DNA from: a virus | Lineage: Duplodnaviria; Caudoviricetes | Virus record (IMG/VR): IMGVR_UViG_3300029305_001134 | Coordinates: 1 to 64,000 of that record | DNA: 64,000 nt | Reading direction: 5' to 3' (one strand) | In this document: piece after piece, positions 1-64,000 of the stretch | How the letters are laid out: the number at the start of each line of letters is the position of its first letter | Numbering within the stretch: the stretch's first letter is position 1 | Notes under the pieces: model-generated | Database searches by the model: none | Seen by the model: the letters and a program-made list of their open reading frames with translations, nothing else | What the model was told of the DNA's origin: nothing | Program-made: the position numbers and the translations under genes

Positions 1-46
1 CTTTGATATTTCCGCGCGGGGATTTTCGCCAAAACAATTTATATTT

Positions 47-150
47 TCAAATAGTGCTTAAACGAGCTTATGAGTTCACATTAAATGGCATCTTTCCTTA
101 CAAATTTCCCCTAAAACATATTCTCATAAGCTCTTTTAAGCATTATTTGA
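47..150 (+). ncRNA. long stem-loop, candidate structured RNA or leader
   Basis: TCAAATAGTGCTTAAA-C-GAGCTTATGAG (47-74) pairs with CTCATAAGCTC-TTTTAAGCATTATTTGA (123-150); pyrimidine-rich loop. Confidence 0.5.
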
Positions 151-189
151 TTATATTTAACACATTTACACACGAAAGGAGGCAACTGT

Positions 190-531
190 ATGGCTAAACC
201 CATGGTTGCAGGTTCCTCTAGCACTCCAAGACGAGGTAGAAAAGCCATAGGTAAAGAAGCTAGAGAGAATCAGCTTATATCTTTAGCAATGGATCTAGCG
301 GAACAGCAGCTACGAGACGGTACTGCTTCCTCTCAGGTTATTACCGAATTCATCAAGCGTGGCTCCATGAAACAAGAATTAGAGCTGGAGAAACTTCGAG
401 CCGAAAACAAAATGCTCCTAGCGAAAGCAAAAGCATATGAAGATCAGAAGAACATGGCTGAGGTTTACGAACGAGCTCTTAAAGCTATGCGAAACTACGC
501 TGGACAGGGTGATGACGATGACTATGAATGA
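190..531 (+). CDS. conserved phage protein, possible terminase small subunit
   Basis: RBS AAAGGAGG; helical/coiled-coil; first gene, directly before the packaging HNH. Confidence 0.5.
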   Translation: MAKPMVAGSSSTPRRGRKAIGKEARENQLISLAMDLAEQQLRDGTASSQVITEFIKRGSMKQELELEKLRAENKMLLAKAKAYEDQKNMAEVYERALKAMRNYAGQGDDDDYE

Positions 532-949
532 TAGAACATATTCCGAACTCATGTTCATACGAGATTACTTAAAACGCTTCGAGTATCTCAAACTTGACGG
601 ACGAGTTGGTGAGATTACATTTGGATATGAACGTTATCTAAACCAAACTCTTTACCGTTCAGAAGAATGGAAACGCTTTCGTAGAGATATCATCCTTCGA
701 GACAATGGCTGTGATCTGGCTTGTGAAGGGTTTGAAATTTACGGAAAGATTATGGTCCACCATATCAACCCGATCACAATCGATGATGTGGCACGACGAA
801 GTAAAAAAGTTTTTGATCCAGAGAATGTAATTTGTTGTAGTATGAATACTCACAATGCAATCCATTATGGTGATTCGGGATTACTGTTAACTGGACCAAT
901 AACAAGAACTAAATACGATACATGCCCATGGAGAAAGGAGAGTCCATGA
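524..949 (+). CDS. HNH endonuclease (packaging-associated type)
   Basis: RDNGCDLAC...VHHINP...ENVICCSMNTHNAIHY motif; ATG 524 overlaps the upstream stop. Confidence 0.85.
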   Translation: MNDRTYSELMFIRDYLKRFEYLKLDGRVGEITFGYERYLNQTLYRSEEWKRFRRDIILRDNGCDLACEGFEIYGKIMVHHINPITIDDVARRSKKVFDPENVICCSMNTHNAIHYGDSGLLLTGPITRTKYDTCPWRKESP

Positions 950-1269
950 GAACATTACGATTTATAGTAAAAGGTCAGACGATTAGTTTAGACCCACAAT
1001 GCGACTTTAAAGGGCTTATTCCAGGTACTGAGGGATACCTAGAGGCCGAATTCTCCTTCTCGAAAGAGTGGGAAAGTTGTATAAAAGTGGTAGCATTCTT
1101 CTCCAATCTAGGACGAGAGTACGAACCACAAGTATTAAACAGACGAAATGTATGTATAATCCCTCAAGAAGCTCTTGCTAACCGAATATTTAAAGTACAA
1201 GTAGTCGGAAAGAAAGACAACTATACATTACGCACAAACAGAATTGCTGTACGTCAGGAAGGGAGGTAA
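946..1269 (+). CDS. small virion protein, BppU-N-like
   Basis: RBS AAAGGAG before ATG 946; AEFSFSKEW...CIIPQEAL...VQVVGK pattern. Confidence 0.55.
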   Translation: MRTLRFIVKGQTISLDPQCDFKGLIPGTEGYLEAEFSFSKEWESCIKVVAFFSNLGREYEPQVLNRRNVCIIPQEALANRIFKVQVVGKKDNYTLRTNRIAVRQEGR

Positions 1270-1274
1270 TCGAT

Positions 1275-3695
1275 ATGAGTCAAGCAGAAGATTTATTAAA
1301 TTCTTTAGCGGAGTCAGTAGCGGTGCATGAGCATCCAGTAGTTGATTCCGATTCATATTTCATTATCGATCCTGATACCAGAACCATCACGAATACAGCA
1401 GAAACTAAAAATGTGATAATGCAATATGACCACGATTCCGAGCGATATACATTCGAATTGAAACGATTTATCGAAGCTCACGACATGATGTTGTGTAACG
1501 TGGTCAAAGTTCATTATAACAATATCGATGGAACCACCGGTGAAGAGCATGCTGACGTAGCCGATATTTATGATTTACGCATCAACCCAGATAACACCGG
1601 AACAGTTCTTTGTTCATGGACTATTTCCAGACAGGCTACACAGTTAGCGGGTGTATTGAGTTTCTTGGTTCAGTATATTTGTACAGCACCAGACGGAACT
1701 GTTGTATACGAGTGGCACTCCGATATTTATTCCGATGTAGAAGTCAGAGCTGGTCGCAACAATGGTGAAGCATCTATCATCCCATACAGCGATATTCTCG
1801 AACAGTGGCGAAACCGTTTATTCGGAGCTGGTAATACGGTAATTACCGATATCGCGGCAGCCGCTGAAGCAGAGAAAACATCTATCGAGTTAAAAGGTCA
1901 GGAAACGTTAGCAACAATTCCAGCTGATTATACTACTACGTACAACATGGCCGAAGAAGCTTTACGCCGAAAAGCAGATGCTATCGAATTGGAAGTAGAA
2001 GGTGTTGGTATAACGGTTGATAACGCATCTGATGGGTATTTACTCGGATTAGAAGTATACGGCAAGACTGAACAGAACACTACGAGTGGTGTGCAGTTGT
2101 TGAATATTTCAGAAGATAATTCAACATTAGATCGAGGATTAACGCAAATCGTAGAAAAAGGTGTATGTAGTGTTAGTGGTACCGCATCTTCAACTGGTGG
2201 ATTTAGCTTAACATTACTCGGCACATATACCAATACCAAGGCGTTATTTACATTGGAAGCGGGTACGTATACGGCTACTGATTGTTCTCTGTATTCATTC
2301 GATGGAACCACTCGAAAAGATTATAGAGGTACATTCACATTAGAAGAGCCAACCGATATTACTTGGGTTGCTACTAGATCCTTTGCGAACGGCGAAACAG
2401 TAAAAGAAACAACGTATCCTATGTTGGTATATGGAACTGTAGAACGTCCTTGGGAACCTTATTCTTACGGAAGACCTTCCCCTAGCATGAAATGCGCTCA
2501 GGAAATGGTGAGTATTGAGAATCCACTTGTCGGTATATTTGGTATTAATCTCGCCGATATACAGAACATCGACGTGCACGCAAACCAAACTTTAGAAATT
2601 TCAGAAGATAGCTATACAATAGTTGCTTCTGGCGGTTCAGATAAACCATATACATCATCCACGGTGTCACTGAATGTTGATTTATTGAAGGGTAAAAGAG
2701 TAATACTTAAAGCCGATAGTATTACCAACACCAACACAAATGCCCATGGCGTAGTTCAGTTAAATGTTAAGACTCCATCTGGTAGAATGTATATGCCTAT
2801 TTCAACCTATGCGCTATCAAAGACAATCGATATCCCTAGTGATACCACCGAACTCATATTGTCTGTATATACGAATAATACTGAATCGGCGCTAGCTGAA
2901 GATAACACGAATACTGTAAAAGGTCTTGGTGTATATTTTGTCGACAGCGATTGGAAACCTTATGTTCCAATTCAAACCGCTAAGTTCCCATACGTCTTAC
3001 GAGGCAATAAGATAGACTCTGGTGGTAATTATATTGATTCCACAGGACAGCGATGGGTAGCTGATTATGTTGATTGCGAAAACAAACGAATAGTCAGACG
3101 AATCGGTCTTATGACTTTAGATAGTACGAGAACATATCATATAAACGCTTATAGATTGCAGGAAGGCTTATATGTATTCGGTACTAATTTCAAAACTACC
3201 GATGATTACGAATCACCACTTTACGCTGATAAACTCCAGTATCAATTGTGGGGATATTTAGCAGCAGGCGAAGGTAGAGGAGATAAGATATACAAAGTGT
3301 CAGATGGTATATTCGTTTATTTAGAGGATCAGTCTATTTGTACGGTGGCAGATTTCACGAATTATGTAGGTGAGAATCCGATTGTAGTTCAGTATATTCT
3401 TGGAACTCCAGTATACGAGCCACTTACGGACGAAGAAGTAGCAGCTTATAAAGCTTTACATAGTAATTATTATACGACTACGATTCAAAATGATTCGAAA
3501 GCTCATATGAAAGTTACTTACGCAGCGGACACCGAAATCTTCTTACGAGATAATCAACCAGTTCCAACCGAGGAGCAGGTAAGCGAAAACATTCGAACAT
3601 ATCTCGATGAAAAAGGAGCTCAGTATCCATCTGACGAACATATTAACGAATTGATTCACGCAGCACTGGAGGAATGTTTGAATGGCGTATATTAA
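1275..3695 (+). CDS. fibre/receptor-binding-like virion protein with beta-rich modules
   Basis: 806 aa; BppU-like N-terminus (QYDHDSERYTFE); linker motifs shared with 4506-6857. Confidence 0.7.
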   Translation: MSQAEDLLNSLAESVAVHEHPVVDSDSYFIIDPDTRTITNTAETKNVIMQYDHDSERYTFELKRFIEAHDMMLCNVVKVHYNNIDGTTGEEHADVADIYDLRINPDNTGTVLCSWTISRQATQLAGVLSFLVQYICTAPDGTVVYEWHSDIYSDVEVRAGRNNGEASIIPYSDILEQWRNRLFGAGNTVITDIAAAAEAEKTSIELKGQETLATIPADYTTTYNMAEEALRRKADAIELEVEGVGITVDNASDGYLLGLEVYGKTEQNTTSGVQLLNISEDNSTLDRGLTQIVEKGVCSVSGTASSTGGFSLTLLGTYTNTKALFTLEAGTYTATDCSLYSFDGTTRKDYRGTFTLEEPTDITWVATRSFANGETVKETTYPMLVYGTVERPWEPYSYGRPSPSMKCAQEMVSIENPLVGIFGINLADIQNIDVHANQTLEISEDSYTIVASGGSDKPYTSSTVSLNVDLLKGKRVILKADSITNTNTNAHGVVQLNVKTPSGRMYMPISTYALSKTIDIPSDTTELILSVYTNNTESALAEDNTNTVKGLGVYFVDSDWKPYVPIQTAKFPYVLRGNKIDSGGNYIDSTGQRWVADYVDCENKRIVRRIGLMTLDSTRTYHINAYRLQEGLYVFGTNFKTTDDYESPLYADKLQYQLWGYLAAGEGRGDKIYKVSDGIFVYLEDQSICTVADFTNYVGENPIVVQYILGTPVYEPLTDEEVAAYKALHSNYYTTTIQNDSKAHMKVTYAADTEIFLRDNQPVPTEEQVSENIRTYLDEKGAQYPSDEHINELIHAALEECLNGVY

Positions 3696-4269
3696 ACAAT
3701 TAACAGATATCGCCAATGCTATTCGAACAGTGACTGGTGAATCTGGCAAAATGACTTTAAGTCAAATGGCTAAGAAAATTAAAAAATTAGAAGTCCCAGC
3801 TGATAGTTTTGTGTTGGTTACGGAAGACGGAAACGAATACACCGCGGTAATGACTCACGAAGAAGTGGTTTTAACCGCTATAGCGAATGATATTCGAGAA
3901 GGTACGACTGGACTTACTGTGAATGGTGTGACTAAAGGTACAGCTAAAATCCCGGCTTATCATACTTGGCAGGGAGTCGCTATAATTCCTAACGGTAGTG
4001 ATTTTAAAATCACCAATCGAGATCCCAATATCGATTACCATGATTTTACAGAAATACAAAGCATGATATGTTCATATAATACGAATTTGGCGAATAGCGT
4101 TTCCACGGATAGAGTATCGATTGGTGATAAAGTGTATGCGGTTCAATCTACATCAGCAGTCGCTACGTTAACCAAAAATACAACGAATAAAACAATTGAA
4201 TATGGAATTACGAATACATCTGGTGGCATCCAAGTTATCAGATTCTTTATGTATAAGGAGGTAAAATAA
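3682..4269 (+). CDS. fibre-associated protein
   Basis: LTDIANAIRTVTG..MTLSQMA N-terminus typical of phage fibre proteins; RBS GGAGG. Confidence 0.6.
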   Translation: MAYIKQLTDIANAIRTVTGESGKMTLSQMAKKIKKLEVPADSFVLVTEDGNEYTAVMTHEEVVLTAIANDIREGTTGLTVNGVTKGTAKIPAYHTWQGVAIIPNGSDFKITNRDPNIDYHDFTEIQSMICSYNTNLANSVSTDRVSIGDKVYAVQSTSAVATLTKNTTNKTIEYGITNTSGGIQVIRFFMYKEVK

Positions 4270-4270
4270 T

Positions 4271-4480
4271 ATGTCAATGAATTACGCTTATAGTTATGCT
4301 GAAATTGATTTAGCAACGGGTATGTGTATTGGCGTTCACACGATGACTTCACCTGTAGATAGCCCATACTATATTCCAATTCCAACTTACGACGAAGAGT
4401 ATTGTTTGAAATACTACATCAACGGTAATTGGTATGAGGATGCTGAAGGAACTATTCCTTGGACATCTGCATTAGTTTAA
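4271..4480 (+). CDS. small acidic protein, possible fibre chaperone
   Basis: RBS AGGAGGT; 69 aa. Confidence 0.6.
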   Translation: MSMNYAYSYAEIDLATGMCIGVHTMTSPVDSPYYIPIPTYDEEYCLKYYINGNWYEDAEGTIPWTSALV

Positions 4481-4505
4481 TTAAAAGTAAAGGAGCCGAT
4501 AACAT

Positions 4506-6857
4506 ATGTCAACTAAGAAATTACAAGTATTCGGCTTAAAAGGCGAAAAAGGTACCGGTATTAAGAAGATCACCCAAACTACCGTTGCGACAGAAGACAA
4601 AGGTAAGAACGTCGTTAATATTGCCCTCGACGACGGAACATCCTATAATGTCGAAATTCAAAATGGTAGTAAGGGATCTATTGACAATATCGATACCACA
4701 TTATCAGTAGAAGGGGTTGCCGCAGAATCCAAAACCACAGGCGATAAATTCTACGAATTAGAAAAAAGAAAAGCCCCAGGAATCGCCCGTTCAATGTCTG
4801 GAAAGAGCATGGTAGCGAAAGACTCCAGTAAGAATCCATTTACAGGCATGAAACTGTTCGGAAAGACCACGCAGAAGAGTACGACTGGGGCGCAGTTGGC
4901 GGAGTTTCCAGATGACGTTTATACGGCGAATGGCGTTACGATCACAATAAAAGACGGAGTAATTACTTGTTCTGGTACGCCAACTGTCGAAAATGGTATC
5001 TTTTTAACAAAATGGGGAAAAGATATCGATTTGAATTTGTTAACTGTAGGGGAGACTTATTACGCATACGGCTTTTGTCAATTAGGTGTTTATATAGGTG
5101 AAGAACTGAAATATATTTCGGGGAGCTTTACATACACAGAGAATGTAAGCCGAATACGTCCTTATATTCAATTGATGGTTGAAACATACACAAATGGTAT
5201 GATTTTATACCCAAGACTTGTAGCGGTAGAAAATGCTAATTTCGAACCCTACACAGGCGGAGCACCAAGCCCATCCGTAGACTACAAGCAGGAGTTGAAA
5301 CATCTGGGCGAGTGGTGGAATTTGTTGAATCTGCCAGATGTGGAAGAGAATACTATTAAAGGTGTTACTTGGAGTTGCAAGAATGGTGTAGTTAGTATAA
5401 AAGGTACTGCAACTGAGGATTTCTCTACAAGGAATAATGGTATTTTTGCCGATATAACTGGATTTAAAGGAACGTATCGTATAAGCGGTGGCGATAACCA
5501 AAAATCTGTATGGGTTATGATTACGTCGGCTGATGGTGTAACTACTTATAAAAGACATGAGTCATTCACGTTAGATGGTTCAGAAAGTTTAGTCCATATT
5601 TATATTCTGATTATTTCTGGTACAACCGTTGACGAAAAAATTTACCCAATGCTCAACTACGGCACAACCGCTCTCCCTTACCGCCCATACAGTGGGGAGA
5701 AAGAGATTAGGGTTGAGGTGTTTGGGGGGAATTTGTTTGATGTAAGGAACGCAAAGACAACAATAGGCGGAGTAACAATAACTGGTAATGGTAATAAGTG
5801 CGTTATTAGTGGAACATGTACTACTGGTAATTGGGTTAATGTACAAAAACAATCCATACCCAAAGGAACATATACAATTAGTGTAGACATTAAAGGAAAT
5901 ACTCCTGAACAAGGTTGGATGTTACAATACAATACAAACGAGTCGAATGCGTCCAATGTTGTTGAGACTAACTTGAGATTTGAAAAAGCATATACTTTTA
6001 CATTAGAAGAAGACGGTTTTGCGCAAGTATTACTCGGTATACAAGTTGGAGAAGTGTATAACTCGGTTGAAATTGAAATTATGCTCAATTACGGTGACAC
6101 AGTCCTCCCATACGAACCCTACAACACCCCACAATCCCTCATCACCCCAGTATCCTCTGGACTCCCAGGCATCCCACTTGGTGCAACCACTCCAGATGCG
6201 ATTGCCAACAGTCCAGTACATATGTCTGGTGTTTGGTGGGATGATGAAGAAGAGCAGTATTACATTGGGGATACCAAGGATTATGAGAGTGGAAAGTATG
6301 TGCAGAGGGTATTTGAGTATGAATTTACGGGAATGGAAACTTTGGGTGGATATAGCACTGGAGAAAATTATTTGCCCATATTTTATCCAGAAAATAAAAC
6401 CATTCAATATTTAAATGGAATGAGTAATATTATGGAAGTTGTTAGAAGTTTCTCTATGATAATGAACAATGACAACACACTATCGTGTGCACAAGGTGGG
6501 ATTGTAATTCACCTAAGCGGAATCAAAGGTGTAGGAGATAATACCTTGTATCCAACAACTAATGAATTGTTAAATGCAGCCAAAAGTAGATTGAAAGAAT
6601 TATCAGACGCAGGAAAGCCTTTGAGAATACTTTATATCCTCGCCACCCCAATCGAAACCGACATTCCAGCCGAGGAAATCGTAGCTTACCAGAAACTCAC
6701 AACCAACTACCCAACCACCACAGTCTTTAACGATTGCGACGCGATGATAGAAGTGGGGTATGTGGCGGATACAGCAAATTACATTGGCCATAACTACGTA
6801 CCATTATCCAAATACACGGAATTGGAAGAACGTATAACCACTTTAGAAAACAAATAA
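4506..6857 (+). CDS. fibre/receptor-binding-like protein, paralog of 1275-3695
   Basis: 783 aa; repeated beta-sandwich modules ending in MLNYG..ALPY.PY; collagen-like GLKGEKG at the N-terminus. Confidence 0.7.
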   Translation: MSTKKLQVFGLKGEKGTGIKKITQTTVATEDKGKNVVNIALDDGTSYNVEIQNGSKGSIDNIDTTLSVEGVAAESKTTGDKFYELEKRKAPGIARSMSGKSMVAKDSSKNPFTGMKLFGKTTQKSTTGAQLAEFPDDVYTANGVTITIKDGVITCSGTPTVENGIFLTKWGKDIDLNLLTVGETYYAYGFCQLGVYIGEELKYISGSFTYTENVSRIRPYIQLMVETYTNGMILYPRLVAVENANFEPYTGGAPSPSVDYKQELKHLGEWWNLLNLPDVEENTIKGVTWSCKNGVVSIKGTATEDFSTRNNGIFADITGFKGTYRISGGDNQKSVWVMITSADGVTTYKRHESFTLDGSESLVHIYILIISGTTVDEKIYPMLNYGTTALPYRPYSGEKEIRVEVFGGNLFDVRNAKTTIGGVTITGNGNKCVISGTCTTGNWVNVQKQSIPKGTYTISVDIKGNTPEQGWMLQYNTNESNASNVVETNLRFEKAYTFTLEEDGFAQVLLGIQVGEVYNSVEIEIMLNYGDTVLPYEPYNTPQSLITPVSSGLPGIPLGATTPDAIANSPVHMSGVWWDDEEEQYYIGDTKDYESGKYVQRVFEYEFTGMETLGGYSTGENYLPIFYPENKTIQYLNGMSNIMEVVRSFSMIMNNDNTLSCAQGGIVIHLSGIKGVGDNTLYPTTNELLNAAKSRLKELSDAGKPLRILYILATPIETDIPAEEIVAYQKLTTNYPTTTVFNDCDAMIEVGYVADTANYIGHNYVPLSKYTELEERITTLENK

Positions 6858-6864
6858 AAAAATC

Positions 6865-7042
6865 AAAATGGATTCACAAGATAACATTCACAAGAGCTTA
6901 CAGAGTTAGTCACCAACCAAATAGAGATTTTTCCTTTCGCACGGTCACACATCCAAATCCTAAACCCAGCCGTGTTTTCCTTAAGATCTCTAGACCAACC
7001 CTGTGAGTTCCTCTGAGTGTTATCTTTTTGTGTGTCCATTTT
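6865..7042 (+). ncRNA. structured RNA directly upstream of the tRNA
   Basis: AAAATGGATTCACAAGATAACATTCA..GAGCTTACAG pairs with CTGTGAGTTC..TGAGTGTTATCTT..TGTGTGTCCATTTT; inner stems TAGAGAT/ATCTCTA and CACGG/CCGTG; no ORF. Confidence 0.6.
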
Positions 7043-7044
7043 TA

Positions 7045-7117
7045 GGACCTTTAGCTCAGTTGGTCAGAGCAGTCGGCTCATAACCGATTGGCCCAGGTTC
7101 GAGTCCTGGAAGGTCCA
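7045..7117 (+). tRNA. tRNA with CAT anticodon, most likely tRNA-Ile2 (lysidine, reads AUA)
   Basis: Full cloverleaf: GGACCTT/AAGGTCC acceptor, GCTC/GAGC D-stem, GTCGG-CTCATAA-CCGAT anticodon arm, CCAGG-TTCGAGT-CCTGG T-arm; resembles Firmicute tRNA-Ile(CAU); CCA not encoded. Confidence 0.92.
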
Positions 7118-7164
7118 TTTATTGTAATGAAATTACGAAAAATATTAATAAAAGGAGGGATGAT

Positions 7165-7506
7165 ATGGAAAGCATACTGACATCGATTAAGAAACAGTTA
7201 GGTATAACTGAAGAATACACTGTGTTCGACGATCAGATAATCATGCATATTAATTCCACATTCATGGTACTTAATCAGCTTGGTGTCGGACCGCCAGAAG
7301 GATTTTATATCGAAGATGATTATGCTACCTGGTCTGATTATCTCGGTGATCCAGTCAAGCTGCAAATGGTTAAAACTTACATGGGTCACAAGGTAAGACT
7401 CCTTTTCGATCCTCCATCAAGTTCGGCACATATGAACGCTATTACTCAGGTAATTAATGAGTTCGAATGGCGTCTCAATGTTGCGGTAGATCCAACGAAT
7501 AACTAA
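7165..7506 (+). CDS. head-tail connector/adaptor protein
   Basis: SILTSIKKQLGI...FDDQIIMHINS...LLFDPPSSS motif. Confidence 0.7.
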   Translation: MESILTSIKKQLGITEEYTVFDDQIIMHINSTFMVLNQLGVGPPEGFYIEDDYATWSDYLGDPVKLQMVKTYMGHKVRLLFDPPSSSAHMNAITQVINEFEWRLNVAVDPTNN

Positions 7507-7524
7507 GAGAGGAGGAAAATCAAA

Positions 7525-8640
7525 ATGGAGAACATTACGAATACGTATCCAGACGAGTTACAGCATTATGGTATTCTCGGCATGCAGTGGGGTAAAAGAC
7601 GTTTCCAGAATAAGGATGGTTCTCTTACACCAGAAGGAAAGAAACGTTACGACAAAGATTCAGACGATGAAACTACTACTATCACGATGCAGGTTAAAAA
7701 ATCTGATGCGGATAAGTTTAAGAATGCACATAAGAAGTCTCCCAACGAAATGACTGGTAAGGATTATAAGCAGATGAAGCCTGCCGATATGACAGATGAA
7801 GAGCTTAGAAGAGCTATCGAACGTTCTCGAATGGAGAAAGCGTACGCAGAACTTAATCCCGAACCAGTTTCTAGAGGTAAAGAAATAGTTGATAAAATTA
7901 TTTTCGATAAACTTATTCCTAGTGCAATTGATGCTGGTAAAAACTTCATGGATAAGAAACTTGGTAAGATTATCGACGAAGCTATGAAAGATGCTAAACC
8001 AGAGAGTGAATACGACAAACTTAAGAAGAAGTACGATCTGGAGAAGCTGAAGAAAGACTTGGCTGATCTTGGCAAGCCTAAAGAAGAATCTCTTCAGGAT
8101 GCTTTTAATAAGTATGGTAAAATGGGCGAAAGTATTAAAAAAGCAAGAGATGCTGGTATTCCTATCGACGATGATGTCGTTAAAAACATGACCGGTGTTG
8201 GTCTTAAGTCTAAGAAAAACGACGACACGAAAACAGATTCTAAATCTAAAAACGAGTCTAAATCAGAATCAAAGTCCGAACCTAAAACAGAAACTAAATC
8301 AGAATCAAAGTCCGAACCTAAAACAGAAACTAAATCAGAATCAAAGTCCGAACCTAAAACAGAACCTGAATCCAAACCTAAGTCTGAACCAAAATCGGAA
8401 TCTAAACCAAAAGACGACGATACAGTTTGGTCTGGTAAAGTTGAAGGTAAAGGAACGTCTACTAGTAGTATAAAAGATGAATGGGCGAATGGTAAGAAAT
8501 GGTGGGATAACAGTAACGTGACTGAGACTGTTTGGTTTGAGTCCGATTACAGCGATTTTGTCAATAACAGAACAACTCAATCCTATATTTCATCTGGACA
8601 ATCTTATGCTACAGCTTTCTTAGAAGACCATTCGAGGTAG
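7525..8640 (+). CDS. LxH-YG-x-GMxWG family protein with low-complexity KSE repeats
   Basis: ELQHYGILGMQWGKRRFQNKDGSLTPEGKKRY N-terminus. Confidence 0.8.
   Translation: MENITNTYPDELQHYGILGMQWGKRRFQNKDGSLTPEGKKRYDKDSDDETTTITMQVKKSDADKFKNAHKKSPNEMTGKDYKQMKPADMTDEELRRAIERSRMEKAYAELNPEPVSRGKEIVDKIIFDKLIPSAIDAGKNFMDKKLGKIIDEAMKDAKPESEYDKLKKKYDLEKLKKDLADLGKPKEESLQDAFNKYGKMGESIKKARDAGIPIDDDVVKNMTGVGLKSKKNDDTKTDSKSKNESKSESKSEPKTETKSESKSEPKTETKSESKSEPKTEPESKPKSEPKSESKPKDDDTVWSGKVEGKGTSTSSIKDEWANGKKWWDNSNVTETVWFESDYSDFVNNRTTQSYISSGQSYATAFLEDHSR
8258..8364 (+). repeat. 36-bp tandem repeat x3 (KSESKSEPKTET)
   Basis: CTAAATCAGAATCAAAGTCCGAACCTAAAACAGAAA units at 8258, 8294 and 8330. Confidence 0.95.
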
Positions 8641-8650
8641 GTGACACAAC

Positions 8651-10417
8651 ATGGCGTTAAGCAACACAGCAACCCCTAAGTATTATGGAAGATTCAGAGA
8701 TGCTGTAATGCGAGGGGAAATCCCAGTTAATGAAGAAATCGCCCTAGAAATGAATCGAATAGACGAATTAATTGATAACCCTGGAATTTGGTATGACGAC
8801 CAAGCGATTCAGGGTTTTATTAATTACTGCGAGAATGAGTTAACACTAACAGACGGTGAAAACTTACATCTACTCGATTCATTTAAACTTTGGGCTGAAC
8901 AAATATTCGGTTGGTATTATTTCGTAGAGCGATCTGTATACCAGCCAAACCCTGATGGACACGGTGGTCGATATGTTACAAAGAAGATTAAGAAACGTTT
9001 GGTGAATAAACAATACTTAATCGTGGCTCGTGGTGCGGCAAAATCAATGTATGCATCTTGTATTCAGAGTTTCTTCCTAAACGTAGACACCTCGACCACC
9101 CATCAAATCACTACAGCTCCGACCATGAAACAGGCCGAAGAAGTAATGTCACCTATTCGAACAAGTATTACACGTTCTAGAGGACCACTCTTTCAGTTCC
9201 TCACAGAAGGTTCGTTACAAAACACTACTGGACCGAAAGCTAATCGAGTTAAATTGGCTTCTACTAAAGTCGGTATTCAGAATTTTCTGACAGGTTCCGT
9301 ACTCGAAGTAAGACCTATGTCAATCGACAAACTTCAGGGTCTTCGAGTTAAAGTAGCGACAATTGACGAATGGCTTTCTGGTGATATCAGAGAGGACGTT
9401 GTTGGTGCTATCGAACAGGGTGCAGCGAAAGAACAAGGTAGTGCTGAAAACAACGATTACCTTATTGTAGCGATTAGTTCAGAAGGTACCGTTCGTAATG
9501 GTAGCGGCGATACAATCAAAATGGAGTTAATGAAGATTCTCAAAGGCGAGTATAAAAATCCTCATACTTCGATTTGGTGGTATAAGCTCGATTCCATTGA
9601 CGAAATTAATGAACCTGACAAATGGCGTAAAGCTAACCCAAATCTCGGACTTACAGTATCATACGATACTTATCATGTTGACGTTGAAAGAGCAGAGCAA
9701 CATCCAGCGGCTCGTAATGATATTTTGGCAAAACGATTTGGTATACCTATGGAAGGTTATACATACTACTTCACATACGAAGAAACATTACCTCAACAGA
9801 AGAAACGTGACTACTGGAAGATGACTTGTGCGATGGGTGCGGACTTATCCCAAGGTGATGACTTCTGTTCATTCACGTTCTTATTCCCATTACGAGATGG
9901 ATGTTTTGGTGTTAAAACTAGAAACTATATTTCGGAAACTACTTTACTTAAATTACCATCAGCTATGCGTAGTAAATACGACGAGTTTATGAAAGAAGGT
10001 AGTTTAATAGTAATGAACGGAACCATTCTCGATATGATGGAAGTTTACGAGGATTTGGACGAGTATATTATCAACTGTGGTTATGATGTACAAGCATTCG
10101 GTTATGACCCTTACGGTGCAAAAGCTTTTGTCGAAAGATGGGAGTTGGAAAACGGACCATTTGGTATTGTTAAGGTTCCACAGGGTTCTAGAACTGAATC
10201 TATCCCTCTTGGTGAATTAAAGAAATTGTCCGAAGAGAGAATGCTTCTATTCGATGAGGAAATTATGTCCTTTGCGATGGGTAACTGTATCGTTATGGAA
10301 GACACAAATGGAAACAGAAAACTATTAAAGAAACGCTATGAGGCAAAGATTGACCCAGTTGCCAGTCTTATGGATGCATTTATAGCGTATAAACAGAATA
10401 GAGAGGCTTTTGATTAA
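8651..10417 (+). CDS. terL: terminase large subunit
   Basis: Walker A-like VARGAAKS, Walker B ATIDE, nuclease GADLSQGDD and KIDPVASLMDA. Confidence 0.93.
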   Translation: MALSNTATPKYYGRFRDAVMRGEIPVNEEIALEMNRIDELIDNPGIWYDDQAIQGFINYCENELTLTDGENLHLLDSFKLWAEQIFGWYYFVERSVYQPNPDGHGGRYVTKKIKKRLVNKQYLIVARGAAKSMYASCIQSFFLNVDTSTTHQITTAPTMKQAEEVMSPIRTSITRSRGPLFQFLTEGSLQNTTGPKANRVKLASTKVGIQNFLTGSVLEVRPMSIDKLQGLRVKVATIDEWLSGDIREDVVGAIEQGAAKEQGSAENNDYLIVAISSEGTVRNGSGDTIKMELMKILKGEYKNPHTSIWWYKLDSIDEINEPDKWRKANPNLGLTVSYDTYHVDVERAEQHPAARNDILAKRFGIPMEGYTYYFTYEETLPQQKKRDYWKMTCAMGADLSQGDDFCSFTFLFPLRDGCFGVKTRNYISETTLLKLPSAMRSKYDEFMKEGSLIVMNGTILDMMEVYEDLDEYIINCGYDVQAFGYDPYGAKAFVERWELENGPFGIVKVPQGSRTESIPLGELKKLSEERMLLFDEEIMSFAMGNCIVMEDTNGNRKLLKKRYEAKIDPVASLMDAFIAYKQNREAFD

Positions 10418-10437
10418 GAACCAGGAGGTGATTCAAA

Positions 10438-10992
10438 ATGGAATATTACAACGAAGATTATCTCATGCATTATGGCGTCCTCGGAATGAAATGGGGAGTT
10501 CGTAGAGCATTGCATAAATCCGAACGTAATAAAGACTTGAATATTAAAGCCTTAGATTACGATAAGAAATCAGCAAAGTATACTCGCAAATCCGAAAAGA
10601 TTCATGCTGAAGAAGATATCGGTAAAGCGAATAAAAAAGCTAAGAAAGCTGCTACTTATGAAGTTAGAGCTGCAAAGAAACAGAAGAAAGCGGAAAAGTC
10701 CGACAACGAATTGTCTCGTGCAATGTATACAAAGAAAGCTGAAAACTATAAGTATAAAGCGGCTAAAGCACAGCTGGAAGCCAACCGAATCGCAAAGACA
10801 GAAGGTTATAGCGGTAAGGCTATGAAATATTCCGTTAAATCAGATAAGGTGGCGATTAAGGCTGCTAAAGTCAGAAAGAAAATGGCGACCAACGAAGCGT
10901 ATATCGAAAAGATGAAACAGCGAGTATCCGAAATGTCTCCAGAAGATAGACGCGCAGGAAAAGAATACATCGATAGATTGATGAGTGCTTAG
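10438..10992 (+). CDS. LxH-YG-x-GMKWG family protein, very basic (Lys/Ala-rich)
   Basis: YLMHYGVLGMKWGVRR N-terminus. Confidence 0.8.
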   Translation: MEYYNEDYLMHYGVLGMKWGVRRALHKSERNKDLNIKALDYDKKSAKYTRKSEKIHAEEDIGKANKKAKKAATYEVRAAKKQKKAEKSDNELSRAMYTKKAENYKYKAAKAQLEANRIAKTEGYSGKAMKYSVKSDKVAIKAAKVRKKMATNEAYIEKMKQRVSEMSPEDRRAGKEYIDRLMSA

Positions 10993-11004
10993 GAGGTGTG
11001 ATAC

Positions 11005-11652
11005 TTGCATGAATATTACACAGTAACCCCTCACTCAGATGAGCTCTATCACTGGGGCGTAAAAGGTATGAAGTGGGGTGTTAGAAGATATCAGAACAAA
11101 GACGGATCACTTACTGATGCGGGGAAGAAACGCGCCGAATCATACAGACAAAAAGAATTATCGAGATTGGATAAAACATACGATACATCTCGACTCGATA
11201 AGCGTATACATAAAACTGCTCAGAAAATTAGTGACAGAATGCCAGATTCAACACCTGATGACAAACGCTACAACAAGTTGGTGGACAAAGCGAAGCGAGA
11301 TTCTTTCACATATTACTATAAACAAGGTATGAAAGCGGTTGAAACTAGCAGATTAAACAATATGACTTTGAAACAGATCGACACCGAACGTAAAAATATA
11401 GGTGCTGTTAAGGCTGCCAATGTTTTATCTATAGTAGGCGGTAGTACTATGGCTGCTATAGGCGGTTTCGGTTATATACGAACTGTAGATACAACGTCGT
11501 ACAAAACTAATTCGAGAGTTACAGACAACGATCGAGCTAGGGTTGTTAGTGATGCTCGCGTAGAATCAAGCGGAGATGTCGAATCGATGCTGGAAACAGG
11601 ATTCAACAATATAGGTAGAAAGAACCCACGAAAATGGGAGAGACCAACGTGA
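11005..11652 (+). CDS. LxH-WG-x-GMKWG family protein
   Basis: ELYHWGVKGMKWGVRRYQNKDGSLTDAGKKR; TTG start after AGGAGGTG. Confidence 0.78.
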   Translation: MHEYYTVTPHSDELYHWGVKGMKWGVRRYQNKDGSLTDAGKKRAESYRQKELSRLDKTYDTSRLDKRIHKTAQKISDRMPDSTPDDKRYNKLVDKAKRDSFTYYYKQGMKAVETSRLNNMTLKQIDTERKNIGAVKAANVLSIVGGSTMAAIGGFGYIRTVDTTSYKTNSRVTDNDRARVVSDARVESSGDVESMLETGFNNIGRKNPRKWERPT

Positions 11653-11675
11653 GAGTATAGGAGGTAAAATTCAAA

Positions 11676-12938
11676 ATGGGATTTAGAGATAGACTTCAGC
11701 ACGCCTGGTCAGCCTTTATGAATAAAGATCCAACATATGGTTATCGCCGTGATATTGGTATTAGTTATTCTAGACGTCCAGATAGAACTAGATTGTCGGG
11801 TGGAAATGAACGATCCATTATTACGGCATTATATAATCGAATAGCTGTTGACGTGGCAGCACTTGATATTGTTCACTGCAAACTCGATGAGAACGGGCAG
11901 TTCCTAAAAAGAATGAATTCCGATCTTAACAACTGTCTTAATTTAGAAGCTAACTTAGACCAAACAGGACGAGCTTTTATGCAGGACGTTGTTATATCGA
12001 TGTTAGATGAAGGCTGTGTGGCGATCGTACCGGTTGATACTGATATTGACCCAACAGTCTCAGATTCATATAAGATTTTATCCATGCGTACAGGTAAGAT
12101 TGTCGAATGGTATCCTAAGCACGTACGATTGAGTGTATATAACGAACGTACTGCTAAGAAGGAAGAAATCATTATGCCTAAAGATAAGGTTGCGATTATT
12201 GAAAACCCATTATATTCAGTAATCAACGAACCAAACTCTACGGTACAGCGATTGATTCGAAAATTAAATCTCCTGGACGTTATTGATGAACAAAGTGGTG
12301 CTGGTAAATTGGATTTAATTATTCAGTTACCTTATGTTATAAAGTCTGAAGCTCGCCGTACTCAGGCAGAACAGAGACGAAAAGACATAGAAATGCAGTT
12401 AGCAGGTTCCAAGTATGGTATCGCTTACACCGACGGAACAGAGCGAATAACTCAGTTAAACCGTTCAGTAGACAATAACCTTATGAAGCAGATCGAGTAT
12501 TTGACTAATATGGTTTACAGTCAGTTAGGTATCACTCAATCTATTCTCGATGGTACAGCGGATGAACAAACTCAGCTTAACTATCAGACTAGAACTATCG
12601 AACCTATTATCTCAGCAATCGTGGATGAAATGAAGAGAAAGTTCTTAACAAAGACTGCGAGATCTCAGTTACAGACAATTACGTTCTTCCGAGATCCGTT
12701 CAAGCTTGTACCAGTTGGTAATATTGCCGAGATTGCGGACAAACTTACTCGTAATAAGATTCTTACTGCGAATGAGGTACGTCAGATTATCGGTATGAGA
12801 CCTTCCGAAGATCCAGATGCTGATAGATTGAAGAATGCTAACATTGCAGAATCTAAACAACAGGTACCACCAAGTGATAAATCACAAGAAACAGATGTAA
12901 CACAGCAACAGATGGAGGAAAATCAAAATGGCGAATGA
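11676..12938 (+). CDS. portal protein
   Basis: 420 aa between terL and protease; HK97-type portal features (IAVDVAAL..., ILTANEVRQIIG). Confidence 0.9.
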   Translation: MGFRDRLQHAWSAFMNKDPTYGYRRDIGISYSRRPDRTRLSGGNERSIITALYNRIAVDVAALDIVHCKLDENGQFLKRMNSDLNNCLNLEANLDQTGRAFMQDVVISMLDEGCVAIVPVDTDIDPTVSDSYKILSMRTGKIVEWYPKHVRLSVYNERTAKKEEIIMPKDKVAIIENPLYSVINEPNSTVQRLIRKLNLLDVIDEQSGAGKLDLIIQLPYVIKSEARRTQAEQRRKDIEMQLAGSKYGIAYTDGTERITQLNRSVDNNLMKQIEYLTNMVYSQLGITQSILDGTADEQTQLNYQTRTIEPIISAIVDEMKRKFLTKTARSQLQTITFFRDPFKLVPVGNIAEIADKLTRNKILTANEVRQIIGMRPSEDPDADRLKNANIAESKQQVPPSDKSQETDVTQQQMEENQNGE

Positions 12939-14811
12939 ATTTGATTTCAGTGGCTATGCTACGCGTAATGATTTACTCTGCGGTGACGGTCGAATCATTC
13001 GAAAGAATGCTTTTATAAATGACGATGGACAGACAGTACCAATGGTATGGAATCACGATCATACTAAACCAGACGCTGTACTCGGTCATGCATTACTTGA
13101 AAATAGAGACGATGGGGTTTACGCATATTGTAAATTCAACGATACCGAAGCTGGCCAGAATGCTAAGAAATTGGTTGAACACGGCGACGTGCGATCACTT
13201 TCAATATATGCAAACAAACTTAAACAGAGAGGTAATGAAGTAATCCACGGTATTATTCGTGAACTTAGTTTAGTATTGGCTGGAGCTAATCCAGGGGCAT
13301 ATGTCGATTTCGTTATGGCTCACAGCGATGATGAAAACGGCGATGGCGTATTTGCTAACTATGACGAAAATGCTCTCGTACTCTACCACTCTGATGACTC
13401 TGAAAAGAAAGGAGACACAAAAGTGGCAGAGGAAACAAAGAAACCAGAAGCCGAAAAAGGTAACGAGAAAACAATTAAAGAAATGTTCGAAGCATTTACA
13501 CCAGAACAGAAAGAAGTTGTATACGCCTTGATCGGTTATGCGGTAGAAGACGCTACTAAAGGTAAGAAAGAAGAAAAAGAAGTTAAGTATTCCGATGATA
13601 ATGCTTCAGATAGTGAAAAAACTATTAAAGAATTATTCGACGCGTTCACACCTGAACAGAAAGATGTCGTATATTTTATGATCGGCGAAGCGCTTAAACA
13701 TAATGAAGAATCTGATGAAGATGAAGAAAATGAAGGAGGAAATGCTGATATGAAACAGAACGCATTTGAACAGAACGAAAACCAGACTAACGACGTACTT
13801 AGCCATTCCGAAATGAAAGCTATTTTCGAAGATGCAAAACGTTGTGGTTCTCTGAAAGAAGCTGTATTAGCACATGGTATCGAGGAAATTGAATTGCTGT
13901 TCCCAGACCATAAAAAACTGAATAACGAACCAGGATTCATCAAACGTGATGACGATTGGGTAGCTAAAGTATTGGGTGGAGTTCATCACACACCATTCTC
14001 TAGAATTAAAACTGTATTTGCTGACATCACAGCAGCACAGGCTAGAGCTAAAGGTTACCAGAAAGGAAATCTGAAAGTTGAAGAAGTATTCAAACTGTTG
14101 AAACGTGTTACAAATCCAACAACTGTTTACAAGAAACAGGCTCTGGATCGTGACGACATTCTGGATATTACAGACTTCAACATCATTCCATGGCTGAAAA
14201 GCGAATTGCGTATGATGCTGAATGAGGAATTGGCTCGTGCTTTCCTGATTGGTGATGGAAGAGATCCAGTAGAAGAAGCTAACGACAAAATCGACGAAGA
14301 ATGTATCAGACCAATCTGGAAGATGGAAGAACTGTTTACAGTTAAAGTTCCAATTAAAGTTTCTGCGGCAGCTACAGCTGATGAAAGAGCTAAAGCATTT
14401 ATCAGAGCTTGTATCAAATCCAGAAAAGAATACAAAGGTTCTGGTAACCCAGCTATGTTTATGTCCGAAGATATGCTGACAGACTGTCTGTTAGTTGAAG
14501 ACGTAAACGGTCGCGTTATCTACGATACAGTAGCTAAATTGGCTGCTACTCTGCGTGTATCCGAAATCATTCCAGTTCCAGTAATGGAAGGACTGACAAG
14601 AACAGACGATGACGGCAAGACATTCGAATTGGCTGCTATCTACGTAAACCTGAAAGACTATAACGTAGGTACAGACAAAGGTGGCGAAATTAACACATTC
14701 GACGATTTCGATATCGACTACAACAAACAGAAATACCTGATGGAAACACGTTGCTCCGGTACTCTGGTTAAACCACATTCCGCTGTAGCTCTGGAATTCG
14801 TTGTAGAATAA
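12928..14811 (+). CDS. prohead protease-scaffold-major capsid fusion (HK97 type)
   Basis: FSGYAT...VWNHDH...SLSI...ELSLV..GANP protease; acidic linker; C-terminal capsid domain; internal RBS+starts at 13423 and 13750. Confidence 0.9.
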   Translation: MANEFDFSGYATRNDLLCGDGRIIRKNAFINDDGQTVPMVWNHDHTKPDAVLGHALLENRDDGVYAYCKFNDTEAGQNAKKLVEHGDVRSLSIYANKLKQRGNEVIHGIIRELSLVLAGANPGAYVDFVMAHSDDENGDGVFANYDENALVLYHSDDSEKKGDTKVAEETKKPEAEKGNEKTIKEMFEAFTPEQKEVVYALIGYAVEDATKGKKEEKEVKYSDDNASDSEKTIKELFDAFTPEQKDVVYFMIGEALKHNEESDEDEENEGGNADMKQNAFEQNENQTNDVLSHSEMKAIFEDAKRCGSLKEAVLAHGIEEIELLFPDHKKLNNEPGFIKRDDDWVAKVLGGVHHTPFSRIKTVFADITAAQARAKGYQKGNLKVEEVFKLLKRVTNPTTVYKKQALDRDDILDITDFNIIPWLKSELRMMLNEELARAFLIGDGRDPVEEANDKIDEECIRPIWKMEELFTVKVPIKVSAAATADERAKAFIRACIKSRKEYKGSGNPAMFMSEDMLTDCLLVEDVNGRVIYDTVAKLAATLRVSEIIPVPVMEGLTRTDDDGKTFELAAIYVNLKDYNVGTDKGGEINTFDDFDIDYNKQKYLMETRCSGTLVKPHSAVALEFVVE

Positions 14812-14837
14812 TAAAATTCAAAATGGAGAGATAAATC

Positions 14838-15152
14838 ATGGCGAAATATTATGGGAAAATCGGCTTTGCTGAATCGGTTGAAACTAGACCTGGTAGATGG
14901 GAAGAGAAACTAGTAGAACGTCCATATTTTGGCGACACTATTCGAAATACTCGAATACTTCAGAATTCTGGTAATGTAAACGACAACATTAACGTCGCTA
15001 ACCAGATTAGTATTGTAGCCGACCCATACGCCATGAATAATTTCTTCACGATGAGATATGTGGAATATATGAACGCTCGATGGAAAGTATCAAACGTTGA
15101 ACTTCAGTATCCACGATTAATATTAACTATAGGAGGCTTGCATAATGGATAG
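14838..15152 (+). CDS. head closure/stopper protein
   Basis: position after the capsid; size; WKVSNVE..PRLILT. Confidence 0.65.
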   Translation: MAKYYGKIGFAESVETRPGRWEEKLVERPYFGDTIRNTRILQNSGNVNDNINVANQISIVADPYAMNNFFTMRYVEYMNARWKVSNVELQYPRLILTIGGLHNG

Positions 15153-15453
15153 ATCGCTTAAATTACAAGAAGAGCTTGAAATTCTGCTCGGTAGTAGAAA
15201 TGTATATTTCCAACCTCCTAGTACGTTAATGATGAAATATCCTTGCATTCGATATTCGAAGAAAGGTAATGACGCCAAACATGCGAATAATAGAATCTAT
15301 AAAACTATGAATCGTTATGAAGGTGTTGTGATAGATTACGATCCAGATACAACTATTCCAGATCAGATTTTACATCATTTCCCGATGTGTAGTCTCGGTA
15401 GTGGGTATGTTGCTGATAATCTGAATCACTATCCATTTACATTATATTATTAA
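15145..15453 (+). CDS. tail terminator-like protein
   Basis: NVYFQPP...YPCIRY motif; directly before the major tail gene. Confidence 0.65.
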   Translation: MDRSLKLQEELEILLGSRNVYFQPPSTLMMKYPCIRYSKKGNDAKHANNRIYKTMNRYEGVVIDYDPDTTIPDQILHHFPMCSLGSGYVADNLNHYPFTLYY

Positions 15454-15478
15454 AACTTATATAAGGAGGAAACAACTC

Positions 15479-16132
15479 ATGGCTAAACTTGAATGGGATA
15501 AAACCGGCGAACGTTATTATGAAACCGGTGTCAAATACGGTGTGCTTTACCCACAGGTAGACGGAGAGTATCCACAGGGTGTAGCTTGGAACGGTCTTAC
15601 GGCTGTTACAGAAAGCCCATCCGGTGCGGAAGCAACTCCAATGTATGCTGATGACATTAAATACTTGAATCTGATGTCTAACGAAGAATTTGGTTATAGT
15701 ATCGAAGCATATACATATCCGGTTGAATTCGAAGAATGTGATGGTTCTGCCGAAATTGCTACAGGCGTTAAAATCGGACAGCAGCCACGTAAAGCATTCG
15801 GTCTGTGCTACAGAACTACACTCGGTAATGACACAGAATTCAACGATCACGGATATAAACTGCATTTGGTTTATAACAGCTTGGCAGCTCCATCTGAGAA
15901 AGCTTATGCTACTATCAATGATAGTCCAGAAGCAATCACTTTCTCTTGGGAATGTACAACTACACCAGTTAACGTCACTGGACACAAACCAACAGCTAGC
16001 ATCGTAATTGATTCTACTAAAGCTGACAAAGCTAAGTTAGCTGCTCTGGAAGCTATTCTGTATGGTTCTGAAAATGAAGAACCAAGATTGCCATTACCAG
16101 ATGAAATCATGACATTAATGAAATCTGCGTAA
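15479..16132 (+). CDS. major tail protein
   Basis: WDKTGERYYETGV...WNGLTAVTESPSGAE...RLPLPDEI. Confidence 0.88.
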   Translation: MAKLEWDKTGERYYETGVKYGVLYPQVDGEYPQGVAWNGLTAVTESPSGAEATPMYADDIKYLNLMSNEEFGYSIEAYTYPVEFEECDGSAEIATGVKIGQQPRKAFGLCYRTTLGNDTEFNDHGYKLHLVYNSLAAPSEKAYATINDSPEAITFSWECTTTPVNVTGHKPTASIVIDSTKADKAKLAALEAILYGSENEEPRLPLPDEIMTLMKSA

Positions 16133-16150
16133 TAATATACACGAATGATT

Positions 16151-16183
16151 AAGGCCTCACTTCAAAATGGTGGGGTCTTTTTC
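16151..16183 (+). terminator. intrinsic terminator with the TCAAAATGG motif in its loop
   Basis: AAGGCCTCAC-TTCAAAATG-GTGGGGTCTT followed by a T-run. Confidence 0.8.
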
Positions 16184-16222
16184 TACTAAACACACAATCA
16201 CTCGAAAAGGAGAACAAATTTT

Positions 16223-16621
16223 ATGTTAAAGAAAACTGTCACATATGAAGATTACAATGGAACTGAAAGAACTGAGGATTTTTACTTCAACCTCAACAAA
16301 GCTGAAATTACAGAAATGGAATTGGGTACAACGGGCGGTTTATCCGAAATGATTAAGAAAGTTGTAGCTACACAGGACGCTCCAGCTATTATTAAGATTT
16401 TCAAAGATTTGGTATTAAAAGCATACGGCGAGAAAAGTGCTGATGGTAGACGATTCATCAAGATCGCTCCAGACGGACACAGATTGGCAGACGATTTCGC
16501 TCAGACAGAAGCGTATAGTCAGATCTTTATGGAACTGGCATTTGATGCGGACGCTGCGGCTAAATTTGTTAATGGGATTGTTCCAAAGACTGAAGGAACG
16601 AATGTACCAGCGATTAAATAA
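16223..16621 (+). CDS. tail assembly chaperone
   Basis: follows the major tail gene; EDFYFNLNKAEI motif. Confidence 0.7.
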   Translation: MLKKTVTYEDYNGTERTEDFYFNLNKAEITEMELGTTGGLSEMIKKVVATQDAPAIIKIFKDLVLKAYGEKSADGRRFIKIAPDGHRLADDFAQTEAYSQIFMELAFDADAAAKFVNGIVPKTEGTNVPAIK

Positions 16622-16644
16622 GAAAACAATGGAGGTGTGAGAAG

Positions 16645-17187
16645 ATGTTTCAATTAGTCATTCCTGGAGATGAGATTTGGGATGAAGAAAACGGTTGTTT
16701 CTATTATATAAATAACCAAGTATTACGACTGGAACATTCCCTCGCATCTCTTTATAAATGGGAATCCAAGTGGCATAAGCCTTTTTTTTCCAAAAAAGCT
16801 ATGAGCTACGAGGAAACTATAGATTATATACGATGTATGACATTGGATAATAACGTGTCTGATGATATTTATGCTTCTTTGCAAGAGAGACAGATTAAAG
16901 AAATTTTGGCGTATATAGATAACCCTATGACAGCTACTACTTTTTCGAAAGAGAAGAATCAGAAGCCAAATAGGGATATTATAACCGCTGAACTAATTTA
17001 TTACTGGATGATTCGGGCACAAATACCATTCGAATGTCAATATTGGCATCTTAATCAATTAATGACTCTCATTCGTGTTTGTAGTATTAAAAACGAACCA
17101 CCTAAGAAGATGGGCAAACATGAATCTTTACGACAGCGTTCAGCATTGAATGCGGCTCGTCGTGCACAAATGAACACGAAAGGTTGA
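16645..17187 (+). CDS. second tail assembly chaperone-like protein
   Basis: own RBS GGAGGTG; LEHSL..WESKWHKPF, WHLNQLMTLIRVC. Confidence 0.6.
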   Translation: MFQLVIPGDEIWDEENGCFYYINNQVLRLEHSLASLYKWESKWHKPFFSKKAMSYEETIDYIRCMTLDNNVSDDIYASLQERQIKEILAYIDNPMTATTFSKEKNQKPNRDIITAELIYYWMIRAQIPFECQYWHLNQLMTLIRVCSIKNEPPKKMGKHESLRQRSALNAARRAQMNTKG

Positions 17188-17193
17188 TAAAAC

Positions 17194-18231
17194 ATGGTTA
17201 AAAGAAAAATTTGTCTTGATGCTGGACATTATGGAAAATACAACCAGAGTCCAGCTAATAGCGCATATTTCGAGTCTGTAATGAACTGGAAATTACATAA
17301 CTTATTGAAAGATGAGTTGGAAACATACGGATTCGAAGTTATCACAACAAGAAGTAGTCAGGCTAAAGACCTGAGTTTATATAGTCGTGGAGCAAAATCA
17401 AAGGGATGTGATTTGTTCTTATCTATTCATTCCAATGCAGTTGGTTCTGGAGTGAACGAGAAAGTTGATTATCCTGTAGTTTATGTACCGTTAAGTGGTA
17501 ATGGTGACGCACTAGGTCAGAGACTTGCTGATTGTATTGCGGACACTATGGACACTGACCAGCCAGGACGAATTGCTAAGAGAAAGAGTGAGAAAACTGG
17601 TGGAGAGTATTATGGTGTAATCCGTGGTGCGGTAGGCGTTGGAACAATCGGTATGATTCTCGAACATAGTTTCCACACAAATACTCGCTCTACAAATTGG
17701 TTGCTTAAGAATTCCAATCTGGAGAAATTGGCAAAAGCAGAAGCTAAAGTAATTGCTGATTATTTCAAAATGGAAAAAGTGACAGCATCTGCTCCAGTTA
17801 CTGAGAAGAACGAAACAACAGTATATCCTAAAGCTCCATTCGCAGTAAAAGTGTTAGTGAGCGATTTGAATTATCGTTCAGAACCATCAATGGACGGTGA
17901 TGTATTAGGTGTTACTAGTAAAGGTACATTCACTATCGTTCTGGTAGACGGTAACTGGGGTAAACTCAAATCTGGTAAAGGTTGGATCTATCTTGGTAAT
18001 CCAGAATATTGTACGATCGTTAACACTCTTCCATTTAATGTCAAAGTCGAAATCGACGATCTGAATATTCGTACAGGCCCAGGAACAAATTATGTGAAAA
18101 CAGGCGAATGCACTGGAAAAGGTAAATTCACAATTACAGAAATTAAAGAAGGTAAAGGTTCCGACACTGGTTGGGGTAAACTCAAATCTGGTGCTGGATG
18201 GATTTCTCTGGATTACACAAAACGTGTATAA
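17194..18231 (+). CDS. endolysin: N-acetylmuramoyl-L-alanine amidase (Amidase_3) with two SH3b-like domains
   Basis: CLDAGH...E...LSIHSNA...ILEHSFH; LNYRSEPS/LNIRTGPG...WGKLKSG repeats. Confidence 0.9.
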   Translation: MVKRKICLDAGHYGKYNQSPANSAYFESVMNWKLHNLLKDELETYGFEVITTRSSQAKDLSLYSRGAKSKGCDLFLSIHSNAVGSGVNEKVDYPVVYVPLSGNGDALGQRLADCIADTMDTDQPGRIAKRKSEKTGGEYYGVIRGAVGVGTIGMILEHSFHTNTRSTNWLLKNSNLEKLAKAEAKVIADYFKMEKVTASAPVTEKNETTVYPKAPFAVKVLVSDLNYRSEPSMDGDVLGVTSKGTFTIVLVDGNWGKLKSGKGWIYLGNPEYCTIVNTLPFNVKVEIDDLNIRTGPGTNYVKTGECTGKGKFTITEIKEGKGSDTGWGKLKSGAGWISLDYTKRV

Positions 18232-18247
18232 GTAAAGGAGATAAAAT

Positions 18248-18625
18248 ATGATTAGTTTCAGACAAAAGGGCGACTTTAAAAAGCTAACCCGCTACTTAGA
18301 AAAAGCAAAAGAGGCTGTCAAACTTGGAGACCTCGATAAGTACGGTAAAGAAGGAGTAGCCGCCCTTGCGTCTGCAACACCTGTAGATACCGGAAAAACT
18401 GCTAATTCTTGGTATTACGAAATAGAACATAAAAACGGGTCAGTTACAATTACTTTTAATAATTCAAATATTCAAAATGGAGTATTAATAGCTATTATTT
18501 TATTTTACGGACACGGAACGAGAAATGGCGGTTGGGTAGAAGGGCGAGATTACATTAACCCTACTATCCGACCTGTTTTTGATAGACTTGCAAATCAAGC
18601 ATGGGAGGAGGTTACTAAGTTATGA
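18248..18625 (+). CDS. HK97 gp10-like tail completion protein
   Basis: TPVDTGKTANSW...YGHGTRNGG motif. Confidence 0.75.
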   Translation: MISFRQKGDFKKLTRYLEKAKEAVKLGDLDKYGKEGVAALASATPVDTGKTANSWYYEIEHKNGSVTITFNNSNIQNGVLIAIILFYGHGTRNGGWVEGRDYINPTIRPVFDRLANQAWEEVTKL

Positions 18626-21600
18626 GCACAACTATTGATCAAAGAGTTGTCGAGATGCGATTTGACAATAAACATTTCGAACAGAATGTTCAAACGACGA
18701 TGTCAACTCTCGATAAACTTAAACAAAAGTTAAATCTGACTGGTGCTTCCAAAGGTTTAGAAAGTATCAATTCTGCGGCTAAGAATAATAACATTCATAT
18801 GCTTGGGGCTGCGGCTGAACAAGTAGGTGTTAAATTCTCAGCTATGCAGGTTGCTGGTATTACCGCGATTAGTAGACTTACAAATCAGGCTATGGCGGCT
18901 GGTGAAAAGATTGTTAAAGCTCTTACAATTGATCCTGTTAAGACTGGTTTCGAAGAATACGAGACTCAGATTAATGCAGTTCAGACAATTTTAGCGAATA
19001 CATCGCATAACGGTACAACGATTGACCAGGTTAACGATGCGTTACAACAGTTGAATGAGTATGCAGACAAAACCATTTACAACTTTACAGAAATGACTCG
19101 TAATATCGGTACATTTACCGCGGCGGGTGTCGATTTGGATACTTCAGTTTCAGCGATTCAGGGTATTGCAAACTTGGCGGCAGTATCAGGTTCGACTTCT
19201 CAGCAGGCAAGTACAGCAATGTATCAGTTATCTCAGGCTTTAGCAGCTGGACGAGTTTCTCTTATGGACTGGAACTCAGTAGTTAATGCCGGTATGGGTG
19301 GTAAAGTATTCCAAGATGCGTTAATCAGAACATCCAACGTTATGGGTACTGGTGCGGATGCAGCGATTAAGAAATACGGTTCATTCCGAGAATCTCTTAC
19401 CAAAGGCGAATGGTTAACAACCGAAGTTCTCACTGAAACTTTGAATCAGTTTACAATGGCTGCCGAAGAAGGTAGTAAAGAATGGGAGAAATTCAAAAAA
19501 TCCCTCAAAGATAAAGGTTATTCGGAAGAACAAGCTACAGCGATTCTTAAGATGGCGAATACTGCTACTAGCGCAGCTACCGAAGTTAAAACCTTTACCC
19601 AATTATGGGACGTATTAAAAGAGTCAGCTCAGTCGGGTTGGTCACAAACTTGGAAATTGTTAGTTGGCGATTTTGAAGAGGCTAAAGCTTTATTAAGCCC
19701 TGTAGCGGATGTGTTAACCGGAATTATTAACACAATGTCAAAGACGCGTAACGACATATTAGAGAGCGCACTCGGCAAAAGTTTCACAGGATTAGCCGAT
19801 AAGATTAAAGGAATTACCGATCCCGTTAAGAAATCTGCAGATGGTGTAAAAGAAGTAGTCGATTCGGTAAAAGATTACGCAAAAGTAGTCGATGAAATTA
19901 TCGGCGGTAAATGGGGTAATGGCCAAGCTCGCTGGGATGCTTTAACCAAAGCAGGTTACGATTGGGCTCATGCTCAGAATCTAGTTAATGAAAAACTCGG
20001 TTCGAGTGTAAGACATACTACCAACTATAAAGAAGCTCAAAATGGAGTTAAAAAAACTCAGGAAGAGACGACTGAAGCTACTGCTAAATTCATACAGAAG
20101 TTGACAGAAAAGTCTGATGCTGAATTAAGAGCTGCAGGATATGACGAAAAACAAATCAAAGCTCTTCGTGAAATCCAAAAACAGGCTGATAAAACAGGTT
20201 TGTCCGTAGAAGAATTTGTATTAAATATCGATAAGCTCGACGGTAAATGGTTGATCGTCAACTCATTTAAAAATATTTGGTCTGGTTTGTCTACGGTTGT
20301 TAAATCGTTCGGACAGGCTTGGCGAGAAGTATTTCATGGTGACGCAAGTGATGAAGAAATATTGGCTAAACGTGCTGATATGATTTATAACATTATCGCA
20401 GCGATCCATAAGTTTACTACATATTTAAAAACCAACGGTGAAGCTTCCGATAAACTCGTAAGAACTCTCAAAGGGTTACTCGCTATCGTCGATATCCTTA
20501 CAACTATATTCGGTGGCGGTTTGAAGATAGCTTTTAAAATAGTAACCAGTTTGCTAGAAGCGTTCGACATGAATATACTCGACGTTACTGCGAATATTGG
20601 CGATGCTATAGTAGCTTTCAGAGATTGGTTTGATAGTTTATTCGATTGTAGTGGAATAGTTGAGGTATTAGTACCAATATTAAAGAACGCTGCGGATGTT
20701 ATTGGATATTTCATAACTTCCGTAAAAGAAAGCGATACTCTGGCTCTGCTCGTTAAAAATCTGAAAAGTGCTATCAAAGCCATAGGTGATTGGATTAAAG
20801 GACTTAAAAATGCCGAAAATATTCCTGAGTATATAGCGGATGGACTTATCAACGGGCTTAAAGCGATTGTAGAGAATTTCGATAGTTTTGCTAAGTTGAT
20901 ATCTGACAAAATCAAAGAAATTCCAAACGATATTATCGCTGGTCTGACCGGTGGTTTATGGAATGGCGCTTCTGGTATCATTAAGACGCTCATGAACTTG
21001 GGTATCAAAATGATCGAAGCTATCTGTAATGTGCTCGGTATTCATTCTCCTTCAACCGTATTTATTGCGATTGGAGGATTCATTATAGCGGGACTTGTAT
21101 TAGGACTCACACAAGGATTCCCTGAAATTTGGGAAACTATTAAAACACTCGGACGAACATGCGCTGAGGGTATAACCGGAGCATTTGAAGGTTTACAGTC
21201 TTCTAAAGTTTACGGCTATATCAAATCATTCGTTGGTAAGATCGCTAGTTTCATAAAGAATCTCGATTTTGGACAGATTTTAGCTATCGGTCTTGGTACT
21301 GGAATGTTGTTCACTGTTAATAAAATGGTTAACGTTATCCAGGCGATTATTAACCCACTCGAAGGTTTGGGTGATATGCTCAGCGGTGTTGGCGAAATGT
21401 GCGAAGCGATTGGCGAGGGTGTTAAGAAATACTTTAAGTCGAAAGCCATGAAGAATTATGCAACTGCCGTATTAATTATGGCTGGAGCTATTACCTTAAT
21501 TGCATTTTCAATGAAAACATTAGCTGATATTGATACATCGGATTTGGTTAAAGCTGGTGTTGCTATTGTGGTAATCACAGGTATTGTTACCGGACTAACC

Positions 21601-24600
21601 ATATTGGTCAGTAAATTAAATACTGTTGGCGATTTCAGTATCAAACATGCTTTTGTAGTAATTGCTATCGCTGGCGCAGTTAGTTTATTGGTACTTGCGT
21701 TATCTAAATTAACGAACCTAGTTAATTCTGCGGAAAATCTCGGTTCTACGCTTGGTGTACTAGCTGGAATGTTATTGGGATTAGGCGGAATTGTGATCGC
21801 AATAAATGCTGTAGCAAAGATTGGAAATGAGGCTAACTTAAAAGGCGTTGGTTCCATGATACTTAAAATGTCCATAGCGATGTTATTATTGGTTCAAGTA
21901 ATCAAAATGGTGTCCAAACTCGATAATGGTGATATAATCAAAGGTTTGGCTGTCATCGGAACTCTCGAATTATTGTTTATCGGTATAGTTGCTGTTTCGA
22001 AGCTTGGTGGAGAACATGCTAAAAAAGCTGGTAGCATGATGTTAAAAATGTCGTTTGCACTATTAGCTATGATCGGTGTTATTAAAGTGGCATCTATGCT
22101 TGACAATAACGAGATTAAGAAAGGTCTTAAAGTTGTAGCGTCCGTCGAGTTATTATTTATGGGTATCATCGCAGTATCTAAACTAGCTGGTGAACACGCA
22201 AACAAGGCTGGTGGAATGATATTAAAAATGTCAGTGGCTCTGTTGGCAGTAGTATTCGTTATTAAGCAAATTTCCAAAATGGATGACGGTGATATTAAAC
22301 GAGGATTGACGGTAGTAGCTGTTTTAGAAATATTATTCGGCGGTTTAATCGCGGTGTCTAAACTAGCTGGTGAACATGCAACCAAAGCTGGAACTATGCT
22401 ATTGCTTATGTCTGGTGCGTTACTGATCGTATCGGGTATTTTGTATATAGTAAGTCAGATGCCTACGGAAGGCTTAGGACGAGCATTGGGTATCGTTACA
22501 GTACTCGAATTGTTATTCATGGGTCTGATATCTGCGACCAAAAATATACCAGAAAAAGCGATAGGCACATTGATAATGTTAATCGCGTCGATTGGTATAT
22601 TATTTGCTATGGTTATCGGTTTAACTTTTGTTGATCCTAAGAAATTAACGACAGCTACGGCGTCTATTTCTGCAGTTATTGGCATGTTTGCGGTGTTAGT
22701 AGGTTCTACTAAATATTTAACACATACTGACAAAACAGCTAAAATGTTATCTTCGATGGTAGGAGTTGTTGCTTTACTGGCCTTAATATTAGCCGGGTTA
22801 TCACTTATTGGTAATGTTAATACAATGATTCCGTCAGTAGCATCCTTATCATTACTATTGTTAACATTTACAGGCTCGTTGGTGATTTTGAGTAAAACTG
22901 GAAACATATTACCGTCTGTTTCTAATTTGTTACCAACAATGCTCGGTATAACAGCTGGATTAGCTCTTATTGTAGCAGGTTTAGCCTTGATTAAGTCAGA
23001 ATCGGCAATCACGAATGTTATGGCACTTTCTATATTATTGGAAGCGTTTGCTGTTTCCATGGTTGTATTAAGTAAAGCTGGAAATATATCAGCGTCTGTT
23101 GCATCGGCATTACCTGTTATGTTAGGTATTACTGCAGGTTTAGCTGTAATAATTGGACTTTTAGCTCTAATGAACGTGGAAGCTTCGATCAATAACGCGA
23201 TTTCACTGTCAGTATTATTGAACGCATTTTCTATTTCATTAGTTGTATTAAGTAAAGCTGGAACTATTACATCTAGTGTTATAACCGCACTTCCAAGTAT
23301 GTTAGGTGTTACAGCTGGATTAGCGATTATATTAGGATTGTTGGCTTTAATGAACGTTGAAGCATCATTATCTAGTGCGATCGCTCTCGGTGTATTACTT
23401 AACGCTTTCTCGGCTTCGCTTGTGATACTGAGTATGGCTGGAACTATATCACCGACTGCACAGGCAGCTTTGATTCCTATGCTTGGTATTACGGCTGGAT
23501 TAGCTTTGATATTAGGTTTGCTTGCAGCTTTTGATGTACAACCTTCTATCGAAACAGCTATGTCCATATCTACGTTACTGTTAGCATTCACTGTCGCTCT
23601 TGGTATCTTAACCGCTATCGGTCCAGCTGCTGTTTTAGCGGATGCTGCCATGATAGCTTTGGGTAAACTCGTAGTCGGAGTTGGCATAGTTCTCGCAGCG
23701 TTGGGTGTGTTACAAGAAACATTCCCTAGTCTCGAATCATTCTTAGATAGCGGTTTACCGTTGCTTGAGAAACTCGGCTATGGATTAGGTTCGTTTGTTG
23801 GTAGTATTATCGGTGGTCTTGCTGATGGTATCATGTCTAGTTTACCTGCTATTGGTACGTATTTATCGATGTTCATGATAAACGCTATGCCGTTTATTGC
23901 CGGTGCACAGTTGATTAATGAGCAGATGTTAGCTGGAGTTAGTTCGTTGGCTAAAGCAATATTGATAATCACAGCGGCTGATATTATCAATGGCATATCT
24001 TCATTTCTCGGTGGCGGCGAATCATCATTATCCGCTTTCGGTGCTCAATTACCTAAGTTGGGATTGGATCTGGCTTCGTTTGCCGCAAATTTGGGAACAT
24101 TCGATGAAAGTACTGTAACTACTGTGACTTGTGCTGCTAATGCTATCAAAGCTCTCGCTATAGCCGCTTCTGAAATTCCAAATGAAGGTGGATGGGCCGC
24201 TAAGATATTTGGAGAAAACAGTATTGCAACATTTGGCGAGAAGTTACCGCAATTAGCTACACATTTACGTAGTTTCATTACGAATTTAGGTACATTCGAT
24301 GAGGCTACGGTAACTACTGTTAAATGCGCGGGCAATGCCATTAAAGCTCTTGCCACAGCTGCTTCCGAAATTCCAAATGATGGAGGATGGGCTGGAAAGA
24401 TATTTGGCGAAAACAGTATTTCTACGTTCGGCGCGAAGTTACCTGCGTTAGGAACACATTTAAAGAGTTTCGTAACAAATCTCGGAACGTTTGACGAGGC
24501 TACCGTTTCTACTGTCGGTTGTGCTGGAGATGCTATAGCAAAATTAGCTGAAGCCGCTTCAAAAATTCCTAATGAAGGCGGATGGGCTGCTAAGATATTT

Positions 24601-25989
24601 GGTGATAATAGTTTAGCTTCATTTGGGGATCAATTACCTACACTGGGTACAAATCTTAAGAACTTTGCCACAAATCTTGGTACATTCGACGAAGCTACAG
24701 TCGCCACTGTTGATTGTGCTGGTTCAGCTATCGCGTCTATGGCTAAAGCTGCTAGTAGTATAGATGGGCAACCGGGATGGGCTAAAAAGTTATTCGGTGA
24801 TAACAGCTTAGCTTCATTCGGTGGAGATATGGAGAAACTTGGAACGAACCTGAAGAACTTTGTTAGTAATCTTGGTACTTTTACGGGTGCTCAAGTAGCA
24901 ACAGTAAATAGCGCTGTAGGAGCAATTAAAGCGTTTGCTAAACTGGCTGATGCTGACTTGAAATCCGCTAAGAAACACTTGACTGGATTCAGTGAAGATT
25001 TACCAACGCTCGCTAGTGATATTGCTGACTTCTGTGGAAAAATGCCTGGCTCAGATTCGATAACCACTGCGAAAACTAACGTTAGTAAATTGGTGGATAT
25101 GATAGGTGAATTAGCTTCTGCGAAATCTTCAGAGGCGGTAACATTCACCAATAACTTGAAGAAACTTGCTGATGACGCTGTTAAGAAATTTGTGAAAGCT
25201 CTCACGAGTGAATCGGCGAAATCTGATGTCAAGAAAGCAGGGGTAACGTTAATCGAGAAAGTTATCGATGGTGTTGAATCGAAAAAGAAATCGCTTAATA
25301 CCGCTTTCGGCGATGCTGTAAAAGGTGGTCCTAAGAAGATCAAAGAGTATAAAGACGATTTCTCCACAGCGGGTAAAGCTTTGTGTACAGGCTTAGCTAA
25401 CGGTATTAAGAATAATCAAGGTAAGGCAGTAGCTGCCGCAGAAGCAATGGCTAAGGCCGTTAAAAACGCAGCCAAAGAAGCTCTTAAAATCAATTCGCCA
25501 TCAAAAGTATTCGTAGCGATCGGTTCTGGTGTTATCGAAGGTTTTGTAAAAGGTATTGATGACAATATGGGCTATACAACTACCGCTGTTACTGATATGG
25601 CGGATACTGCTAAGAATGGATTTGGTAAAGCGATTAGTTCTATCACTGGATTACTCGATGGTTCTATGGAAATGCAACCTACAATTAGACCAGTTCTCGA
25701 TTTGAGTAACGTTAAATCAGGAGCTGCTTCTATTAATGGTATGCTGAATAATCAATCGGTTGGGATTTCATCGAATATTAATGCGATCTCTAACATGATG
25801 AACCAGAGAAATCAAAATGGAACGAATAATGACATCGTATCAGCAGTCGACAGGTTATATCGTAAGTTAGATAATGTCGGCGGCAACACAACATACAACG
25901 TAAACGGAATTACATATGATGATGGAAGTAATGTTTCGAATGCAATTTCAGCTCTCATTAGAGCAGCAAATCTGGAGAGGAGGATTTAA
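18622..25989 (+). CDS. tape measure protein
   Basis: 2455 aa; Ala/Leu/Ile/Gly-rich helical repeats; TMP domain ([12 protein letters not shown]); IHSPS/INSPS motifs. Confidence 0.93.
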
Positions 25990-25991
25990 AC

Positions 25992-28667
25992 TTGGCTAAA
26001 CTATCAAGTGATAAAACATACGTTACCGTAGAAAAAGGCGATACCTTAAGTGCGATTGCGAGAGACTACGGTAACGGTCTCTCCTATAAACAACTAGCTA
26101 GTATAAATAATATTTCAAATCCGAATCTTATTTATATTGGTCAGAAAGTTAAATTATCCGGTACAGCTACGAGTAGTACATCATCTAATTCGAATACGGC
26201 TACTATCGATCACTTCGGTCTTCAAAGCAACGCGGACGGTGTATTATTTGCTACTTGGACTTGGAGTAAAAGTAATACTGCTAATTATGAAGTTCAGTGG
26301 TATTATCACACGGGAGATGGAGTTTGGTTTGTAGGGACAAAATCTACTACTGAAGATAAGCAGAGTACATATTCCATTCCGTCCAATGCTAAAAAGGTAA
26401 GATTTAGAGTTAAACCTATATCCAAAACTAAGACCGTTAACAACAAAGAAACTTCTTATTGGACGGCATCTTGGTCTTCATACAAAACATTCGATGTTAG
26501 CGCAAATATAGTAAAAGCGCCAAATGCTCCTAGTATCGAAATTGAGAATTTTAAACTTACTGCGGAAATCGCTGATATTAACGCTTCGGACGTAAATGCA
26601 ACAGGGGTACAGTTTCAAATTGTAAAGAATAATACCACGATATTTAAGACTGGTAAAGCTACCATTAACACCAGTACGAATTATGTTTCATATTCTTGTA
26701 CAGTCGATGCGGGAGGAGAATACAAAGTTCGTGCTAGATGTTACAAAGGTAGCACTTATAGCGATTGGTCTGGATATTCTGGCTCAGCTGAAACAATGCC
26801 CGCAGCGACATCTGGTATTACTACGATAAAAGCGACATCTGAAACTTCAGTATATCTTGAGTGGGCTGCTTCTACCGCCGCTGAAACATACGAAGTTGAG
26901 TACACTACGGAATCAAATTATTTCGACAACACTGATCAGACGACAACGAAATCAGGTATTAAAAACACACATTTCGAATTTGTTGGACTTACTAGCGGCG
27001 ATGAATATTTCTTTCGTGTTAGAGCTGTAAATACAAAAGGCGAATCATCTTGGTCTGAAATTAAATCAGTAGTTCTCGGCGAAGATCCTGCGGCTCCGAC
27101 TACATGGTCATCTACAACCACAGCGATTTCAGGGGAAAAAGTTATTCTTTACTGGGTACATAATTCAAAAGACGGTTCGAGTCAAACATTTGCGGAACTC
27201 GAATTGATCATTAACGGAGTAACATCAACCCTTAAAATCGAGAATACAACCGACGAGGACGAGAAAGATAAAACGAGCTTCTATGAAATAAGTACGGTTG
27301 ACTACAATGAAGGGACTACGATTCAATGGCGAGTTAGAACAGCAGGCATCACAAAAGTATACGGTGACTGGTCTATACAGAGAACTATTGACGTATACGC
27401 TCCTCCAACACTTGAACTTAGAGTCACATACGCGAATGGTGATGCCGTTGACGATTTGACTGGTTTTCCTTTCTACGTATATGGCTTACCAGGACCAAAA
27501 ACACAAGCTCCAATCGGTTACCATTTAACTATTACATCCAATCAAGTTTATGAGACTGTAGACAATATTGGAAATTTCAAAATGGTTAACGCTGGGGAGG
27601 AAGTTTACTCGAAATATTTCGATACGACTGATGCGTTATTGGTTGAATTTACACCTGGAAATATCGACCTTGAAAATGGTGTGACTTATACGGTGACGGG
27701 TACGGTTTCCATGAATTCGGGATTAACCGCTGAATCGAGTTGCGAGTTTAATGTTGTTTGGACTGATATAGAGTATTCTCCAAATGCTGAGATTAGTTAC
27801 GATGAAGATACATATGTAACCCATATCAGACCATATTGCGAGAGTTCGAGTTTGATATTCTATCAAGTTGAATATAGCAGTAATCGTTATACGAAAACTT
27901 CTACGGTAGTATCAATGGCTGACGGTTATCCAGTTGAGAAGACCAACGGAACAAATGTTTATACCACAACTGGCGAACAGGTGTTTACTGGAACCACTAC
28001 CGACGGAAGCTCTGTTTACTATTGTACGGTTGAATCTAAAACATTAATCGAGGGCGTTACATTATCAGTTTATCGAAGAGAATTCGATGGGACATTTACT
28101 GAACTTGCGACAGGATTGGAGAATACAAAGAATACATTCATCACTGACCCTCATCCATCATTGGATTATGCCCGCTATCGAATAGTAGCTATAACCGATG
28201 AAACCGGAGCGGTTAGTTATTACGATGTACCAGGATATCCGATAAAAGAGGTAGCTGTAATCATTCAGTGGTCTGAGGAGTGGAATACATTCGATACCGA
28301 TAGCGAGGATGAAATGGCCGAACCTGCTTGGTCTGGTTCTTTGCTTAGACTCCCATATAACATCGACGTATCCGACAGTCATAAACCAGACGTGTCACTA
28401 ATTGAATATATTGGAAGAAGAAATCCTGTTAGTTATTACGGAACTCAGAAGGGCGAGACTGCTAGCTGGAGTGTTGAAATACCTAAGAGCGATAAAGAAA
28501 CGTTATATGCTTTACGACGATTAGCTGTTTGGATGGGAGATGCGTATGTTCGTGAACCATCTGGTAGCGGATATTGGGCGAATATTACCGTTTCGTTCAG
28601 TCAGAAACATTGTGACGTAACTATCCCAGTATCATTTGATATTGCTAGAGTTGAAGGGGGTATTTAA
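25992..28667 (+). CDS. LysM- and fibronectin-III-containing minor tail (distal tail-like) protein
   Basis: [13 protein letters not shown]...NPNLIYIGQ LysM; [16 protein letters not shown] Fn3; TTG start. Confidence 0.85.
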
Positions 28668-28669
28668 TC

Positions 28670-29728
28670 ATGGCTGATTGGACCGCCTCAATGCAACAAA
28701 CTTTCGAGTATTACATAGTCGATCCAGGGACTTGGAAAGACATGAAAAAACTCAACAATGTGAAATCTTGCACAATTAATCGTGATTCGACGGTCGAGAC
28801 TCTTGGTTCCGCTACGATTGATGTTACAGATATGTTGGGCGAGTGTTATGTTCGTGTGTATCTCATTACAATTCAAAATGGAGTAAAAGAGAAGCATCCG
28901 TTGGGTACCTATCTCGTACAAACACCGTCGTCAAAACATGATGGTAAAATACGTGATGTATCTTTGGATGCTTATACTCCGTTATTGGAATTAAAGGAAA
29001 AGAATCCGCCTTTAGGATATTCTATTCTCAAAGATAGCAATATTATGTCTAACGCATATAAATTAGCACGAGAAGCAACAAGGGCTCCTGTAGTACAAGC
29101 AACGAGTTCCGAAAAATTAAATTTCGATTTTGTAGCGAATACTGATGACACATGGATGACCTTCATAACCGATTTAATATCGAACGCAAAGTATTCATTC
29201 GATCTAGATGAGTTAGGTCGTGTGTTATTTGCACCTAAACAGGAATTACCATCGTTACAACCTGTTTGGACATATGATGATGGTAATAGCTCGATTTTGT
29301 ATCCAGAAATAACAATGGATCATGATTTGTACGGGATTCCAAACGTCGTTGAGGTTATTTATACTAGCGGGTATGATTACTACTACGGTAAAGCAGTAAA
29401 CGATGATCCGAATAGTCCAACTTCTACTGTAAGACGTGGAAGGGAAATAACGCATCGTATAACTAATCCGAGTTTTAGCGGAGTTGCTACAGAGACTCAG
29501 ATTAAGCGATATGCGGAACAAGTATTAAAGCAAATGTCCGAAGTTGAATATACAGTAACATATACGCATGGTTATTGCGGTACTCGCGTTAATGATTGTG
29601 TTCGTCTGGATTGCGCTCGTGCGGATTTAAATGATGTTAAAGCTAAAATTATTAGTCAATCTATTAAATGCGAACCGGGTTGTCCTGTGAGTGAAAAAGC
29701 TGTATTTACTACTAAATTATGGGGGTGA
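28670..29728 (+). CDS. minor tail/baseplate hub protein
   Basis: position and size after the distal tail protein. Confidence 0.7.
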   Translation: MADWTASMQQTFEYYIVDPGTWKDMKKLNNVKSCTINRDSTVETLGSATIDVTDMLGECYVRVYLITIQNGVKEKHPLGTYLVQTPSSKHDGKIRDVSLDAYTPLLELKEKNPPLGYSILKDSNIMSNAYKLAREATRAPVVQATSSEKLNFDFVANTDDTWMTFITDLISNAKYSFDLDELGRVLFAPKQELPSLQPVWTYDDGNSSILYPEITMDHDLYGIPNVVEVIYTSGYDYYYGKAVNDDPNSPTSTVRRGREITHRITNPSFSGVATETQIKRYAEQVLKQMSEVEYTVTYTHGYCGTRVNDCVRLDCARADLNDVKAKIISQSIKCEPGCPVSEKAVFTTKLWG

Positions 29729-29734
29729 TGAGAT

Positions 29735-32700
29735 ATGGGTCTGTCAAGCGATTTGATTTCACAATTTGTCAAGGCTACAAAAGATACCAAGAAGACAAGT
29801 TCTGAAACAACCATGTGGGGTACCGTCGTTGAGTATAATAATTCAAAATGGGTACGACTGGATGGTTCTGATCAATTAACGCCAATGTCATCGACAGTAA
29901 GCGCTGAACCTGGAGAACGTGTCACGATTCTCATCAAAGATCATAGGGCTACTGTTACTGGTAACCTGTCCAATCCATCGGCTAGTACTAGCTCAGTTGA
30001 GAGTGTTGCGGCCGATTTAGTAGTTGGTTCAGCACGAATCGATAATCTCGTGAGTGAGAATGTCGTTATTAAAGATACTCTGACCGCTAACAAGGCATCT
30101 ATCGAACAATTAGAAGCTCAAGACGTAGTTATCGATGGCATATTAACAGCGGCTAATGCTGAAATCGAGAATTTACATGCAACGAAATTAAATGCCGATA
30201 CCGCTAGTATTACGTATGCAACGATTGCCAATCTTGACGCTACTAATGCTTCTATATACAATTTACAATCGGTTTATGGTGATTTCGAAGTCCTTACCAC
30301 AAAGAATTTCGAAGCAGTTAATGGTGTAATCGATAATCTACAAGCAAATAAATTGGATGCTGAAACAGCTCGAATCACTTACGCTACTATCACTGATTTG
30401 AATGCTGCTAAGGCTGATATTAGTTTGTTAAATGCGGATGTTGCAGATATTGAAACATTAATATTCGGTTCAGCGAGTGGCGGTTCGATCCAAGCATCGT
30501 TTGCTAATGCGGTAATTGCACAGTTGGGAAATGCTCAGATTAAATCCGCAATGATCGAGAATGTTACTGCGGATAAAATTGTTTCCGGCGACATCATTAC
30601 CAATAATGTTCGAGTATTATCCGAGGACGGTAAATTACTTATTTCTGATGAGACAATTCAGATAAGTGATAATACGAGAGTTCGTGTACAAATCGGTAAA
30701 GATGCGGCTGGAGACTATTCTATTAATATCTGGGATGCTGACGGAAACCTTATGTTTAGTGAAGGTGGTATCACAGATAACGCGATTAAAGAAGCCATCA
30801 TTCGAAATGATATGGTTAGCGATACAGCGAATATTAGTGCTCATAAACTGGATATTAATAGTTTATTTAAAGTTATTAATGAAGACGGAAGTAACACTAT
30901 TATATCTAGCAAAATTTATTTGAATGATAAGAAACAGACTTTGGATGTAGCATTCCAACAGATGACTACTACGGTAAATCAAAATGGAACTGCTTTATCT
31001 GAAGCTCAATCTAATTTAGCTAAAGCACAGGCCGATCTTATTGCGGTAACCAATCGAACAGATGCAACCGAAGAAGAAATATCAGCTGCAAAACTTGCGG
31101 TGAAAGAAGCTCAAGACGCTGCGGATGCTGCTCAAGCTACGGCTAATCAGAACTCTTCCGATATTTCAGCTTTAACTCAGACGGTATCTACGCAAGGAAC
31201 ACAGCTATCGGTAGTTCAGGGACAGATTAGTAGTAAGGTTTGGCAACAAGATATTACGAGTGCTGTTAACGGTATTTCCAACGAGATGAATACAAAATAT
31301 TCTTCACTCGAACAGACTGTGAATGGTATTAATTCCACGGTAGCTAACCATACTTCTGAACTTATAAATAAGGCAGACAATAGTACAGTAATTAATGTCC
31401 AGAATCAGGTCAGTAACTTACAGCAGACAGTAGAAGGATTTAAAACCACTGTTAGCGAGACATATGTTACTAAGAACGAGTTTGATAATTTGGAGATAGG
31501 TGGTAGGAACCTCGCCGAAAAAACCTATTCGCATTGGACGGATACGAATGTTTCGCAGTGGAGCGGAGGAATTGGATATCGAGTTAACGGTGTTGACAAA
31601 TGGGCTACACTGACCGGATTTGATGAACTGGGACTTAAAGTCGGAGACTCATATACAATCTCTATAGACTTGAATGCAATTCATAAATCCATCAAATTGA
31701 GAATCGACTTATATAGAAATTCGACGCTTGGTGAAAATTACGTTGGTAGAAATTCCGAAGTAGTAACCGTGGGAACCAATAGACGAGTTTCATATAGTGG
31801 TGTTGTTGAGGAGGAGTTCCCATATTTTGCTATATATGTAGGAAATCATGATACAACCGATACCACAACAACGACTGAACAGTATAAATGTTTGAAAATC
31901 GAAAAGGGTAATGTCGCTACCGATTGGACACCAGCACCTGAAGATATTGAAAAACGAGTGTCTGCGACTGAAACAAAGATTGAGCAGAATTCAACCTCAA
32001 TAGAGTTAGTCGCTACTCGTACAGCGGCGAATGAAAGTGTAATTGCGTCATTACAGCTAGCTGCGGATGGTTTGACTTCTCGTGTGTCATCAAATGAAGG
32101 AAATATAGCAACCGCTTTAACGAATGCTGCGATTGCTCAAGCCGATATCGACGATCTTGAAATTGGTGGAAGAAATTTATTCAGCGGGTATAGTGAAGAT
32201 GAAATAGAACTTGGTGATTATCAAAGTGTTGGTAGTTTTACACAGTTTATGAATAAATTAACTTTTAATCCGTGTGAAACGGTAGGGGAAGTTTATACTA
32301 TTAGTTTTTGGGCGAAAAGTCCAAATGGTAGCACAGACTTACTATTATATAATAGTAATAACAATCCGAGACATTTTAATTTTTATACGATACTGACAAA
32401 TTCACTCGGAAGCGAATGGCAATATTTTACGCATACAGTAACGAATACTGACCGAGGTTCATCGTACACAGATACCTGCTGTAATAGAATCGAAATCTAT
32501 GCATCAGGTCAGTTGGGCGTACTAGTAAAGAAAATTAAAGTTGAAAAAGGTAATAAAGCAACTGATTGGACACCTGCTCCCGAAGACATGGCTACCGAAA
32601 ATGATATCGAATATGTAAATAGTGAAATAAACAACACTAATTCCCGTATCACCGCTGCGGAATCATTAATCGAGCAGTTAGATAACTGTATTCGTGCGTT

Positions 32701-33136
32701 GGTTACTGATGAAAACGGCCAATCATTGATGTCCCAAACAAGTACTGGATGGACGTTTAGTACGAGTTCAATTAACGATATGATGAGTAGTCTATCGAAT
32801 AGTATCGCAAGTTTACAATCCACAACTGGTAGTACACAAGCTACAGTTAACAGTCTTCAAAACGCCGTTAATGACTTGGAAGATACTGCTCAATATGTAC
32901 GTATTGCATCTTACGAAAACGAACCTTGTATTGAATTAGGTAAAAGTAGTAGTGAATTCAAACTTAAAATCACCAACACACGTATCATGTTTATGAGGGG
33001 TTCTAGCGTTCCAACATATATAGATACGACTGGGTTGATCACGGAAAACATCACGATCAACGGTGAATTGCATCATGGCAAATATGTCTGGAAACAACGA
33101 AGCAACGGCAACTATGGTGTGCAGTATGTAGGATAG
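29735..33136 (+). CDS. tail tip/host-specificity protein
   Basis: coiled coils; two IGGRNL...KIEKGNxATDWTPAPED carbohydrate-binding-like modules. Confidence 0.8.
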   Translation: MGLSSDLISQFVKATKDTKKTSSETTMWGTVVEYNNSKWVRLDGSDQLTPMSSTVSAEPGERVTILIKDHRATVTGNLSNPSASTSSVESVAADLVVGSARIDNLVSENVVIKDTLTANKASIEQLEAQDVVIDGILTAANAEIENLHATKLNADTASITYATIANLDATNASIYNLQSVYGDFEVLTTKNFEAVNGVIDNLQANKLDAETARITYATITDLNAAKADISLLNADVADIETLIFGSASGGSIQASFANAVIAQLGNAQIKSAMIENVTADKIVSGDIITNNVRVLSEDGKLLISDETIQISDNTRVRVQIGKDAAGDYSINIWDADGNLMFSEGGITDNAIKEAIIRNDMVSDTANISAHKLDINSLFKVINEDGSNTIISSKIYLNDKKQTLDVAFQQMTTTVNQNGTALSEAQSNLAKAQADLIAVTNRTDATEEEISAAKLAVKEAQDAADAAQATANQNSSDISALTQTVSTQGTQLSVVQGQISSKVWQQDITSAVNGISNEMNTKYSSLEQTVNGINSTVANHTSELINKADNSTVINVQNQVSNLQQTVEGFKTTVSETYVTKNEFDNLEIGGRNLAEKTYSHWTDTNVSQWSGGIGYRVNGVDKWATLTGFDELGLKVGDSYTISIDLNAIHKSIKLRIDLYRNSTLGENYVGRNSEVVTVGTNRRVSYSGVVEEEFPYFAIYVGNHDTTDTTTTTEQYKCLKIEKGNVATDWTPAPEDIEKRVSATETKIEQNSTSIELVATRTAANESVIASLQLAADGLTSRVSSNEGNIATALTNAAIAQADIDDLEIGGRNLFSGYSEDEIELGDYQSVGSFTQFMNKLTFNPCETVGEVYTISFWAKSPNGSTDLLLYNSNNNPRHFNFYTILTNSLGSEWQYFTHTVTNTDRGSSYTDTCCNRIEIYASGQLGVLVKKIKVEKGNKATDWTPAPEDMATENDIEYVNSEINNTNSRITAAESLIEQLDNCIRALVTDENGQSLMSQTSTGWTFSTSSINDMMSSLSNSIASLQSTTGSTQATVNSLQNAVNDLEDTAQYVRIASYENEPCIELGKSSSEFKLKITNTRIMFMRGSSVPTYIDTTGLITENITINGELHHGKYVWKQRSNGNYGVQYVG

Positions 33137-33151
33137 GAGGTATAATTCAAA

Positions 33152-35251
33152 ATGGCAAGTGTATCACAATGGACTCCGTTTGGGGTTGCGTTGGATCTTA
33201 CAGCAACGGTCAGTAGTGTAACGAGAACGTCTTCTACTCAGTATACTGTAAAGTTTAATGTATCCTGGAAAACCCACTGGGATACAAAGACGGACTACGG
33301 TATGACTGCTTCGTCTGGTGGCGGTAGCGTCAGCCTTAACTCGTCTGGTACAAAATCGGCAGGTAGTAGCGGAACGTTTACAGGAACCTATTCGACGTCT
33401 GCTAATGTGGCTGCCACTAAGACTGTAACGGTTACATTTAGAAACTATAATACCGATCACAACGATTCGGCAACAAAGAGCATCAACTTATCAGTAAGTG
33501 TTCCTGCATGGACGAGCTATAAAGTAAGCTACAACGCAAATGGCGGTTCTGGAGTTCCATCGACTCAGACAAAATGGAAAGACCAGACCTTGACTCTTTC
33601 AAGTACAAAACCGACTCGTACTGGTTATACGTTTGCGGGTTGGGCTACTTCGTCAACTGGTAGTGTGGCTTACGCTGCAGGAGCTAGTTATACTTCAAAC
33701 GCATCGGTTACTTTATACGCGAAATGGACGGCGATCACGTATACCGTAAGTTACAACGCAAACGGTGGTTCTGGAGCTCCATCAAGTCAGACGAAAACTT
33801 ATGGTGTAGCACTCACGTTATCAAGTACCAAACCGACTCGTACGAATTACACGTTTAAGGGTTGGGGTACGTCATCGGGGGCTACAACTGTCTCGTATTC
33901 GGCGGGTGGTAGTTATACTTCGAATGCATCGATAACCCTTTATGCAATTTGGGAATTATCGTATGTTAAACCAAGAATCTCTGGTTTCTCAGTAGCCAGA
34001 TGCAATTCGAGTGGTACTGTAACCGATTCTGGTACTTACGCTTTGGTTAAGTTTAACTTTGCTACGGATAAAACAGTAACGGGTATCGCTATTTATTGGA
34101 AAGTGGCAACATCGTCTTCATATACTAATAGTTTAGCGGTTCCTTTTACCGGTAGTACTACTATTAGTCAGGTTATTGGCGATGGCGGTTTAAGTACGGA
34201 AACTACATATAATATCCAAGTAGTCGTATCGGATGCAAATGGTAGTTCAGATGTTACGGGTACTGTTCAAGCTATTAAATATCCTATTGATATTAAGTCT
34301 GGTGGAACGGGTATAGCATTTGGTAAACCGGCAGAGACTGCGGATTTATGTGAGTGTAATTATAATTTCCAAGCTAACCGAAAACTAACAGTGGGTAAAT
34401 ACGTCGACAGTTCTACAGCACCAACGGGCGGAATGAAAATTCACGATTTGCGAGATGTAACGCCAACGCCTGGTATGTTCGGTGACAATAGTATGAATTT
34501 ATATTTCGACACTATAGGTGTTGATAATGACTATTGGAAAACAATCATGAGTTTAACTGGATGGAGTGCCGATTCGTATGCCACTCATGAATTAGCGTTT
34601 AATTCACATTATGGTACTGGAAGTCCATATTTATGGCATCGTGTTGGTGCTAACGGTACATGGCAAGCTTGGAGAAGGATATTAGACAATTACGGCGGCG
34701 GTATGAATGGCGACTTAACTTTCGCTAACGATGTCAAAATCAATAGTACGAGAACCGACGGAAGTGTATACGAAGCTATTAATCCGATGTCCGCGGGTAA
34801 TAATCTCGCTATCGGACACGGTTTATACACCAACAAGTCTGGAAGTCTAAATCTATACAGTTACGATATCAACCATTTTGTGAGTAATATAGCCGAACCT
34901 GGCTCGTATAGACCGTACAGAAGACGAGGGGATTCGATAAGTCTTACAATAAGAACTGCGGGATATGTAACAAACTCTGGGGCAGATGTATCATTCTCAA
35001 TACCGTTTTCCGTACCGATCGTAGGAGCGCCAACCGTAACTGCGACCAGTGGTAACGGTTTTATATTACGACAGGGTAATTCATACACACACGGTTCTTC
35101 AGCATCTGTATACGTAATCCCAACGAGTTATAGCGTAACTAGACGACAGTTTAACGGTATCGATATAACTGCTTCGTTTTCTAACACTACGAATGTAACT
35201 AACAACGACGCTATAGGCGTGTATTGGAACGGAACGATTACATTCTCATAA
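33152..35251 (+). CDS. tail fibre with InlB B-repeat (Listeria-Bacteroides repeat) domains
   Basis: two YxVSYNANGGSG.P...PTRTxYTFxGW...TLYAxW repeats. Confidence 0.8.
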   Translation: MASVSQWTPFGVALDLTATVSSVTRTSSTQYTVKFNVSWKTHWDTKTDYGMTASSGGGSVSLNSSGTKSAGSSGTFTGTYSTSANVAATKTVTVTFRNYNTDHNDSATKSINLSVSVPAWTSYKVSYNANGGSGVPSTQTKWKDQTLTLSSTKPTRTGYTFAGWATSSTGSVAYAAGASYTSNASVTLYAKWTAITYTVSYNANGGSGAPSSQTKTYGVALTLSSTKPTRTNYTFKGWGTSSGATTVSYSAGGSYTSNASITLYAIWELSYVKPRISGFSVARCNSSGTVTDSGTYALVKFNFATDKTVTGIAIYWKVATSSSYTNSLAVPFTGSTTISQVIGDGGLSTETTYNIQVVVSDANGSSDVTGTVQAIKYPIDIKSGGTGIAFGKPAETADLCECNYNFQANRKLTVGKYVDSSTAPTGGMKIHDLRDVTPTPGMFGDNSMNLYFDTIGVDNDYWKTIMSLTGWSADSYATHELAFNSHYGTGSPYLWHRVGANGTWQAWRRILDNYGGGMNGDLTFANDVKINSTRTDGSVYEAINPMSAGNNLAIGHGLYTNKSGSLNLYSYDINHFVSNIAEPGSYRPYRRRGDSISLTIRTAGYVTNSGADVSFSIPFSVPIVGAPTVTATSGNGFILRQGNSYTHGSSASVYVIPTSYSVTRRQFNGIDITASFSNTTNVTNNDAIGVYWNGTITFS

Positions 35252-35263
35252 ATAGAACAAGAG

Positions 35264-35548
35264 GTGAATCCATTGGCATTATATAAAGCAATAAAGCAAA
35301 AAGATGGAGTAACTACATATTACCATCGAATTTTATATTTGACACAAACAGTGAATCGTCAGAATTCTATTGCGGTTCTTTCTTATGTAGACGACGCATC
35401 TAGAACAGCTGAACAGGAGAACGAGATCGCTCAGCCATACATGCAAGCGGTTACATACGAATTACCTTATGATGAAACGATGACTGTTGAAACAGCTTAT
35501 GCATACATAAAAACTTTGCCTCAGTTCGAAGGGGCCGAAAATATTTAA
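35264..35548 (+). CDS. fibre-associated small protein
   Basis: AYAYIKTLPQFEGAE C-terminus typical of post-fibre proteins; exact start uncertain. Confidence 0.6.
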   Translation: MNPLALYKAIKQKDGVTTYYHRILYLTQTVNRQNSIAVLSYVDDASRTAEQENEIAQPYMQAVTYELPYDETMTVETAYAYIKTLPQFEGAENI

Positions 35549-35567
35549 CAGAAAGGAAATATGTGAT

Positions 35568-35840
35568 ATGACAAATACATTACAGGTTACAGAAACAATC
35601 AATAGAACAGGTTATACAATTATCGATGGTATTAAAGTAGTTCAGCATACTTGTACAATTTCATCCGAAGATCCACAGCAGATTCGAGTTGGTATGGTTA
35701 AACTGGATAATGAAATGTATAAAGCAAACAGAGCTATTTGTAGAGACGATTATGCTGTATTCGAAGATTCTGCGTATGCTTTACAGGAAGAGTTGATCGC
35801 TAAAGTAGAACCAGTCGAAGGCGTAATCGCAGAAGAATAA
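35568..35840 (+). CDS. hypothetical protein
   Basis: RBS GAAAGGA; 90 aa. Confidence 0.65.
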   Translation: MTNTLQVTETINRTGYTIIDGIKVVQHTCTISSEDPQQIRVGMVKLDNEMYKANRAICRDDYAVFEDSAYALQEELIAKVEPVEGVIAEE

Positions 35841-35856
35841 TCGAGGTGAATTCAAA

Positions 35857-36186
35857 ATGGAAATTGCTATAGCATTTATCGCAGCGATGGGAATACCAAG
35901 TGCTATTACGGGATTTTTATTTTGGTGGCTGAAGCGTAGTATTGATAAACGTGAAAAGAAATCTGAAGAAAGAGAGAAAACTACAGAACAGCTCATGTTA
36001 ATCATCATGAAAAACAGCAGAGCTACGAATGTATTAGCAGAGGCAACAGCAAAAGCAGTCCAACGTATTCCAGACGCTCATTGTAATGGCGATATGACGG
36101 CTGCTCTTGAACTTGCCGAAAAAATTCAGAAAGAAGAAAAAGATTTCATGTTTGATCAAGGTATAAAACATATTTTCGGAGATTAA
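35857..36186 (+). CDS. single-TM holin-like protein
   Basis: N-terminal TM followed by coiled coil; HCNGDM motif. Confidence 0.65.
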   Translation: MEIAIAFIAAMGIPSAITGFLFWWLKRSIDKREKKSEEREKTTEQLMLIIMKNSRATNVLAEATAKAVQRIPDAHCNGDMTAALELAEKIQKEEKDFMFDQGIKHIFGD

Positions 36187-36206
36187 TAAGAAAGGCGGTA
36201 GTAACT

Positions 36207-36467
36207 ATGAAAAATATTAACTGGATTGTACGAATTAAAAACAAAAACTTTTGGATAGCTATTATTCCAGCAGTATTGCTGTTGATTCAGGTGGTAGCTG
36301 CCGTGTTCGGATTCAGTCTTGACTTAGGCGATTTGGGTAATAAGTTACTCGCGGTTGTTAATGCTGTGTTTATGGTATTATCAATTCTCGGTGTAGTAGT
36401 AGACCCAACGACAGCTGGAATCGCAGACAGTACACAGGCTATGACTTACAGTGAACCAAAGAAATAA
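36207..36467 (+). CDS. holin, phiLC3 family
   Basis: INWIVRIKNKNFW...LGVVVDPTTAGIADS. Confidence 0.88.
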   Translation: MKNINWIVRIKNKNFWIAIIPAVLLLIQVVAAVFGFSLDLGDLGNKLLAVVNAVFMVLSILGVVVDPTTAGIADSTQAMTYSEPKK

Positions 36468-36476
36468 TGTGAATGA

Positions 36477-36512
36477 AGGGCCTCGTTGAACAAACGGGGT
36501 CTTTTGTTTTTC
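36477..36512 (+). terminator. terminator ending the late operon
   Basis: AGGGCCTCGTT..AACGGGGTCTT followed by a T-run. Confidence 0.8.
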
Positions 36513-36551
36513 TTCAAAATGGAATTCGCGACCTATACGAGTCCTTTTATG

Positions 36552-36698
36552 AGAGAGAATTAGGAATGACTCCAATGACGATATTAAATAAAGATATGAA
36601 AAAATTAATATTATCAGGAGACGCTGGCCTACTAGACGGTCTTTATCAGATACAGTCTAATTGAGCGGGTTCGAGTCCTACAGATACGCATTCTCTCT
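36552..36698 (+). ncRNA. candidate small RNA with a terminal stem and a T-loop-like element
   Basis: AGAGAGAAT (36552) pairs with ATTCTCTCT (36690) followed by a T-run; GGTTCGAGTCC at 36668. Confidence 0.45.
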
Positions 36699-36791
36699 TA
36701 TTTTTCTATTTGAACGAAGTGAAAACAGGTGAACTTTAGTTGAATTCGCGACCTATACATACCCTATTATGAGATAAAAACCAAAAAGGAG

Positions 36792-37010
36792 ATGTTTAAC
36801 ATGGAAGTTAAAACTAAAGGCTATGATATTGAGCAAGTAGTTGATGTAATTGAAATGTTATCATATTCACAAGGTTTTTACGGACGATTATTAGAAGAGA
36901 TCCTATATATTGAGGAGAACGAACCAGCTAAGTACGAAGTATTTAAGCAAATTATCGAGAAACAGGAGTTTGAAGACCCTGTGGACGTAGTGCTATTCTT
37001 CGAAGGCTAG
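36792..37010 (+). CDS. small acidic hypothetical protein (cassette)
   Basis: motif + RBS + terminator; start may be 36801. Confidence 0.75.
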   Translation: MFNMEVKTKGYDIEQVVDVIEMLSYSQGFYGRLLEEILYIEENEPAKYEVFKQIIEKQEFEDPVDVVLFFEG

Positions 37011-37082
37011 GACGAGTCCTTAACAAGGGCTCTTCATTTTCTCTCGCGACCGAAACATTTCTTTTATGAGGAGGTGATATGA

Positions 37083-37334
37083 ATGGTATGGTATAAATTA
37101 AAACAGGACTTTTCTAGAAAAGAAGCGAAACTAATTTTAAAGTATATGCAAGAAATTATTGACGAGTACGGCTATGTAACTCTCGCCGATTTTTATGATC
37201 TCGTAGATGTTAGAAGAGTTGTCTACACGGATAATAAAAAACGTTGGCGTTCGTTAAATGGGGCTAGAGTATCGTTGTTTAAAGGTAAATATGGGTATAG
37301 AATAAAATTACCGGCTTTTGAGGAATTGTCATGA
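37083..37334 (+). CDS. hypothetical protein, paralog of 52079 and 53394
   Basis: IIDEYGYVTLADFYDL motif. Confidence 0.8.
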   Translation: MVWYKLKQDFSRKEAKLILKYMQEIIDEYGYVTLADFYDLVDVRRVVYTDNKKRWRSLNGARVSLFKGKYGYRIKLPAFEELS

Positions 37335-37459
37335 CGTAAATCAATATCATATTGCACTAAAACAATAAGGGCTTAGGAGAAATCTTAGGCTCTTCTTTTT
37401 CTTTTCGCGCTTCCTACACTTCCTTTTATGGGAAAACATTTCGAAAGGGGACAATCAAA

Positions 37460-37780
37460 ATGGCTAGATTTAATGCGAAAGAAGAAACATGGTTGAAAGT
37501 AGAAGTCTTAGGAAAAGAAGGTTTATTTATAGATTTACGAATCGATAGAAAGACTGTTCCAGAAGGCTATCATATGTACGAGGTAAGACACTCTGATGAT
37601 GATTGGGGTGAACCTGTAGAGATAGGCGAATGGATTATGGTAAATTTCTTCGGCACGTTATTGATGAAAGAACCATTCGAATTAGAGAAATCTACTGCGG
37701 TCAATAATGCTTATTTGTGGTTAGAGAATCCAGAAGATTTTGGGTATCTTGGAGAAACTGTAGAATTTGGAGAGAGTTAA
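37460..37780 (+). CDS. LPD28-like domain protein
   Basis: LRIDRKTVPEGYHMYEVRHSDD..P..I...VNFFGTLL pattern. Confidence 0.7.
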   Translation: MARFNAKEETWLKVEVLGKEGLFIDLRIDRKTVPEGYHMYEVRHSDDDWGEPVEIGEWIMVNFFGTLLMKEPFELEKSTAVNNAYLWLENPEDFGYLGETVEFGES

Positions 37781-37851
37781 ACATGCTCTCTTCTTTTCGC
37801 GTAAATTACTGATCCTCTTATAGAAAAACCAAAATAAAAGGAGGAAATATT

Positions 37852-38079
37852 ATGTTTGAAAATAAAATTATCAAAGGAGAGTATGCGAGTAGATATATCG
37901 CAAGCTGGATTCGAGTAGGTGGACAACTCAGATATGGTAAGGATGAAGATGATTTTAACGAATGGTTATTATCATTAGGTCTTACCGAAGATGAGGCGTA
38001 CTACATTACGAATTTAGCACGATGTGGTAAACTCGAAATGCAGACACACGCACAGATGTTTTTAAAGAATAGACGTTAA
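37852..38079 (+). CDS. hypothetical protein (cassette)
   Basis: RBS AGGAGG; 75 aa. Confidence 0.75.
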   Translation: MFENKIIKGEYASRYIASWIRVGGQLRYGKDEDDFNEWLLSLGLTEDEAYYITNLARCGKLEMQTHAQMFLKNRR

Positions 38080-38184
38080 TAGAATTCAAAATGGTTTGCG
38101 AGGGAGGTCTACAAAGGCTTCTCTTTTCTTTTTCGCTAAATAAACAATCTATATTATAGAAAAAACAATCAAGGAGGAACGATT

Positions 38185-38346
38185 ATGAAAGTAGTAGTTG
38201 ACAATTTTAGTTATAAGGGTAAATACTATGATAAATTTGAGTGTGAATTACCAGTATCGGATTTAAATAGTATTAGCAGTAAAGAATTATCGGCTATGTT
38301 TACCGAACAAATCGATATTTTTGAAGGAAGAAAGGAGTCTCACTAA
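38185..38346 (+). CDS. 53-aa hypothetical protein (not in the ORF track)
   Basis: MKVVVDNFSYKGKYY...; RBS AAGGAGG; motif at 38132. Confidence 0.7.
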   Translation: MKVVVDNFSYKGKYYDKFECELPVSDLNSISSKELSAMFTEQIDIFEGRKESH

Positions 38347-38464
38347 TGGGGCTTCTTTTATTTTTCTGCTTGAATGAAACGAGAACAGACGAATTGTACG
38401 GATGAGCTATTTCGCGCCTCTTACACGTCCTCTTATGAAGACAAATAGCGAAAGGATGATTGCT

Positions 38465-38689
38465 ATGTGTAAAGTGTATGAATTCCCACAACAAACTGAG
38501 CTTCCAAAAGAAGAGGCGGAATTACTCGAAATTTTAGGCGAGGCGTATGTGAAAGCATTATACAACGCATTAGTCAAAATGGTGGGTGGTGGAGCTTCTC
38601 GTGATGAAATGGAAGAGGTTAATGGGCTAGTACATCGAGCATTTTTGAAAGGTATGAACAAAGCGCTAGAGGAATATGAGAAGTCCTGA
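38465..38689 (+). CDS. hypothetical protein (cassette)
   Basis: MCKVYEFPQ...; RBS AAAGGA; motif at 38411. Confidence 0.7.
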   Translation: MCKVYEFPQQTELPKEEAELLEILGEAYVKALYNALVKMVGGGASRDEMEEVNGLVHRAFLKGMNKALEEYEKS

Positions 38690-38748
38690 ACAAGGGCTTT
38701 TCTTTTTTCGCTAAATAAACACTTCGTTTTATGAGGAGGTGATTTGGA

Positions 38749-38928
38749 ATGATACAAACTGATTTCGTAAAACTCAATAACAAAGACGAAAGATTCAGAT
38801 TTTCAACAAAACTGGTATGCGTTATAAAACCGATTATTCGAGTAGTATTAACACCGATATTCTTGTTGATTAGATTATATTGTTGGGTTTGGGATTACGA
38901 TTATTACGAGATATTTTTCAAACGCTAA
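38749..38928 (+). CDS. 59-aa hydrophobic protein (not in the ORF track)
   Basis: MIQTDFVKL...; RBS GAGGAGGTG. Confidence 0.65.
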   Translation: MIQTDFVKLNNKDERFRFSTKLVCVIKPIIRVVLTPIFLLIRLYCWVWDYDYYEIFFKR

Positions 38929-38982
38929 AAACAATAGAACTGGGCTCATAACGAGTCCTTTTCTTTTTCTCCCCCAACCCAC

Positions 38983-39130
38983 TGGACTTTTTACCTTAAA
39001 CAACCGTGTGCTGTCGAGTGAGCACCCTGATGATAAAGTCATTTCTCCGATTATATTTACTGTTGGACTTTTGACCTTAAACAACCGAGGGCTTCTCTGT
39101 ACGCACTCTGTTCATAAAGTCGTTTCTCCA
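38983..39130. repeat. two tandem 56-bp att-like sites (81-bp period)
   Basis: GACTTT-N44-AAAGTC at 38985-39040 and 39066-39121; shared ACCTTAAACAACCG; divergent centres; just 3' of the recombinase. Confidence 0.75.
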
Positions 39131-39171
39131 ACATAAGAAAAACCCCGCCGTAGCAAGGTTTCTCAGGGTTG

Positions 39172-41022
39172 TTATATTTTCAGATGCATCACGATTTCCA
39201 TGTCATCTTTGTCTGTTTTACGTCTTGTGAGCTTAGTTGTCTTCGAATATATGATTCTGTTTATGATTGATTTCAATGACTCATTCTTTTGTGGTATACT
39301 CATATTGTCGTATTCATTTAAGCAGTCTTCCAATTTGGGGATTGCTTTTTTATATCTAATTAACTTTTCTTCCTCTTCGGTATTTTCGAATTTGGCCAGT
39401 TTACGTTCAATCGAATCAATTTCTTTTTCGATGTCGTTCTTCAACTCGATATAATCATCGTATGATATTTCTTCACGATTTCGAGTACGTAATAAATTCT
39501 TCCGTTCAGTTTTTAATCCAGTCAATTTCTTCTCTAATTTCAAAATGGTTTTGTGCGTATCGTCTCTTTCTTTAATAATTTCCTCTTCATAGTTATCTAC
39601 ATAATATTTAAAATCTTTTAATTCTTCTTTTAGCTGCCTTAATACTTCTTTCTCTAATTTCGGAAGCACGCAAGACACCATATCGCAGTTTTGGTTACTA
39701 CACATGAACGTATCTGCTCCAGGTGGTTTCTCCTCATATGTTAGTAATTGCTTATCGAATTCATCAGTCTCGATATCTAGGAAGAATTTTAACTCGAACC
39801 ATTTTTCGCTGAATAAATCCGTGTAATGTAGCTTCTCAGGATCAGGTCTAAACCAATCATTTATCTTACTACGAGATACTCCGAGAAAATCTGCTATCTG
39901 TTGACTGGTAACACCCTTCTTAGCTCTAGCTTCTCGAATTAATTGGTTGATAGCCACTTTATTAACTTTATATTTTCGTACCCGTTTAATTTCTTTCTTT
40001 CTACGATTCTGTACCCGAACGAGTGAGTAACCGCATTTCTTACAGAACACCAAACCAGCCAAAGGATTCTTTAGTTCTCGATTCCAGCCAGTTTTGTCAG
40101 GCTTATTTTTCCGCAGTCTCTCCTGTGCCATATCCCATTTCTCTTTACTGATAATACCTTCTTGTCTACCTCGAACTAACATATATTCTTCTGGGCTTGG
40201 TCTAAACTTGTGTAACTCTCCGTTTATAAGTTTCTTTACTACTGGTCTTTTACCCCAAGCGAGATCGCCGTAATAAACTTCATTCTTTAAAATATGTCGG
40301 ACCATTTCGTCATTCCATAGTTCAGCTATACGAGGTTTTAATTCGTGCTTGTTCAAATAATTCGCTGTCTCCAGAGTAGATAAACCATCATCAACAAAAG
40401 CTGAGAACAGAGCTTCAACGATTGGTGCTTCATTCTGGTCTTTAATTAACATGAATCCTCTATCGAGTGGCTTACGAGCATAACCAAAAGGAGGAGTGCT
40501 ACCAATCCATTTACCTTCACGTAATGATAATTGTCTACCACGACCTAATATTTCTTTTGTATATTCCAAATATTTATTACCTTGTAGTAATTGAGCTTCG
40601 AATATTTCTTTATCAAATTTGTTATTCAAATCATATGCTTTGGTTATTGTGGCGATTATCGTATTCGTATATTTCAGAATTTGTACAACACGACCACAGT
40701 CTAACATTTCACCACGAGATATACGCTGAGGTTCAATCACGAGTAATACAGAACCTTCTTCCTTCTCTAATCGATGAAACACCTTCTTAATCTCAACACG
40801 ATCGTCTATTGTCTCGCCAGAAACAACTTCACGATAGATATTTTCTTCAGGTATTTTCTCTCCGAATGTTTGTATAGCATATTCTTGAAGAATCGTTTCA
40901 TGTCGGGATAATACTTCTTCAACACTTTCTTTACCTTCCGCACGAGATTTCCTCAGATAGATAATTACTCGTCGTACACTTATTTTTCCTAATTCGTATG
41001 GTGTTATGATATTTAAGCTCAT
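39172..41022 (-). CDS. large serine recombinase (integrase) with an XRE-type HTH inserted in the zinc ribbon
   Basis: YLRKSR catalytic motif, EVVSGE, RISRG, PPFGY, CKKCG; RBS AAAGGAG supports the MSLNII start at 41022. Confidence 0.92.
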   Translation of the reverse strand: MSLNIITPYELGKISVRRVIIYLRKSRAEGKESVEEVLSRHETILQEYAIQTFGEKIPEENIYREVVSGETIDDRVEIKKVFHRLEKEEGSVLLVIEPQRISRGEMLDCGRVVQILKYTNTIIATITKAYDLNNKFDKEIFEAQLLQGNKYLEYTKEILGRGRQLSLREGKWIGSTPPFGYARKPLDRGFMLIKDQNEAPIVEALFSAFVDDGLSTLETANYLNKHELKPRIAELWNDEMVRHILKNEVYYGDLAWGKRPVVKKLINGELHKFRPSPEEYMLVRGRQEGIISKEKWDMAQERLRKNKPDKTGWNRELKNPLAGLVFCKKCGYSLVRVQNRRKKEIKRVRKYKVNKVAINQLIREARAKKGVTSQQIADFLGVSRSKINDWFRPDPEKLHYTDLFSEKWFELKFFLDIETDEFDKQLLTYEEKPPGADTFMCSNQNCDMVSCVLPKLEKEVLRQLKEELKDFKYYVDNYEEEIIKERDDTHKTILKLEKKLTGLKTERKNLLRTRNREEISYDDYIELKNDIEKEIDSIERKLAKFENTEEEEKLIRYKKAIPKLEDCLNEYDNMSIPQKNESLKSIINRIIYSKTTKLTRRKTDKDDMEIVMHLKI

Positions 41023-41130
41023 GGAAAAATTTACTCCTTTTCTTAGATGACTTTTTATATTACGCTTCAAATAGTAAACTTTCATAATTTGCTGAATACT
41101 TACATATCTTTCATCGAGGTGGTTAAAAAC

Positions 41131-41283
41131 ATGAAAATTACAGTTGTCAGAAACGAACCAACGAAGGAAGTCCTTCAAAATATTTATGACGTAATGAACA
41201 GAAATATTAAAAATCCAAAATGTTTTTATACGTCAGAAGAAACTAAAAAATTAAAGAAGGACAAATCCAACGTGTGGCTGTAA
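41131..41283 (+). CDS. 50-aa protein divergent from the integrase
   Basis: RBS GAGGTGG; MKITVVRNEPTKE... Confidence 0.6.
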   Translation: MKITVVRNEPTKEVLQNIYDVMNRNIKNPKCFYTSEETKKLKKDKSNVWL

Positions 41284-41293
41284 TGGCTGCGCG

Positions 41294-41677
41294 TTATTTT
41301 TTAATTTGCTCTCTGACTGATAAGTATAATTTCATGATATTTTCGTATAGGTCTTGTTTCTCTTCTAATGATACTTTGTCATTTTCAAATATTAGTCTAG
41401 CTCGTTCTAATAAATCTACAGTTTCTATTTCATCGGTTTTACATCCAAGTGTCTCGATTGAAACGTTAAAATAATCTGCGAGTATCTTTATTTGATGGAT
41501 ATTTAAGTTCCTTTTACCTGTCTCTAGATTTGATACTTGTCCTCTCGATAACGGTCTTCCTGTTGCTCTATTTCCTAAAACTATTCCTAACTCATCTTGT
41601 GTTATATTTCTCATTTTTCTTAATTGTCTCACCCGACCACCTATTTCTTTTGTATCGAGCGTCTTTTGAATTTGCAT
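41294..41677 (-). CDS. XRE-family HTH repressor without a peptidase domain
   Basis: IGGRVRQLRKMRNITQDELG...VSNLETG...LADYFNVS. Confidence 0.88.
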   Translation of the reverse strand: MQIQKTLDTKEIGGRVRQLRKMRNITQDELGIVLGNRATGRPLSRGQVSNLETGKRNLNIHQIKILADYFNVSIETLGCKTDEIETVDLLERARLIFENDKVSLEEKQDLYENIMKLYLSVREQIKK

Positions 41678-41773
41678 CGGATATCACTTTCCTTTCTTAT
41701 AATAAAGTACATGTTTCATTCTACACAAAAATATTCAAATAGCAAACTTTTTAGTTCGAAATTTAAAAACTTA

Positions 41774-41833
41774 TTTACAAATTCTAAAAATTATATTAAG
41801 ATAGCAATGTAAACACGTATGGAACATACGTTC
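41774..41833 (+). promoter_or_regulatory. sigmaA-like promoter plus Firmicute LexA (Cheo) box
   Basis: TTTACA(41774)-17 bp-TAAGAT(41797); GAAC-ATAC-GTTC at 41822-41833. Confidence 0.7.
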
Positions 41834-41861
41834 TAATCTTAATCGATAGGAGTGAACCGCT

Positions 41862-42038
41862 GTGGATGGTGTAGCGAAGGTTATTGACGAATTGGGATTG
41901 ATGATTTTACAGAAAGATATTGAGCTTGAATTAAAACAAAATGAGATCGATAAATTAAAAAGAAAGATAGAAATGATTGAACAATACTTAGACATGTACG
42001 AGGATAATTGCAACTACGATTTCGCATTAAAACGATAA
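41862..42038 (+). CDS. 58-aa coiled-coil protein under the LexA box, candidate antirepressor
   Basis: RBS AGGAG, GTG start; MDGVAKVIDELGLMILQKDIELELKQNEIDKLKRKIE... Confidence 0.65.
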   Translation: MDGVAKVIDELGLMILQKDIELELKQNEIDKLKRKIEMIEQYLDMYEDNCNYDFALKR

Positions 42039-42132
42039 TACATATACATACTTAATCTAATCATTCCCTTGCCCCGGTACTTATGGTTAGATACTTTTTT
42101 AAACATAGTGCGTCAAATAGTAAACTAATGAG

Positions 42133-42357
42133 GTGAAAAGTTTGCATAGAAGAAAGAAATTAGTGTTTTGGAGAATAGAACGACGAATGAGACAGAGGGA
42201 TTTGTGTGAGAGGTTAGGAATCACTACAGCTCATTACTCGAATATCGAACGAGGTATATCAGATCCGTCTTATGTTTTATTAATGAAATTTCGAGAGTTA
42301 TACGATGGTGATGTTTTAGATTTGTTTGAAAAGGAGAATTCAAAATGGCAACAGTAA
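42133..42357 (+). CDS. Cro-like XRE HTH regulator
   Basis: RQRDLCERLGITTAHYSNIERG. Confidence 0.82.
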   Translation: MKSLHRRKKLVFWRIERRMRQRDLCERLGITTAHYSNIERGISDPSYVLLMKFRELYDGDVLDLFEKENSKWQQ

Positions 42358-42764
42358 TACGTGCGGAAATTTCAGAAAAGAATAAATATTGGATAGATAA
42401 ACATAGACATTACGAGTTAAAACATTTCTGCCTACAATATCCCGAATGGAAAAGAGCTTATATGGAATTTGATAATCCAAGTATCCCTTTATCAATGATG
42501 GAAAGAGTTCCTACAAGTAATCTACCAGGCGATCCTACTGCTAAACGAGCGATGATGAAATCATATTATGGTGAACGAATTAAATTACTCGAACAGATTG
42601 CTTTAGAAGCTGATAACTGTTTACATAATTATATTTTAAAAGCTGTCACCGAAGGATTGTCTTATACATACTTAAACACTCGATTAGGGATTCCTTGTAG
42701 TAGAGATTTATATTACGATCGCTATAGGAAATTCTTCTGGTTACTTAGTAAGGCGCGAGGATAA
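42345..42764 (+). CDS. putative transcriptional regulator (ArpU/RinA-like)
   Basis: GDPTAKRA...C-terminal HTH-like GIPCSRDLYYDRYRKFFWLL. Confidence 0.55.
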   Translation: MATVIRAEISEKNKYWIDKHRHYELKHFCLQYPEWKRAYMEFDNPSIPLSMMERVPTSNLPGDPTAKRAMMKSYYGERIKLLEQIALEADNCLHNYILKAVTEGLSYTYLNTRLGIPCSRDLYYDRYRKFFWLLSKARG

Positions 42765-42804
42765 CATCTCCTTTTATGAAAATATATTTAAAGGAGGAAT
42801 ACTT

Positions 42805-43056
42805 ATGTTAGTATTAGGATTTTTGGGATATTTAGTAATTGGATACGCGAGCTTATTCGTGGTTGTGATGATCCACATAATTAAAGCTGAAAAAGCAGGT
42901 TATGATTGTCTAAATTGGTGGGGTAAACATACCGCCAATATTGGAAATCAAATCGATGACAACTTTATCATTGGATTGATTATCTGGCCGGTACGATTAA
43001 TGCAATTCATTATTGATATTCCGGAATATTATGAACAGTATGGCTTTAAATATTAA
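42805..43056 (+). CDS. small membrane protein
   Basis: two hydrophobic stretches; RBS AAGGAGG. Confidence 0.7.
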   Translation: MLVLGFLGYLVIGYASLFVVVMIHIIKAEKAGYDCLNWWGKHTANIGNQIDDNFIIGLIIWPVRLMQFIIDIPEYYEQYGFKY

Positions 43057-43159
43057 GGAGGACTCACATCGAGTCTTCTTTTTTTGTTATTCGCGAAATT
43101 TACAACATCTATTATGGAAAATACATTACAAATTTATATATTATAGGAGGAAATATTTT

Positions 43160-43438
43160 ATGAAAAAAGTATTAATTATGATTGGGGGAGTATGTGGTGT
43201 GATTGGCAATTTTATCGCAACTGAAAACAAATATTACGATGAAGTAGCAAAAGCTGAAGAAGCTGTGGCTAGCTTTAACGAAGTAGAAGTAATCGGTGCG
43301 TATGAAAAGGCTAGTCTCGAAACAGACTGGAATAATGGTACATACGGAATCACAGTACGATTATATACAGCAGATGGAACTATGATCTCATCTGTAGTGT
43401 ATGAAGATGTGAATGATTTTATCGAGAGGGAGTTCTAG
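43160..43438 (+). CDS. secreted or membrane-anchored small protein
   Basis: MKKVLIMIGGVCG signal-like N-terminus; RBS AGGAGG. Confidence 0.7.
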   Translation: MKKVLIMIGGVCGVIGNFIATENKYYDEVAKAEEAVASFNEVEVIGAYEKASLETDWNNGTYGITVRLYTADGTMISSVVYEDVNDFIEREF

Positions 43439-43520
43439 GAACTCTTCTCTTTTTTTTTCGCTATTTTTACACAGTGTATTATAGAAAATACAAAATCATT
43501 AATTGAAAGGAGATATAACT

Positions 43521-43598
43521 ATGATGAATTTAGACAAATTATTCGACGAGCTTATGCAAGAATTCGAGGAAATGATTGAGCATTTTAAAAACAGTTGA
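43521..43598 (+). CDS. 25-aa acidic microprotein
   Basis: MMNLDKLFDELMQEFEEMIEHFKNS; RBS AAAGGAG; own motif and terminator. Confidence 0.6.
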   Translation: MMNLDKLFDELMQEFEEMIEHFKNS

Positions 43599-43701
43599 GA
43601 GGCTTCGGCTTCTCTTTTTCTTTAATTGTACATTCGCGCGAAAAACATACCCCTTTATGAAAAACTATTTAATTAATGAATTCAAAATGGAGGTATGAAT
43701 T

Positions 43702-43950
43702 ATGTTACGCAAAATGATTGAACAGATTATTGAGAAGAGACAAGCAGTTAGAAAGGCATTGGTGAAGGAAACTTTTGGGGATATGCATACATTAGTAGGT
43801 ATGTCGGACGAGGAGTTTAAATTCATGAAAGCGGTTCTGGAATTAGAAAACATGACTGATGATCTGTTGGGAACAGTAGGTGTAGAAATCGAGAAACTTC
43901 AAAATGATGTTGATAAATTAAATAAGGAAATGTTAGAGAGGGCTAAATAA
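43702..43950 (+). CDS. coiled-coil hypothetical protein
   Basis: RBS GGAGGT; cassette structure. Confidence 0.75.
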   Translation: MLRKMIEQIIEKRQAVRKALVKETFGDMHTLVGMSDEEFKFMKAVLELENMTDDLLGTVGVEIEKLQNDVDKLNKEMLERAK

Positions 43951-44026
43951 GCCTTTCTCTTTTCTTTTTCGCGAATTAAACACAGTATATTATGAGAAAA
44001 ATTTATATATTTAGGAGGAAATCAAA

Positions 44027-44158
44027 ATGAAAAAAGTTGGAGTATTTATCAAAAAGCACATGAAGAAATTTATCGGAGGCGCTATTGGGTTAGTATTAAC
44101 AATTGTATCATTAGGTTTATACCAAGTGTATAAAAGTAAACAAGAAGAGGAGGCTTAG
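44027..44158 (+). CDS. 43-aa single-TM microprotein
   Basis: MKKVGVFIKKHMKKFIGGAIGLVLTIVSLGLY...; RBS AGGAGG. Confidence 0.65.
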   Translation: MKKVGVFIKKHMKKFIGGAIGLVLTIVSLGLYQVYKSKQEEEA

Positions 44159-44298
44159 GCTTCTTCTTTTTATTTTCGAACATATTTCTAATCTAGATTA
44201 AAACCACCTCTAACCTAGAATAGAAAAACCGTACGTAGGTGACTGAGATCAATGCTACATTCGTAGTGTGATAAATATTTTTAAGAAAGGAGAATGCT

Positions 44299-44517
44299 AT
44301 GGAAATTATTATCGCTATTATTTTTGGAGGTGTGCTTGGATTCGTATTAGGTGTATTAATCGCTCGTAAAACCAAACCAGACGGGATATTACGAATCGAT
44401 CATACCAACCCAGAGAAAGATACCTATCGATTTGAAATTGACGAGATTGATAAGTTATCGAATAAAAGATACATACGATTGAAAGTAGATAACAACGCCA
44501 ATCTTTCGCAAGATTAA
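44299..44517 (+). CDS. single-TM protein
   Basis: N-terminal TM; GILRID motif. Confidence 0.72.
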   Translation: MEIIIAIIFGGVLGFVLGVLIARKTKPDGILRIDHTNPEKDTYRFEIDEIDKLSNKRYIRLKVDNNANLSQD

Positions 44518-44560
44518 CATGGTCTTTTATGAAGTATTATATTTAAAGGAGGGCTTTATT

Positions 44561-44977
44561 ATGCCAGAAAAGAAATCTTTAAAACAGTTGATGGAAGAGG
44601 TAGCAGCTGAAAAATTGCAATATGTGTTAGAACATGAACAGGGGGATGACGATGCAGAAGAAGCATTCGATCAGGCCATTACAGCTGTGAAAGTTTATAA
44701 TGACATGGTTAAGATTGACGATGCTCATGATGAAGAACTTAAACGTCAGGAGATTGAGAAAGACAAACAAGAGGCGGATAAGAAATTCAAAATGAGTGAA
44801 TCGACAAAAGAAAAGATCATGAAAGGAATTGAACTCGGAGCAGTTGTAATCGTTACACCTGTAATCGGGTATTTCTCGAACAAGAATCTCGCTAAGTTCT
44901 TATGCAAAGCTGAGCAGTTTGAGACCTTTACAACAACTGCCGGAAGATCTTTGGGCAAGATGTTTAAGTTCAAATAA
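44561..44977 (+). CDS. hypothetical protein with a C-terminal hydrophobic segment
   Basis: RBS AAGGAGG before MPEKKS. Confidence 0.72.
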   Translation: MPEKKSLKQLMEEVAAEKLQYVLEHEQGDDDAEEAFDQAITAVKVYNDMVKIDDAHDEELKRQEIEKDKQEADKKFKMSESTKEKIMKGIELGAVVIVTPVIGYFSNKNLAKFLCKAEQFETFTTTAGRSLGKMFKFK

Positions 44978-45036
44978 TGAGTAATACTCGTAGGGAGGGC
45001 TATGGAAACATAGTCTTCTCTTTTTCTTTTATCTCA

Positions 45037-45191
45037 TACTATTCGTAGTAGTAACAGGTCATTTTATTTTTTTTTATTTAATATTTATATGTAATAACAT
45101 TAACTTTTGTTAATAAATATAAACTATTGTTAATGTAAGTATATAAGTAATTAAAAGAAATATTTTTTTTTACGAATAGTAGTAGCAGGTC
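45037..45191. other. very AT-rich tract bracketed by inverted and direct repeats, candidate replication origin
   Basis: about 10 G/C in 110 bp (45061-45170); IR TACTATTCGTA/TACGAATAGTA; DR TAGTAGTARCAGGTC. Confidence 0.45.
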
Positions 45192-45246
45192 TCACGAATT
45201 TTACACGCTCCTTTATGAGAATTAATTTCAAAGGAGGATTTATATT

Positions 45247-45426
45247 ATGAGTAAAAGAACAAGAATTGATGCGAGTAGAGAGGCTAGACTTTGGTTGAAA
45301 GAAGTTTTATTACCAGCGGGAGCGTTGATAGTAACAGCTATTTCAATTCCAGAGGTTAGGAATACTGGCGAGAAGTTACTTACGAAGAGTAAAGACTTTA
45401 TTGAATCGAAATTCAAAAGAAACTAA
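45247..45426 (+). CDS. 59-aa microprotein
   Basis: MSKRTRIDASREARLW...; RBS AAGGAGG. Confidence 0.68.
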   Translation: MSKRTRIDASREARLWLKEVLLPAGALIVTAISIPEVRNTGEKLLTKSKDFIESKFKRN

Positions 45427-45496
45427 GAGATTAGGGGCTTAACGGCTCCTTTTCTTTTTCTACGAATGATACGCGAAATATACAACGAATATTATA

Positions 45497-45772
45497 GAAA
45501 GAAAGCATATCGAGAGAGGGAGACCGGCTCTACATTCAGTAGTGAAGAGTACGAACTATACAAACCGAGGCTCGAATCGAAAGATTGACAGTAATGGTCC
45601 AGAGGACGAATGGTCGTAGTGAATATCGGAGGCTGATATGCTATATATACTGATAACAATGTCGGAGATTTTGATATTATAAGTATCGACGGCAGGCAAA
45701 TGGTGCGCTGACTTGGGAGCAGTCTTTATGATCGATCCCTGGGAAAATTGGAACATTGTGTTTTATTTTTTC
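45497..45772 (+). ncRNA. candidate structured ncRNA (~270 nt)
   Basis: follows the motif at 45470; no RBS or ORF; AGCATATC/GATATGCT stem; AATC-GAAA-GATT tetraloop. Confidence 0.55.
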
Positions 45773-45821
45773 TTTTTCGCATAATATACAGCCTCTCTTA
45801 TAGAAAAGATTATAGGAGGAT

Positions 45822-46031
45822 ATGATTATGGGTATCAGAGGATTGAAATGGATTAAATGTAAGAACGGACAGAAACCAAATCGTGAGGTCGAACACAAAA
45901 TACAAGACGAATCTCGCGTGAGGCAGATGGTTGAAACTGAATTGTATCTATTGAGTTGGGAGGTACGTAAAATCATGGATGACATGAGATTGGAAAGAAC
46001 AGTATTAAGCAAGTTACATAAGGCTAGCTAA
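45822..46031 (+). CDS. hypothetical protein (cassette)
   Basis: RBS AGGAG. Confidence 0.68.
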   Translation: MIMGIRGLKWIKCKNGQKPNREVEHKIQDESRVRQMVETELYLLSWEVRKIMDDMRLERTVLSKLHKAS

Positions 46032-46129
46032 TGCTGGTCTTTTTTTTTTCTTCATATTCGTCCACTCGCGTTAATTACATCGAATATTATAGAAACATAT
46101 TAAATAAAATTACAATGGAGGATAAATAT

Positions 46130-46345
46130 ATGTTTAACGGTAAAGAGAGAAAGACTTTGTTGAAAGAGCTTGAAAGCAAGATTGAGGTATTACATTCGAA
46201 CGTGATACTTATGGAACACGATTTTATGGCACTCAAAGATGGAGGTAGTGAATTATTTATTAAAGACTTTGAGTATCGTAAGGAAATGATTCGTAAGAAT
46301 ATGATCGACACGAATGTATTACTCACAAGACTGAAGGAACTGTAA
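46130..46345 (+). CDS. hypothetical coiled-coil protein
   Basis: RBS GGAGG before MFNGKERK. Confidence 0.7.
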   Translation: MFNGKERKTLLKELESKIEVLHSNVILMEHDFMALKDGGSELFIKDFEYRKEMIRKNMIDTNVLLTRLKEL

Positions 46346-46469
46346 CAGGTTCTTTCTCTTTTTTTTCTTTTCGAACATAGTGAGAACAGGTGAAACTTTA
46401 GTTGAACGTTCGCGTAAAAATCATATCCTCTAATGAAACTAAAAGTTTAAGAAAATGGAGGATTGGAAT

Positions 46470-46685
46470 ATGAGCGAAACTAATAGAAATGGACAGATTA
46501 TTGACTTCTTGAACAAATGGGATGAAATGCTTAAAGCGGCTAATGAAATCGAAGGATTTAAATGGGATTTCAAAGTCCGCATTACGAGTAATAATTCCCT
46601 GATTGAAGATAGAGTCAGAACTATCAATGGAATTAATGAATCGTTTAGTAGGAATCATATGACTTGGACGAGTAGTAACAACTAA
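46470..46685 (+). CDS. hypothetical protein (cassette)
   Basis: RBS GGAGG before MSETN. Confidence 0.65.
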   Translation: MSETNRNGQIIDFLNKWDEMLKAANEIEGFKWDFKVRITSNNSLIEDRVRTINGINESFSRNHMTWTSSNN

Positions 46686-46735
46686 AGAGGGCTTCGGCTT
46701 CTCTTTTATTTTATTTTGTAAGGAGTTGACACAAA

Positions 46736-47095
46736 TTGCGTTATCACTATGAAAAACCAGATCTATATCATTCTATGTATGGTGAAAATTACGAATGCGA
46801 TCATCCAGTTTACGATAGATGTACTTTATTCAAAATAGGTAAGAAAGGTTTAGCCGTAATTCAACAACGTTACGACCCAGAAACTAAAAATACATACTGG
46901 AACGAAATAGACCCCTGGCTTACTGACTCGATATATTTACATAAGAAATTTAAAGAATATTTTGATAAACGCTCAGGCGAATGCACGAATGGAATATATC
47001 CGACAGTTACGATTCGTCAATTAATGTGGAGCTTACGAATGAAACCAATATCTAAAGAACGTTGGGAGACTTGTTTCGATAGACGAGAAATTTGA
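46736..47095 (+). CDS. hypothetical protein
   Basis: TTG start after AAGGAG; 119 aa. Confidence 0.72.
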   Translation: MRYHYEKPDLYHSMYGENYECDHPVYDRCTLFKIGKKGLAVIQQRYDPETKNTYWNEIDPWLTDSIYLHKKFKEYFDKRSGECTNGIYPTVTIRQLMWSLRMKPISKERWETCFDRREI

Positions 47096-47146
47096 CGCGA
47101 TGAAAACATACTCCTTTATGAAATATTAAATTAGGAGGTAACTTAT

Positions 47147-47365
47147 ATGAAGAAAGCATTATTATTTGTAACAGGAGCAGGTATTGGAGCAGTGACAGGA
47201 TTTGTAGGAGCTGTAGTATGCTTACTCATTGGAGTTGCAGGAGAGGATAAAGTACTCTATGAAGACGACAAAATGAGAATTAGAGCAGCAACTGATAGTA
47301 CTGAAGCTGAAACAGGTTTTGCCGTGGTTACATATAAAAAGCAAACAACAGAAACCAACGAATAA
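47147..47365 (+). CDS. single-TM protein
   Basis: Gly-rich TM GAGIGAVTGFVG. Confidence 0.72.
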   Translation: MKKALLFVTGAGIGAVTGFVGAVVCLLIGVAGEDKVLYEDDKMRIRAATDSTEAETGFAVVTYKKQTTETNE

Positions 47366-47514
47366 TATTCGGGGATTGAGGATTCATTACGAGTCCTCTT
47401 TCTTTCTGCTCGAATCCCATGAGAACAGGTGAAACTTTAGTTGAGCATTCGCGAAAAATACAGGACCTATTATAGAAAATAACGGAAAATAAAATATGAA
47501 AGGAGAAAATTATC

Positions 47515-47601
47515 ATGATGGAATTATTGAAAGTATTTGTTAACGTATGGTTTTTAGGCGGAGACATGTATAACAATAATGATTATGGTGTTAGATTCTA
47601 A
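47515..47601 (+). CDS. 28-aa microprotein
   Basis: MMELLKVFVNVWFLGGDMYNNNDYGVRF; RBS AAAGGAG. Confidence 0.55.
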   Translation: MMELLKVFVNVWFLGGDMYNNNDYGVRF

Positions 47602-47723
47602 TAAGAATTTGGCGTTATTAATCGAAAAGGCGAGTCTTAACTAAGGCTCTTCCTTTTACTTTCCATCATGATTCGCGATATTTACACGCTCCTTTATGAA
47701 ATAATATTTAAGGAGGATAAAAT

Positions 47724-47873
47724 ATGATTATGTTTATGATTTTATTATTAATAGCAGGAGTTATACTGGCAATGTTTAGTGTGGTGGCAATCTTACTAAT
47801 CGAGCCAATTGTATGTTTCCTGATTATCTATGGAATCTACAGATTGATCAAATTTATTAGAAAGAAACATTAA
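47724..47873 (+). CDS. 49-aa very hydrophobic membrane microprotein
   Basis: RBS AAGGAGG; basic C-terminus. Confidence 0.65.
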   Translation: MIMFMILLLIAGVILAMFSVVAILLIEPIVCFLIIYGIYRLIKFIRKKH

Positions 47874-47990
47874 CGAGAGGGGCTTAGGCTTCTCTTTTCT
47901 ATTTAAACGAAGTGAGAACAGGTGAAACTTTAGTTGAACATTCGCGACTAATACAGCCTCTTTTGTGAAGAGAAAAGGAGGTAATTAGAC

Positions 47991-48086
47991 ATGAAAATCA
48001 TAATGAATATACTAGTGACGATATTGGCGTTAGGGTTATTAGGATTGGCGTTGATTATCGCGTGTATATGCGTATTAGCATTTTAA
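47991..48086 (+). CDS. 31-aa TM microprotein
   Basis: RBS AAGGAGGT. Confidence 0.6.
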   Translation: MKIIMNILVTILALGLLGLALIIACICVLAF

Positions 48087-48214
48087 GATTATCGAATGGA
48101 CAAATCGGATTGGGAGGATTGAATTATGATCCTCTTAGTCTTCATATTCGCGAAGAATACATACCCTTTAATGAAAGATAAATCAAAATAAAACTAATTT
48201 AGGAGGAATTTATT

Positions 48215-48409
48215 ATGTTGGAAATGATTGTATTAGGATTAACAATCGTAATTGGAATGGTGTTAGCTAGTTTAGCAATGTTGGTGATAACATTCAAAAT
48301 TATGCTTAGCAAGAAATGGATGTTATGGTTTGTTAAGAAATACATGAAAATGATTAATGAAATCACCGAAGAAGTGACAGAAGATTTATTAAAAGTTGAG
48401 GCTGAGTAA
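48215..48409 (+). CDS. single-TM protein
   Basis: RBS AGGAGG. Confidence 0.7.
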   Translation: MLEMIVLGLTIVIGMVLASLAMLVITFKIMLSKKWMLWFVKKYMKMINEITEEVTEDLLKVEAE

Positions 48410-48468
48410 AACCAGTCTCTTTCTTTTTTCATCAAAACGGATTCGCGAAATTTACAACGGATATTATG

Positions 48469-48618
48469 AAAGAAAACTAATATTCGAAAGGGCAGTGAAG
48501 TTGGAGGGCCGAAGATTGTCGGTACCGCATCGGGCACGTCGCTGAGGTGAAAACCTGACAAATGAGCGTGAGCAAAATAACGGCGTCCTTCGAGTAGAAC
48601 AATCCTAGAGTTTTCTTT
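48469..48618 (+). ncRNA. candidate structured ncRNA (~150 nt)
   Basis: terminal stem AAAGAAAACT/AGTTTTCTTT; TATTCGAAAGGGC/GTCCTTCGAGTA; AGGT-GAAA-ACCT; no ORF. Confidence 0.65.
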
Positions 48619-48678
48619 TACTTTCGCGAAATTTACAAGCTCCATTATAGGAAATACTATAAAAGGAGGATAAAGGAT

Positions 48679-48762
48679 ATGGCATTTATGATTATACCAG
48701 CATTGGTTATGACATTATGTGTATACGAATCCGTAATGGGTTGTATTACAAATTTAAGATAG
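48679..48762 (+). CDS. 27-aa hydrophobic microprotein
   Basis: RBS AGGAGG; own motif and terminator. Confidence 0.55.
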   Translation: MAFMIIPALVMTLCVYESVMGCITNLR

Positions 48763-48827
48763 GGACAAATTATAAGTCTCTATTTTTCTTTTAATTCCAT
48801 ATTCGCGAAATTTACAAGTCCTTTTAT

Positions 48828-48922
48828 GAGAGAAAGATAAGGTAACTATTACCTAGAATGATCGCATTTTAAGAGCTGAGAAAAATGGGAATTGGCGGTA
48901 GCTTCATTCGTATCATTCTCTT
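48828..48922 (+). ncRNA. candidate four-way-junction RNA (~95 nt)
   Basis: closing stem GAGAGAAAGATA/TATCATTCTCTT plus three internal hairpins. Confidence 0.55.
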
Positions 48923-48968
48923 TTTGTTCTTCCTACTTCACAAATCCAACCGAAAGGTGTTGTCACAA

Positions 48969-49754
48969 ATGAATGGCCTAGTTAATAGCGTCAAAATATT
49001 TGGTAAACGTAATGCATCAACAATTCTTACAGTGGTAGGAGGCGTTGGCGTGTTAATTACTTCTATCATGGCAGTGAAAGCGACACCTAAAGCTATGACG
49101 ATATTAGAACAAGCGAAGGATGAGAAAGGTGAAGAGTTAACTAAATTTGAGAAATTCAAAATGGCGGGTCCTAGTTATATTCCAGCTACAATCGTAGGTA
49201 TTGGGACGGTTACTTGTATATTCGGAGCTAACGTACTAAATAAACGTCAACAAGCAGCTCTAGTTAGTGCGTATACATTAGTAGATAGCTCCTACAAACA
49301 ATATCGCCATAAATTAGTTGAATTATACGGTAAAGATACACATAATGAAATCGTGGACGCCATCGCCGTAGAAAAAGCTGAAGAAGTTGGGATTTATGCT
49401 GAAAGTCTATGTGCGAATACTTGTCTAACTGACGAAGAATCTTGCGGAGAACCAGTTTTGTTCTATGACGAATTCGGTGGAAGATATTTTGAGTCGACTA
49501 TCGAACAAGTTATCGCGGCTGAGTATCATACAAATCGCAATTTTACACTACGTGGGTACGCAGTATTAAACGAACTATACGAATTTCTCGGTTTAGAACC
49601 TACTGATTATGGTAATACAGTTGGCTGGGCTGTAGATAGCGACCTATATTGGATCGATTTCAATCATAGGAAGACTGTACTTGAAGATGGACTCGAATGT
49701 TATATTCTAGAGTCTTACTGGTCTCCAAGTGCTGACTTTTTAGAATATTATTAA
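48969..49754 (+). CDS. DUF6353-like protein, paralog 1
   Basis: ILTVVGGVGV..AVKATPKA...LNELYEFLGL..VGW; RBS AAAGGTG before MNGLV. Confidence 0.75.
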   Translation: MNGLVNSVKIFGKRNASTILTVVGGVGVLITSIMAVKATPKAMTILEQAKDEKGEELTKFEKFKMAGPSYIPATIVGIGTVTCIFGANVLNKRQQAALVSAYTLVDSSYKQYRHKLVELYGKDTHNEIVDAIAVEKAEEVGIYAESLCANTCLTDEESCGEPVLFYDEFGGRYFESTIEQVIAAEYHTNRNFTLRGYAVLNELYEFLGLEPTDYGNTVGWAVDSDLYWIDFNHRKTVLEDGLECYILESYWSPSADFLEYY

Positions 49755-49853
49755 TTACCGCACACAGGTGACAAAAATCGGTGATAAATTGTTAATGAAT
49801 TCGCGGTGAAAACAAGCCGTATTATGAGAAAACTAATTTAGGAGGAATTTATA

Positions 49854-50024
49854 ATGAAAAACTTTAAATTTAATGGCGGATTGTTTGGTTTTATTATGAT
49901 TATTGGAGCTGCATTAGGCGCGGCTGCACAAGAAATGACCATGCAATCGATCGAGAAAAAACAAAAAGAACAGGATGAACGTATCGCTAAATTGGAAGGT
50001 AAAAACGTAGGGGAGTCTCAGTAA
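49854..50024 (+). CDS. 56-aa TM plus coiled-coil microprotein
   Basis: RBS AGGAGG. Confidence 0.65.
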   Translation: MKNFKFNGGLFGFIMIIGAALGAAAQEMTMQSIEKKQKEQDERIAKLEGKNVGESQ

Positions 50025-50080
50025 TGAGGCTCTTTTATTTATTTTTATAAGGTTACACACATTAAGGAGGAGAATTAAAA

Positions 50081-50866
50081 ATGAATATGTCAAACGTAAC
50101 TAAAGTATTAAAAACAATCGGAACTGGATTAAATAAACACAAGCCAGCGATTCTTACAGGCATGGGTATTGCTGCGGGTGTAACATCCACAGTATTAGCA
50201 GTTAAAGCCACACCAGATGCTATGGAATCTATCAAAATGGCAGAAGAAGAAAAAGGCGAAAAATTGACTAAAATGGAAGTTGTAAAAGTAACTTGGAAAC
50301 ATTATATCCCAGCGATTGCTACAGGGGTTACAGCGGGTGTATGTGTTGTTGGTGCTAATGCTGTTCATAATAAACGTAGTGCCGCTTTAGCAACTGCATG
50401 TCAGATTTCTGCGACAGCCCTTAACGAATACAAAGAGAAAACTATCGAGACTGTAGGTGAAGAAGCCGAGAAACAGATTCGTGAGAAAATTGTTAAGGAT
50501 AGAAAAGATAAAGTTGAGAAAAAAACAGCGAGTGAGAATCATACTGTATTCGTTTCGGAAGATGGCGAATATACAATTCGTGAACCTTATTCCAATCAGA
50601 CTTTTAGATCATCCGAAGAAAAAGTAATAAAAATCATGAATAATCTCAACGGACGAATGATCGATGGAGCTGAAATGTATATGTCCGTAAATGAATTACT
50701 CGATGAATTCGGTTTGGACCATTACGAGTTGGGTGATGATATCGGATGGACCGTAAATGATCGAATTGATTTAATGATTGATGTAGAGAAATCAAAAACA
50801 GGCAAACCACGAGCTGTTATCAGATATTTGAACCCAGCAAAACATGATTTCAGAAAATTACACTAA
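50081..50866 (+). CDS. DUF6353-like protein, paralog 2
   Basis: ILTGMGIAAG..AVKATPDA...VNELLDEFGL..IGW. Confidence 0.75.
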   Translation: MNMSNVTKVLKTIGTGLNKHKPAILTGMGIAAGVTSTVLAVKATPDAMESIKMAEEEKGEKLTKMEVVKVTWKHYIPAIATGVTAGVCVVGANAVHNKRSAALATACQISATALNEYKEKTIETVGEEAEKQIREKIVKDRKDKVEKKTASENHTVFVSEDGEYTIREPYSNQTFRSSEEKVIKIMNNLNGRMIDGAEMYMSVNELLDEFGLDHYELGDDIGWTVNDRIDLMIDVEKSKTGKPRAVIRYLNPAKHDFRKLH

Positions 50867-50937
50867 TTCGCGAAAAATACAAGAACTATTATGAGATATT
50901 ATTAATCTAATTTTTATACAAAGAAAGGAATATAATT

Positions 50938-51219
50938 ATGAAAAAAAATCAGGAAGTTGAAACAGTTAATGTAGAAACAGTTAATGTAGAAACAGCAGAG
51001 GTTGATAAAGCTGAAGTTGATAACATTGAACAGGAACCTAAGAAAGTTGGATTCTGGAAATCAAAAACAGGAAAAAACATTATTAGAGTTACTGTAGGTC
51101 TTATCGCATTCGGTTTGGGAGCTACTGCCGCTTCATACGTGAACAGTAAGAAGAATGGAACAGCTACTGACGAAACAGAAGATGATTATTCTGAAGACGT
51201 GGAAATTACAGAATTTTAA
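50938..51219 (+). CDS. acidic single-TM protein
   Basis: central TM; ETVNV repeat. Confidence 0.72.
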   Translation: MKKNQEVETVNVETVNVETAEVDKAEVDNIEQEPKKVGFWKSKTGKNIIRVTVGLIAFGLGATAASYVNSKKNGTATDETEDDYSEDVEITEF

Positions 51220-51293
51220 GATTCTCAACAAGAGGGATTTACCTGTAACAGGGTATTTCCCTTTTTAGTTTTCAAAAGTAACAAGGAGGCTTT

Positions 51294-51497
51294 ATGTACG
51301 AGGAATACCACAGATATGAATACGAAGGACCTGTTATGGAATTTGGTATTTGTATCGCTAATAACTGGAAGGGAGAAACTGTAGCTCCAACCGAAAGAAA
51401 AGCAAGAAGTAACTTAGCGTATCAGTATAAAAAGAATAATAACAAATTATCTGATACGAGAATTACGTTACCAGGAAAAATTACCATGATTTATTAA
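51294..51497 (+). CDS. hypothetical protein
   Basis: RBS AAGGAGG. Confidence 0.72.
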   Translation: MYEEYHRYEYEGPVMEFGICIANNWKGETVAPTERKARSNLAYQYKKNNNKLSDTRITLPGKITMIY

Positions 51498-51509
51498 AAG
51501 GAGAATGCT

Positions 51510-52052
51510 ATGAAAAAAGAAACATTTGGAATTATTATGGGTGTTATTGGATTTGGATGTGCTATTTATACTGCTTATAAAGCGGACAAAATGTGCAAGA
51601 AAGTAGATAAGTCTATCGAGGATTTATCAGGCGATATTAAAGTCGACGTTAATGAAACTATTATCGAGAAAGCTGTAGATAAAGCAGTTGAAAGAGACGT
51701 TAAAGAAGCTATCGATGTTGCTACAAATAAGATCATTAAAGATATTCGTAATGATATTCATAAACAGGTTAAAGATGCCGTTGACGATTCTTACTCTGAT
51801 ATTCGTAAGTCTGTTTCCGACGAGTTAGCGAGAAAGGTGTCTGACATTAACATTAACCGTCTGAAAGAAGATGTGACTTATAAAGCCGAACAGAAAATCG
51901 TTGAGAAATTCGATGGTAATTTAGACGGTTTATTATCGAAGTTTAATAGTGATTTAGATAATGTATCTAAAATCTATAATTCTATCGCCACAAACATTAC
52001 TCGAAGTTATGGACAAAACAACAATAGCGGTATGACATTCAAAATCAATTAA
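51510..52052 (+). CDS. TM-anchored coiled-coil protein
   Basis: N-terminal TM; helical remainder. Confidence 0.75.
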   Translation: MKKETFGIIMGVIGFGCAIYTAYKADKMCKKVDKSIEDLSGDIKVDVNETIIEKAVDKAVERDVKEAIDVATNKIIKDIRNDIHKQVKDAVDDSYSDIRKSVSDELARKVSDININRLKEDVTYKAEQKIVEKFDGNLDGLLSKFNSDLDNVSKIYNSIATNITRSYGQNNNSGMTFKIN

Positions 52053-52078
52053 TTCGACTTGAGAGGAGTGACTAAACA

Positions 52079-52675
52079 ATGGCAGAGTATCCATCTAATT
52101 CTCACCGCAGTAAAACAGAGGCTGCGGAAAGAGAAAAGAGAGTAGAAAAAGTAGTAAAAGGTAAAGCGAGCACTAGTAAAAACAACGGACGTAAATTCAC
52201 GAATATATTTGTATCTGAGGATGCATCCAGTGTTAAGAAATATGTTATCGAGGATGTGTTGATTCCAACTGCCAAAGATACTATTGCGAATATCGTAAAG
52301 AACGTTATTGATATTATCTTATTCGGTGAATCGCAGGGCAATAGATCGCGTTCTAAGAGTAAGGTATCTTATCGCAGCTATTACGATGATGAGAAAGAAA
52401 AAAGTCGTGCCACAACTTCCAGTCGTTCAAGATTCGATTACGATGACATCAAATTCGAAACAAGAGCCGAAGCAGAAGAAGTTCGTGACCAAATGGATAA
52501 CGTAATCGAAACATACGGTCATGTAACTGTTGCTGATATGTACGATATGGCCGATTTAACAGCACCATACACAGCGAACGATTACGGTTGGAAATCTGTA
52601 GTTAACGCTGATATTGTTCGAGCTCGTGATGGCGGATGGATTTTAAAATTACCTAACGCAAGACCTATTAACTAA
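52079..52675 (+). CDS. conserved phage protein (YGxVTVADxYDL family)
   Basis: YPSNSHRSK N-terminus; IETYGHVTVADMYDMA. Confidence 0.78.
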   Translation: MAEYPSNSHRSKTEAAEREKRVEKVVKGKASTSKNNGRKFTNIFVSEDASSVKKYVIEDVLIPTAKDTIANIVKNVIDIILFGESQGNRSRSKSKVSYRSYYDDEKEKSRATTSSRSRFDYDDIKFETRAEAEEVRDQMDNVIETYGHVTVADMYDMADLTAPYTANDYGWKSVVNADIVRARDGGWILKLPNARPIN

Positions 52676-52709
52676 TTAGCGAATGACAGAAAGATAGAGG
52701 AATAAATAT

Positions 52710-53021
52710 ATGTCATTACTGTATGAAAAAATAAAAGAAATTCACTATTATAAACTACTAGATGATCGTATTAAAGTATCTCACGGTGATTTATTAGGCA
52801 ATCCGCATACTATCAGTCGATATTTTCAAGATGAAAACGGATGTATAAAAGTCGCAAGCGAACCTGGCAAAGTATTTTACCGCGCTGTGTGGTTTGAGGA
52901 ATCAAATTTAGAAGAAGCGAAAATAGCACTACTCGAATATCTTTCTGACCAGCGAGAAGAATTATCGACGAAATTAGAAAGTTTAGTTCGTTTAGTAAAT
53001 ATCGTCGAACAGACAGAATAA
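52710..53021 (+). CDS. hypothetical protein
   Basis: RBS AGAGG. Confidence 0.68.
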   Translation: MSLLYEKIKEIHYYKLLDDRIKVSHGDLLGNPHTISRYFQDENGCIKVASEPGKVFYRAVWFEESNLEEAKIALLEYLSDQREELSTKLESLVRLVNIVEQTE

Positions 53022-53047
53022 AAACCTTACAAAGGATGTGCGTTACG

Positions 53048-53359
53048 ATGATGTTAATGACCAAAGAGTTAGAGAAAACATTCGAGAAATATCCTATCGG
53101 TTCGCAAGAAGGAAAAATGGAAGACGCTGAAGTAGTAGTCAAGTATTTCAATCCATGTGGAGCTGGTACTTGGCTTATTACAGAAGGCGAGAAACAATCA
53201 GACGGTGACTGGTTATTATTTGGTTACTGTCATATTTTCGAATGGGAATGGGGTTACGTGATGCTTTCTGAACTAGAGAGTGTGCGTCTACCTTTTGGTT
53301 TAAAAATCGAACGCGAAATGTATGTAACAGGTGGTAAGGTAAGAGATTATATTGATTAA
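53048..53359 (+). CDS. DUF2958-like protein
   Basis: VVKYFNPCGAGTWLITE...LFG...EWGYVMLSEL. Confidence 0.75.
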   Translation: MMLMTKELEKTFEKYPIGSQEGKMEDAEVVVKYFNPCGAGTWLITEGEKQSDGDWLLFGYCHIFEWEWGYVMLSELESVRLPFGLKIEREMYVTGGKVRDYID

Positions 53360-53393
53360 CTGTATGTCATATATGAAAGGAGAAATTAATGCT

Positions 53394-53855
53394 ATGCGTA
53401 AAACAAATAAATATAATCCAGGATATTCAGATCCAATTTTCGAATCGTTAGAAGAAGCCAAGAATGTTTTAAATCAAATGCATGAAATCATTAATGAATA
53501 TGGGTTTGTGACCATTGCTGACATGTATGATTTGGCTGACTTAACTGCACCATATACGGCGAGTAAATACTGTTGGGATGATTTGAGTGGATTTAAGATA
53601 TTGTCTAACTATATCAATCAACACTATATTCTAAGAACTAATGAACGTACGCTAAAATCAACCGATGATGTATGTAAAGCGGCAGACATGTTGTACGAGA
53701 AATTGTATGAGAAAAAAGAAACACCTCCAGCATGGGTCTGTGAAGTTAGACTCAATCTCGAAGAAGTTATCGAGGATTTAATCAAACACGGATATCATTA
53801 CTCAGATCCAATCGTGGTTAAATTGCGTGAAACTTACGAATTACTCAACAAATAG
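53394..53855 (+). CDS. YGxVTxADxYDL family paralog
   Basis: IINEYGFVTIADMYDLADLTAPYTA, near-identical to the segment in 52079. Confidence 0.72.
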   Translation: MRKTNKYNPGYSDPIFESLEEAKNVLNQMHEIINEYGFVTIADMYDLADLTAPYTASKYCWDDLSGFKILSNYINQHYILRTNERTLKSTDDVCKAADMLYEKLYEKKETPPAWVCEVRLNLEEVIEDLIKHGYHYSDPIVVKLRETYELLNK

Positions 53856-53868
53856 AAAGGAAAATGTT

Positions 53869-53991
53869 ATGGAAGATAAAGCAAGAAAAGTCGGACAAGC
53901 TGTTGGAACGTTATTCGCTTATATTGTAGCTGGATGTATTTCTGCAACTGCGGTAGCTTTAACGGTTAAATTTATCATGTGGTTATTCTAG
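53869..53991 (+). CDS. 40-aa TM microprotein
   Basis: RBS GAAAGGA. Confidence 0.6.
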   Translation: MEDKARKVGQAVGTLFAYIVAGCISATAVALTVKFIMWLF

Positions 53992-54001
53992 GAGGTAATA
54001 A

Positions 54002-54271
54002 ATGAGCGATAGAATCAACATGACAGTAAAAGATTTGAGAGATATTTTAAAAGAGTTACCTGATGACATGGACGTAATTATTCCAGTTGTTGATGAAGAC
54101 GATGCAAATTATATCGTATCTTTCAGACATGTCCGTACAGCTGGAATTCTTAAACATCATTATGTACCAGAGCCAGCGTTATGTATCAGTACCTCCGCGG
54201 ACGGAGTTGATATGCATACATTGATCAAACTGTTTAATGGTGACGTTACGTGTGAGAAAGTATTATTTTGA
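54002..54271 (+). CDS. hypothetical protein
   Basis: MTVKDLRDILKELPDDMDV motif. Confidence 0.72.
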   Translation: MSDRINMTVKDLRDILKELPDDMDVIIPVVDEDDANYIVSFRHVRTAGILKHHYVPEPALCISTSADGVDMHTLIKLFNGDVTCEKVLF

Positions 54272-54280
54272 GGTGATGCG

Positions 54281-54769
54281 ATGACAAATGAAAGATTCAA
54301 AGAATTACTCGAAGAATTAGATGGTAATAGTGTTAAAACTTTAGCTGAGAAAAATGCTAGATATTCCGCAGACAGTGGTGACGCATTACACAATTTCAAA
54401 GAGGGTGCCGAGATTGCAGGTGGTACTCCGGCTCAGGCTTGTTGGGGTTATATGACCAAACATCTTGTAGCCCTCCGAGACAAAGTAGAACGAAACGATT
54501 TCTCTGACAAGGAAGACTTCTTAGAAAAATGCCAAGATACGATTAATTATATTCGTTTCTTATGGTGTATTGGGAATGAAGGTGGAACTATCGAGCATAA
54601 CTGCAAAAATATTAAAATGACAGTTACTGATAAATGCGGAAAAACTTCTACGTTAGAAACGAAAGATGCGGGTGATATCTCAGTAACGGTTAGTGAGAAA
54701 GACGACCGTGATCCAATCGTTCTTAATATTTACGAACGTATATCTGACAGAAAATTAGCCAATATCTAA
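54281..54769 (+). CDS. nucleotide-modification-associated / DUF1599-like helical protein
   Basis: KNARYS...DALHNF...KH..AL.D...DTINY. Confidence 0.55.
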   Translation: MTNERFKELLEELDGNSVKTLAEKNARYSADSGDALHNFKEGAEIAGGTPAQACWGYMTKHLVALRDKVERNDFSDKEDFLEKCQDTINYIRFLWCIGNEGGTIEHNCKNIKMTVTDKCGKTSTLETKDAGDISVTVSEKDDRDPIVLNIYERISDRKLANI

Positions 54770-54909
54770 AATCTGCCAAACCGATAATTGAAGATATCAA
54801 CGGTTTTGAATTTACCGTTACGTATACTTCGTCCGTCGGACAAATAAAAAATGCATACCCACGAGACAAATATTATTACGAGATTATCTAAAAAAAAAAG
54901 GAGAATGCC

Positions 54910-55185
54910 ATGTATTATAAATTAGAAAGTGTTAATGGAGTCCTCAATAGAGTCCTCATTATACCGAATACAAAAGATTTAACATTTATCATTCTCGGAA
55001 AATCTGGACCTACAGGTAAAACTTGGCTATGTAATGAACTTAGAGCACGTGGGTTAAATGCTATTGAAATAAGCGAACAGATATGTTCATTCGTTGGCTA
55101 TAAGACTTATAACAACGAAAATTATATTACTACAATCGGACGCGATAACCAGGTAGTAATAGTTTTAAATAAAAGACTTAAATAA
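54910..55185 (+). CDS. small P-loop-like protein
   Basis: IILGKSGPTGKTWL. Confidence 0.6.
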   Translation: MYYKLESVNGVLNRVLIIPNTKDLTFIILGKSGPTGKTWLCNELRARGLNAIEISEQICSFVGYKTYNNENYITTIGRDNQVVIVLNKRLK

Positions 55186-55201
55186 AAAGGAGAGAACAAT
55201 C

Positions 55202-56158
55202 ATGACAAAAGTAGAATTAATGAATAAAGCAAGTAGAGCTATGCATAAAGTAGCTTTCAAATTTAAAAAACACAGCCCTGAAATTATGATTGTGACAGGT
55301 GTTGTTGGTGTTGTAACAAGTGCGGTAATGGCTTGTAAAGCTACTACTAAACTTAGTGAAATTATGGAAGAAGCAAATAATCAGATTGACGAAATCAAAT
55401 ACGCGATGGAACATCCTGAAACCGTGCCAGCAACTTCCAAAGGAGAATATACAGAAGAAGCTGGTAAGCATGATTTGACTATCACTTATGCGAAAACAGG
55501 ATTTGAATTGTTTAAACTCTACGCTCCAGCTGTAGGTGTAGGCATTGCTTCTATTACTATGATTCTTGCAGGTCACAATATTACTCGTAAGCGTTTGGCG
55601 GTTTCTACAGCAGCTTATACAGCACTCGATACAGCATTCAAAGATTATCGTGGACGTTTGATCGAACGATTCGGTAAAGATTTGGACAAAGAATTACGAT
55701 ACAACTTAAAAACAAAAGAAGTAGAAGAAGTAATCGTGAATGAAGATGGCTCTGAGACTATCGTTAAGAAAACAGTCGAGGAAGTTGACAATCCATTGGC
55801 ATTGTACAGCGATTATGCTAAATTCTTTGACGCTAGCTGCCCAGATTTCGAAAAAGACCCAGAACTTAACTTTATGTTCTTACGTGCTCAGGAACGTTAT
55901 GCGAATGAACAGTTAAAACGTAAAGGTTATATGTTTTTGAATGATGTATACGAATTAGTTGGTATTCCACGTACAAAAGCAGGGCAGTTCGTTGGTTGGA
56001 TTTACGACGATAAAAATCCAGAACATGACGGTGATAATTTCATCGATTTCGGTATTACAGACAGAACTAAAGAAGGTAGTCGTTTGTTTGTTAACGGTCG
56101 CGAAAGTGTTATTCTGTTAGACTTCAACGTTGACGGACCTATCGTTGATTTAATCTGA
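55202..56158 (+). CDS. DUF6353-like protein, paralog 3 (possible UGA read-through to 56281)
   Basis: SPEIMIVTGVVG..ACKATTK...FLNDVYELVG..VGW...LLDFNVDG. Confidence 0.8.
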   Translation: MTKVELMNKASRAMHKVAFKFKKHSPEIMIVTGVVGVVTSAVMACKATTKLSEIMEEANNQIDEIKYAMEHPETVPATSKGEYTEEAGKHDLTITYAKTGFELFKLYAPAVGVGIASITMILAGHNITRKRLAVSTAAYTALDTAFKDYRGRLIERFGKDLDKELRYNLKTKEVEEVIVNEDGSETIVKKTVEEVDNPLALYSDYAKFFDASCPDFEKDPELNFMFLRAQERYANEQLKRKGYMFLNDVYELVGIPRTKAGQFVGWIYDDKNPEHDGDNFIDFGITDRTKEGSRLFVNGRESVILLDFNVDGPIVDLI

Positions 56159-56281
56159 AATGTAGGACTCGATAATTGTTTTTCAGGGAATATTTATCGA
56201 GATATGTTTGATTTTCCAGACTTATTTCCACTCGGTATATATGGTCTAGAAGGAGAATCATACTTGGATGGAGGTTATTAA

Positions 56282-56509
56282 ATGACAGGAAAGGAATTAA
56301 TCTTCTATATTTTAAACAACAATTTGACGAACATACCAGTATTTATGGATAATAGAATATTAGGTTTGTTAACAATAGAACAAGCAGCTATTAAGCGAAA
56401 TGTCGGTACAGCCACAATCACAGCATATATCATGATGAAACGTGTTGATTTTATTACAGTCAACGGTATGACATTCATTATCGATAACGATAGATTGAAA
56501 AATGCTTGA
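56282..56509 (+). CDS. small HTH-like protein
   Basis: LTIEQAAIKRNVGTATI. Confidence 0.65.
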   Translation: MTGKELIFYILNNNLTNIPVFMDNRILGLLTIEQAAIKRNVGTATITAYIMMKRVDFITVNGMTFIIDNDRLKNA

Positions 56510-56523
56510 GAGGTGATATAGTG

Positions 56524-56613
56524 ATGGATAATAAACTCCCAAAAATAACTTATGCATTTGTAACACTTGCTGGGGTTTGTTTCGTAAGTGGACTTGCCAT
56601 ATTAACTAAATAA
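56524..56613 (+). CDS. 29-aa TM microprotein
   Basis: RBS GAGGTG. Confidence 0.55.
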   Translation: MDNKLPKITYAFVTLAGVCFVSGLAILTK

Positions 56614-56635
56614 AAACAAAGGGAGTTGGGTTCTT

Positions 56636-56827
56636 ATGAATCGGTTAGAAGGGATCATGGCGTCACTCGAATATTTATTAGGCAATAAACGTAAGCGTCA
56701 TATTATGGGAGGTGTTCTTATGAGTACCTCTCTTTTGTTTGCGGGTTTAGCTATCACTATTATTACGTTAAAATTAGAAGAAAGGGAAATGGAAAGCGAA
56801 GATGAAGATGAATCATTTATTGAATAA
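56636..56827 (+). CDS. single-TM protein
   Basis: KRKRHIMGG followed by a TM. Confidence 0.68.
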   Translation: MNRLEGIMASLEYLLGNKRKRHIMGGVLMSTSLLFAGLAITIITLKLEEREMESEDEDESFIE

Positions 56828-57377
56828 AAGTATTATATTCGCTGTTGGGGCCGCTATCGGCTCCGCAGTTACTTGGGCGATTGTAAAAAACAAATACAAA
56901 AAACTTGCTCAGGAAGATATTGAAGCTGTCAGAGAGTTTTATAAAGATAAATATAAGAACTGTACTGGCGGAACAGAAGAATTAAAAGAAGAAACTGAAG
57001 ACGCTGAAGATGAAGATGAAGAAATCGATGATAGTGATATTCCAGACGAGTATTACGAATCTTATAAATCAGTGTTAAAATCAAATAAATACAGTCCAGA
57101 AGAGGAGGATGATGAGGAAATGGATAAATTCGAGGTGCTTTCACCAGAAGAATATGAAGAATGTGATTACCCTACGATTTCATTGACATATTACAAAGAC
57201 GGGATTCTAACTAACGACAGAGGTAAAATTATTAGAAATGTAGATGAAGTTGTTGGTAAAGGGTCTCTTGGTAGATTTGGAGAATATGAAGAAGATAGTG
57301 TATTCGTAGCAGACCATGACTTACGAGTTGTATACGAAATTCTTAGAGACTACGATAACTTCCTGGAGCGTGATTAA
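56802..57377 (+). CDS. TM-anchored acidic protein
   Basis: FAVGAAIGSAVTW; FGEYEEDSVFV. Confidence 0.75.
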   Translation: MKMNHLLNKSIIFAVGAAIGSAVTWAIVKNKYKKLAQEDIEAVREFYKDKYKNCTGGTEELKEETEDAEDEDEEIDDSDIPDEYYESYKSVLKSNKYSPEEEDDEEMDKFEVLSPEEYEECDYPTISLTYYKDGILTNDRGKIIRNVDEVVGKGSLGRFGEYEEDSVFVADHDLRVVYEILRDYDNFLERD

Positions 57378-57916
57378 TGGGAAATAAAAGTTTAGAGCAA
57401 CAATATTTCGATTGGCTGTATAAAACCGTATGCGAGGGACGATATTCGAAAGAGCGTACTTATCGAAAATTATTTACTGCTCTACACGATATCGACTTCA
57501 CATATATTATTCCAAATGACAGCAATCGAGCAGATGACGGTAAGCAGCTTCGACGTCGTTTTGCTATTGATATTCTTAACGATGAGGAAGCAGAACATAA
57601 AATACTAGGACCATGTAGCGTACTCGAAATGATGATAGCTCTTGCTATTAGATGTGAAACTATTATGGATGATCCTGAGTATGGCGATAGAACGAAACAA
57701 TGGTTCTGGCAGATGATTACTAATCTAGAACTCGGTGGGCTACACGATGATAGTTTTGATATTCATTATGTAGAAAGCACTATAGCTAGATTTCTTAATC
57801 GTGATATCGAACCGGATGGGCGTGGCGGATTATTTATCGTCAAGAACTGTGAACAGGATTTACGAGATATGGAAATATGGAATCAATTAATGAGATGGCT
57901 AGATAACGTCTATTAA
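57377..57916 (+). CDS. conserved phage protein upstream of the replicase
   Basis: DSNRADDG..CSVLEMMIALA..GRGGLF. Confidence 0.75.
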   Translation: MGNKSLEQQYFDWLYKTVCEGRYSKERTYRKLFTALHDIDFTYIIPNDSNRADDGKQLRRRFAIDILNDEEAEHKILGPCSVLEMMIALAIRCETIMDDPEYGDRTKQWFWQMITNLELGGLHDDSFDIHYVESTIARFLNRDIEPDGRGGLFIVKNCEQDLRDMEIWNQLMRWLDNVY

Positions 57917-57956
57917 ACTAATTAGGAGCTGAGAAAAATGAAAGGGGAATAAAAAC

Positions 57957-60725
57957 GTGCTTGACTTTTTAATAATTTCAACACGTCCTACGAGAAATGG
58001 CATCGAGATTTACCCAAACTGGCGAATGTATCCCAAAAGTAAAGACCTTATGATTCGAGGTGGGGATTTCTACGCGGTTTGGGTTGAAGAACTTGGACTT
58101 TGGTCTACGAATGAAGATGATGTTTTTAAACTCGTGGACCGTGAGTTAGACAGATATGTGAATGAACACACAGACAAATTCGATGGACATCCTAGAATTT
58201 TGTATATGTGGGATTCTCAATCCGGTATGGTTGATTCGTTTCATAAGTATTGTCAAAAACAGATGAGAGATTCTTATGAAGTATTAGATGAGGAATTGAT
58301 ATTTTCTAATACTGAAACAAAACGAGAAAACTATGCCAGTAAAAAACTTGAATATCCTCTCGAAGTAGGGAGTATCACAGCGTACGATAAGCTTATTGGT
58401 ACTTTATATTCTCCAGAGGAAAGACATAAACTCGAATGGGCTATCGGAGCTATCGTATCAGGAGATTCGAGATACATTCAGAAGTTTATGGTATTGTATG
58501 GTGCAGCCGGAACAGGTAAATCTACAATTTTAAATATTATTCAGAAACTTTTTAACGGTTATTATGCGGTGTTCGATGCTAAGGCGTTGGGCTCGTCTAA
58601 TAACCGTTTTGCTTTGGGTGCATTTTCGAATAACCCATTAGTGGCGATTCAGCATGACGGTGATTTGTCCAGAATTGAAGACAACACGATTCTTAACTCG
58701 TTAGTATCTCACGAAGAAATGCCTGTAGATGAGAAATTCAAGAGACCGTATGTAACTCGATTCAAATGTTTCTTATTTATGGGTACGAATAAACACGTAA
58801 AGATTACTGACGGTAAATCTGGTTTGTTGAGACGTCTGATTGATGTTTCTCCTACTGGAAATAAAGTTAGTCCTGAAGAATACGAAAGATTGATCGGACA
58901 GGTTGATTTTGAGTTAGGTGCTATCGCTCAGCATTGTTTGGACGTTTATAATGATGATCCAGATTTCTATGACGATTATATTCCAACATCAATGATTGAA
59001 GCCTCTAACGATTTTCATAACTTCATTATCGATTCGTATGATGTTTTTAAGAAAGAAGATGGAACAACACTTAAAGCTGCATGGGAAATGTATAAAACCT
59101 ATTGTGAAGAAGCTAGAGTACCTTATCCGTTTTCTAAGAGAAACTTTCAGGAGGAATTGAAGAACTATTTTAAGAATTTCGATAGAACATACGAAGATGA
59201 AAACGGTAATACTCTGAGACAGTATTATAGCGTGTTCAATATGAAGTTATTGAGGGAGTTCGAGAAAGAGGTAGTTTATAGCGATAAGAAAGAAGAACCT
59301 AAACAAATCGAGAAAAAGAAGAGTTGGTTGGAGTTTAATTGTACAACTTCACTATTCGATGAGGAGTATAAAGATTGCCCTGCTCAATATGCTAATTCAG
59401 CTGGAACGCCTAATAAAAAATGGGAAGATGTTAAAACAACGTTAGGAATGCTCGATACAAGTAAAGTTCACTATGTAAAAGTCCCTGAAGTTCATATCGT
59501 AGCGGATTTTGATCTCAAGGATGAAACTGGTGAGAAATCATTCGAGTTGAACTACGAAGCGGCTAGTAAATGGCCCGCTACATATGCCGAACTAAGTAAA
59601 AGTGGTGCGGGTATTCATTTACATTATATTTATACTGGCGATGTATCGCAGCTCAGTAGAATTTACGATGATGATATTGAAATCAAAGTATTCACGGGCG
59701 GTAGTTCGCTGAGACGTAGATTAAGTAAATGTAATGATATTCCGATTGCTACTATTAGTTCTGGTTTACCTTTAAAGGAGGTGAAAGGAAATATGATGAA
59801 TTTTGATGGCATTCAGAGTGAGAAAGCTTTACGTACTCTCCTCAAACGCCATTTGAATAAAGAAATTATGGGATTTACAAAACCCAGCGTTGATATGATT
59901 TACAAGATTTTAAATGAAGCATACGAAAGTGGCGTTGGGTATGATGTTAGCGACTTACAGGATGCTGTTTATGCTTTGGCTATGAGTAGTTCGAATCAGG
60001 CTAACGCTTGTATCAAAATGGTTAATCAGATGAAGTTTAAGTCTGAAGAGGCTAATGAGACGATAAATGATAGTGGAGATGATAGATTGATATTTTATGA
60101 CGTGGAAGTGTTTCCTAATTTGTTCTTGGTTAACTGGAAAGTCCAAGGTGAAGGAAAGAAAGTTGTTCGTATGATCAACCCAAAACCACATGAGATTGAG
60201 GAATTGATTAAACATAAGCTTGTGGGCTTTAACAATTTAAATTATGACAATCATATGATTTATGGCTGTTTAATGGGATATTCAAACGAAGAATTATACA
60301 GATTGTCGCAACGTTTGGTTAGTAACGATAAAGAGTTACAAAGAAATTCAAAATTCAGCGAGGCATATAACTTATCGTATACAGATGTTTATGATTTTTC
60401 AGCTAAGAAACAAAGTTTAAAGAAATGGGAAATTGAACTTGGTATAAAACATCATGAATTAGGACTTGATTGGGATAAACCAGTACCGGAAGAAATGTGG
60501 GAAAAAGTAGCCGAATATTGTGACTCAGACGTTGTGGCAACGGAAGCTGTATTTAACAATAGACATGCTGACTGGGTGACTAGACAAATTTTAGCCAAAT
60601 TATCCGGGTTAACGGTAAACGAAACTAATCGTAGACATATCAATAGATATATTTTTGGTACAAACAGAAAACCTGAGTTGCTATATACAGATTTAGCTAC
60701 AGGTGAACAATTCCCAGGGAGGTGA
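57957..60725 (+). CDS. SF3 helicase - AEP primase - 3'-5' exonuclease fusion (N-terminal part of the replicase)
   Basis: Walker A YGAAGTGKST; AEP motifs ADFDLKD and SKSGAGIHLHY; exonuclease FYDVEVF, GFNNLNYD, YCDSDV. Confidence 0.85.
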   Translation: MLDFLIISTRPTRNGIEIYPNWRMYPKSKDLMIRGGDFYAVWVEELGLWSTNEDDVFKLVDRELDRYVNEHTDKFDGHPRILYMWDSQSGMVDSFHKYCQKQMRDSYEVLDEELIFSNTETKRENYASKKLEYPLEVGSITAYDKLIGTLYSPEERHKLEWAIGAIVSGDSRYIQKFMVLYGAAGTGKSTILNIIQKLFNGYYAVFDAKALGSSNNRFALGAFSNNPLVAIQHDGDLSRIEDNTILNSLVSHEEMPVDEKFKRPYVTRFKCFLFMGTNKHVKITDGKSGLLRRLIDVSPTGNKVSPEEYERLIGQVDFELGAIAQHCLDVYNDDPDFYDDYIPTSMIEASNDFHNFIIDSYDVFKKEDGTTLKAAWEMYKTYCEEARVPYPFSKRNFQEELKNYFKNFDRTYEDENGNTLRQYYSVFNMKLLREFEKEVVYSDKKEEPKQIEKKKSWLEFNCTTSLFDEEYKDCPAQYANSAGTPNKKWEDVKTTLGMLDTSKVHYVKVPEVHIVADFDLKDETGEKSFELNYEAASKWPATYAELSKSGAGIHLHYIYTGDVSQLSRIYDDDIEIKVFTGGSSLRRRLSKCNDIPIATISSGLPLKEVKGNMMNFDGIQSEKALRTLLKRHLNKEIMGFTKPSVDMIYKILNEAYESGVGYDVSDLQDAVYALAMSSSNQANACIKMVNQMKFKSEEANETINDSGDDRLIFYDVEVFPNLFLVNWKVQGEGKKVVRMINPKPHEIEELIKHKLVGFNNLNYDNHMIYGCLMGYSNEELYRLSQRLVSNDKELQRNSKFSEAYNLSYTDVYDFSAKKQSLKKWEIELGIKHHELGLDWDKPVPEEMWEKVAEYCDSDVVATEAVFNNRHADWVTRQILAKLSGLTVNETNRRHINRYIFGTNRKPELLYTDLATGEQFPGR

Positions 60726-60729
60726 GTAA

Positions 60730-61365
60730 ATGTTTTTTGAAGATGAGAATGATAGATATCAATATTTTCCACCACAATACGTTTTCGGCGACGATTGTTA
60801 TATACCGGATGAATATATGGAAGAAAAATGGTGGTATATGGATAATAATGACCCAAACTATATGATAAGTAATTACGGCAGAGTCTATTCGACTAAAACA
60901 CGTCGATTCGTGAAGCCTAAAAAAATGGATAGAGAAGGCCATTTAGGAGTAGGATTATGTCGTGACGGTAAACGATTCTATAGATATTTACATAGATTAA
61001 TAGCAGAAGTCTTTATTCCTAATCCACATAATTATCCGATAGTACGACATCTTGACGATAATAAAGAAAATAATGATATTGAAAATTTAGCTTGGGGAAC
61101 ACAAAAAGATAATATGCGTGATGCTGTTCGTAATGGGCGTAACCACAGGTTTACTGCCGAAGATAGAGAAAAAAATCTCGAAATACAGAGAATTCCCATC
61201 AGAGCGATCAATTTGGATACTGGTGAAGAAATAGTATTTAGAAGTCAATCGGAAGCTGCTAGAGAATTAGGTATTTATCAAGCAAATATTTGGAAAGTTC
61301 TTAATGGACAGCGTAATAAAACATGCGGATATTATTTCGAGTATTTAGAAAAACGAGGTGTGTGA
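60730..61365 (+). CDS. HNH homing endonuclease (NUMOD4-HNH-NUMOD1, I-HmuI-like architecture)
   Basis: YMISNYGRVYS; HRLIAEVFIPNP..VRHLDDNKENN..NLAW; FRSQSEAAREL. Confidence 0.9.
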   Translation: MFFEDENDRYQYFPPQYVFGDDCYIPDEYMEEKWWYMDNNDPNYMISNYGRVYSTKTRRFVKPKKMDREGHLGVGLCRDGKRFYRYLHRLIAEVFIPNPHNYPIVRHLDDNKENNDIENLAWGTQKDNMRDAVRNGRNHRFTAEDREKNLEIQRIPIRAINLDTGEEIVFRSQSEAARELGIYQANIWKVLNGQRNKTCGYYFEYLEKRGV

Positions 61366-61366
61366 G

Positions 61367-62704
61367 ATGAGTGAATATGTTAACGCATTTCCAGGCTACG
61401 AATTTAAATATGTAGAAGGATTTAAGACCAAACAGAATATGTATCGTGGAACTAACTTAGGGTTCGGTGGATACGTATATTATGAAGAAGGCGCATATAG
61501 AAACGTTGCACTTCTTGATGTTCAATCCCTTCACCCAGCTTCAATTATCTCTCTGAACAAATTTGGTAAATATACCGACAAATATCGAGAATTGCGTGAT
61601 TTGAGAATTGCAATCAAAGAGCATGATCTCGATAGAGCTAGAAAGATGATGGGGGGAGCTTTAGCGGATTTTCTGAATAACGAGGAGGAAGCCGACCAAT
61701 TAGCACAAGCCGCCAAATTGATATTAAATTCGACCTATGGCTTTTGTTCAGCAACATTCGAAAACCCTTTTAAAGATTCGAGAGATTCAAATAATATCGT
61801 AGCCCTGAAAGGCGCGCTGATGATGCGAACATTACAAGATGAGGTTCAAAAAAGAGGGTTTACTGTAGCTCACATCAAGACCGATAGTATAAAGATACCA
61901 GATGCTACTCCAGAAATCGTAGAATTTGTTATGGAATTCGCTAAACCTTATGGATACGTTTTCGAATTCGAAGCATTATACGACCGAATGTGTTTAGTTA
62001 ATGGTAGTACTTATATCGCTAAGTATGCATCTCCAGAAACTTGTGAAAAAATTCACGGAAGAGTCCCTAAAGATAATAGAAAACATCCTAATGAATGGAC
62101 AGCTACAGCCAAACAATTTCAAGTGCCATATGTATTTAAAACATTATTTAGCAAAGAACCAATCGAATTTAACGATTTATGTGAGACGTTCGAAGTTAAA
62201 GCTGGTGTTCTGAATCTGGATATGAACGAAAATCTAACTGACGTATCGGTGTATGAAACTGAGTATGAAAAATTAGAGGACAAATATAAAAAGGGTCAAT
62301 TATCCGATACAACTTTCGAAAGCGAATGTCAAAGATTGAATGACTTAATCGCTGAAGGACATAATTATCGTTTTATCGGTAGGGTAGGTAGATTCTGTCC
62401 TGTACTACCTGGTAGTAATGGTGGGGTTCTGTATCGTAAACAGAATAATAAATATTATGCTGCTACCGGTTCAAAAGGATTTAGATGGTTGGAAGCGGAG
62501 ACTGTAGATTTATTAGATAAAAAAGATCAAATCGATAAATCGTATTATCATAAATTGGTAGATGATGCTGTCGAAGCTATCTCTAAATATTGTGATTTTG
62601 AACAATTTGTCTCCGATGACCCTTACATACCAGAACCAAAAGAACCAGTATACGATTGGATGAACATTCCAGAAGATGCACCAGAGGAGTTACCATTCGA
62701 CTAA
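61367..62704 (+). CDS. family B-like DNA polymerase catalytic part (C-terminal part of the replicase)
   Basis: LLDVQSLHP, AKLILNSTYG and HIKTDS motifs; RBS GAGGTG before ATG 61367. Confidence 0.87.
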   Translation: MSEYVNAFPGYEFKYVEGFKTKQNMYRGTNLGFGGYVYYEEGAYRNVALLDVQSLHPASIISLNKFGKYTDKYRELRDLRIAIKEHDLDRARKMMGGALADFLNNEEEADQLAQAAKLILNSTYGFCSATFENPFKDSRDSNNIVALKGALMMRTLQDEVQKRGFTVAHIKTDSIKIPDATPEIVEFVMEFAKPYGYVFEFEALYDRMCLVNGSTYIAKYASPETCEKIHGRVPKDNRKHPNEWTATAKQFQVPYVFKTLFSKEPIEFNDLCETFEVKAGVLNLDMNENLTDVSVYETEYEKLEDKYKKGQLSDTTFESECQRLNDLIAEGHNYRFIGRVGRFCPVLPGSNGGVLYRKQNNKYYAATGSKGFRWLEAETVDLLDKKDQIDKSYYHKLVDDAVEAISKYCDFEQFVSDDPYIPEPKEPVYDWMNIPEDAPEELPFD

Positions 62705-62988
62705 TGACATTACAAGACAAAATCGACAGATTACAACGAATAATAATTTTACATTCTTATATTTACTACGAACTTAACGATAACGTAATCTCAGATCGAG
62801 AGTATGACCTTAAATCAAAAGAACTAGTTAAATATAAGAATGACTATCCAGATTTATGGAGGAACTCCGAGTATTATAAACAATTTGGAGACGATTATAA
62901 CGGGTCAACTGGCTTCTCGTTATATCGTGATTTGAATAAACATCAACAAGCCATTATACGCTGCATAGCGAATTACAGACATCAATAA
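62704..62988 (+). CDS. stand-alone NAD-dependent ligase N-terminal (domain Ia)-like protein
   Basis: HSYIYYELNDNVISDREYD. Confidence 0.7.
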   Translation: MTLQDKIDRLQRIIILHSYIYYELNDNVISDREYDLKSKELVKYKNDYPDLWRNSEYYKQFGDDYNGSTGFSLYRDLNKHQQAIIRCIANYRHQ

Positions 62989-63002
62989 AGGAGATTATAT
63001 TT

Positions 63003-63500
63003 ATGAAAATGACATTTGGACCAAGAGACAGAGTAGAAATCGATGACGCTAGAATTTGTCGTAGACATTTCGGAGGACGTGACGACGGTAGATATAACGC
63101 GGAGGGAGATCATAACTTTACTCTGATTATTCCTAATATGGAAATGGCTGACGCACTTATGGAACGCGGATACGCTGTATCTGTCAAACCACCGCAGGAC
63201 GAATATGACGAGCCGTTCATAACTTTGAAAGTAAAAATATATGCAAATAAAGAAACCGGGGATGTCGAATTCGACACTATCGTTAAATCCAGAGGTAATA
63301 TTCAGCGCCTTACAAACGTTGATGAATTTGATATGCTCGACAGAATCGAATTTGCTAAGGTAGACCTGGATATTAAACCTCGTGACTGGACATACGGTAA
63401 GAGAAGCGGACGTACAGCACTTCTTGACGGTATTTGGGTAGAACAGAACGTTAACAGATTTCAGCGTAGACTTGCTGAAGAAGAGTATCCAGAGGAGTAA
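63003..63500 (+). CDS. putative single-stranded DNA-binding protein
   Basis: replication context; beta-rich; acidic C-terminal tail. Confidence 0.55.
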   Translation: MKMTFGPRDRVEIDDARICRRHFGGRDDGRYNAEGDHNFTLIIPNMEMADALMERGYAVSVKPPQDEYDEPFITLKVKIYANKETGDVEFDTIVKSRGNIQRLTNVDEFDMLDRIEFAKVDLDIKPRDWTYGKRSGRTALLDGIWVEQNVNRFQRRLAEEEYPEE

Positions 63501-63502
63501 TT

Positions 63503-63745
63503 ATGAGAAGATTTATTGTATATTTAGTTCGTAAGAGATTAGGAGTTAAGAAGTTCCAGAACTTTAGATTCACTAATCAGAAAGATAAAGCCGTGTATTA
63601 CTTCACCAACTACGAATTAAAGAAAGTCGAATATATTGGCGAGGGTGACAATATGCAGGAACGAGTTTCCTATTCAAACGCGAGTCTTAATTGGCTTATT
63701 AACGATGACTGCAAAGTCGAAATCGTAGAATCAACTCGCGAGTAA
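63503..63745 (+). CDS. hypothetical protein
   Basis: RBS GAGGAG. Confidence 0.68.
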   Translation: MRRFIVYLVRKRLGVKKFQNFRFTNQKDKAVYYFTNYELKKVEYIGEGDNMQERVSYSNASLNWLINDDCKVEIVESTRE

Positions 63746-63762
63746 AACACGTTATATTATGA
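63735..63762 (+). promoter_or_regulatory. isolated copy of the phage promoter-like motif
   Basis: CTCGCG-AGTAAA-ACA-CGTTATA-TTATGA. Confidence 0.75.
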
Positions 63763-63791
63763 GAGATAACTAAATATCTGGAGGGATTGTC

Positions 63792-63914
63792 ATGAACAAA
63801 AATATGTTTAAAGAAATGATTGATCATCCGATTGCAACATTCTTTGTAGTAGGAGTGTTGGTGGATGGAGTATCAATTCTGGCGCATAACTTAGCGAATG
63901 TATTCCGAAAGTAG
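63792..63914 (+). CDS. 40-aa TM microprotein
   Basis: MNKNMFKEMIDHPIATFF...; RBS GAGGG. Confidence 0.6.
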   Translation: MNKNMFKEMIDHPIATFFVVGVLVDGVSILAHNLANVFRK

Positions 63915-63926
63915 TTTGGTTATTAT

Positions 63927-63963
63927 GAAAGGGCTCGGCTTAAACGCTGGGTCCTTTCTTTTT
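63927..63963 (+). terminator. intrinsic terminator
   Basis: GAAAGGGCTCGG..CTGGGTCCTTTC followed by a T-run. Confidence 0.75.
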
Positions 63964-64000
63964 AATTTTGAGCTATGTGATAAATTGCGTAGCGTTATTT

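Follow-up and report, generated by a model that had tools for sequence, protein, structure and literature searches.

The head locus of a gut phage, located within a stretch of DNA of 64,000 nucleotides (here called the window), raises the question of why three genes around the large terminase gene begin with the same motif and why the Leu-x-His signature of that motif recurs in the capsid precursor. The reading favoured here, with a probability of about 0.6, is that the S78 prohead protease cuts after histidine and that DUF7211, the domain found in the three genes, marks proteins residing inside the head and probably injected into the host. The features of the locus are as follows.

7525..8640, plus strand: DUF7211 protein A, 371 aa, directly 5' of terL (PF23847, 34.3 bits)
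8651..10417, plus strand: large terminase subunit, terL, with tag genes on both sides (TerL_nuclease 5.9e-34; phrog_9 7.5e-108)
10438..10992, plus strand: DUF7211 protein B, 184 aa (PF23847, 43.5 bits)
11005..11652, plus strand: DUF7211 protein C, 215 aa, TTG start (PF23847, 42.0 bits)
11676..12938, plus strand: portal protein (Phage_portal, Pfam)
12928..14811, plus strand: protease-spacer-capsid fusion, 627 aa
12928..13323, plus strand: prohead protease domain of the fusion, residues 1-132, MEROPS S78 type, ending in VMAH132
13324..13875, plus strand: acidic spacer or scaffold part, residues 133-316
13876..14811, plus strand: major capsid protein domain, residues 317-627, HK97 fold

The head precursor is the product of a single gene, in which a protease of the S78 (HK97 gp4) type comes first, followed by an acidic spacer resembling a scaffold and then by a capsid protein with the HK97 fold. 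The protease domain matches Peptidase_S78 (PF04586) with 29.3 bits against a cut-off of 21 over residues 7-125, and none of H43, H107, S114, and H132 varies among 43 sequences; judging from HK97 gp4, H43 or H45 together with S114 may form the catalytic pair. In the AF2 model of the fusion (mean pLDDT 71.9) the confidence is 75-92 up to residue 130, drops below 50 from residue 133, and is mostly above 85 in the capsid part. The spacer comprises a helical hairpin in two repeats (EKTIKEMFEAFTPEQKEVVYALIG...) and carries a net charge of -6 in segment 133-154 and of -20 in segment 155-293. The structural matches of the capsid domain found with Foldseek include the GTA, HK97, and T5 capsids (E 4e-9 to 1e-7, probability 1.00) and also encapsulin shells; by sequence it belongs to phrog_3270 (8e-221) and reaches 22.8 bits with Phage_capsid (PF05065), below the gathering score of 24.2. 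With phmmer, the fusion had 0 matches among PDB sequences, so no solved structure gives the mature N-terminus. The fusion gene is already known from Arthrobacter, Gordonia, Streptomyces, Rhodococcus, Lactococcus 1706-like, and Faecalibacterium phages, and the accessible portions of the respective papers say nothing of His sites or of a tag family (PMC5513430, 10.1101/2020.01.10.891226, 10.1101/842583). The proteome study of Arthrobacter phage ArV2 was set aside: as far as the excerpted description goes, protease, scaffold, and capsid are separate proteins in this phage, which represents another lineage (PMC4205034).

All five histidines within residues 126-322 of the fusion lie in the [L/M]-x-H context (VMAH132-SDD, VLYH154-SDD, ALKH258-NEE, VLSH293-SE, and VLAH316-GIE), for which the chance is about 0.14^5, L/I/M making up 14% of the spacer residues. 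The initial annotation placed L-x-H at the domain borders of the polyprotein; its five strings are present and account for all the spacer histidines, but the first site is M-x-H and ALKH258 is kept in only 1/72 sequences, in a stretch where the alignment is unreliable and where most homologues have M-K-H|N at the position of M-K-Q|N in the window. In the same alignment, comprising the window's fusion and 71 distinct homologues of 46-70% identity, the remaining four histidines are kept in 92-100% of sequences (H132, H293, and H316 in 72/72, H154 in 66/72), with L/I/M at P3 and mostly G/S/A followed by D/E at P1'-P2', while the spacer around them is variable. As many as 373 of 417 spacer histidines (89%) have L/I/M at P3, versus a background of 14% and 96 of 602 outside the spacer, these counts being taken over related homologues and thus not representing independent events. 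There are 4 to 7 sites per fusion protein; they recur within insertions and map to domain edges or to low-confidence linkers of the AF2 model. Moreover, [LIM]xH is depleted in the capsid domains (12 observed vs 33.7±5.0 after shuffling) and in the mature cargo of the tagged proteins (33 vs 51.4±6.6), while the remaining ORFs of the loci concerned show no depletion (340 vs 282±15). The comparison of sequences thus strongly supports [L/I/M]-x-H in the capsid-precursor spacer being a selected signal. The tripeptide alone must be insufficient as such a signal, since it is also conserved in VLGH54 within the protease fold (68/72) and as I-I-M-H inside the connector protein, in both of which cleavage is unlikely.

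A further L-x-H is found at the N-terminus of the portal protein, MGFRDRLQH9-AWSAF (codon 11700-11702); the histidine is kept in 40 of 51 distinct N-termini of portal homologues, 39 of the 40 having L/I/M at P3. The l5 protein of Lactococcus phage c2, which according to its record is mature from codon 206 (R205|E206), was rejected as evidence on cleavage, as it comes from another lineage and shows no His pattern.

The same signature opens the three genes flanking terL, whose products start with a short acidic leader, L-x-H, and xG(V/I)xGMxWG. The strings quoted in the initial annotation, which described unrelated cargo beyond them, are indeed present, and all three products belong to DUF7211 (Pfam PF23847, a 25-position profile with a gathering cut-off of 27 bits). 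In a six-frame scan of the whole 64 kb, G[MLIV]xWG occurs only at the sites of proteins A, B, and C, and a PF23847 search of the whole contig finds the same three places, with 0/14 control genomes positive. Protein A starts with MENITNTYPDELQH-YGILGMQWG, its leader being M1-H14 and the proposed cut lying after His14 (codon 7564-7566); the tag YGILGMQWGKRRFQNKDGSLT is followed by a coiled part and low-complexity KSE/KTE repeats, and most of the chain is disordered in the Atlas model (pLDDT 0.48). Its gene occupies the position of orf7 of Lactococcus phage 1706 and of ReqiPepy6 gp013. Protein B (MEYYNEDYLMH-YGVLGMKWG) has a proposed cut after His11 (codon 10468-10470) and a Lys/Ala-rich mature part, and its tag is matched by phrog_35934, a 'virion structural protein', in a PHROG search. 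Protein C (...SDELYH-WGVKGMKWG), whose TTG start is preceded 6 nt upstream by the Shine-Dalgarno sequence AGGAGGTG, would be cut after His16 (codon 11050-11052); its tag is extended by RRYQNKDGSLTDAGKKR, a Gly/Ala-rich hydrophobic stretch lies at about residue 140, and a homologue is found in the same genomic place in Faecalibacterium phage FP_oengus. The leaders of A, B, and C have a net charge of -3 each, and the parts following the histidine +3, +25, and +17, respectively. The cargo of the three proteins is unrelated, as had been claimed, since beyond the tag BLASTP finds a single shared segment, a 15-residue extension common to A and C. Their profile matches are limited to DUF7211 and unnamed PHROGs, and an Atlas look-alike search with the bodies of A and C gave only sub-threshold viral clusters of unknown function.

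In the family as a whole, the DUF7211 motif begins with a short acidic leader, to which L-x-H and (H/Y/W/F)-G-(V/I)-x-G-M-x-W-G-x-R-R are added, often continued as Y-Q-N-K-D-G-S-L-T. Most leaders comprise 5-15 residues and share nothing but (D/N)-E-L-x-H, while the conserved block starts after the histidine and extends over some 30 residues; the tag is predicted not to fold by itself (pLDDT 54-66 for residues 11-25). Among 699 tag copies in 260 multi-tag proteins P1 is essentially always His and P3 is Leu in 93% and Ile in 5%, a pattern unchanged in the 495 internal copies; P1 being invariant, covariation between tags and spacer sites cannot be tested at this position. The part following the histidine is net positive in 212 of 215 tag proteins (median +16). 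Natural polyproteins of the tag-cargo-tag-cargo type also exist (P0003, P0004, and P0031). The cargo may be enzymatic: an ADP-ribosyltransferase was found in 1/70, a glutamine deamidase in 3/70, and a GNAT domain in 11/120 of the longer forms listed, while ReqiPepy6 gp013 joins the tag to a 2'-5' RNA ligase/2H domain. ReqiPepy6 has at least seven tagged genes with unrelated bodies, orf7 of phage 1706 has two tags and is labelled 'structural protein' in GenBank (a database annotation, and the sole hint from experiment), and the tag is present on proteins of Actinobacteria phages as well. A DUF7211 profile search retrieved 46,847 protein clusters. A literature search under the name 'DUF7211' found no paper, a text search for 'GMKWG' nothing related, and no paper was found on the idea of a tag with a His site.

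The tag and the fusion travel together. Among viral IMG/VR loci in which 5 kb or more precede the fusion, the tag was found in 51/51, of which 41 have the canonical form and 10 the variant only, with 1 to 5 tags per locus. Conversely, of the loci in prokaryote genomes found via the tag alone, 53/70 have a fusion homologue, and 14 of the 17 without it end less than 4 kb downstream. The co-occurrence across relatives proposed as a check is thus borne out, and it strongly supports the view that the tag and the fusion are inherited together as one system, whose cargo varies and is in some cases enzymatic.

From these patterns we infer cleavage after histidine, a location inside the head, and injection. 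Since the tag bears the Leu-x-His signature of the fusion spacer, proteins A, B, and C probably enter the virus head and undergo trimming inside it. The DUF7211 motif would bring them into the procapsid and offer L-x-H to the protease, which, once the shell is assembled, would cut after the histidine of [L/I/M]-x-His. In the fusion the proposed cuts within and at the end of the spacer follow H154 (13387-13389), H258 (13699-13701), H293 (13804-13806), and H316 (13873-13875); they would free the capsid domain at about G317, its proposed mature N-terminus (GIEEIELLFPD...), and turn the spacer into small acidic peptides. The tagged proteins would lose their leaders, and the basic remainder would stay inside with the DNA, some of these proteins then being ejected into the host alongside it. 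A complex prediction for the protease domain (residues 1-135; 43 alignment rows) and a 30-residue tag (28 rows) gave a score of 0.03 against a mark of 0.32, which speaks neither for nor against this mechanism.

A close functional parallel is phage T4, whose cut rule is L/I-x-E (hydrophobic-x-P1) and whose internal protein Alt is an ADP-ribosyltransferase. The internal proteins IPI-III and Alt carry a capsid-targeting sequence (CTS) removed by the prohead protease gp21, and DUF7211 likewise tags diverse proteins, one of them carrying an ADP-ribosyltransferase domain; the cargo is basic in both systems, and in T4 it contacts DNA and is injected. As in T4, cargo and capsid or scaffold precursor share one site motif, here [L/I/M]-x-H in the spacer and in every tag. 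The T4 protease is, however, a separate protein preferring Glu at P1, while here an S78/HK97-type protease is fused to the capsid and P1 is His; in T4 the conserved element is the leader that is removed, whereas the DUF7211 leaders are short and variable, and the conserved block lies beyond the proposed cut and would remain on the mature protein. No homology to gp21 or to the T4 internal proteins was found, the protease domain matching S78 only. The T4 analogy drawn in the initial annotation is inexact: it holds for the common site motif and fails for the position of the conserved element. The CTS is described, in the available extract, as a short N-terminal peptide present on diverse proteins that directs them into the prohead and can encapsidate foreign proteins (PMC3012670). 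For SPN3US, the part of the report available describes a protease, gp245, for which the cut follows A-x-E, the P4 residue being V and the P1' residue S; it strips the N-terminal propeptides of head proteins and cuts long ones several times (PMC10052503). The P3-x-P1 rule is a known prohead-protease pattern and a precedent for [L/I/M]-x-H.

The phiKZ-like phages are also known to package a virion RNA polymerase. They and SPN3US differ from the tag lineage in protease family and P1, and in being myoviruses with 240-kb genomes, while the tag lineage comprises siphophages of Gram-positive bacteria; no common conserved substrate tag is described for them in the portions of the literature at hand. 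The phage studied here has, outside the window, an RNA polymerase of its own (RdRP-like, phrog_4291, E 0), whose N-terminus carries a variant tag with conserved [L/I/M]-x-H-Y-G...R-R-S-G-R-Y-P-W-G-S-G, present in 19/19 homologues with complete N-termini and in FP_oengus; on this basis the enzyme may be carried in virions, like the polymerases of the N4, crAss-like, and phiKZ types. HK97 itself shares the protease family and the capsid fold with the fusion, but loads only its protease, whereas a set of cargo proteins is proposed here. In encapsulins, cargo proteins of various kinds carry a short linear peptide that attaches them to the inner face of a shell with the HK97 fold; the peptides are usually C-terminal and uncleaved, and no protease is involved, unlike in the fusion system. 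A broader and more tentative proposal is that DUF7211 and the RRSGRYPWGSG variant form a general cargo-loading code, of a large lineage of Gram-positive siphophages, the receptor being the protease domain attached to each capsid subunit. This domain would bind tagged proteins as its substrates and, by cutting after histidine, release them in the head for injection; these would be basic proteins, ADP-ribosyltransferase, deamidase, acetyltransferase, 2H phosphoesterase, and RNA polymerase, and the tag would then be a portable handle by which chosen proteins could be loaded into HK97-type capsids.

The position of the conserved block gives rise to the strongest alternative, since L-x-H could then be a mere part of a docking motif. 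The spacer would be cut after histidine, while the tag would bind uncleaved to the shell interior, spacer, portal, or DNA through a surface including L-x-H, and the proteins would be head-internal with intact leaders. The location of the conserved ~30 residues after the histidine, the foldless tag expected of a linear docking peptide, and a loose resemblance to encapsulin cargo-loading peptides (Gly, hydrophobic, and basic residues) all suit it. So do the residues after the histidine, H/Y/W/F then Gly in tags and G/S/A/N then D/E in the spacer, as one protease would need to accept both. It leaves unexplained the P3/P1 identity of 699 tag copies with the spacer sites, the tags at polyprotein module borders, and the short acidic leaders conserved in nothing else, and we consider it rather unlikely.

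Less likely still are the DUF7211 proteins acting in the cytoplasm in assembly or packaging, e.g., as a small-terminase substitute, scaffold helper, or DNA-condensing factor, L-x-H serving for destruction or being a coincidence. No small terminase gene was recognised with Pfam or PHROG, protein A lies in the usual place of one, and very basic proteins could bind DNA outside the head. No family match in these searches backs protein A as a small terminase. The 'structural protein' label of the 1706 orf7 product, the enzymatic cargo and polymerase tag, ill-suited to packaging helpers, and the several tagged proteins with unrelated bodies per phage speak against such a role. It is very improbable that [L/I/M]-x-His is a structural or metal-binding feature of the lineage, the precursor being cut elsewhere or not at all: the conserved occurrences within folded domains agree with this, but 89% of the spacer histidines lie in the context within variable acidic low-confidence linkers, the sites reappear in insertions, and sites releasing the capsid domain are required by a protease that is fused to it and has H43 and S114 conserved. 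On balance, the initial reading of a His-specific protease and a packaging tag is partly supported; it gains from the selected spacer signal, the constant L-x-H of the tag, and the co-inheritance, and is weakened by the inexact T4 analogy and the differing residues after the histidine.

Should cleavage after histidine and loading into the head be correct, they would give a function to DUF7211, so far a domain of unknown function, which the profile search retrieves in 46,847 protein clusters, and would add a prohead protease cutting after histidine, no such case being known to us. They would also predict which proteins many gut, dairy, and soil phages carry in their heads into the host, including toxin-like enzymes and an RNA polymerase, and would provide a short tag with which proteins could be packed into phage capsids.

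The source record, of which the window is the first 64 kb, is 100,079 bases long, linear according to IMG/VR and 100% complete according to CheckV. Its head module comprises the following genes:

7165-7506, connector protein (PF24829)
7525-8640, protein A (DUF7211)
8651-10417, large terminase
10438-10992, protein B (DUF7211)
11005-11652, protein C (DUF7211; TTG start after a strong Shine-Dalgarno sequence)
11676-12938, portal (N-terminus MGFRDRLQH-AWSAF)
12928-14811, protease-spacer-capsid fusion of 627 residues

The tail genes come after the fusion, and among them, upstream of the tape measure gene, lies an endolysin gene (17194-18231), by PHROG an amidase whose C-terminal repeats are SH3-like. 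Upstream of the connector gene are three ORFs (1275-3695, 3682-4269, and 4506-6857; 806, 195, and 783 aa, respectively) that gave no significant match in Pfam or PHROG; the 783-aa one has a coiled-coil-like tail at its end. The G+C content falls from about 0.40 to 0.35 past ca. 36 kb of the window. The opposite strand encodes an integrase of 668 aa (phrog_95) together with a repressor-like regulator (39172-41677, minus strand); the actinophages of this lineage are described as lytic. Three phrog_2152 paralogues of unknown function lie inside 7 kb (48885-49754, 50081-50866, and 55202-56158), and the primase-polymerase gene (phrog_4210; 57957-62704) is interrupted by an HNH endonuclease gene (60730-61365), which leaves it in two ORFs (57957-60725 and 61358-62704).

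The fusion protein is composed of an S78 prohead protease domain (PF04586, 29.3 bits, residues 7-125), an acidic spacer (residues 126-322 for the His counts), and a capsid domain matching phrog_3270 (8e-221), which Foldseek relates to the capsids of GTA, HK97, and T5 and to encapsulins. Relatives were found by tblastn in 246 phage records, and the fusion gene is already known, its lineage being described in 10.1101/842583, PMC5513430, and 10.1101/2020.01.10.891226. In an AF2 model computed on an alignment of 43 rows (mean pLDDT 71.9, pTM 0.46), the protease is folded to about residue 130 and is followed by helical hairpins (183-210 and 233-259), two short helices (293-315), and the HK97-fold domain, with pLDDT below 50 at 133-181, 212-228, and 259-289. 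The His sites lie at the borders of the modelled elements.

The polyprotein had been claimed in the initial annotation to carry at its domain borders the L-x-H signature of the neighbouring proteins, and indeed all five spacer His residues stand in [L/M]-x-H. Taking the His proposed to be cleaved as P1, the residue two before it as P3, and those after it as P1' and P2', an alignment of the window fusion with 71 distinct homologues of at least 540 residues, drawn from 80 IMG/VR loci, gave the following conservation:

Spacer His sites in the alignment of 72 fusion proteins
H132, His kept in 72/72, P3 L/I/M
H154, His kept in 66/72, P3 L/I/M
H258, His kept in 1/72, no P3 given
H293, His kept in 72/72, P3 L/I/M
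H316, His kept in 72/72, P3 L/I/M

In the same alignment the spacer residues around the conserved sites are free to vary, P1'-P2' being mostly G/S/A, next D/E. An extra M-K-H|N is present in most homologues at the place of M-K-Q|N in the window protein, and each fusion protein holds from 4 to 7 [L/I/M]-x-H sites in its spacer. Over all aligned spacers, 373 of 417 His residues (89%) have L/I/M at P3, against a 14% share of these residues in the spacer and 96/602 (16%) for His outside it, the counts coming from related and so not independent sequences. To judge from this pattern, [L/I/M]-x-H kept in an otherwise drifting spacer looks like a set of cleavage sites.

The short leader ending in L-x-H and the basic motif following it, noted at the N-termini of three genes around terL, match the sequences of proteins A, B, and C exactly. 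All three score above the gathering threshold of DUF7211 (PF23847), which makes the conserved basic motif a known Pfam entry of unknown function, hereafter the tag; in a loose six-frame scan of the 64 kb, G[MLIV]xWG occurs only at these three places. The leaders are acidic (net charge -3 each), while the net charge beyond them is +3 in A, +25 in B, and +17 in C. The description of the cargo as unrelated also held, the only common segment beyond the tag being a 15-residue extension shared by A and C, and no family or fold could be assigned to the three bodies in Pfam and PHROG or, for A and C, in structure look-alike searches. Protein C comes close to a hydrophobic 19-residue stretch (Kyte-Doolittle score 1.49).

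L-x-H is part of the tag well beyond the window. Of 215 distinct tag ORFs, 201 have L at P3 and 10 have I, preceded in most by E at P4, with D or N at P5. The tag profile matched 46,847 cluster representatives at E <=0.001 among 1.84 billion. From this search and one for longer forms, 260 proteins, nearly all multi-tag, were collected, and a pattern requiring neither His nor Leu located 699 tag copies in them. Essentially every copy has His at P1, with L at P3 in 93% and I in 5%, and the internal copies (495) do not differ in this. Folded alone, the tag core gave no confident structure (pLDDT 54-66), and the extension R-R-Y-Q-N-K-D-G-S-L-T-x-x-G-K-K-R is predicted as a small hairpin with a helix (pLDDT 84-88); the models fit a linear motif in need of a partner.

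Co-occurrence of the motif with the polyprotein among relatives, proposed earlier as a check, was borne out: every IMG/VR locus that has 5 kb or more of DNA upstream of the fusion (51 in all) holds at least one tag (41 canonical, 10 of a variant type only), as do 12 of the 29 loci with less than 5 kb. A scan of prokaryote genomes by the tag alone left 70 loci, 53 of them with a fusion homologue. Of the 17 without, 14 stop less than 4 kb past the last tag, L165 runs for 2.4 kb beyond its terminase and then stops, and two (L115 and L170), with unrelated genes after the terminase, look like remnants. Actinophages carry the tag as well. In Rhodococcus phage ReqiPepy6 seven consecutive genes (gp015-gp021) each have DDFLAH-YGVKGMKWG, and in gp013 the tag is internal, preceded by a 2'-5' RNA ligase/2H domain. 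The tag is also present in gp08-gp11 of Arthrobacter phage Gordon. The annotated start of Gordon gp06, MKWGKRK, falls within the tag (L176, NC_041952.1, 4280-4825), and reading from an in-frame ATG located 57 bases (19 codons) upstream restores it (MANNNTHDFLSH-YGIKGMKWG), which makes the deposited start a probable error. Lactococcus phage 1706 orf7, annotated as 'structural protein', has two tags and lies upstream of terL, as protein A does.

The 10 loci lacking GMxWG have, at the usual places in the head module, two ORFs starting L-x-H-Y-G-L-P-R-R-S-G-R-Y-K-W-G-S-G, and one more locus has G-Q-K-W-G instead of G-M-K-W-G. The variant tag also opens the RdRP-like RNA polymerase of the window's own phage (...DEELIH-YGMKFRSGRYPYGSGEDPYQH), with a DFDGD motif and a C-terminal HTH:

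contig 96,660-99,740 (G000:C1; L084:6660-9740), outside the window, RdRP-like RNA polymerase of 1026 aa (phrog_4291 at E 0)

All 19 IMG/VR homologues of the polymerase whose N-termini are complete keep the variant tag, as does FP_oengus.

The tag behaves as a module. In the natural polyprotein P0031 (623 aa) three tags each precede a domain, a GNAT acetyltransferase in the middle and an unknown domain on either side of it, and the metagenomic proteins P0003 (1,583 aa) and P0004 (1,714 aa) have at least five tags each and a glutamine deamidase domain at the end. In the latter two, a spacer of ca. 25 residues precedes each tag, flanked by x-K-H|S and L-x-H (e.g., KAKH-SSIGGNMNYIYGNTLVLGDTSYLEH-HG), as though a leader peptide were being cut out between two His sites. 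The collected loci gave 157 tag ORFs of 150 aa or more; of the 70 longest, three carry PF15644 (glutamine deamidase) and one PF03496 (ADP-ribosyltransferase), the other 66 matching no domain besides the tag; among the 120 longer relatives listed, PF15644 occurs on three and GNAT families on 11. The net charge after the His is positive in 212 of 215 tag proteins (median +16), and 57 of the 215 have a hydrophobic 19-residue stretch.

Compared with shuffles within proteins, [LIM]xH is rarer than expected, as the cleavage model predicts, in single-tag proteins after the His (202 mature parts; 33 vs. 51.4+-6.6; 5/300 shuffles as low) and in capsid domains (12 vs. 33.7+-5.0; 0/300), a modest effect in related sequences, with no depletion in 383 other ORFs from the same loci (340 vs. 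282+-15). The result is consistent with selection acting against stray sites where proteins are exposed to the protease. The portal may lose about nine residues to the same protease, the His of its L-x-H (11676-11720) being present in 40 of 51 distinct homologous N-termini, 39 with L/I/M at P3. Against the cleavage reading, however, stand conserved L-x-H inside folds, unlikely to be cut, namely VLGH54 in the protease and I-I-M-H-I-N in the connector, with equivalents in ReqiPepy6 gp012 and Gordon gp05; the connector case is a reminder that a cut is not marked by the tripeptide on its own. Moreover, the residues after the His are not alike in tags and spacer sites. Since each polyprotein module has its own tag at its border, we think that the block after the His acts in recognition during cutting, or in a later role, rather than in entry alone.

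The nearest known counterpart is the capsid-targeting sequence of T4, together with gp21 (PMC3012670), followed by the head proteases of phiKZ and SPN3US, which obey an A-x-E rule (PMC10052503). The DUF7211 system works like them but belongs to neither, differing from both in protease family, P1 residue, and the conserved side of the cut. The His sites, the meaning of the tag, and its link to the polymerase were not found in the literature searched, key phage papers lying outside its reach. In the most likely mechanism, the precursor would form a shell with the protease and the acidic spacer on the inside, and the tagged basic proteins would enter with it. Cutting after His, the protease would free the capsid domain at about G317, fragment the spacer, trim the short acidic leaders, and split the polyprotein modules. 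The basic proteins would remain with the DNA, and part of the cargo, including enzymes, the RNA polymerase, and hydrophobic-helix proteins, would exit with it at infection.

Follow-up and report, generated by a model that had tools for sequence, protein, structure and literature searches.

A strand-specific motif repeated before the small genes of a temperate phage, and its likely use as a promoter by the phage's own two-barrel RNA polymerase

A 64,000-nucleotide stretch of viral DNA (IMGVR_UViG_3300029305_001134, positions 1–64000; hereafter the window) carries many copies of a short motif in front of its small genes, which raises the question of what reads this motif. A first-pass annotation had counted 30 copies, all on the + strand, and proposed that they were promoters of a non-sigma-70 type. 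Our analysis indicates that each copy is likely (probability about 0.68) to serve the two-barrel RNA polymerase encoded by the phage itself as a promoter, about 32 bp long; there are no transcript or binding data for this reading, and no RNA run contains the sequence.

The consensus TTCGCG-N6-ACA-N7-TTAT, with at most one mismatch, matched 25 times in the window, without exception on the + strand (0.15 matches expected, 2 at most in 100 shuffles). Over the whole 100,079-bp genome the same consensus gave 30 forward matches, none in reverse and none for a backwards control. A position weight matrix over positions 0–33 retrieved 39 sites genome-wide, with one further variant 1 nt shorter; all 39 matches were on the + strand and scored at least 12.7 bits, the reverse strand of the genome gave none, and the range from 8 to 12 bits was empty. 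Matrix sites and variant together amount to 30 in the window, 29 in 36525–50894 and one at 63735, and the earlier count therefore held exactly. The scan confirmed the motif and added 10 sites past the window (67269, 73217, 75275, 81220, 84429, 87306, 88923, 92184, 92543 and 94986). The conserved stretch of about 32 bp reads wTTCGCG, aaawwt, ACA, nnnyCTw, TTAT, RRRARA, and its information sums to about 35 bits, compared with about 12 needed. The motif and its strand bias are thus shown. In the literature searched, no phage paper containing the motif letters and no paper describing the motif was found.

A large serine recombinase gene (39172–41178, − strand) divides the cassette array in two. 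On its left, copies on the + strand precede a 29-aa ORF or RNA cassette (36525–36556, 35.6 bits), a 69-aa gene whose cassette lies elsewhere in relatives (36745–36776, 40.1 bits), an 83-aa gene (37043–37073, the variant with a spacer 1 nt shorter, in which the Shine-Dalgarno begins 2 nt past TTAT), a 106-aa ORF at 37460–37780 (motif 37404–37435), a 75-aa gene (37796–37827), a 53-aa gene (38132–38163), a 74-aa gene (38411–38442) and a 59-aa gene (38707–38738, Shine-Dalgarno GGAGG 3 nt past TTAT). On its right, also on the + strand, a weaker copy (42752–42783, 22.3 bits) overlaps the end of the gp139 gene and precedes an 83-aa gene; then come copies before a 92-aa gene (43090–43121), a 25-aa ORF (43457–43488), an 82-aa gene (43633–43664), a 43-aa ORF (43968–43999), a 138-aa gene (44505–44536), a 59-aa gene (45191–45222, weaker, 25.4 bits), about 280 nt without a called ORF (45470–45501), a 69-aa gene (45776–45807) and two 71-aa genes (46065–46096, and 46409–46440, the weakest copy with 12.7 bits). 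They are followed by copies before a 72-aa gene (47094–47125, overlapping the upstream stop codon), a 28-aa ORF (47448–47479), a 49-aa gene (47672–47703), a 31-aa ORF (47941–47972, TTGT replacing TTAT), a 64-aa gene (48147–48178, TAAT), a structured RNA (48442–48473), a 27-aa ORF (48623–48654), a 261-aa gene of the DUF6353 type with a 141-nt leader (48802–48833) and a 56-aa gene (49800–49831). The copy at 50867–50898 abuts the upstream stop codon and heads a long operon into replication genes, and that at 63735–63766 (+ strand) lies within the replication region. Copies listed without a score, other than the variant, were also matrix matches.

A predicted hairpin with a T-tract was present at most 90 nt upstream of 18 of the 29 array sites, mostly 3–22 nt away, and the array contained 27 terminator-like sites compared with 7.9 expected. 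Counted from the purine that follows TTAT, the leader usually extended 24–45 nt up to the ATG, and some copies touch or run into the stop codon of the preceding gene. These results show the position after terminators and before genes, as the first-pass annotation had claimed. The cassettes end in classic hairpin and U-tract terminators, which are known signals for bacterial polymerases; this speaks against the main reading, the effect of such terminators on this enzyme family being untested. The structured RNA (48468–48622, + strand), made of a long closing stem and a GAAA-capped hairpin, is conserved, with compensatory changes in two relatives, and belongs to no Rfam family.

The Shine-Dalgarno starts 2–3 nt past TTAT at five sites, the two reported earlier (37043 and 38707) and three others (73217, 81220 and 84429), and in the Faecalibacterium phage FP_oengus a tRNA-like gene (Rfam score 47.9 bits) starts 3 nt past TTAT. 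Because these elements are so close, we infer, from sequence alone and without transcript data, that transcription starts at the purine directly after TTAT or adjoining it. A start 6–8 nt downstream of a −10 element would lose the Shine-Dalgarno at the five sites and trim the 5′ end of the tRNA-like gene, an indirect test in the absence of RNA data. The +1 proposed earlier is therefore supported, only indirectly. The accompanying clue that the terminal stem of RNA cassettes begins at this purine is weak, because the outer stem joins the purine-rich start to the pyrimidine-rich terminator tail, and relatives do not conserve it.

The only TATAAT-like hexamer of the motif is TwTTAT, placed 14 bp from TTCGCG where sigma-A needs 16–18 bp, and no conserved hexamer was found 17 bp downstream of TTTACA. 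The critical second base (−11) of this hexamer, at position 22, is split in the 30 sites between A (15), T (11) and C (4); FP_oengus has T there in each of its 14 sites and A in none, and phages Tanis, Scap1 and 1706 have A. Sigma-70-like sites were not enriched in the array (56 compared with 65.6 expected). A sigma-70/sigma-A promoter was rejected, as the criteria of spacing, of near-invariant bases in the −10 hexamer (A at −11, T at −7) and of start position all failed. Phages Tanis, Scap1 and 1706 have TATAAT or TATAGT as the block just ahead of the start, a good sigma-A −10; use of the motif by the host polymerase is possible in these phages and cannot be excluded.

This gut phage, which has a serine recombinase, is temperate. 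An HTH_3 repressor-like gene lies at 41294–41677 (− strand), and the lysogeny switch region contains a sigma-70-like promoter, TTTACA-17-TAAGAT (41774–41802, + strand; consensus match only), for the rightward immediate-early operon, the third gene of which is gp139 (phrog_11237; 42345–42764, + strand). The motif could be an ordinary sigma-A promoter combined with a prophage-repressor operator, as in the SPBRE/MrpR system of SPbeta, where a 15-bp element repeated in about ten early promoter regions is bound by the master repressor (PMC10516654). In favour of this explanation are the SPbeta precedent, the partly palindromic TTCGCGAA and the temperate lifestyle. Against it, there is no workable −35/−10 spacing and no excess of sigma-70-like sites, the motif is strictly single-stranded in orientation and phased to the gene start, and it is present in 1706, Scap1 and Tanis, where the stretches examined carry no annotated integrase or gp139 gene; the comparison with SPBRE failed, and we regard this explanation as very unlikely. 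One 1706 gene is labelled 'putative repressor'.

The first-pass annotation had predicted a phage polymerase encoded outside the window. This held: positions 96660–99740 encode a single-chain two-barrel RNA polymerase of 1026 aa, with HTH domains at both termini and a match to PHROG 4291 (E=0). The catalytic DxDGD loop is present as GADFDGD (residues 552–558), invariant in 59 homologues; Pfam RdRP matched the DFDGD loop weakly, and the same family also matches in B. subtilis. The AlphaFold model (pLDDT 84.2) had QDE-1 as its best PDB match (Foldseek, E 2e-8), with probability 1.00 for QDE-1, Thermus phage P32 gp64, P74 gp62 and plant RDR2, while the largest subunits of cellular Pol II, III and IV came lower in the list with non-significant E-values. 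These matches show the fold of the modelled enzyme; by loop and fold it belongs to the two-barrel superfamily, and DNA-dependent RNA synthesis from a promoter is inferred. A tblastn search of 50,697 phage records gave 250 matches, and Bacillus was absent from the ten organisms named (two more had no name). No BLAST-level similarity to YonO of SPbeta was seen (no direct pairwise comparison was made), the weak Pfam RdRP model being the sole link; the earlier suggestion of a YonO-like enzyme thus holds at the superfamily level only. A genome search for T7-type RNA polymerase (PF00940) gave no match, but the controls did not match either; the only unassigned ORFs long enough for a Pol I-like enzyme, of 806 and 783 aa, have no family match. 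Sigma70_r2 had no match anywhere in the genome.

Does the motif travel with the enzyme? The same promoter architecture, with co-varying letters, was found in all polymerase-bearing lineages examined, namely IMG/VR relatives, Faecalibacterium FP_oengus, Lactococcus 1706, Streptomyces Scap1 and Gordonia Tanis, the hosts of which belong to two phyla and the examined DNA of which ranges from 34 to 61% GC. The IMG/VR relatives had 25, 20, 15, 10 and 2 copies (at most one mismatch), forward only, and FP_oengus 14, 1706 7, Scap1 4 and Tanis 12, on the gene strand only with none in reverse. Conversely, the polymerase is encoded by 10 of 12 IMG/VR contigs with several copies, and is not encoded by 5 of 8 contigs with a single match. 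An endonuclease-exonuclease-polymerase operon is preceded by a copy in this phage, FP_oengus and Scap1. Conservation of the motif with the polymerase is shown in this way; that the polymerase is its reader is inferred, without expression data. It counts against this reader that the polymerase is not the only protein to accompany the motif in every lineage; so do an 88-aa protein encoded directly after the polymerase gene in each of them, DUF6353 proteins and a 198-aa protein.

The alternative is that host RNA polymerase reads the motif with a phage specificity factor (a sigma replacement or a MotA/AsiA-style appropriator), the two-barrel enzyme transcribing something else, such as the late operon only, like YonO. 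Taking TwTTAT as a −10 places TTCGCG at −32 to −27, resembling the MotA box of T4 middle promoters. The bacterial-type intrinsic terminators of the cassettes and the small conserved 88-aa protein are also compatible with this alternative, as is the candidate regulator gp139, which is immediate-early and has as nearest named Atlas clusters DUF722, DUF1492 and antiterminator-Q-like phage regulators (a lead only). On the other hand, a start 7 nt past TTAT cuts the five Shine-Dalgarnos and the FP_oengus tRNA-like gene, the −11 A is confined to half of the sites of this phage and is lacking from all those of FP_oengus, and no sigma region 2 was found in the genome. Furthermore, gp139, seen solely in temperate relatives, was not found in 1706, Scap1 and Tanis (profile search, E≤10; 1706 and Tanis genomes partly covered). 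Because these lytic relatives have the motif without gp139, this protein, named earlier as an alternative activator, is disfavoured as the reader. We consider a specificity factor unlikely and retain the phage polymerase as the preferred reader.

This polymerase is a member of the HTH-flanked group of PHROG 4291 (actinophage supercluster, 1706 and FP_oengus). It shares 36–46% identity with the named phages, and the surrounding genes stand in a common order: endonuclease, exonuclease, polymerase, small protein. For that group the enzyme was predicted and nothing more (Koert et al., bioRxiv 10.1101/842583), and a term search of that text found neither 'promoter' nor 'repeat'. The present phage differs from those in its larger genome (100 kb), in a temperate lifestyle that relies on a serine recombinase and in its roughly 40 motif copies. 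The single-chain two-barrel polymerases of Thermus phage P23-45 have their own promoter motifs, assigned by a similar argument together with mapping of transcription start sites (PMC10770324); conserved motifs lie upstream of mapped starts for gp64 and gp96 (−30 to +1 analysed; PMC10770324). The likeness is a single-chain enzyme whose motif travels with it among relatives; the differences are that there is no sequence-level similarity, that the P23-45 motifs were found separately as AT-rich and GC-rich, and that starts were mapped experimentally there and not here. To our knowledge, the P23-45 enzymes have no built-in terminal HTH domains. T7, T3 and SP6 promoters are long, near-identical and continuous to the start; those of T7 have a TATA-like block at −4 to −1 and a purine-rich initial transcript, and their many copies head short units ending in hairpin terminators. 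The present motif resembles them in being information-rich up to the start, in its TATA-like block, in its purine-rich transcript start and in its many copies at the head of short, terminator-bounded units, but T7 RNA polymerase is Pol I-like rather than two-barrel, and the motif reaches −26 instead of −17. YonO, a distant relative, is likewise a single-chain two-barrel enzyme from a large temperate phage of Firmicutes, and its gene, as here, directly precedes the late structural operon; how it recognises promoters was left open in 2017 (PMC5467207). Apart from the lack of BLAST-level similarity, it differs in having one mapped late promoter, not dozens, a point against the main reading.

The first-pass annotation had also suggested that the units act as shuffling modules, and comparison of cassette order and presence in relatives bears this out. 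In two closely related phages, a position from −3 to +32 of a motif start was seen for 16 of 28 homology-block ends, where 7.2% were expected (binomial 7e-12, the ends being not fully independent). The 38132 cassette is missing entirely from relative L168 (an indel), in which the 36525 and 36745 cassettes are in reversed order. Cassettes thus shuffle between related phages, with homology breaks at motif repeats. One could propose that the repeats serve chiefly as sites where mobile cassettes recombine or insert and are not promoters, since homology blocks start and end within the motif and certain copies touch or overlap a preceding stop codon. However, copies lie at a fixed 24–45 nt before a Shine-Dalgarno and ATG, directly after terminators, and head conserved core operons at equivalent positions in distant lineages; a repeated promoter alone accounts for the boundaries without a dedicated recombinase, and this proposal is very unlikely. 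In the PeSL of T4-type phages, a promoter and a stem-loop flank small genes, and the repeats are shuffling points. The present phage is similar in its homology breaks and its differences in cassette presence and order at promoter repeats; PeSL involve host sigma-70 early promoters in lytic myoviruses, as opposed to a non-sigma-70 motif in a temperate siphovirus-type genome.

In the promoter model that we favour, TTCGCG would occupy −26 to −21, wACA −15 to −12, yCTwTTAT −8 to −1 and the purine-rich RRRARA +1 to +6. The two upstream blocks, spaced by one helical turn, would be recognised by the HTH modules, and DNA melting would take place at TTAT. Host sigma-A polymerase would act at the promoters of the lysogeny switch, near 41.7 kb, and nowhere else, all remaining units depending on the phage enzyme, including the endonuclease-exonuclease-polymerase operon, which runs terminator-free into structural genes. 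Against this model, the polymerase gene itself lies behind a motif copy (94986), so that the enzyme present initially must have another origin. Candidate sources are a weak host promoter, read-through and enzyme brought in by the virion, none of which is shown. Recombination between copies would move, add or delete single-gene cassettes, since every small gene is flanked by the repeated promoter and terminator.

A bolder reading, taken as one joint claim, is no more than possible: the polymerase would be sigma-independent, its own HTH modules reading TTCGCG and ACA, with a start directly after TTAT; it would be packaged in the capsid by means of its L-x-H-Y-G leader, which is conserved and disordered, and would reach the cell together with the DNA; and the prophage would be silent largely for want of polymerase, not from a repressor acting at 40 promoters. 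Besides its likely promoter role, the motif marks the swap points of small cassettes, and if the bolder reading were true, the promoter-terminator repeats would be a built-in scaffold for recombination, maintaining a pool of interchangeable cassettes that encode microproteins and small RNAs.

The promoter-like signal TTCGCG-N6-ACA-N7-TTAT followed by purines (the motif) was matched 25 times in the window at ≤1 mismatch, against 0.15 matches expected. Over the whole genome, a pattern scan gave 30 forward and 0 reverse matches, and a matrix scan found 39 sites on the forward strand and none on the reverse, their scores set apart by a clean gap; the copy at 37043 is a variant whose spacer is 1 nt shorter. 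Conservation is continuous over ~32 bp and totals ~35 bits, roughly three times the information that singling out 40 sites in this genome would require. The motif is real, well beyond chance, and the repeated one-strand signal reported in the first-pass annotation held in both scans. We favour the reading that it is the promoter of the phage's own RNA polymerase (probability about 0.68); no transcript or binding data are available.

The 36-kb structural block contains no motif copy. Within the 36.5–51 kb array, 18 of 29 copies are preceded within 90 nt by a predicted hairpin and T-tract. Nearly all copies lie 24–45 nt upstream of a Shine-Dalgarno sequence and ATG, and the genes downstream mostly encode 25–140 aa. 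A second repeat of ~35 nt, GTGAGAACAGGTGAAACTTTAGTTGAAC, was observed between terminator and motif at five promoters (36694–36738, 38354–38398, 46355–46399, 47394–47438 and 47887–47931); it holds TGAAAC 16 nt ahead of the motif's CGCG. An Rfam search over the array gave no match at the gathering score or at E≤1. A structured RNA without Rfam family (48468–48622) is kept in two IMG/VR relatives, where its distance from the motif is unchanged; its long closing stem is retained, with compensatory changes in a GAAA-capped hairpin.

The motif might alternatively be read by host sigma-A. The sole TATAAT-like hexamer in it is TwTTAT, 14 bp from TTCGCG, and the second base of this hexamer is A in only half of the sites; that base is the most critical one of the -10 hexamer for sigma-A. 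TTTACA inside the motif was ruled out as a -35 element, as there is no conserved -10 17 bp downstream. Were transcription to begin 7 nt further on, the start would lie within or past the Shine-Dalgarno sequence at 37043, 38707, 73217, 81220 and 84429; the copies at 37043 and 38707 are directly behind terminators, so that their genes have no other mRNA source. In the Faecalibacterium phage FP_oengus, a tRNA-like gene (47.9 bits, full length, Rfam tRNA model) starts 3 nt after the TTAT of one copy. The Shine-Dalgarno overlaps and this gene make it likely, in the absence of RNA data, that +1 is the purine after TTAT or within 2 nt of it. Of the two clues that had placed +1 at this purine in the first-pass annotation, the Shine-Dalgarno overlap at 37043 and 38707 held; the other, RNA stems starting at the purine, proved weak, as the outer stem of the RNA cassettes, a purine-rich start paired with a pyrimidine-rich terminator tail, is not kept in relatives. 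The tRNA-like gene (2936–3005 of the stretch examined) has a shortened anticodon loop, and its anticodon could not be named by ARAGORN.

A dedicated polymerase encoded outside the window had been predicted in the first-pass annotation, which also considered a sigma-like gene. The polymerase gene was found at 96660–99740, and its reading of the motif is inferred; no sigma region 2 (Sigma70_r2) was found in the genome, the only Sigma70_r4_2 matches being one small ORF and the polymerase's own helix-turn-helix (HTH) domains. The 1026-aa product matches PHROG 4291, 'RNA-dependent RNA polymerase' (E=0). It is very likely a single-chain two-barrel polymerase, because its GADFDGD loop is invariant in the homologue alignment, HTH matches occur near residues 112–137 and 986–1024, and the best fold matches of a confident structure model (pLDDT 84.2, pTM 0.72) are QDE-1, the Thermus phage polymerases P32 gp64 and P74 gp62, and plant RDR2. 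Cellular largest subunits came lower in the fold list with non-significant E-values, and sequence and profile searches against PDB sequences gave HTH matches only. This identity is a model prediction, and RNA synthesis is untested; it was already proposed from sequence alone in a 2021 preprint (Koert et al., bioRxiv 10.1101/842583). The family, with at least 8,000 homologues in one count and 2,203 cluster representatives in another, is spread across thousands of phages from gut, dairy and soil. An 88-aa protein without family match (99744–100010), possibly an accessory subunit, is encoded directly after the polymerase gene in all five lineages (33–41% identity). In one 77-kb IMG/VR relative (G012) the polymerase gene is present twice, in diverged versions at ~0.3–3.2 kb and 64.1–66.8 kb.

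Related motifs accompany related polymerases. IMG/VR relatives with polymerases 52–71% identical contain 2–25 copies at ≤1 mismatch, all forward. FP_oengus (46% identity, 49% GC) has 14 copies of ACGCGAAAAAwnCA-N5-CTTTAT|GGA, Lactococcus phage 1706 (36% identity) 7 copies of TTyCrCA-N5-TTACA-N4-CTATAGT|AGAAAG, Streptomyces phage Scap1 (40% identity, 61% GC) 4 copies of TCGCAAnTTTTACA-N5-TATAGT|GAGACC, and Gordonia phage Tanis (41.5% identity) 12 copies of TCGCA-N5-TACACGTCCTATAAT|GAGACC. A single degenerate pattern recovers the motifs of these four phages and of the IMG/VR relatives, with zero matches on any reverse strand. In the converse search, the polymerase was encoded in 10 of the 12 IMG/VR contigs found via several motif copies; among contigs with a single match, five of eight were without it. 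The two motif-rich contigs that lack the polymerase also lack the neighbouring exonuclease and are linear records, 90–92% complete; they were probably cut at the polymerase end, which was not resolved. Maintenance of the motif across two host phyla and phage DNA of 34–61% GC argues for a phage-encoded reader, a likely inference made without transcript or binding data.

An activator encoded at 42345–42764 (gp139, phrog_11237) had been put forward as an alternative reader. It is the third gene of an immediate-early operon, behind a sigma-70-like promoter (41774–41802), and FP_oengus has a 41% identical homologue in the same place. Searching with a profile of 28 gp139 homologues gave no match in Scap1 or in the parts of the 1706 and Tanis genomes that were covered, so gp139 is not supported as a general reader of the motif. 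It gave no Pfam or NCBIfam match; its single-sequence model was poor (pLDDT 63), without fold match, and among named Atlas clusters, those closest to it are late-regulator or antiterminator-like phage families, a lead only. It may be the device by which temperate members restart the cycle on induction.

The phage-encoded polymerase remains the preferred reader. Its operon, too, lies behind a motif copy (94986), as in FP_oengus and Scap1, so that the first enzyme molecules need another source. Upstream of the operon, only weak consensus matches to a sigma-A promoter were found, none convincing. A hairpin scan from 92986 to 16151 across the genome junction detected no + strand terminator except a leader hairpin just after the 94986 copy. 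This hairpin with its U-tract (95012–95100, z -3.1) lies in the leader of the endonuclease-exonuclease-polymerase-late operon; a similar one follows the corresponding promoter in FP_oengus and Tanis, and attenuation of the polymerase and late genes is one possible role.

In the structure model, the N-terminus of the polymerase is disordered; it carries an L-x-H-[YW]-G leader (96660–96800) that is invariant in all aligned orthologues. This core is common to only three other proteins, all DUF7211 proteins of the head-assembly module (7525–8640, 10438–10992 and 11005–11652; N-terminal ..ELxH-YG..GMKWG.RR). Similar L-x-H motifs occur at domain borders of the capsid polyprotein (12928–14811; residues 130–134, 152–156, 256–260, 291–295 and 314–318). 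Scoring the polymerase leader with the DUF7211 model gave nothing beyond a weak match in Scap1 (E 0.12); the likeness therefore rests on ~9 residues. Speculatively, the leader may be a capsid-targeting or protease-cleavage signal, and one source of the first enzyme would be polymerase loaded into the capsid via the leader and delivered with the DNA.

The source record (100,079 bp, rated 100% complete; the window is its first 64 kb) has head, tail and lysis genes in bases 1–36 kb, among them the large terminase (8651–10417), a 2455-aa tape measure and the capsid polyprotein, in which prohead protease (Peptidase_S78), a twice-repeated scaffold-like segment and major capsid protein are fused into one 627-aa chain. 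A large serine recombinase (39172–41178) and an HTH_3 repressor-like gene (41294–41677) are on the minus strand; the remainder up to 100 kb is a long series of + strand genes, including a split SPbeta/FP_oengus-type DNA polymerase. By gene order and protein similarity, the phage groups with FP_oengus, 1706 and a large actinophage group. The two ends of the record are contiguous in a relative, and the polymerase operon therefore runs directly into the structural genes. A megablast search with the array found no match among 50,697 phage records, and the public sequencing runs containing this sequence were six faecal DNA metagenomes, with no RNA run.

Several other features were observed. The DNA polymerase (PHROG 4210) occupies two ORFs (57957–60725 and 61358–62704) interrupted by a 211-aa ORF (60730–61365) that resembles HNH endonuclease genes of Scap1. 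Two in-register 66-nt repeats (38983–39129; 79% identical, 81-nt period) beside the 3′ end of the recombinase gene might be att sites. Two large ORFs between the polymerase operon and the terminase (1275–3695, 806 aa; 4506–6857, 783 aa) have no Pfam or PHROG match, and neither occurs in the stretch that was examined after the polymerase gene of the closest relative (L165). A 300-nt intergenic region (93320–93620) with five ACATGGTCATAATAATT-like iterons is a possible origin or packaging site; in phage 1706, the 449-nt gap upstream of the polymerase gene holds iterons of a different set.

Cassettes, each a motif with a small gene or RNA and a terminator, had also been proposed as shuffling modules. 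Between this phage and distant relatives, only a colinear backbone is shared (gp139, a 119-aa gene and the DUF6353 genes), and the majority of its cassette genes are unique to it; the 69-aa gene at 36801 is on the opposite side of the recombinase in relatives. Base-level comparison was made with two close relatives (gp139 91% and 95% identical); the distant relatives G001, G002 and G011 were too diverged and were left out of the boundary analysis. Homology blocks begin exactly at motif position 1 (36525, 36745, 38411 and 48802) and finish at the next copy or within it (37040, 37069, 38130, 38708, 43091 and 43969). Sixteen of 28 block ends fall within -3 to +32 of a motif start, compared with 7.2% expected, and five more lie 32–40 nt upstream, in the terminator region. 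One relative, L168, lacks the 38132 cassette, with a clean motif-to-motif junction, and has the 36525 and 36745 cassettes in reversed order. The block ends, the absent cassette and the swapped order indicate that the units are exchange modules, and the proposal held in these two relatives; by analogy, they resemble the PeSL elements of T4.

Phage polymerases with private promoters are known (T7, N4, P23-45). The closest worked-out system is P23-45, where start-site mapping and co-occurrence among relatives linked the two-barrel polymerases to motifs of their own (PMC10770324). For YonO, promoter finding without sigma was left open (2017, PMC5467207). We found no paper on a promoter of the present family, and searches on the motif letters gave unrelated papers only. 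The enzyme family was already known as a prediction; the start-site argument, the exclusion of gp139 and the evidence for cassette exchange are added here. The question touched is promoter recognition by a minimal, single-chain relative of cellular RNA polymerase, and a compact 32-bp signal conserved in both Firmicutes phages and actinophages offers a direct way into the problem of sigma-free promoter finding. The idea is testable in members that can be grown in culture (Lactococcus 1706, Gordonia and Streptomyces phages, FP_oengus). If true, it would provide a new orthogonal polymerase-promoter pair, and the cassette data show how such phages turn over small accessory genes.

Follow-up and report, generated by a model that had tools for sequence, protein, structure and literature searches.

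Two tandem att-like sites with different, conserved cores beside a large serine recombinase gene of a 100-kb phage: candidate attP sites for a single integrase

The window analyzed here, a stretch of 64,000 nucleotides, corresponds to the first 64 kb of an IMG/VR record of 100,079 bp, which is linear, CheckV 100% complete and has a GC content of 37%. The phage encodes a large terminase, a portal protein and a prohead protease, and a host belonging to the Bacillota is suggested by its Shine-Dalgarno sites together with its intrinsic terminators. The locus of interest is a 243-bp intergenic region, bounded by the end of an ORF at 38928 and by the stop codon, at 39172, of a gene on the minus strand. 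This minus-strand gene (39172-41178) codes for a large serine recombinase (LSR), and directly downstream of it lie two tandem att-like units, which are referred to as X (integrase-distal) and Y (integrase-proximal). The units are bracketed by convergent terminators. On the plus strand, a terminator-like hairpin (38942-38958; with its T-run, 38942-38968) ends the late/accessory gene block, and on the minus strand the intrinsic terminator hairpin of the integrase gene is found at 39137-39164; X and Y are therefore probably untranscribed, or little transcribed. An earlier note on this DNA had proposed att-like sites beside a serine recombinase, and this is where they are found, between the terminator of the late operon and that of the integrase. 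Upstream of the integrase gene, in a lysogeny module, is a gene for a CI-like HTH_3 repressor, as identified by Pfam (41294-41677, minus strand), whose position is conserved in every related locus. Late, lysis and small accessory genes lie to the left of the repeats, and plus-strand early genes lie beyond the repressor gene. The gene order (late genes, site, integrase, CI-like repressor, divergent early genes) is that of a temperate integration module. Temperate siphoviruses classically have their attP here, in the gap between convergent units beside the integrase.

The LSR is the only serine recombinase found in a whole-genome search of the 100-kb genome, and no tyrosine recombinase was found in such a search. 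The maximal ORF has 668 residues, and the relatives are called at 615-639 residues. There are Pfam matches to Resolvase (8.9e-10) and Recombinase (2.5e-19), as well as a match to Zn_ribbon_recom (4.8e-05) that is just under the cut-off. In an alignment of 26 homologues, the residues of the YLRKSR and QRxSRG motifs of the catalytic region are invariant, and the structure model has long C-terminal helices. This is the architecture of an LSR, in which an N-terminal resolvase domain, carrying the catalytic serine and motifs of the RxSR type, is followed by a recombinase domain and then by a zinc ribbon bearing a coiled coil. In the structure model, a helical, HTH-like module is present between the β-strands of the zinc ribbon, before the coiled coil (residues ~355-420 of a 617-residue reading of the protein, corresponding to ~39766-39963 of the window). 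The inserted module has pLDDT values of 84-90, the remainder of the LSR model being weak. The HTH_3 and HTH_17 Pfam matches to the insert are weak, as are the HTH matches at residues 414-444. The insert occurs together with att sites that have conserved arms extending ~34 bp from the center instead of ~25 bp, and it may be speculated, from the model, that the inserted module reads the outer arm motifs. In the low-coverage, 2.97-kb contig L073, the integrase frame diverges after residue 606, away from the att site, and the divergent frame (L073:2725-2974) enters the start of an opposite-strand UvrD/PcrA-like helicase gene; this contig may be chimeric through misassembly, or the rearrangement may be real.

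The tandem is detected by a repeat search as two direct 66-nt copies, at 38983-39048 and 39064-39129, with an 81-bp period and 79% identity. Of the 66 bases, 52 are identical, whereas 200 shuffles of the 243-bp intergenic region give best direct matches of 28.9 bases on average and 34 at most. Two in-register GACTTT-N44-AAAGTC units, 81 bp apart, with a common arm (ACCTTAAACAACCG) and divergent centers, had been described earlier; they are present at 38985-39040 and 39066-39121, and this description is exact base for base. The unit length of 56 bp given with it is too short, as the comparison with the relatives gives ~69 bp, with outer TNGGA...TCCNA motifs. Within these limits, unit X extends from 38982 to 39050 and unit Y from 39063 to 39131, each having 69 bp with arms arranged as 33+2+34 when read on the minus (integrase) strand. 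The core of X on this strand is GTGCTCAC-TC-GACAG, and its predicted central (crossover) dinucleotide at 39016-39017, which is TC on the integrase strand and GA on the plus strand, aligns with the TC dyad center of the relatives. The core of Y is GTGCGTAC-AG-AGAAG, and its predicted central dinucleotide at 39097-39098, AG on the integrase strand and CT on the plus strand, aligns with the AG centers of the relatives L076, L074 and L048. The two cores thus differ in five consecutive central bases, being TCGAC in X and AGAGA in Y on the integrase strand. The units are separated by an AT-rich spacer of 12 bp (39051-39062), and a similar spacer (TAAATAT...) is seen in L042 and L043. No other occurrence of the arm motifs of X and Y was found in the 100-kb genome.

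Two other readings of the tandem were rejected. Stop-free frames run through the units on both strands in several phages, without credible starts; these frames lie between the convergent terminators and differ in L007, and a coding function was therefore discarded. A res site of a small serine resolvase (Tn3/γδ type) would have three subsites of differing spacing; X and Y are instead equal in length and geometry, the enzyme is an LSR, and most relatives have a single site.

The relatives of this phage allow the geometry of the sites to be compared across a family. Integrase relatives at 63-93% identity occur in ENA and Logan metagenome assemblies, on contigs of up to 105.7 kb. L003, the sole relative from a single-protein search of species genomes, is a phage-form contig binned in a 'Bacteroidales' MAG, and L048, also in the phage form, was added by an alignment-based IMG/VR search. 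The 12 distinct relatives (L042, L043, L007, L006, L044, which is identical to L072, L011, L076, L074, L041, L009, L003 and L048) and the window make a small sample of 13 phages, with integrases that are 60-94% identical. In 12/12 relatives, an att-like imperfect palindrome follows right after the integrase terminator, and it is followed in turn by the late-block terminator and genes. The presence of phage genes on both sides, as expected for the unintegrated state and as noted earlier for the window, is therefore confirmed for the window and is the same in all relatives examined.

When the 420 bp after each integrase gene of the relatives are scanned for 34+2+34 symmetry in an unbiased way, the best dyad center is the dinucleotide that aligns with the unit centers of the window in 9/9 single-site relatives (in L009 it ties with the terminator). 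The scores of these single-site relatives are 18-23/34, compared with 14-18 for the next-best centers, except for the tie in L009. The dyad center is TC in L006, L044, L011, L041, L003 and L009, and AG in L076, L074 and L048; the X unit of L007 is, like the site of L006, symmetric about TC. In the window, a dyad scan of 38600-39500 has its top center at 39097 (20/34) and its second at 39016 (19/34), and both coincide exactly with the dinucleotides predicted from the relatives. The inverted ends pointed out in the earlier note hold in so far as the units are attP-like imperfect palindromes, but the scores of the window's own units are not above the shuffle maxima (mean 19.2, max 23) and their symmetry, taken alone, is not significant; the symmetry argument therefore rests on the family and not on the window alone.

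The sites of the 13 phages fall into two core classes. The X class, with the core [CT]A[CT]-TC-GAC, is the sole site in L006, L044, L011, L041 and L003, and in variant form in L009. The Y class, with the core TA[CT]-AG-AG, is the sole site in L076 and L074, and the site of L048 is AG-centered with a different right side. Both classes occur in tandem in the window, L042, L043 and L007, so that an X-type site alone is found in six phages, an AG-centered site alone in three, and both together in four. The order is integrase-Y-X in the window, L042 and L043, and integrase-X-Y in L007. The core of L076, GTGCGTAT-AG-AGAAG, is only one base from the Y core of the window. The two distinct core types proposed earlier for the window are thus real, discrete and conserved across the relatives. 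In the integrase tree, L076 and L074, which have Y only, form the sister group of a clade with good support that comprises L011 (X) and a group of six members, being L044 (X), L006 (X), L007 (X-Y), and L043, the window and L042 (each Y-X). The arms track the integrase clades, both arms of a site changing together (TTGGAG/CTCCAA, GTTGTA/TACAAC and GTTAGGG/CTCTAAC), whereas the core classes cut across these clades. This is what is expected if the integrase reads the arms and the partner site constrains the cores.

The dependence of the arms on the integrase clade bears also on the idea that the units are not recombinase sites, being instead operators for another DNA-binding protein of the phage, or an RNA or DNA element with a defined structure. 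Any dimeric protein could, in principle, bind to inverted and direct repeats, and the minus-strand fold of Y is somewhat more stable than those of shuffles (z = -2.5), which can be explained by Y being palindromic. The fold of X is no better than those of shuffles (z = -0.3), no relevant Rfam family is found in a scan of 36000-42000, the two arms are in part not complementary, both being rich in A on one and the same strand, and little transcription is to be expected between the convergent terminators. As the site is, in addition, always directly after the LSR gene, with arms that change with the integrase clade, a role as operator or structured element is hardly to be believed. Judged from the sequences, the units resemble LSR attP sites in their position and in the co-variation of their arms, and probably, to judge by the relatives, in their geometry.

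The integrases of the tandem phages share 88-94% protein identity and 49-54% identity at four-fold degenerate sites, which shows that synonymous positions are near saturation. The 69-bp units of the window, L042 and L043 are much better conserved, the Y units being 84-87% and the X units 77-87% identical, as compared with ~50% at synonymous sites, and both units are therefore under purifying selection. X and Y are ~72-77% identical to each other, within genomes as between genomes, and the units group by type, X or Y, and not by the genome they come from. The duplication therefore predates the divergence of these tandem phages, and the sequences give no sign of ongoing homogenization of X and Y.

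It is consequently very improbable that the repeat is a neutral tandem duplication or a recombination scar with a functionless second copy. An 81-bp tandem duplication is mechanistically easy and tandems are seen in one sub-clade only, as this explanation would have it, but neither the preservation of both copies nor the grouping of orthologous X and Y units across genomes agrees with it. It also does not agree with the match between the Y core and the sole site of the sister clade, nor with the existence of a second arrangement, integrase-X-Y, in L007.

In the reading that is favored here, and that we consider probable though only just so, X and Y are two attP sites of one integrase, having crossovers that are not interchangeable and serving two alternative attB targets. 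An LSR dimer binds an attP site of ~50 bp through its recombinase and zinc-ribbon domains; such a site is an imperfect inverted repeat that is cleaved at the dinucleotide in its center, and productive religation requires that both partners have the same dinucleotide (PMC3783163, PMC5499854). Since the arms of X and Y have the same motifs with the same spacing, integrase dimers should bind both units. After circularization of the genome, the phage would then integrate either through X or through Y. Because the central dinucleotide must match between partners, each site would pair productively only with its own attB, such that X would complete recombination only with a TC-centered attB and Y only with an AG-centered attB. 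The two insertion loci would be the same two targets that sister phages use singly. Such an arrangement could be of benefit by giving access to different host lineages, or by offering a second choice where a host lacks one attB or has it filled by a related prophage; its cost would be that the unused attP remains intact inside the prophage. The binding by the integrase, the crossover at TC or AG, the two attB sites and the selective advantage are features that we infer from the comparisons described above.

Each core class stands alone in some of the related phages, which argues strongly, though indirectly, for the ability of each to function as an attP site. There are also points that count against two attP sites. 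The apparent span of X and Y, ~69 bp, is longer than the ~50 bp of characterized LSR attP sites, and a spare attP in the prophage could cause rearrangements if both attB sites are in one chromosome. It is also conceivable, though unlikely, that only one unit is a working attP and that the other is a conserved accessory site, which binds the integrase without recombining with the chromosome. For example, it could hold the integrase near the real site, titrate it, or affect read-through at the end of the integrase gene. The arm motifs common to both units fit such a function, as the same protein should bind both, and no attB was found for either unit. In the same direction points the Y unit of L007, which has divergent arms, its left side being most like the L076/L074 clade. 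These arms suggest a separate origin of this unit, and it is perhaps a less functional copy; it may escape recognition by the integrase of its own phage, in which case not every tandem need be fully functional. An accessory role is more difficult to reconcile with the finding that each core class is the sole site in several relatives, where it would have to be sufficient alone, and no requirement for accessory sites is known among LSRs (PMC3783163). Moreover, the five-base change is located exactly at the predicted crossover, where it would be irrelevant to pure binding, and yet it is conserved.

Integrated forms were searched for in several ways, but for neither the phage of the window nor any relative did these searches yield an integrated prophage, an attB, an attL or an attR. 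All contigs carrying the integrase or relatives at an identity of at least 63% are at most 106 kb long and collinear with the phage form, and there is no integrated copy among more than 120 integrase clusters, the absence from metagenome contigs being weak evidence. There are no integrase relatives in 399 sampled Clostridia genomes (E <= 1e-100), a nucleotide search of GenBank phages gives no match, and at the protein level all matches to phages and plasmids are below 60% identity. A search by exact peptide words of one representative genome per species found no integrated relative. Pattern scans of IMG/VR (left arm, right arm and integrase terminator) and of JGI metagenomes (integrase terminator) give chance matches only. 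In the MAG of L003, a search for attB with the 16-nt core, allowing at most 2 mismatches, gives three weak matches without att-like flanks, consistent with chance.

Alternatively, the sites and the recombinase could serve the resolution of replicon multimers or another intramolecular reaction in a phage that persists unintegrated, with the two sites being alternative or redundant. This possibility, which we regard as decidedly unlikely, draws on the lack of integrated copies among the integrase clusters and on the long contigs, which are about genome length and have a common start point, so that the free linear form dominates. In the ~96-106 kb contigs of four independent assemblies (the record of the window and the contigs behind L006, L007 and L009), the integrase is 38.6-42.3 kb from the same contig end. 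This indicates defined genome ends and a dominant free form. The record of the window has no terminal repeat, and the genome ends of the family seem to be fixed, of the cos or short-overhang type, rather than the result of circular permutation. A function in resolution is at odds with the gene order, which matches a temperate integration module, and a non-exhaustive scan found no partition or plasmid-replication genes among the proteins scanned. Characterized LSRs do not recombine identical attP sites (PMC3783163), and the missing integrated copies carry little weight when contigs come from metagenomes.

Comparing X and Y with the attP sites of characterized LSRs (Listeria A118/LI, Bxb1, φC31 and SprA of SPβ), the location beside the integrase is shared, and probably also the imperfect inverted repeat around a non-palindromic central dinucleotide and the lack of accessory sites. 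In SPβ, too, the att site is downstream of the integrase gene, at a distance of a few hundred bp. The minimal attP sites are 39-52 bp long and the SPβ att sites share a 16-bp core (PMC3783163, PMC5499854), whereas here there are two complete tandem sites of ~69 bp each with different crossovers. The integrase of the window also differs from SprA, to which it is only ~29% identical over part of its length, in having the extra helical insert in the zinc ribbon.

Altered central dinucleotides give orthogonal site pairs, as described for φC31 assembly systems (PMC3936721). The engineered attP/attB pairs described there resemble the arrangement proposed here, as one integrase serves several pairs that do not cross-react because of their overlap sequence; those pairs are man-made, whereas the arrangement in the window is natural and conserved, with five bases changed rather than two. 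A similarity also exists with the multi-targeting LSRs (Durrant et al. 2022, PMC10083194), in which one recombinase lineage has more than one chromosomal target. These have a single element-borne site with relaxed or motif-based specificity, whereas the phage of the window would carry two dedicated sites with predicted targets. The genome of CTXφ also has two neighboring att-type sites, attP1 and attP2 (PMC4246890, PMC3442271). In this filamentous, XerCD-dependent phage, the inverted dif-like sites fold in single-stranded DNA into one functional attP that is used by host tyrosine recombinases, whereas the window has two sites in direct orientation, double-stranded and independent of each other, for a serine recombinase of the phage itself. 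A limited literature search, which does not prove absence, turned up no tandem pair of attP sites in nature that belongs to a serine integrase. What is new with respect to the known systems is a tandem that is maintained by selection and has different crossovers, the conserved span of ~69 bp, and an LSR with a modeled helical insert.

If both sites work, this phage departs from the usual scheme of one integrase, one attP and one attB, hedging its integration locus through two sites that are not interchangeable. This would bear on host range, on the competition of related prophages for attB and on genome stability, as the spare attP would be active in the prophage. It would also provide genome engineers with a naturally tuned, ready-to-use orthogonal site pair for one enzyme. 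The extra module would further point to a subfamily of serine integrases with an additional DNA-binding module and longer, potentially more specific sites. A wider proposal, plausible but falling somewhat short of probable, is that a 100-kb gut phage lineage has kept a natural orthogonal attP pair for its single serine integrase, choosing between two docking sites that are also the sole targets of sister phages, and reading its ~69-bp sites with the extra HTH-like module. This would be the first natural case of dinucleotide-orthogonal multiplexing, otherwise known only from synthetic biology.

Some other properties of these genomes are also recorded. The integrase terminator is almost invariant in relatives down to 73% integrase identity. 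Its core, CCTTGCTACGGCGGGGTTTT, is near-invariant in the window, L042, L043, L006, L007, L044, L011 and L076, despite integrases that are only 73% identical and synonymous sites that are saturated, and by this comparison the hairpin appears to be far more conserved than a terminator needs. The more distant relatives L074, L041, L009, L003 and L048 have a different terminator hairpin. In the early region, a family of unknown function (phrog_2152) has three paralogues, at 48885-49754, 50081-50866 and 55202-56158 (E = 1e-63 to 1e-84). The DNA polymerase (phrog_4210) is split over the ORFs 57957-60725 and 61358-62704, with a 211-residue ORF (60730-61365) between them, an arrangement suggestive of a mobile element or of an insertion of the intein/HNH type. 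A single-subunit RNA polymerase of the YonO type (phrog_4291, E = 0) is encoded at the genome's right end, at L047:12660-15740 (genome positions 96660-99740). Its nearest cultured relative is that of the Faecalibacterium phage FP_oengus, with 46% identity, and the closest record is that of an unannotated human fecal phage (MT835495.1), with 70% identity.

What the first reader, a model, noticed from the sequence alone, without database searches (positions are those of the whole stretch)
48469..48618. Promoter cassette encoding a compact GC-rich structured RNA instead of a protein
Seen: directly after the motif at 48442 there is a 10-bp terminal stem (AAAGAAAACT/AGTTTTCTTT), a second stem (TATTCGAAAGGGC/GTCCTTCGAGTA), a GNRA hairpin (AGGT-GAAA-ACCT) and a GC-rich core, with no RBS or ORF. 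I do not recognise a known family. Inference: a phage small RNA or ribozyme expressed with the early microproteins, possibly an anti-defence RNA or protein decoy.
Basis: partly seen in the sequence, partly recalled or inferred. Interest (0 to 1): 0.75.

Follow-up and report, generated by a model that had tools for sequence, protein, structure and literature searches.

The report
New knotted RNA gene in gut phages
The flagged 150-base stretch is a real gene for a tightly folded, pseudoknotted RNA that makes no protein, matches no catalogued RNA family, and is carried as an optional cassette by a small group of uncultured gut phages; what it binds or does is still unknown.

Summary
Observation confirmed. 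Folding energy alone is weak evidence (z = -2.0). The evidence is comparative. Eleven distinct homologues (129-267 nt) turned up in IMG/VR and metagenome contigs, all behind the same promoter motif. 54 of the 118 core positions are invariant. In the proposed helices 98.5% of cells pair (about 40% when partners are slid), and 10 pairs show compensatory changes.

No Rfam 15 family matches, even at E = 10. There is no conserved ORF and no reverse transcriptase. The RNA is single copy. It is absent from close sister phages, one of which lacks exactly this cassette region, and no phage protein co-occurs with it.

The phages are temperate and encode a YonO-like single-subunit RNA polymerase. The best reading is a stand-alone, trans-acting accessory RNA whose invariant four-way junction binds a host or core-phage factor. 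Function is inferred, not shown. The ribozyme and anti-defence ideas remain untested. The scan noted the same family in another genome (e1-5839342, e1-5839349).

The parts
48442..48467 (+). Cassette promoter motif: palindrome TTCGCGAA, then TTTACA, 5 variable nt, TATTAT. TTTACA lies only 5 nt from TATTAT, which is not sigma-70 -35/-10 spacing.
   Evidence: The same motif precedes all 11 homologues.
48468..48478 (+). P1 5' arm (GAAAGAAAACU). It starts at the purine right after TATTAT, the probable +1.
   Evidence: In L030 and L035 the complementarity runs to the first G.
48481..48493 (+). P2 5' strand (UAUUCGAA, bulged A, GGGC).
   Evidence: helix 1 is 98% paired, with 4 pairs changed on both sides.
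48494..48502 (+). Invariant AGUGAAGUU. It is predicted to pair with AAAUAUCG-type sequence at 48576-48582 (P2c), but it never varies, so that pairing is untested.
48503..48528 (+). P3. It has a closing pair G48503-C48528, which covaries G-C / U-A / C-G across homologues. Then come a purine-rich internal loop, the stem CCGA/UCGG, and the loop at 48513-48518.
   Evidence: helix 2: 3 of 5 pairs compensatory.
48514..48518 (+). Pseudoknot 5' strand (GAUUG, in the P3 loop).
48529..48539 (+). Invariant AUCGGG plus a minimal P4 position. Relatives insert a GAAA-capped hairpin of 25 to about 60 nt here.
48540..48568 (+). P5 (CGCU/AGCG; GGCU/AGCC in relatives, a compensatory change) enclosing the GNRA hairpin AGGU-GAAA-ACCU at 48545-48556.
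   Evidence: helix 6.
48569..48584 (+). Conserved junction strand (UGAG..AAAUA.CGGC) leading back into P2.
   Evidence: invariant columns.
48585..48596 (+). P2 3' strand (GUCCUUCGAGUA).
48600..48604 (+). Pseudoknot 3' strand (CAAUC), between P2 and P1.
   Evidence: cognate helices are 5-8 bp in 9 of 10 sequences, against a non-cognate mean of 2.9 bp.
48609..48619 (+). P1 3' arm and U-run (AGUUUUCUUUU), the terminator-like end of the transcript.
48623..48638 (+). Promoter motif of the next cassette (27-aa peptide). It shows that the RNA is a self-contained unit.

Best explanation
Window 48468-48619 is a stand-alone gene for a stable non-coding RNA of about 150 nt. It belongs to an uncatalogued family confined, as far as these searches reach, to a small clade of temperate, YonO-like-RNA-polymerase-encoding phages from gut metagenomes.

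SHOWN: it is non-coding, single copy, and always directly behind the phage's repeated cassette promoter motif. Its fold is conserved. A long helix P2 leads into a tight four-way junction (P2c, P3, P4, P5) that holds most of the 54 invariant nucleotides. The P3 loop reaches back to pair with the strand between P2 and P1, forming a pseudoknot. Peripheral hairpins vary in length and are mostly capped by GNRA loops. The cassette is optional among close relatives, and no phage protein is inherited with it.

INFERRED: transcription starts at the purine after TATTAT and stops at the U-run, with P1 joining the two ends. The RNA acts in trans. Its invariant junction is a specific binding surface for a host factor or a core phage factor, either a protein or a small ligand, which would make it a decoy or aptamer-type accessory RNA used in host takeover or counter-defence.
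For: Homologues and shared promoter. Conservation: 54 invariant core columns. Helices: 98.5% of cells paired against 37-45% when partners are slid, 10 pairs with double changes, 0 of 500 shuffles as good. Pseudoknot: nine different Watson-Crick helices, cognate mean 5.7 bp against 2.9 bp non-cognate. The P3 closing pair appears as G-C, U-A and C-G. No Rfam family matches the window, L002 or L189 copies at E<=10. No conserved ORF; L035 has none of 15 aa or more. Single copy in G000. Stand-alone unit: the next promoter follows within 5 nt here and in 7 of 10 loci. Accessory: absent from G005 (96% complete), G006, G007, MT835495 and FP_oengus; in G005 the cassette region is missing between flanks 88-90% identical to G004. 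No protein family is specific to RNA-bearing genomes. Phage context: serine recombinase and HTH repressor upstream on the minus strand; YonO-like RNAP in all relatives.
Against: The transcript ends and its stability are therefore inferred. No partner was identified. P1 is not separable from base-composition effects. In L030, L179 and L186 the RNA is followed by an RBS and ORF with no new promoter, which would also fit a cis-acting leader. L180 replaces the pseudoknot loop with a GAGA tetraloop, and L187 lacks P1, so neither element is strictly required. There are only 11 distinct sequences, several of them closely related. The promoter's polymerase is unknown.
Confidence: 0.55

Rival explanations
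1. Cis-acting leader, either a riboswitch or a protein-dependent attenuator. The junction would bind a ligand and so stabilise the pseudoknot and P1. Because P1 abuts the U-run, it would work as an integrated terminator and set read-through into downstream genes such as the DUF6353 membrane proteins.
For: In L030, L179 and L186 an RBS and ORF follow with no intervening promoter. DUF6353 genes lie directly downstream in the window, L030 and L189. The many invariant junction nucleotides and the loop-to-J2/1 pseudoknot are aptamer-like.
Against: In 7 of 10 loci a full promoter starts within a few nt of the U-run, which makes control by read-through redundant. The downstream genes differ between loci. 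No alternative antiterminator pairing was seen. No known riboswitch model matches.
Confidence: 0.17
2. A ribozyme, self-cleaving or otherwise, whose catalytic core is the invariant junction.
For: It has a compact pseudoknotted fold, about 54 invariant nucleotides concentrated at a junction, and variable GNRA-capped peripheral hairpins. These are features typical of small ribozymes.
Against: No match to the hammerhead, twister, twister-sister, hatchet, pistol, HDV, hairpin or glmS models of Rfam. Each cassette already has its own promoter and U-run, so there is no obvious need for processing. No candidate cleavage site was identified.
Confidence: 0.08
3. Self-assembling RNA. The P3-loop/tail pairing would form between molecules, head to tail, to give dimers or rings, as in phi29 pRNA or the ornate ROOL and GOLLD RNAs.
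For: Phage-borne RNAs that multimerise are known (10.1101/2024.12.08.627333).
Against: Helix lengths fit an intramolecular fold: P3 plus the pseudoknot is about 17-19 stacked layers against about 20 for P2 (my own counting). L180 lacks the pairing altogether. The RNA is optional, and the phage has a standard terminase and portal, so an essential packaging role like that of pRNA is unlikely.
Confidence: 0.08
4. Not a functional RNA: only an elaborate terminator or spacer, a chance fold, or an unrecognised small protein gene.
For: The single-sequence z-score is only -2.0. P1 could be a side effect of a purine-rich start and a U-rich terminator tail.
Against: Invariant blocks flanked by compensatory helices and a nine-version pseudoknot cannot be explained by chance or by a terminator. 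There is no conserved reading frame.
Confidence: 0.03

Closest known systems
Orphan structured RNAs of phages and prophages (GOLLD, ROOL, manA, and the roughly 10,000 candidate structured RNAs of Fremin et al. 2023, PMC10690425)
   Same: Phage-encoded, stand-alone, complex fold supported by covariation, function unknown, often optional.
   Different: No sequence or structure match to any Rfam model. It is much smaller (129-267 nt) than GOLLD or ROOL and is not next to tRNAs. Whether it is one of the unnamed Fremin candidates could not be checked, because no supplement is held.
THF-I riboswitch (Rfam RF01831; topology recalled from my own knowledge)
   Same: The topology is the same: a hairpin loop folds back beside P2 and pairs with the 3' strand between P2 and P1 (L3-J2/1 pseudoknot), above a multi-helix junction.
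   Different: No model match and different conserved nucleotides. The pseudoknot here is hypervariable in sequence. The RNA is mostly a self-contained transcript rather than a leader of folate genes.
phi29 prohead RNA (pRNA, Rfam RF00044)
   Same: A phage RNA of about 120-170 nt with its own promoter, paired 5' and 3' ends, a multi-helix junction, and a freely covarying loop-loop or loop-strand pairing.
   Different: No model match. The host phages are 55-100 kb and have a standard TerL and portal. The RNA is absent from sister phages, so it cannot be an essential packaging component.
Retron msr-msd ncRNA
   Same: A terminal inverted repeat (like a1/a2) closes a structured RNA of about 150 nt.
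   Different: There is no reverse transcriptase anywhere in the 100-kb genome, and no protein gene co-occurs with the RNA.
PeSL-type mobile regulatory cassettes of T4-like phages (Arbiol et al. 2010, recalled from my own knowledge)
   Same: Repeated promoter and terminator units flank small accessory genes, and whole cassettes are swapped between relatives.
   Different: This concerns the cassette frame only. Here the cargo is a structured RNA rather than a small ORF, and the promoter motif is unrelated.

Membership tests
Any Rfam 15 family (4227 models) | Covariance-model score at or above the gathering threshold, or at least a consistent weak hit across homologues | tested here: not met
   Searches gave only unrelated chance hits (E 0.2-9), different for each homologue.
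Riboswitch / cis-regulatory leader | Sits in the 5' UTR of the regulated gene, with no promoter between aptamer and gene | tested here: inconclusive
   Met in L030, L179 and L186. Not met in the window or in 6 other loci, where a promoter follows at once.
Riboswitch / cis-regulatory leader | Ligand-dependent switch between alternative structures | not testable with these tools
   Needs in-line probing or transcription-termination assays.
Self-cleaving ribozymes (hammerhead, twister, twister-sister, hatchet, pistol, HDV-like, hairpin, glmS) | Conserved catalytic core matching the family model | tested here: not met
   CUGAGG...GAAA in the window is not conserved in the homologues.
Self-cleaving ribozymes (new class) | Site-specific self-scission in vitro | not testable with these tools
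   Bench assay required.
Retron ncRNA | Adjacent reverse transcriptase gene | tested here: not met
   PF00078 is absent from G000, while the controls ring.
phi29-type pRNA | Match to RF00044, and universal presence in the phage lineage as part of the packaging motor | tested here: not met
   No Rfam hit. Absent from near-complete sister genomes. The phage has a TerL with a nuclease domain.
tRNA / tmRNA / tRNA-like | Cloverleaf detected by ARAGORN or the tRNA covariance model | tested here: not met
   the only tRNA is tRNA-Met at 7045-7117.
Conserved structured ncRNA (generic criteria) | Compensatory base changes that maintain helices across homologues, above controls | tested here: met
   (10 pairs, 0 of 500 shuffles as good, slid controls about 40% paired). 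(pseudoknot).
Conserved structured ncRNA (generic criteria) | Discrete transcript observed | not testable with these tools
Protein-coding microgene | Conserved reading frame with a start codon and RBS | tested here: not met

The most novel reading that the evidence does not exclude
The invariant four-way junction is a high-affinity aptamer, and the phage floods the cell with this stable RNA to soak up a host immune signal or nucleotide second messenger, or to jam a defence sensor. That would be a natural RNA counterpart of the protein 'sponges' that phages use against CBASS- or Thoeris-type immunity. An alternative novel reading is that it is a new class of small ribozyme.
Probability: 0.1. 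Interest if true: 0.9.

Novelty: new variant of a known kind. Interest (0 to 1): 0.62.

Why it matters
Complex-folded RNAs with dozens of invariant nucleotides and a long-range pseudoknot are rare. When their function has been solved they have usually turned out to be ribozymes, riboswitch aptamers or specific protein partners. This one is small enough (129-267 nt) for direct biochemistry and structure work. It has natural minimal and expanded versions that mark which parts are dispensable. It is also carried as an optional cassette in the accessory region of temperate gut phages, where counter-defence and host-takeover functions tend to sit. It offers an experimentally tractable way to ask whether phages use structured RNAs, and not only small proteins, as accessory weapons. 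It also adds a marker for a poorly known phage group that has a YonO-like RNA polymerase.

Tried and rejected
1. Rfam at gathering and at E<=10 on three family members: nothing consistent.

2. blastn of the locus against 50,697 GenBank phages: no match.

3. Exact core-motif scan of 185,579 species genomes: 15 hits, all chance, none matching the profile. So no prophage or host copy was found, and no host was assigned.

4. Weak model hit in L049 (E 0.037): on reading it is coding-like sequence, so I rejected it.

5. The second ORF-free cassette at 45497-45790 as a paralogue: not hit by model R1 and z = -0.7. I left it as a separate item.

6. Link to the phage RNA ligase (75439-76746): the ligase is absent from all other RNA-bearing genomes, so I rejected the link.

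7. Co-inherited partner protein: none.

8. Retron reading: no reverse transcriptase.

9. T-box, TPP, FMN, cobalamin, hammerhead and K-turn resemblances seen by eye in the window copy are not conserved in the homologues, so I dropped them.

11. Literature: no paper contains the invariant 13-14-mers or DUF6353. The supplement of Fremin 2023 is not held.

Full report
**Observation**

The window is part of a 100,079-bp IMG/VR virus record rated complete.
- the motif TTCGCGAAATTTACAA at 48442-48457;
- the perfectly complementary ends, 48469-48478 with 48609-48618;
- the second stem, 48482-48494 with 48585-48596, with one bulged A;
- the AGGU-GAAA-ACCU hairpin at 48545-48556;
- a G+C island of 0.47-0.54 in flanks of 0.26-0.35.

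The motif is over-represented: 9 copies with up to 3 mismatches against 1.6 expected. The minimum-free-energy fold reproduces the stems, but the z-score is only -2.0. The opposite strand folds no better than shuffles. The single sequence therefore does not settle the matter.

**Homologues**

I fetched related loci through the neighbouring DUF6353 protein. I then scanned IMG/VR, metagenome contigs and species genomes for the two conserved blocks that emerged. Profile searches separated true members from chance hits.

This gave 11 distinct sequences of 129-267 nt, all from IMG/VR viral contigs or metagenome contigs. One contig is labelled human gut. None came from the 185,579 species genomes.

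Every member sits directly behind the same promoter motif, begins with a purine-rich GA(G/A)AGAA, and ends in a U-run.

**Structure**

In the core alignment A2, 54 of the window's 118 core positions are invariant. The helices I proposed pair in 98.5% of cells, against 37-45% when partners are slid by 1-3 columns. Ten pairs show changes on both sides, and 0 of 500 shuffles reach the observed scores.

- **P2** (8 bp, a bulged A, then 4 bp) covaries at four positions.
- **P3** covaries at three of five pairs. Its closing pair, which joins the nucleotide after GUU to the one before AUCGGG, occurs as G-C, U-A and C-G.
- **P5** changes from GGCU/AGCC to CGCU/AGCG in the window copy.
- **P4** is optional. 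In the window it is reduced to a few nucleotides. In seven relatives it is a GAAA-capped hairpin, and in L180 it is about 60 nt.
- **P5b**, a second inner hairpin of P5, is likewise present or absent.
- **Predicted only.** RNAalifold also predicts pairing of the invariant UGA-A-GUU with AAU-A-UCG, and of UCG with CGA. These never vary, so they are predicted but not tested.
- **Junction.** Taken together the helices form a nearly linker-free four-way junction with one conserved 6-7-nt joining strand.

**Pseudoknot**

The P3 loop is complementary to the strand between the 3' side of P2 and the 3' arm of P1. In the window the pairing is GAUUG (48514-48518) with CAAUC (48600-48604). Nine of ten distinct sequences have a cognate Watson-Crick helix of 5-8 bp, and each has a different sequence. 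The cognate mean is 5.7 bp against 2.9 bp for non-cognate combinations. L180 instead has a GAGA tetraloop and no such pairing.

By my own count of stacked layers, P3 plus the pseudoknot is about as long as P2. An intramolecular side-by-side fold is therefore plausible. That is the topology I recall for the THF-I riboswitch.

**P1**

The terminal stem can form in all members except L187, which has a separate local hairpin before its U-run. Its purine-rich and pyrimidine-rich arms pair almost as well across non-cognate sequences (7.2 vs 6.2 bp). I therefore treat P1 as likely but unproven. In L030 and L035 the complementarity is perfect up to the first G after TATTAT. That fits a transcript starting there.

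**What it is not**

- No Rfam 15 model matches the window, L002 or L189 copies, even at E = 10.
- ARAGORN finds only tRNA-Met at 7045.
- No reading frame is conserved, and one member has no ORF of 15 codons.
- There is no reverse transcriptase in the genome.
- My covariance model R1 finds one copy per genome and nothing else in 346 kb of related loci or in the whole 100-kb genome.

**Genomic and phage context**

The genome encodes TerL, portal and a protease-capsid fusion. A serine recombinase and an HTH repressor lie on the minus strand at 39-41.7 kb. Next comes the plus-strand array of small cassettes that contains the RNA.

The genome also encodes a 1026-aa YonO-like two-barrel RNA polymerase with HTH domains near both ends. 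All related records carry it. Its nearest cultured relative is in Faecalibacterium phage FP_oengus, at 46% identity. This places the phage in the group described in bioRxiv 10.1101/842583. YonO itself is a DNA-dependent RNAP that transcribes the SPbeta late genes (PMC5467207).

In the cassette promoter, TTTACA is only 5 nt from TATTAT. This is not a canonical sigma-70 arrangement. Which polymerase uses the promoter is unknown.

**Distribution**

The RNA is absent from near-complete sister records G005 and G006, from G007, from MT835495 and from FP_oengus. G005 matches G004 at 88-90% identity on both sides of the locus, yet it lacks the RNA cassette and about 1 kb after it.

Immediate neighbours differ between loci. 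No protein family is specific to RNA-bearing genomes. The RNA ligase of this genome is not shared with them.

In 7 of 10 loci the next promoter begins within a few nucleotides of the U-run. In L030, L179 and L186 an RBS and ORF follow directly.

**Interpretation**

It is shown that this is a conserved, non-coding, pseudoknotted RNA of a new family, carried as an optional self-contained cassette.

It is inferred that the RNA is a discrete stable transcript acting in trans, and that the invariant junction is a binding surface for a host factor or a core phage factor. The accessory distribution, the lack of a co-inherited protein and the location in the variable region after the lysogeny module fit a host-takeover or counter-defence role. 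None of these shows such a role.

The rivals, in order of likelihood as I judge it, are:
1. a cis-acting leader or riboswitch with P1 as an integrated terminator;
2. a new ribozyme;
3. a self-assembling RNA that uses the loop-tail pairing in trans.

**Novelty**

I found no description of this family. No paper in the library holds the invariant 13-14-mers. It could be among the 10,006 unnamed viral candidates of Fremin et al. (PMC10690425), which I could not check. First-stage notes of this scan describe what is evidently the same family in another genome (e1-5839342, e1-5839349). I used them only as a pointer.

Noticed in passing
G000 96660-99740 (outside the window; L222:12660-15737): A 1026-aa YonO-like two-barrel RNA polymerase (phrog_4291, E = 0). 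It has a sigma-70-region-4-like HTH near the N-terminus and a second HTH at the C-terminus. It sits just upstream of the structural genes, as yonO does in SPbeta, and it is present in all 8 related records.
   Followed up: partly
window 36500-51000, e.g. 48442-48468: In the cassette promoter motif, TTTACA lies only 5 nt from TATTAT, and the start contains the 8-bp palindrome TTCGCGAA. The spacing does not fit sigma-70. The motif could be a promoter for the phage polymerase or could carry an operator for an HTH protein. It is conserved across phages whose polymerases are only 53-68% identical.
   Followed up: partly
window 57957-62704: The DNA polymerase gene is split in two (57957-60725 and 61358-62704; PHROG profile positions 1-927 and 922-1295). 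An I-HmuI-like HNH/NUMOD endonuclease ORF (60730-61365) lies between the halves. This could be an intron or a free-standing homing endonuclease. Rfam found no group I intron at gathering score.
   Followed up: partly
window 45497-45790: A second ORF-free cassette behind a promoter copy. It has the same purine-rich 5' end and U-rich 3' end, and a CGAGGCU...AAUC-GAAA-GAUU element like part of P5. Model R1 does not match it, and its fold z-score is -0.7.
   Followed up: partly
G004 vs G005 (L028:8300-10900 against G005:49410-50932): Sister phages differ by a clean loss or replacement of the RNA cassette plus about 1 kb, between flanks 88-90% identical. The repeated promoter copies may act as recombination points for cassette shuffling.
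   Followed up: partly
G000 75439-76746 and 72655-73215: An RNA ligase (PF09414, phrog_968) and a radical-SAM / 4Fe-4S protein lie in the late-early region. The ligase is unique to this genome among the relatives examined.
   Followed up: partly
window 48885-49754, 50081-50866, 55202-56158: Three paralogous DUF6353 / phrog_2152 membrane-anchored proteins. The family is present in 1-4 copies in every related record. Its function is unknown, and no paper mentions it.
   Followed up: no
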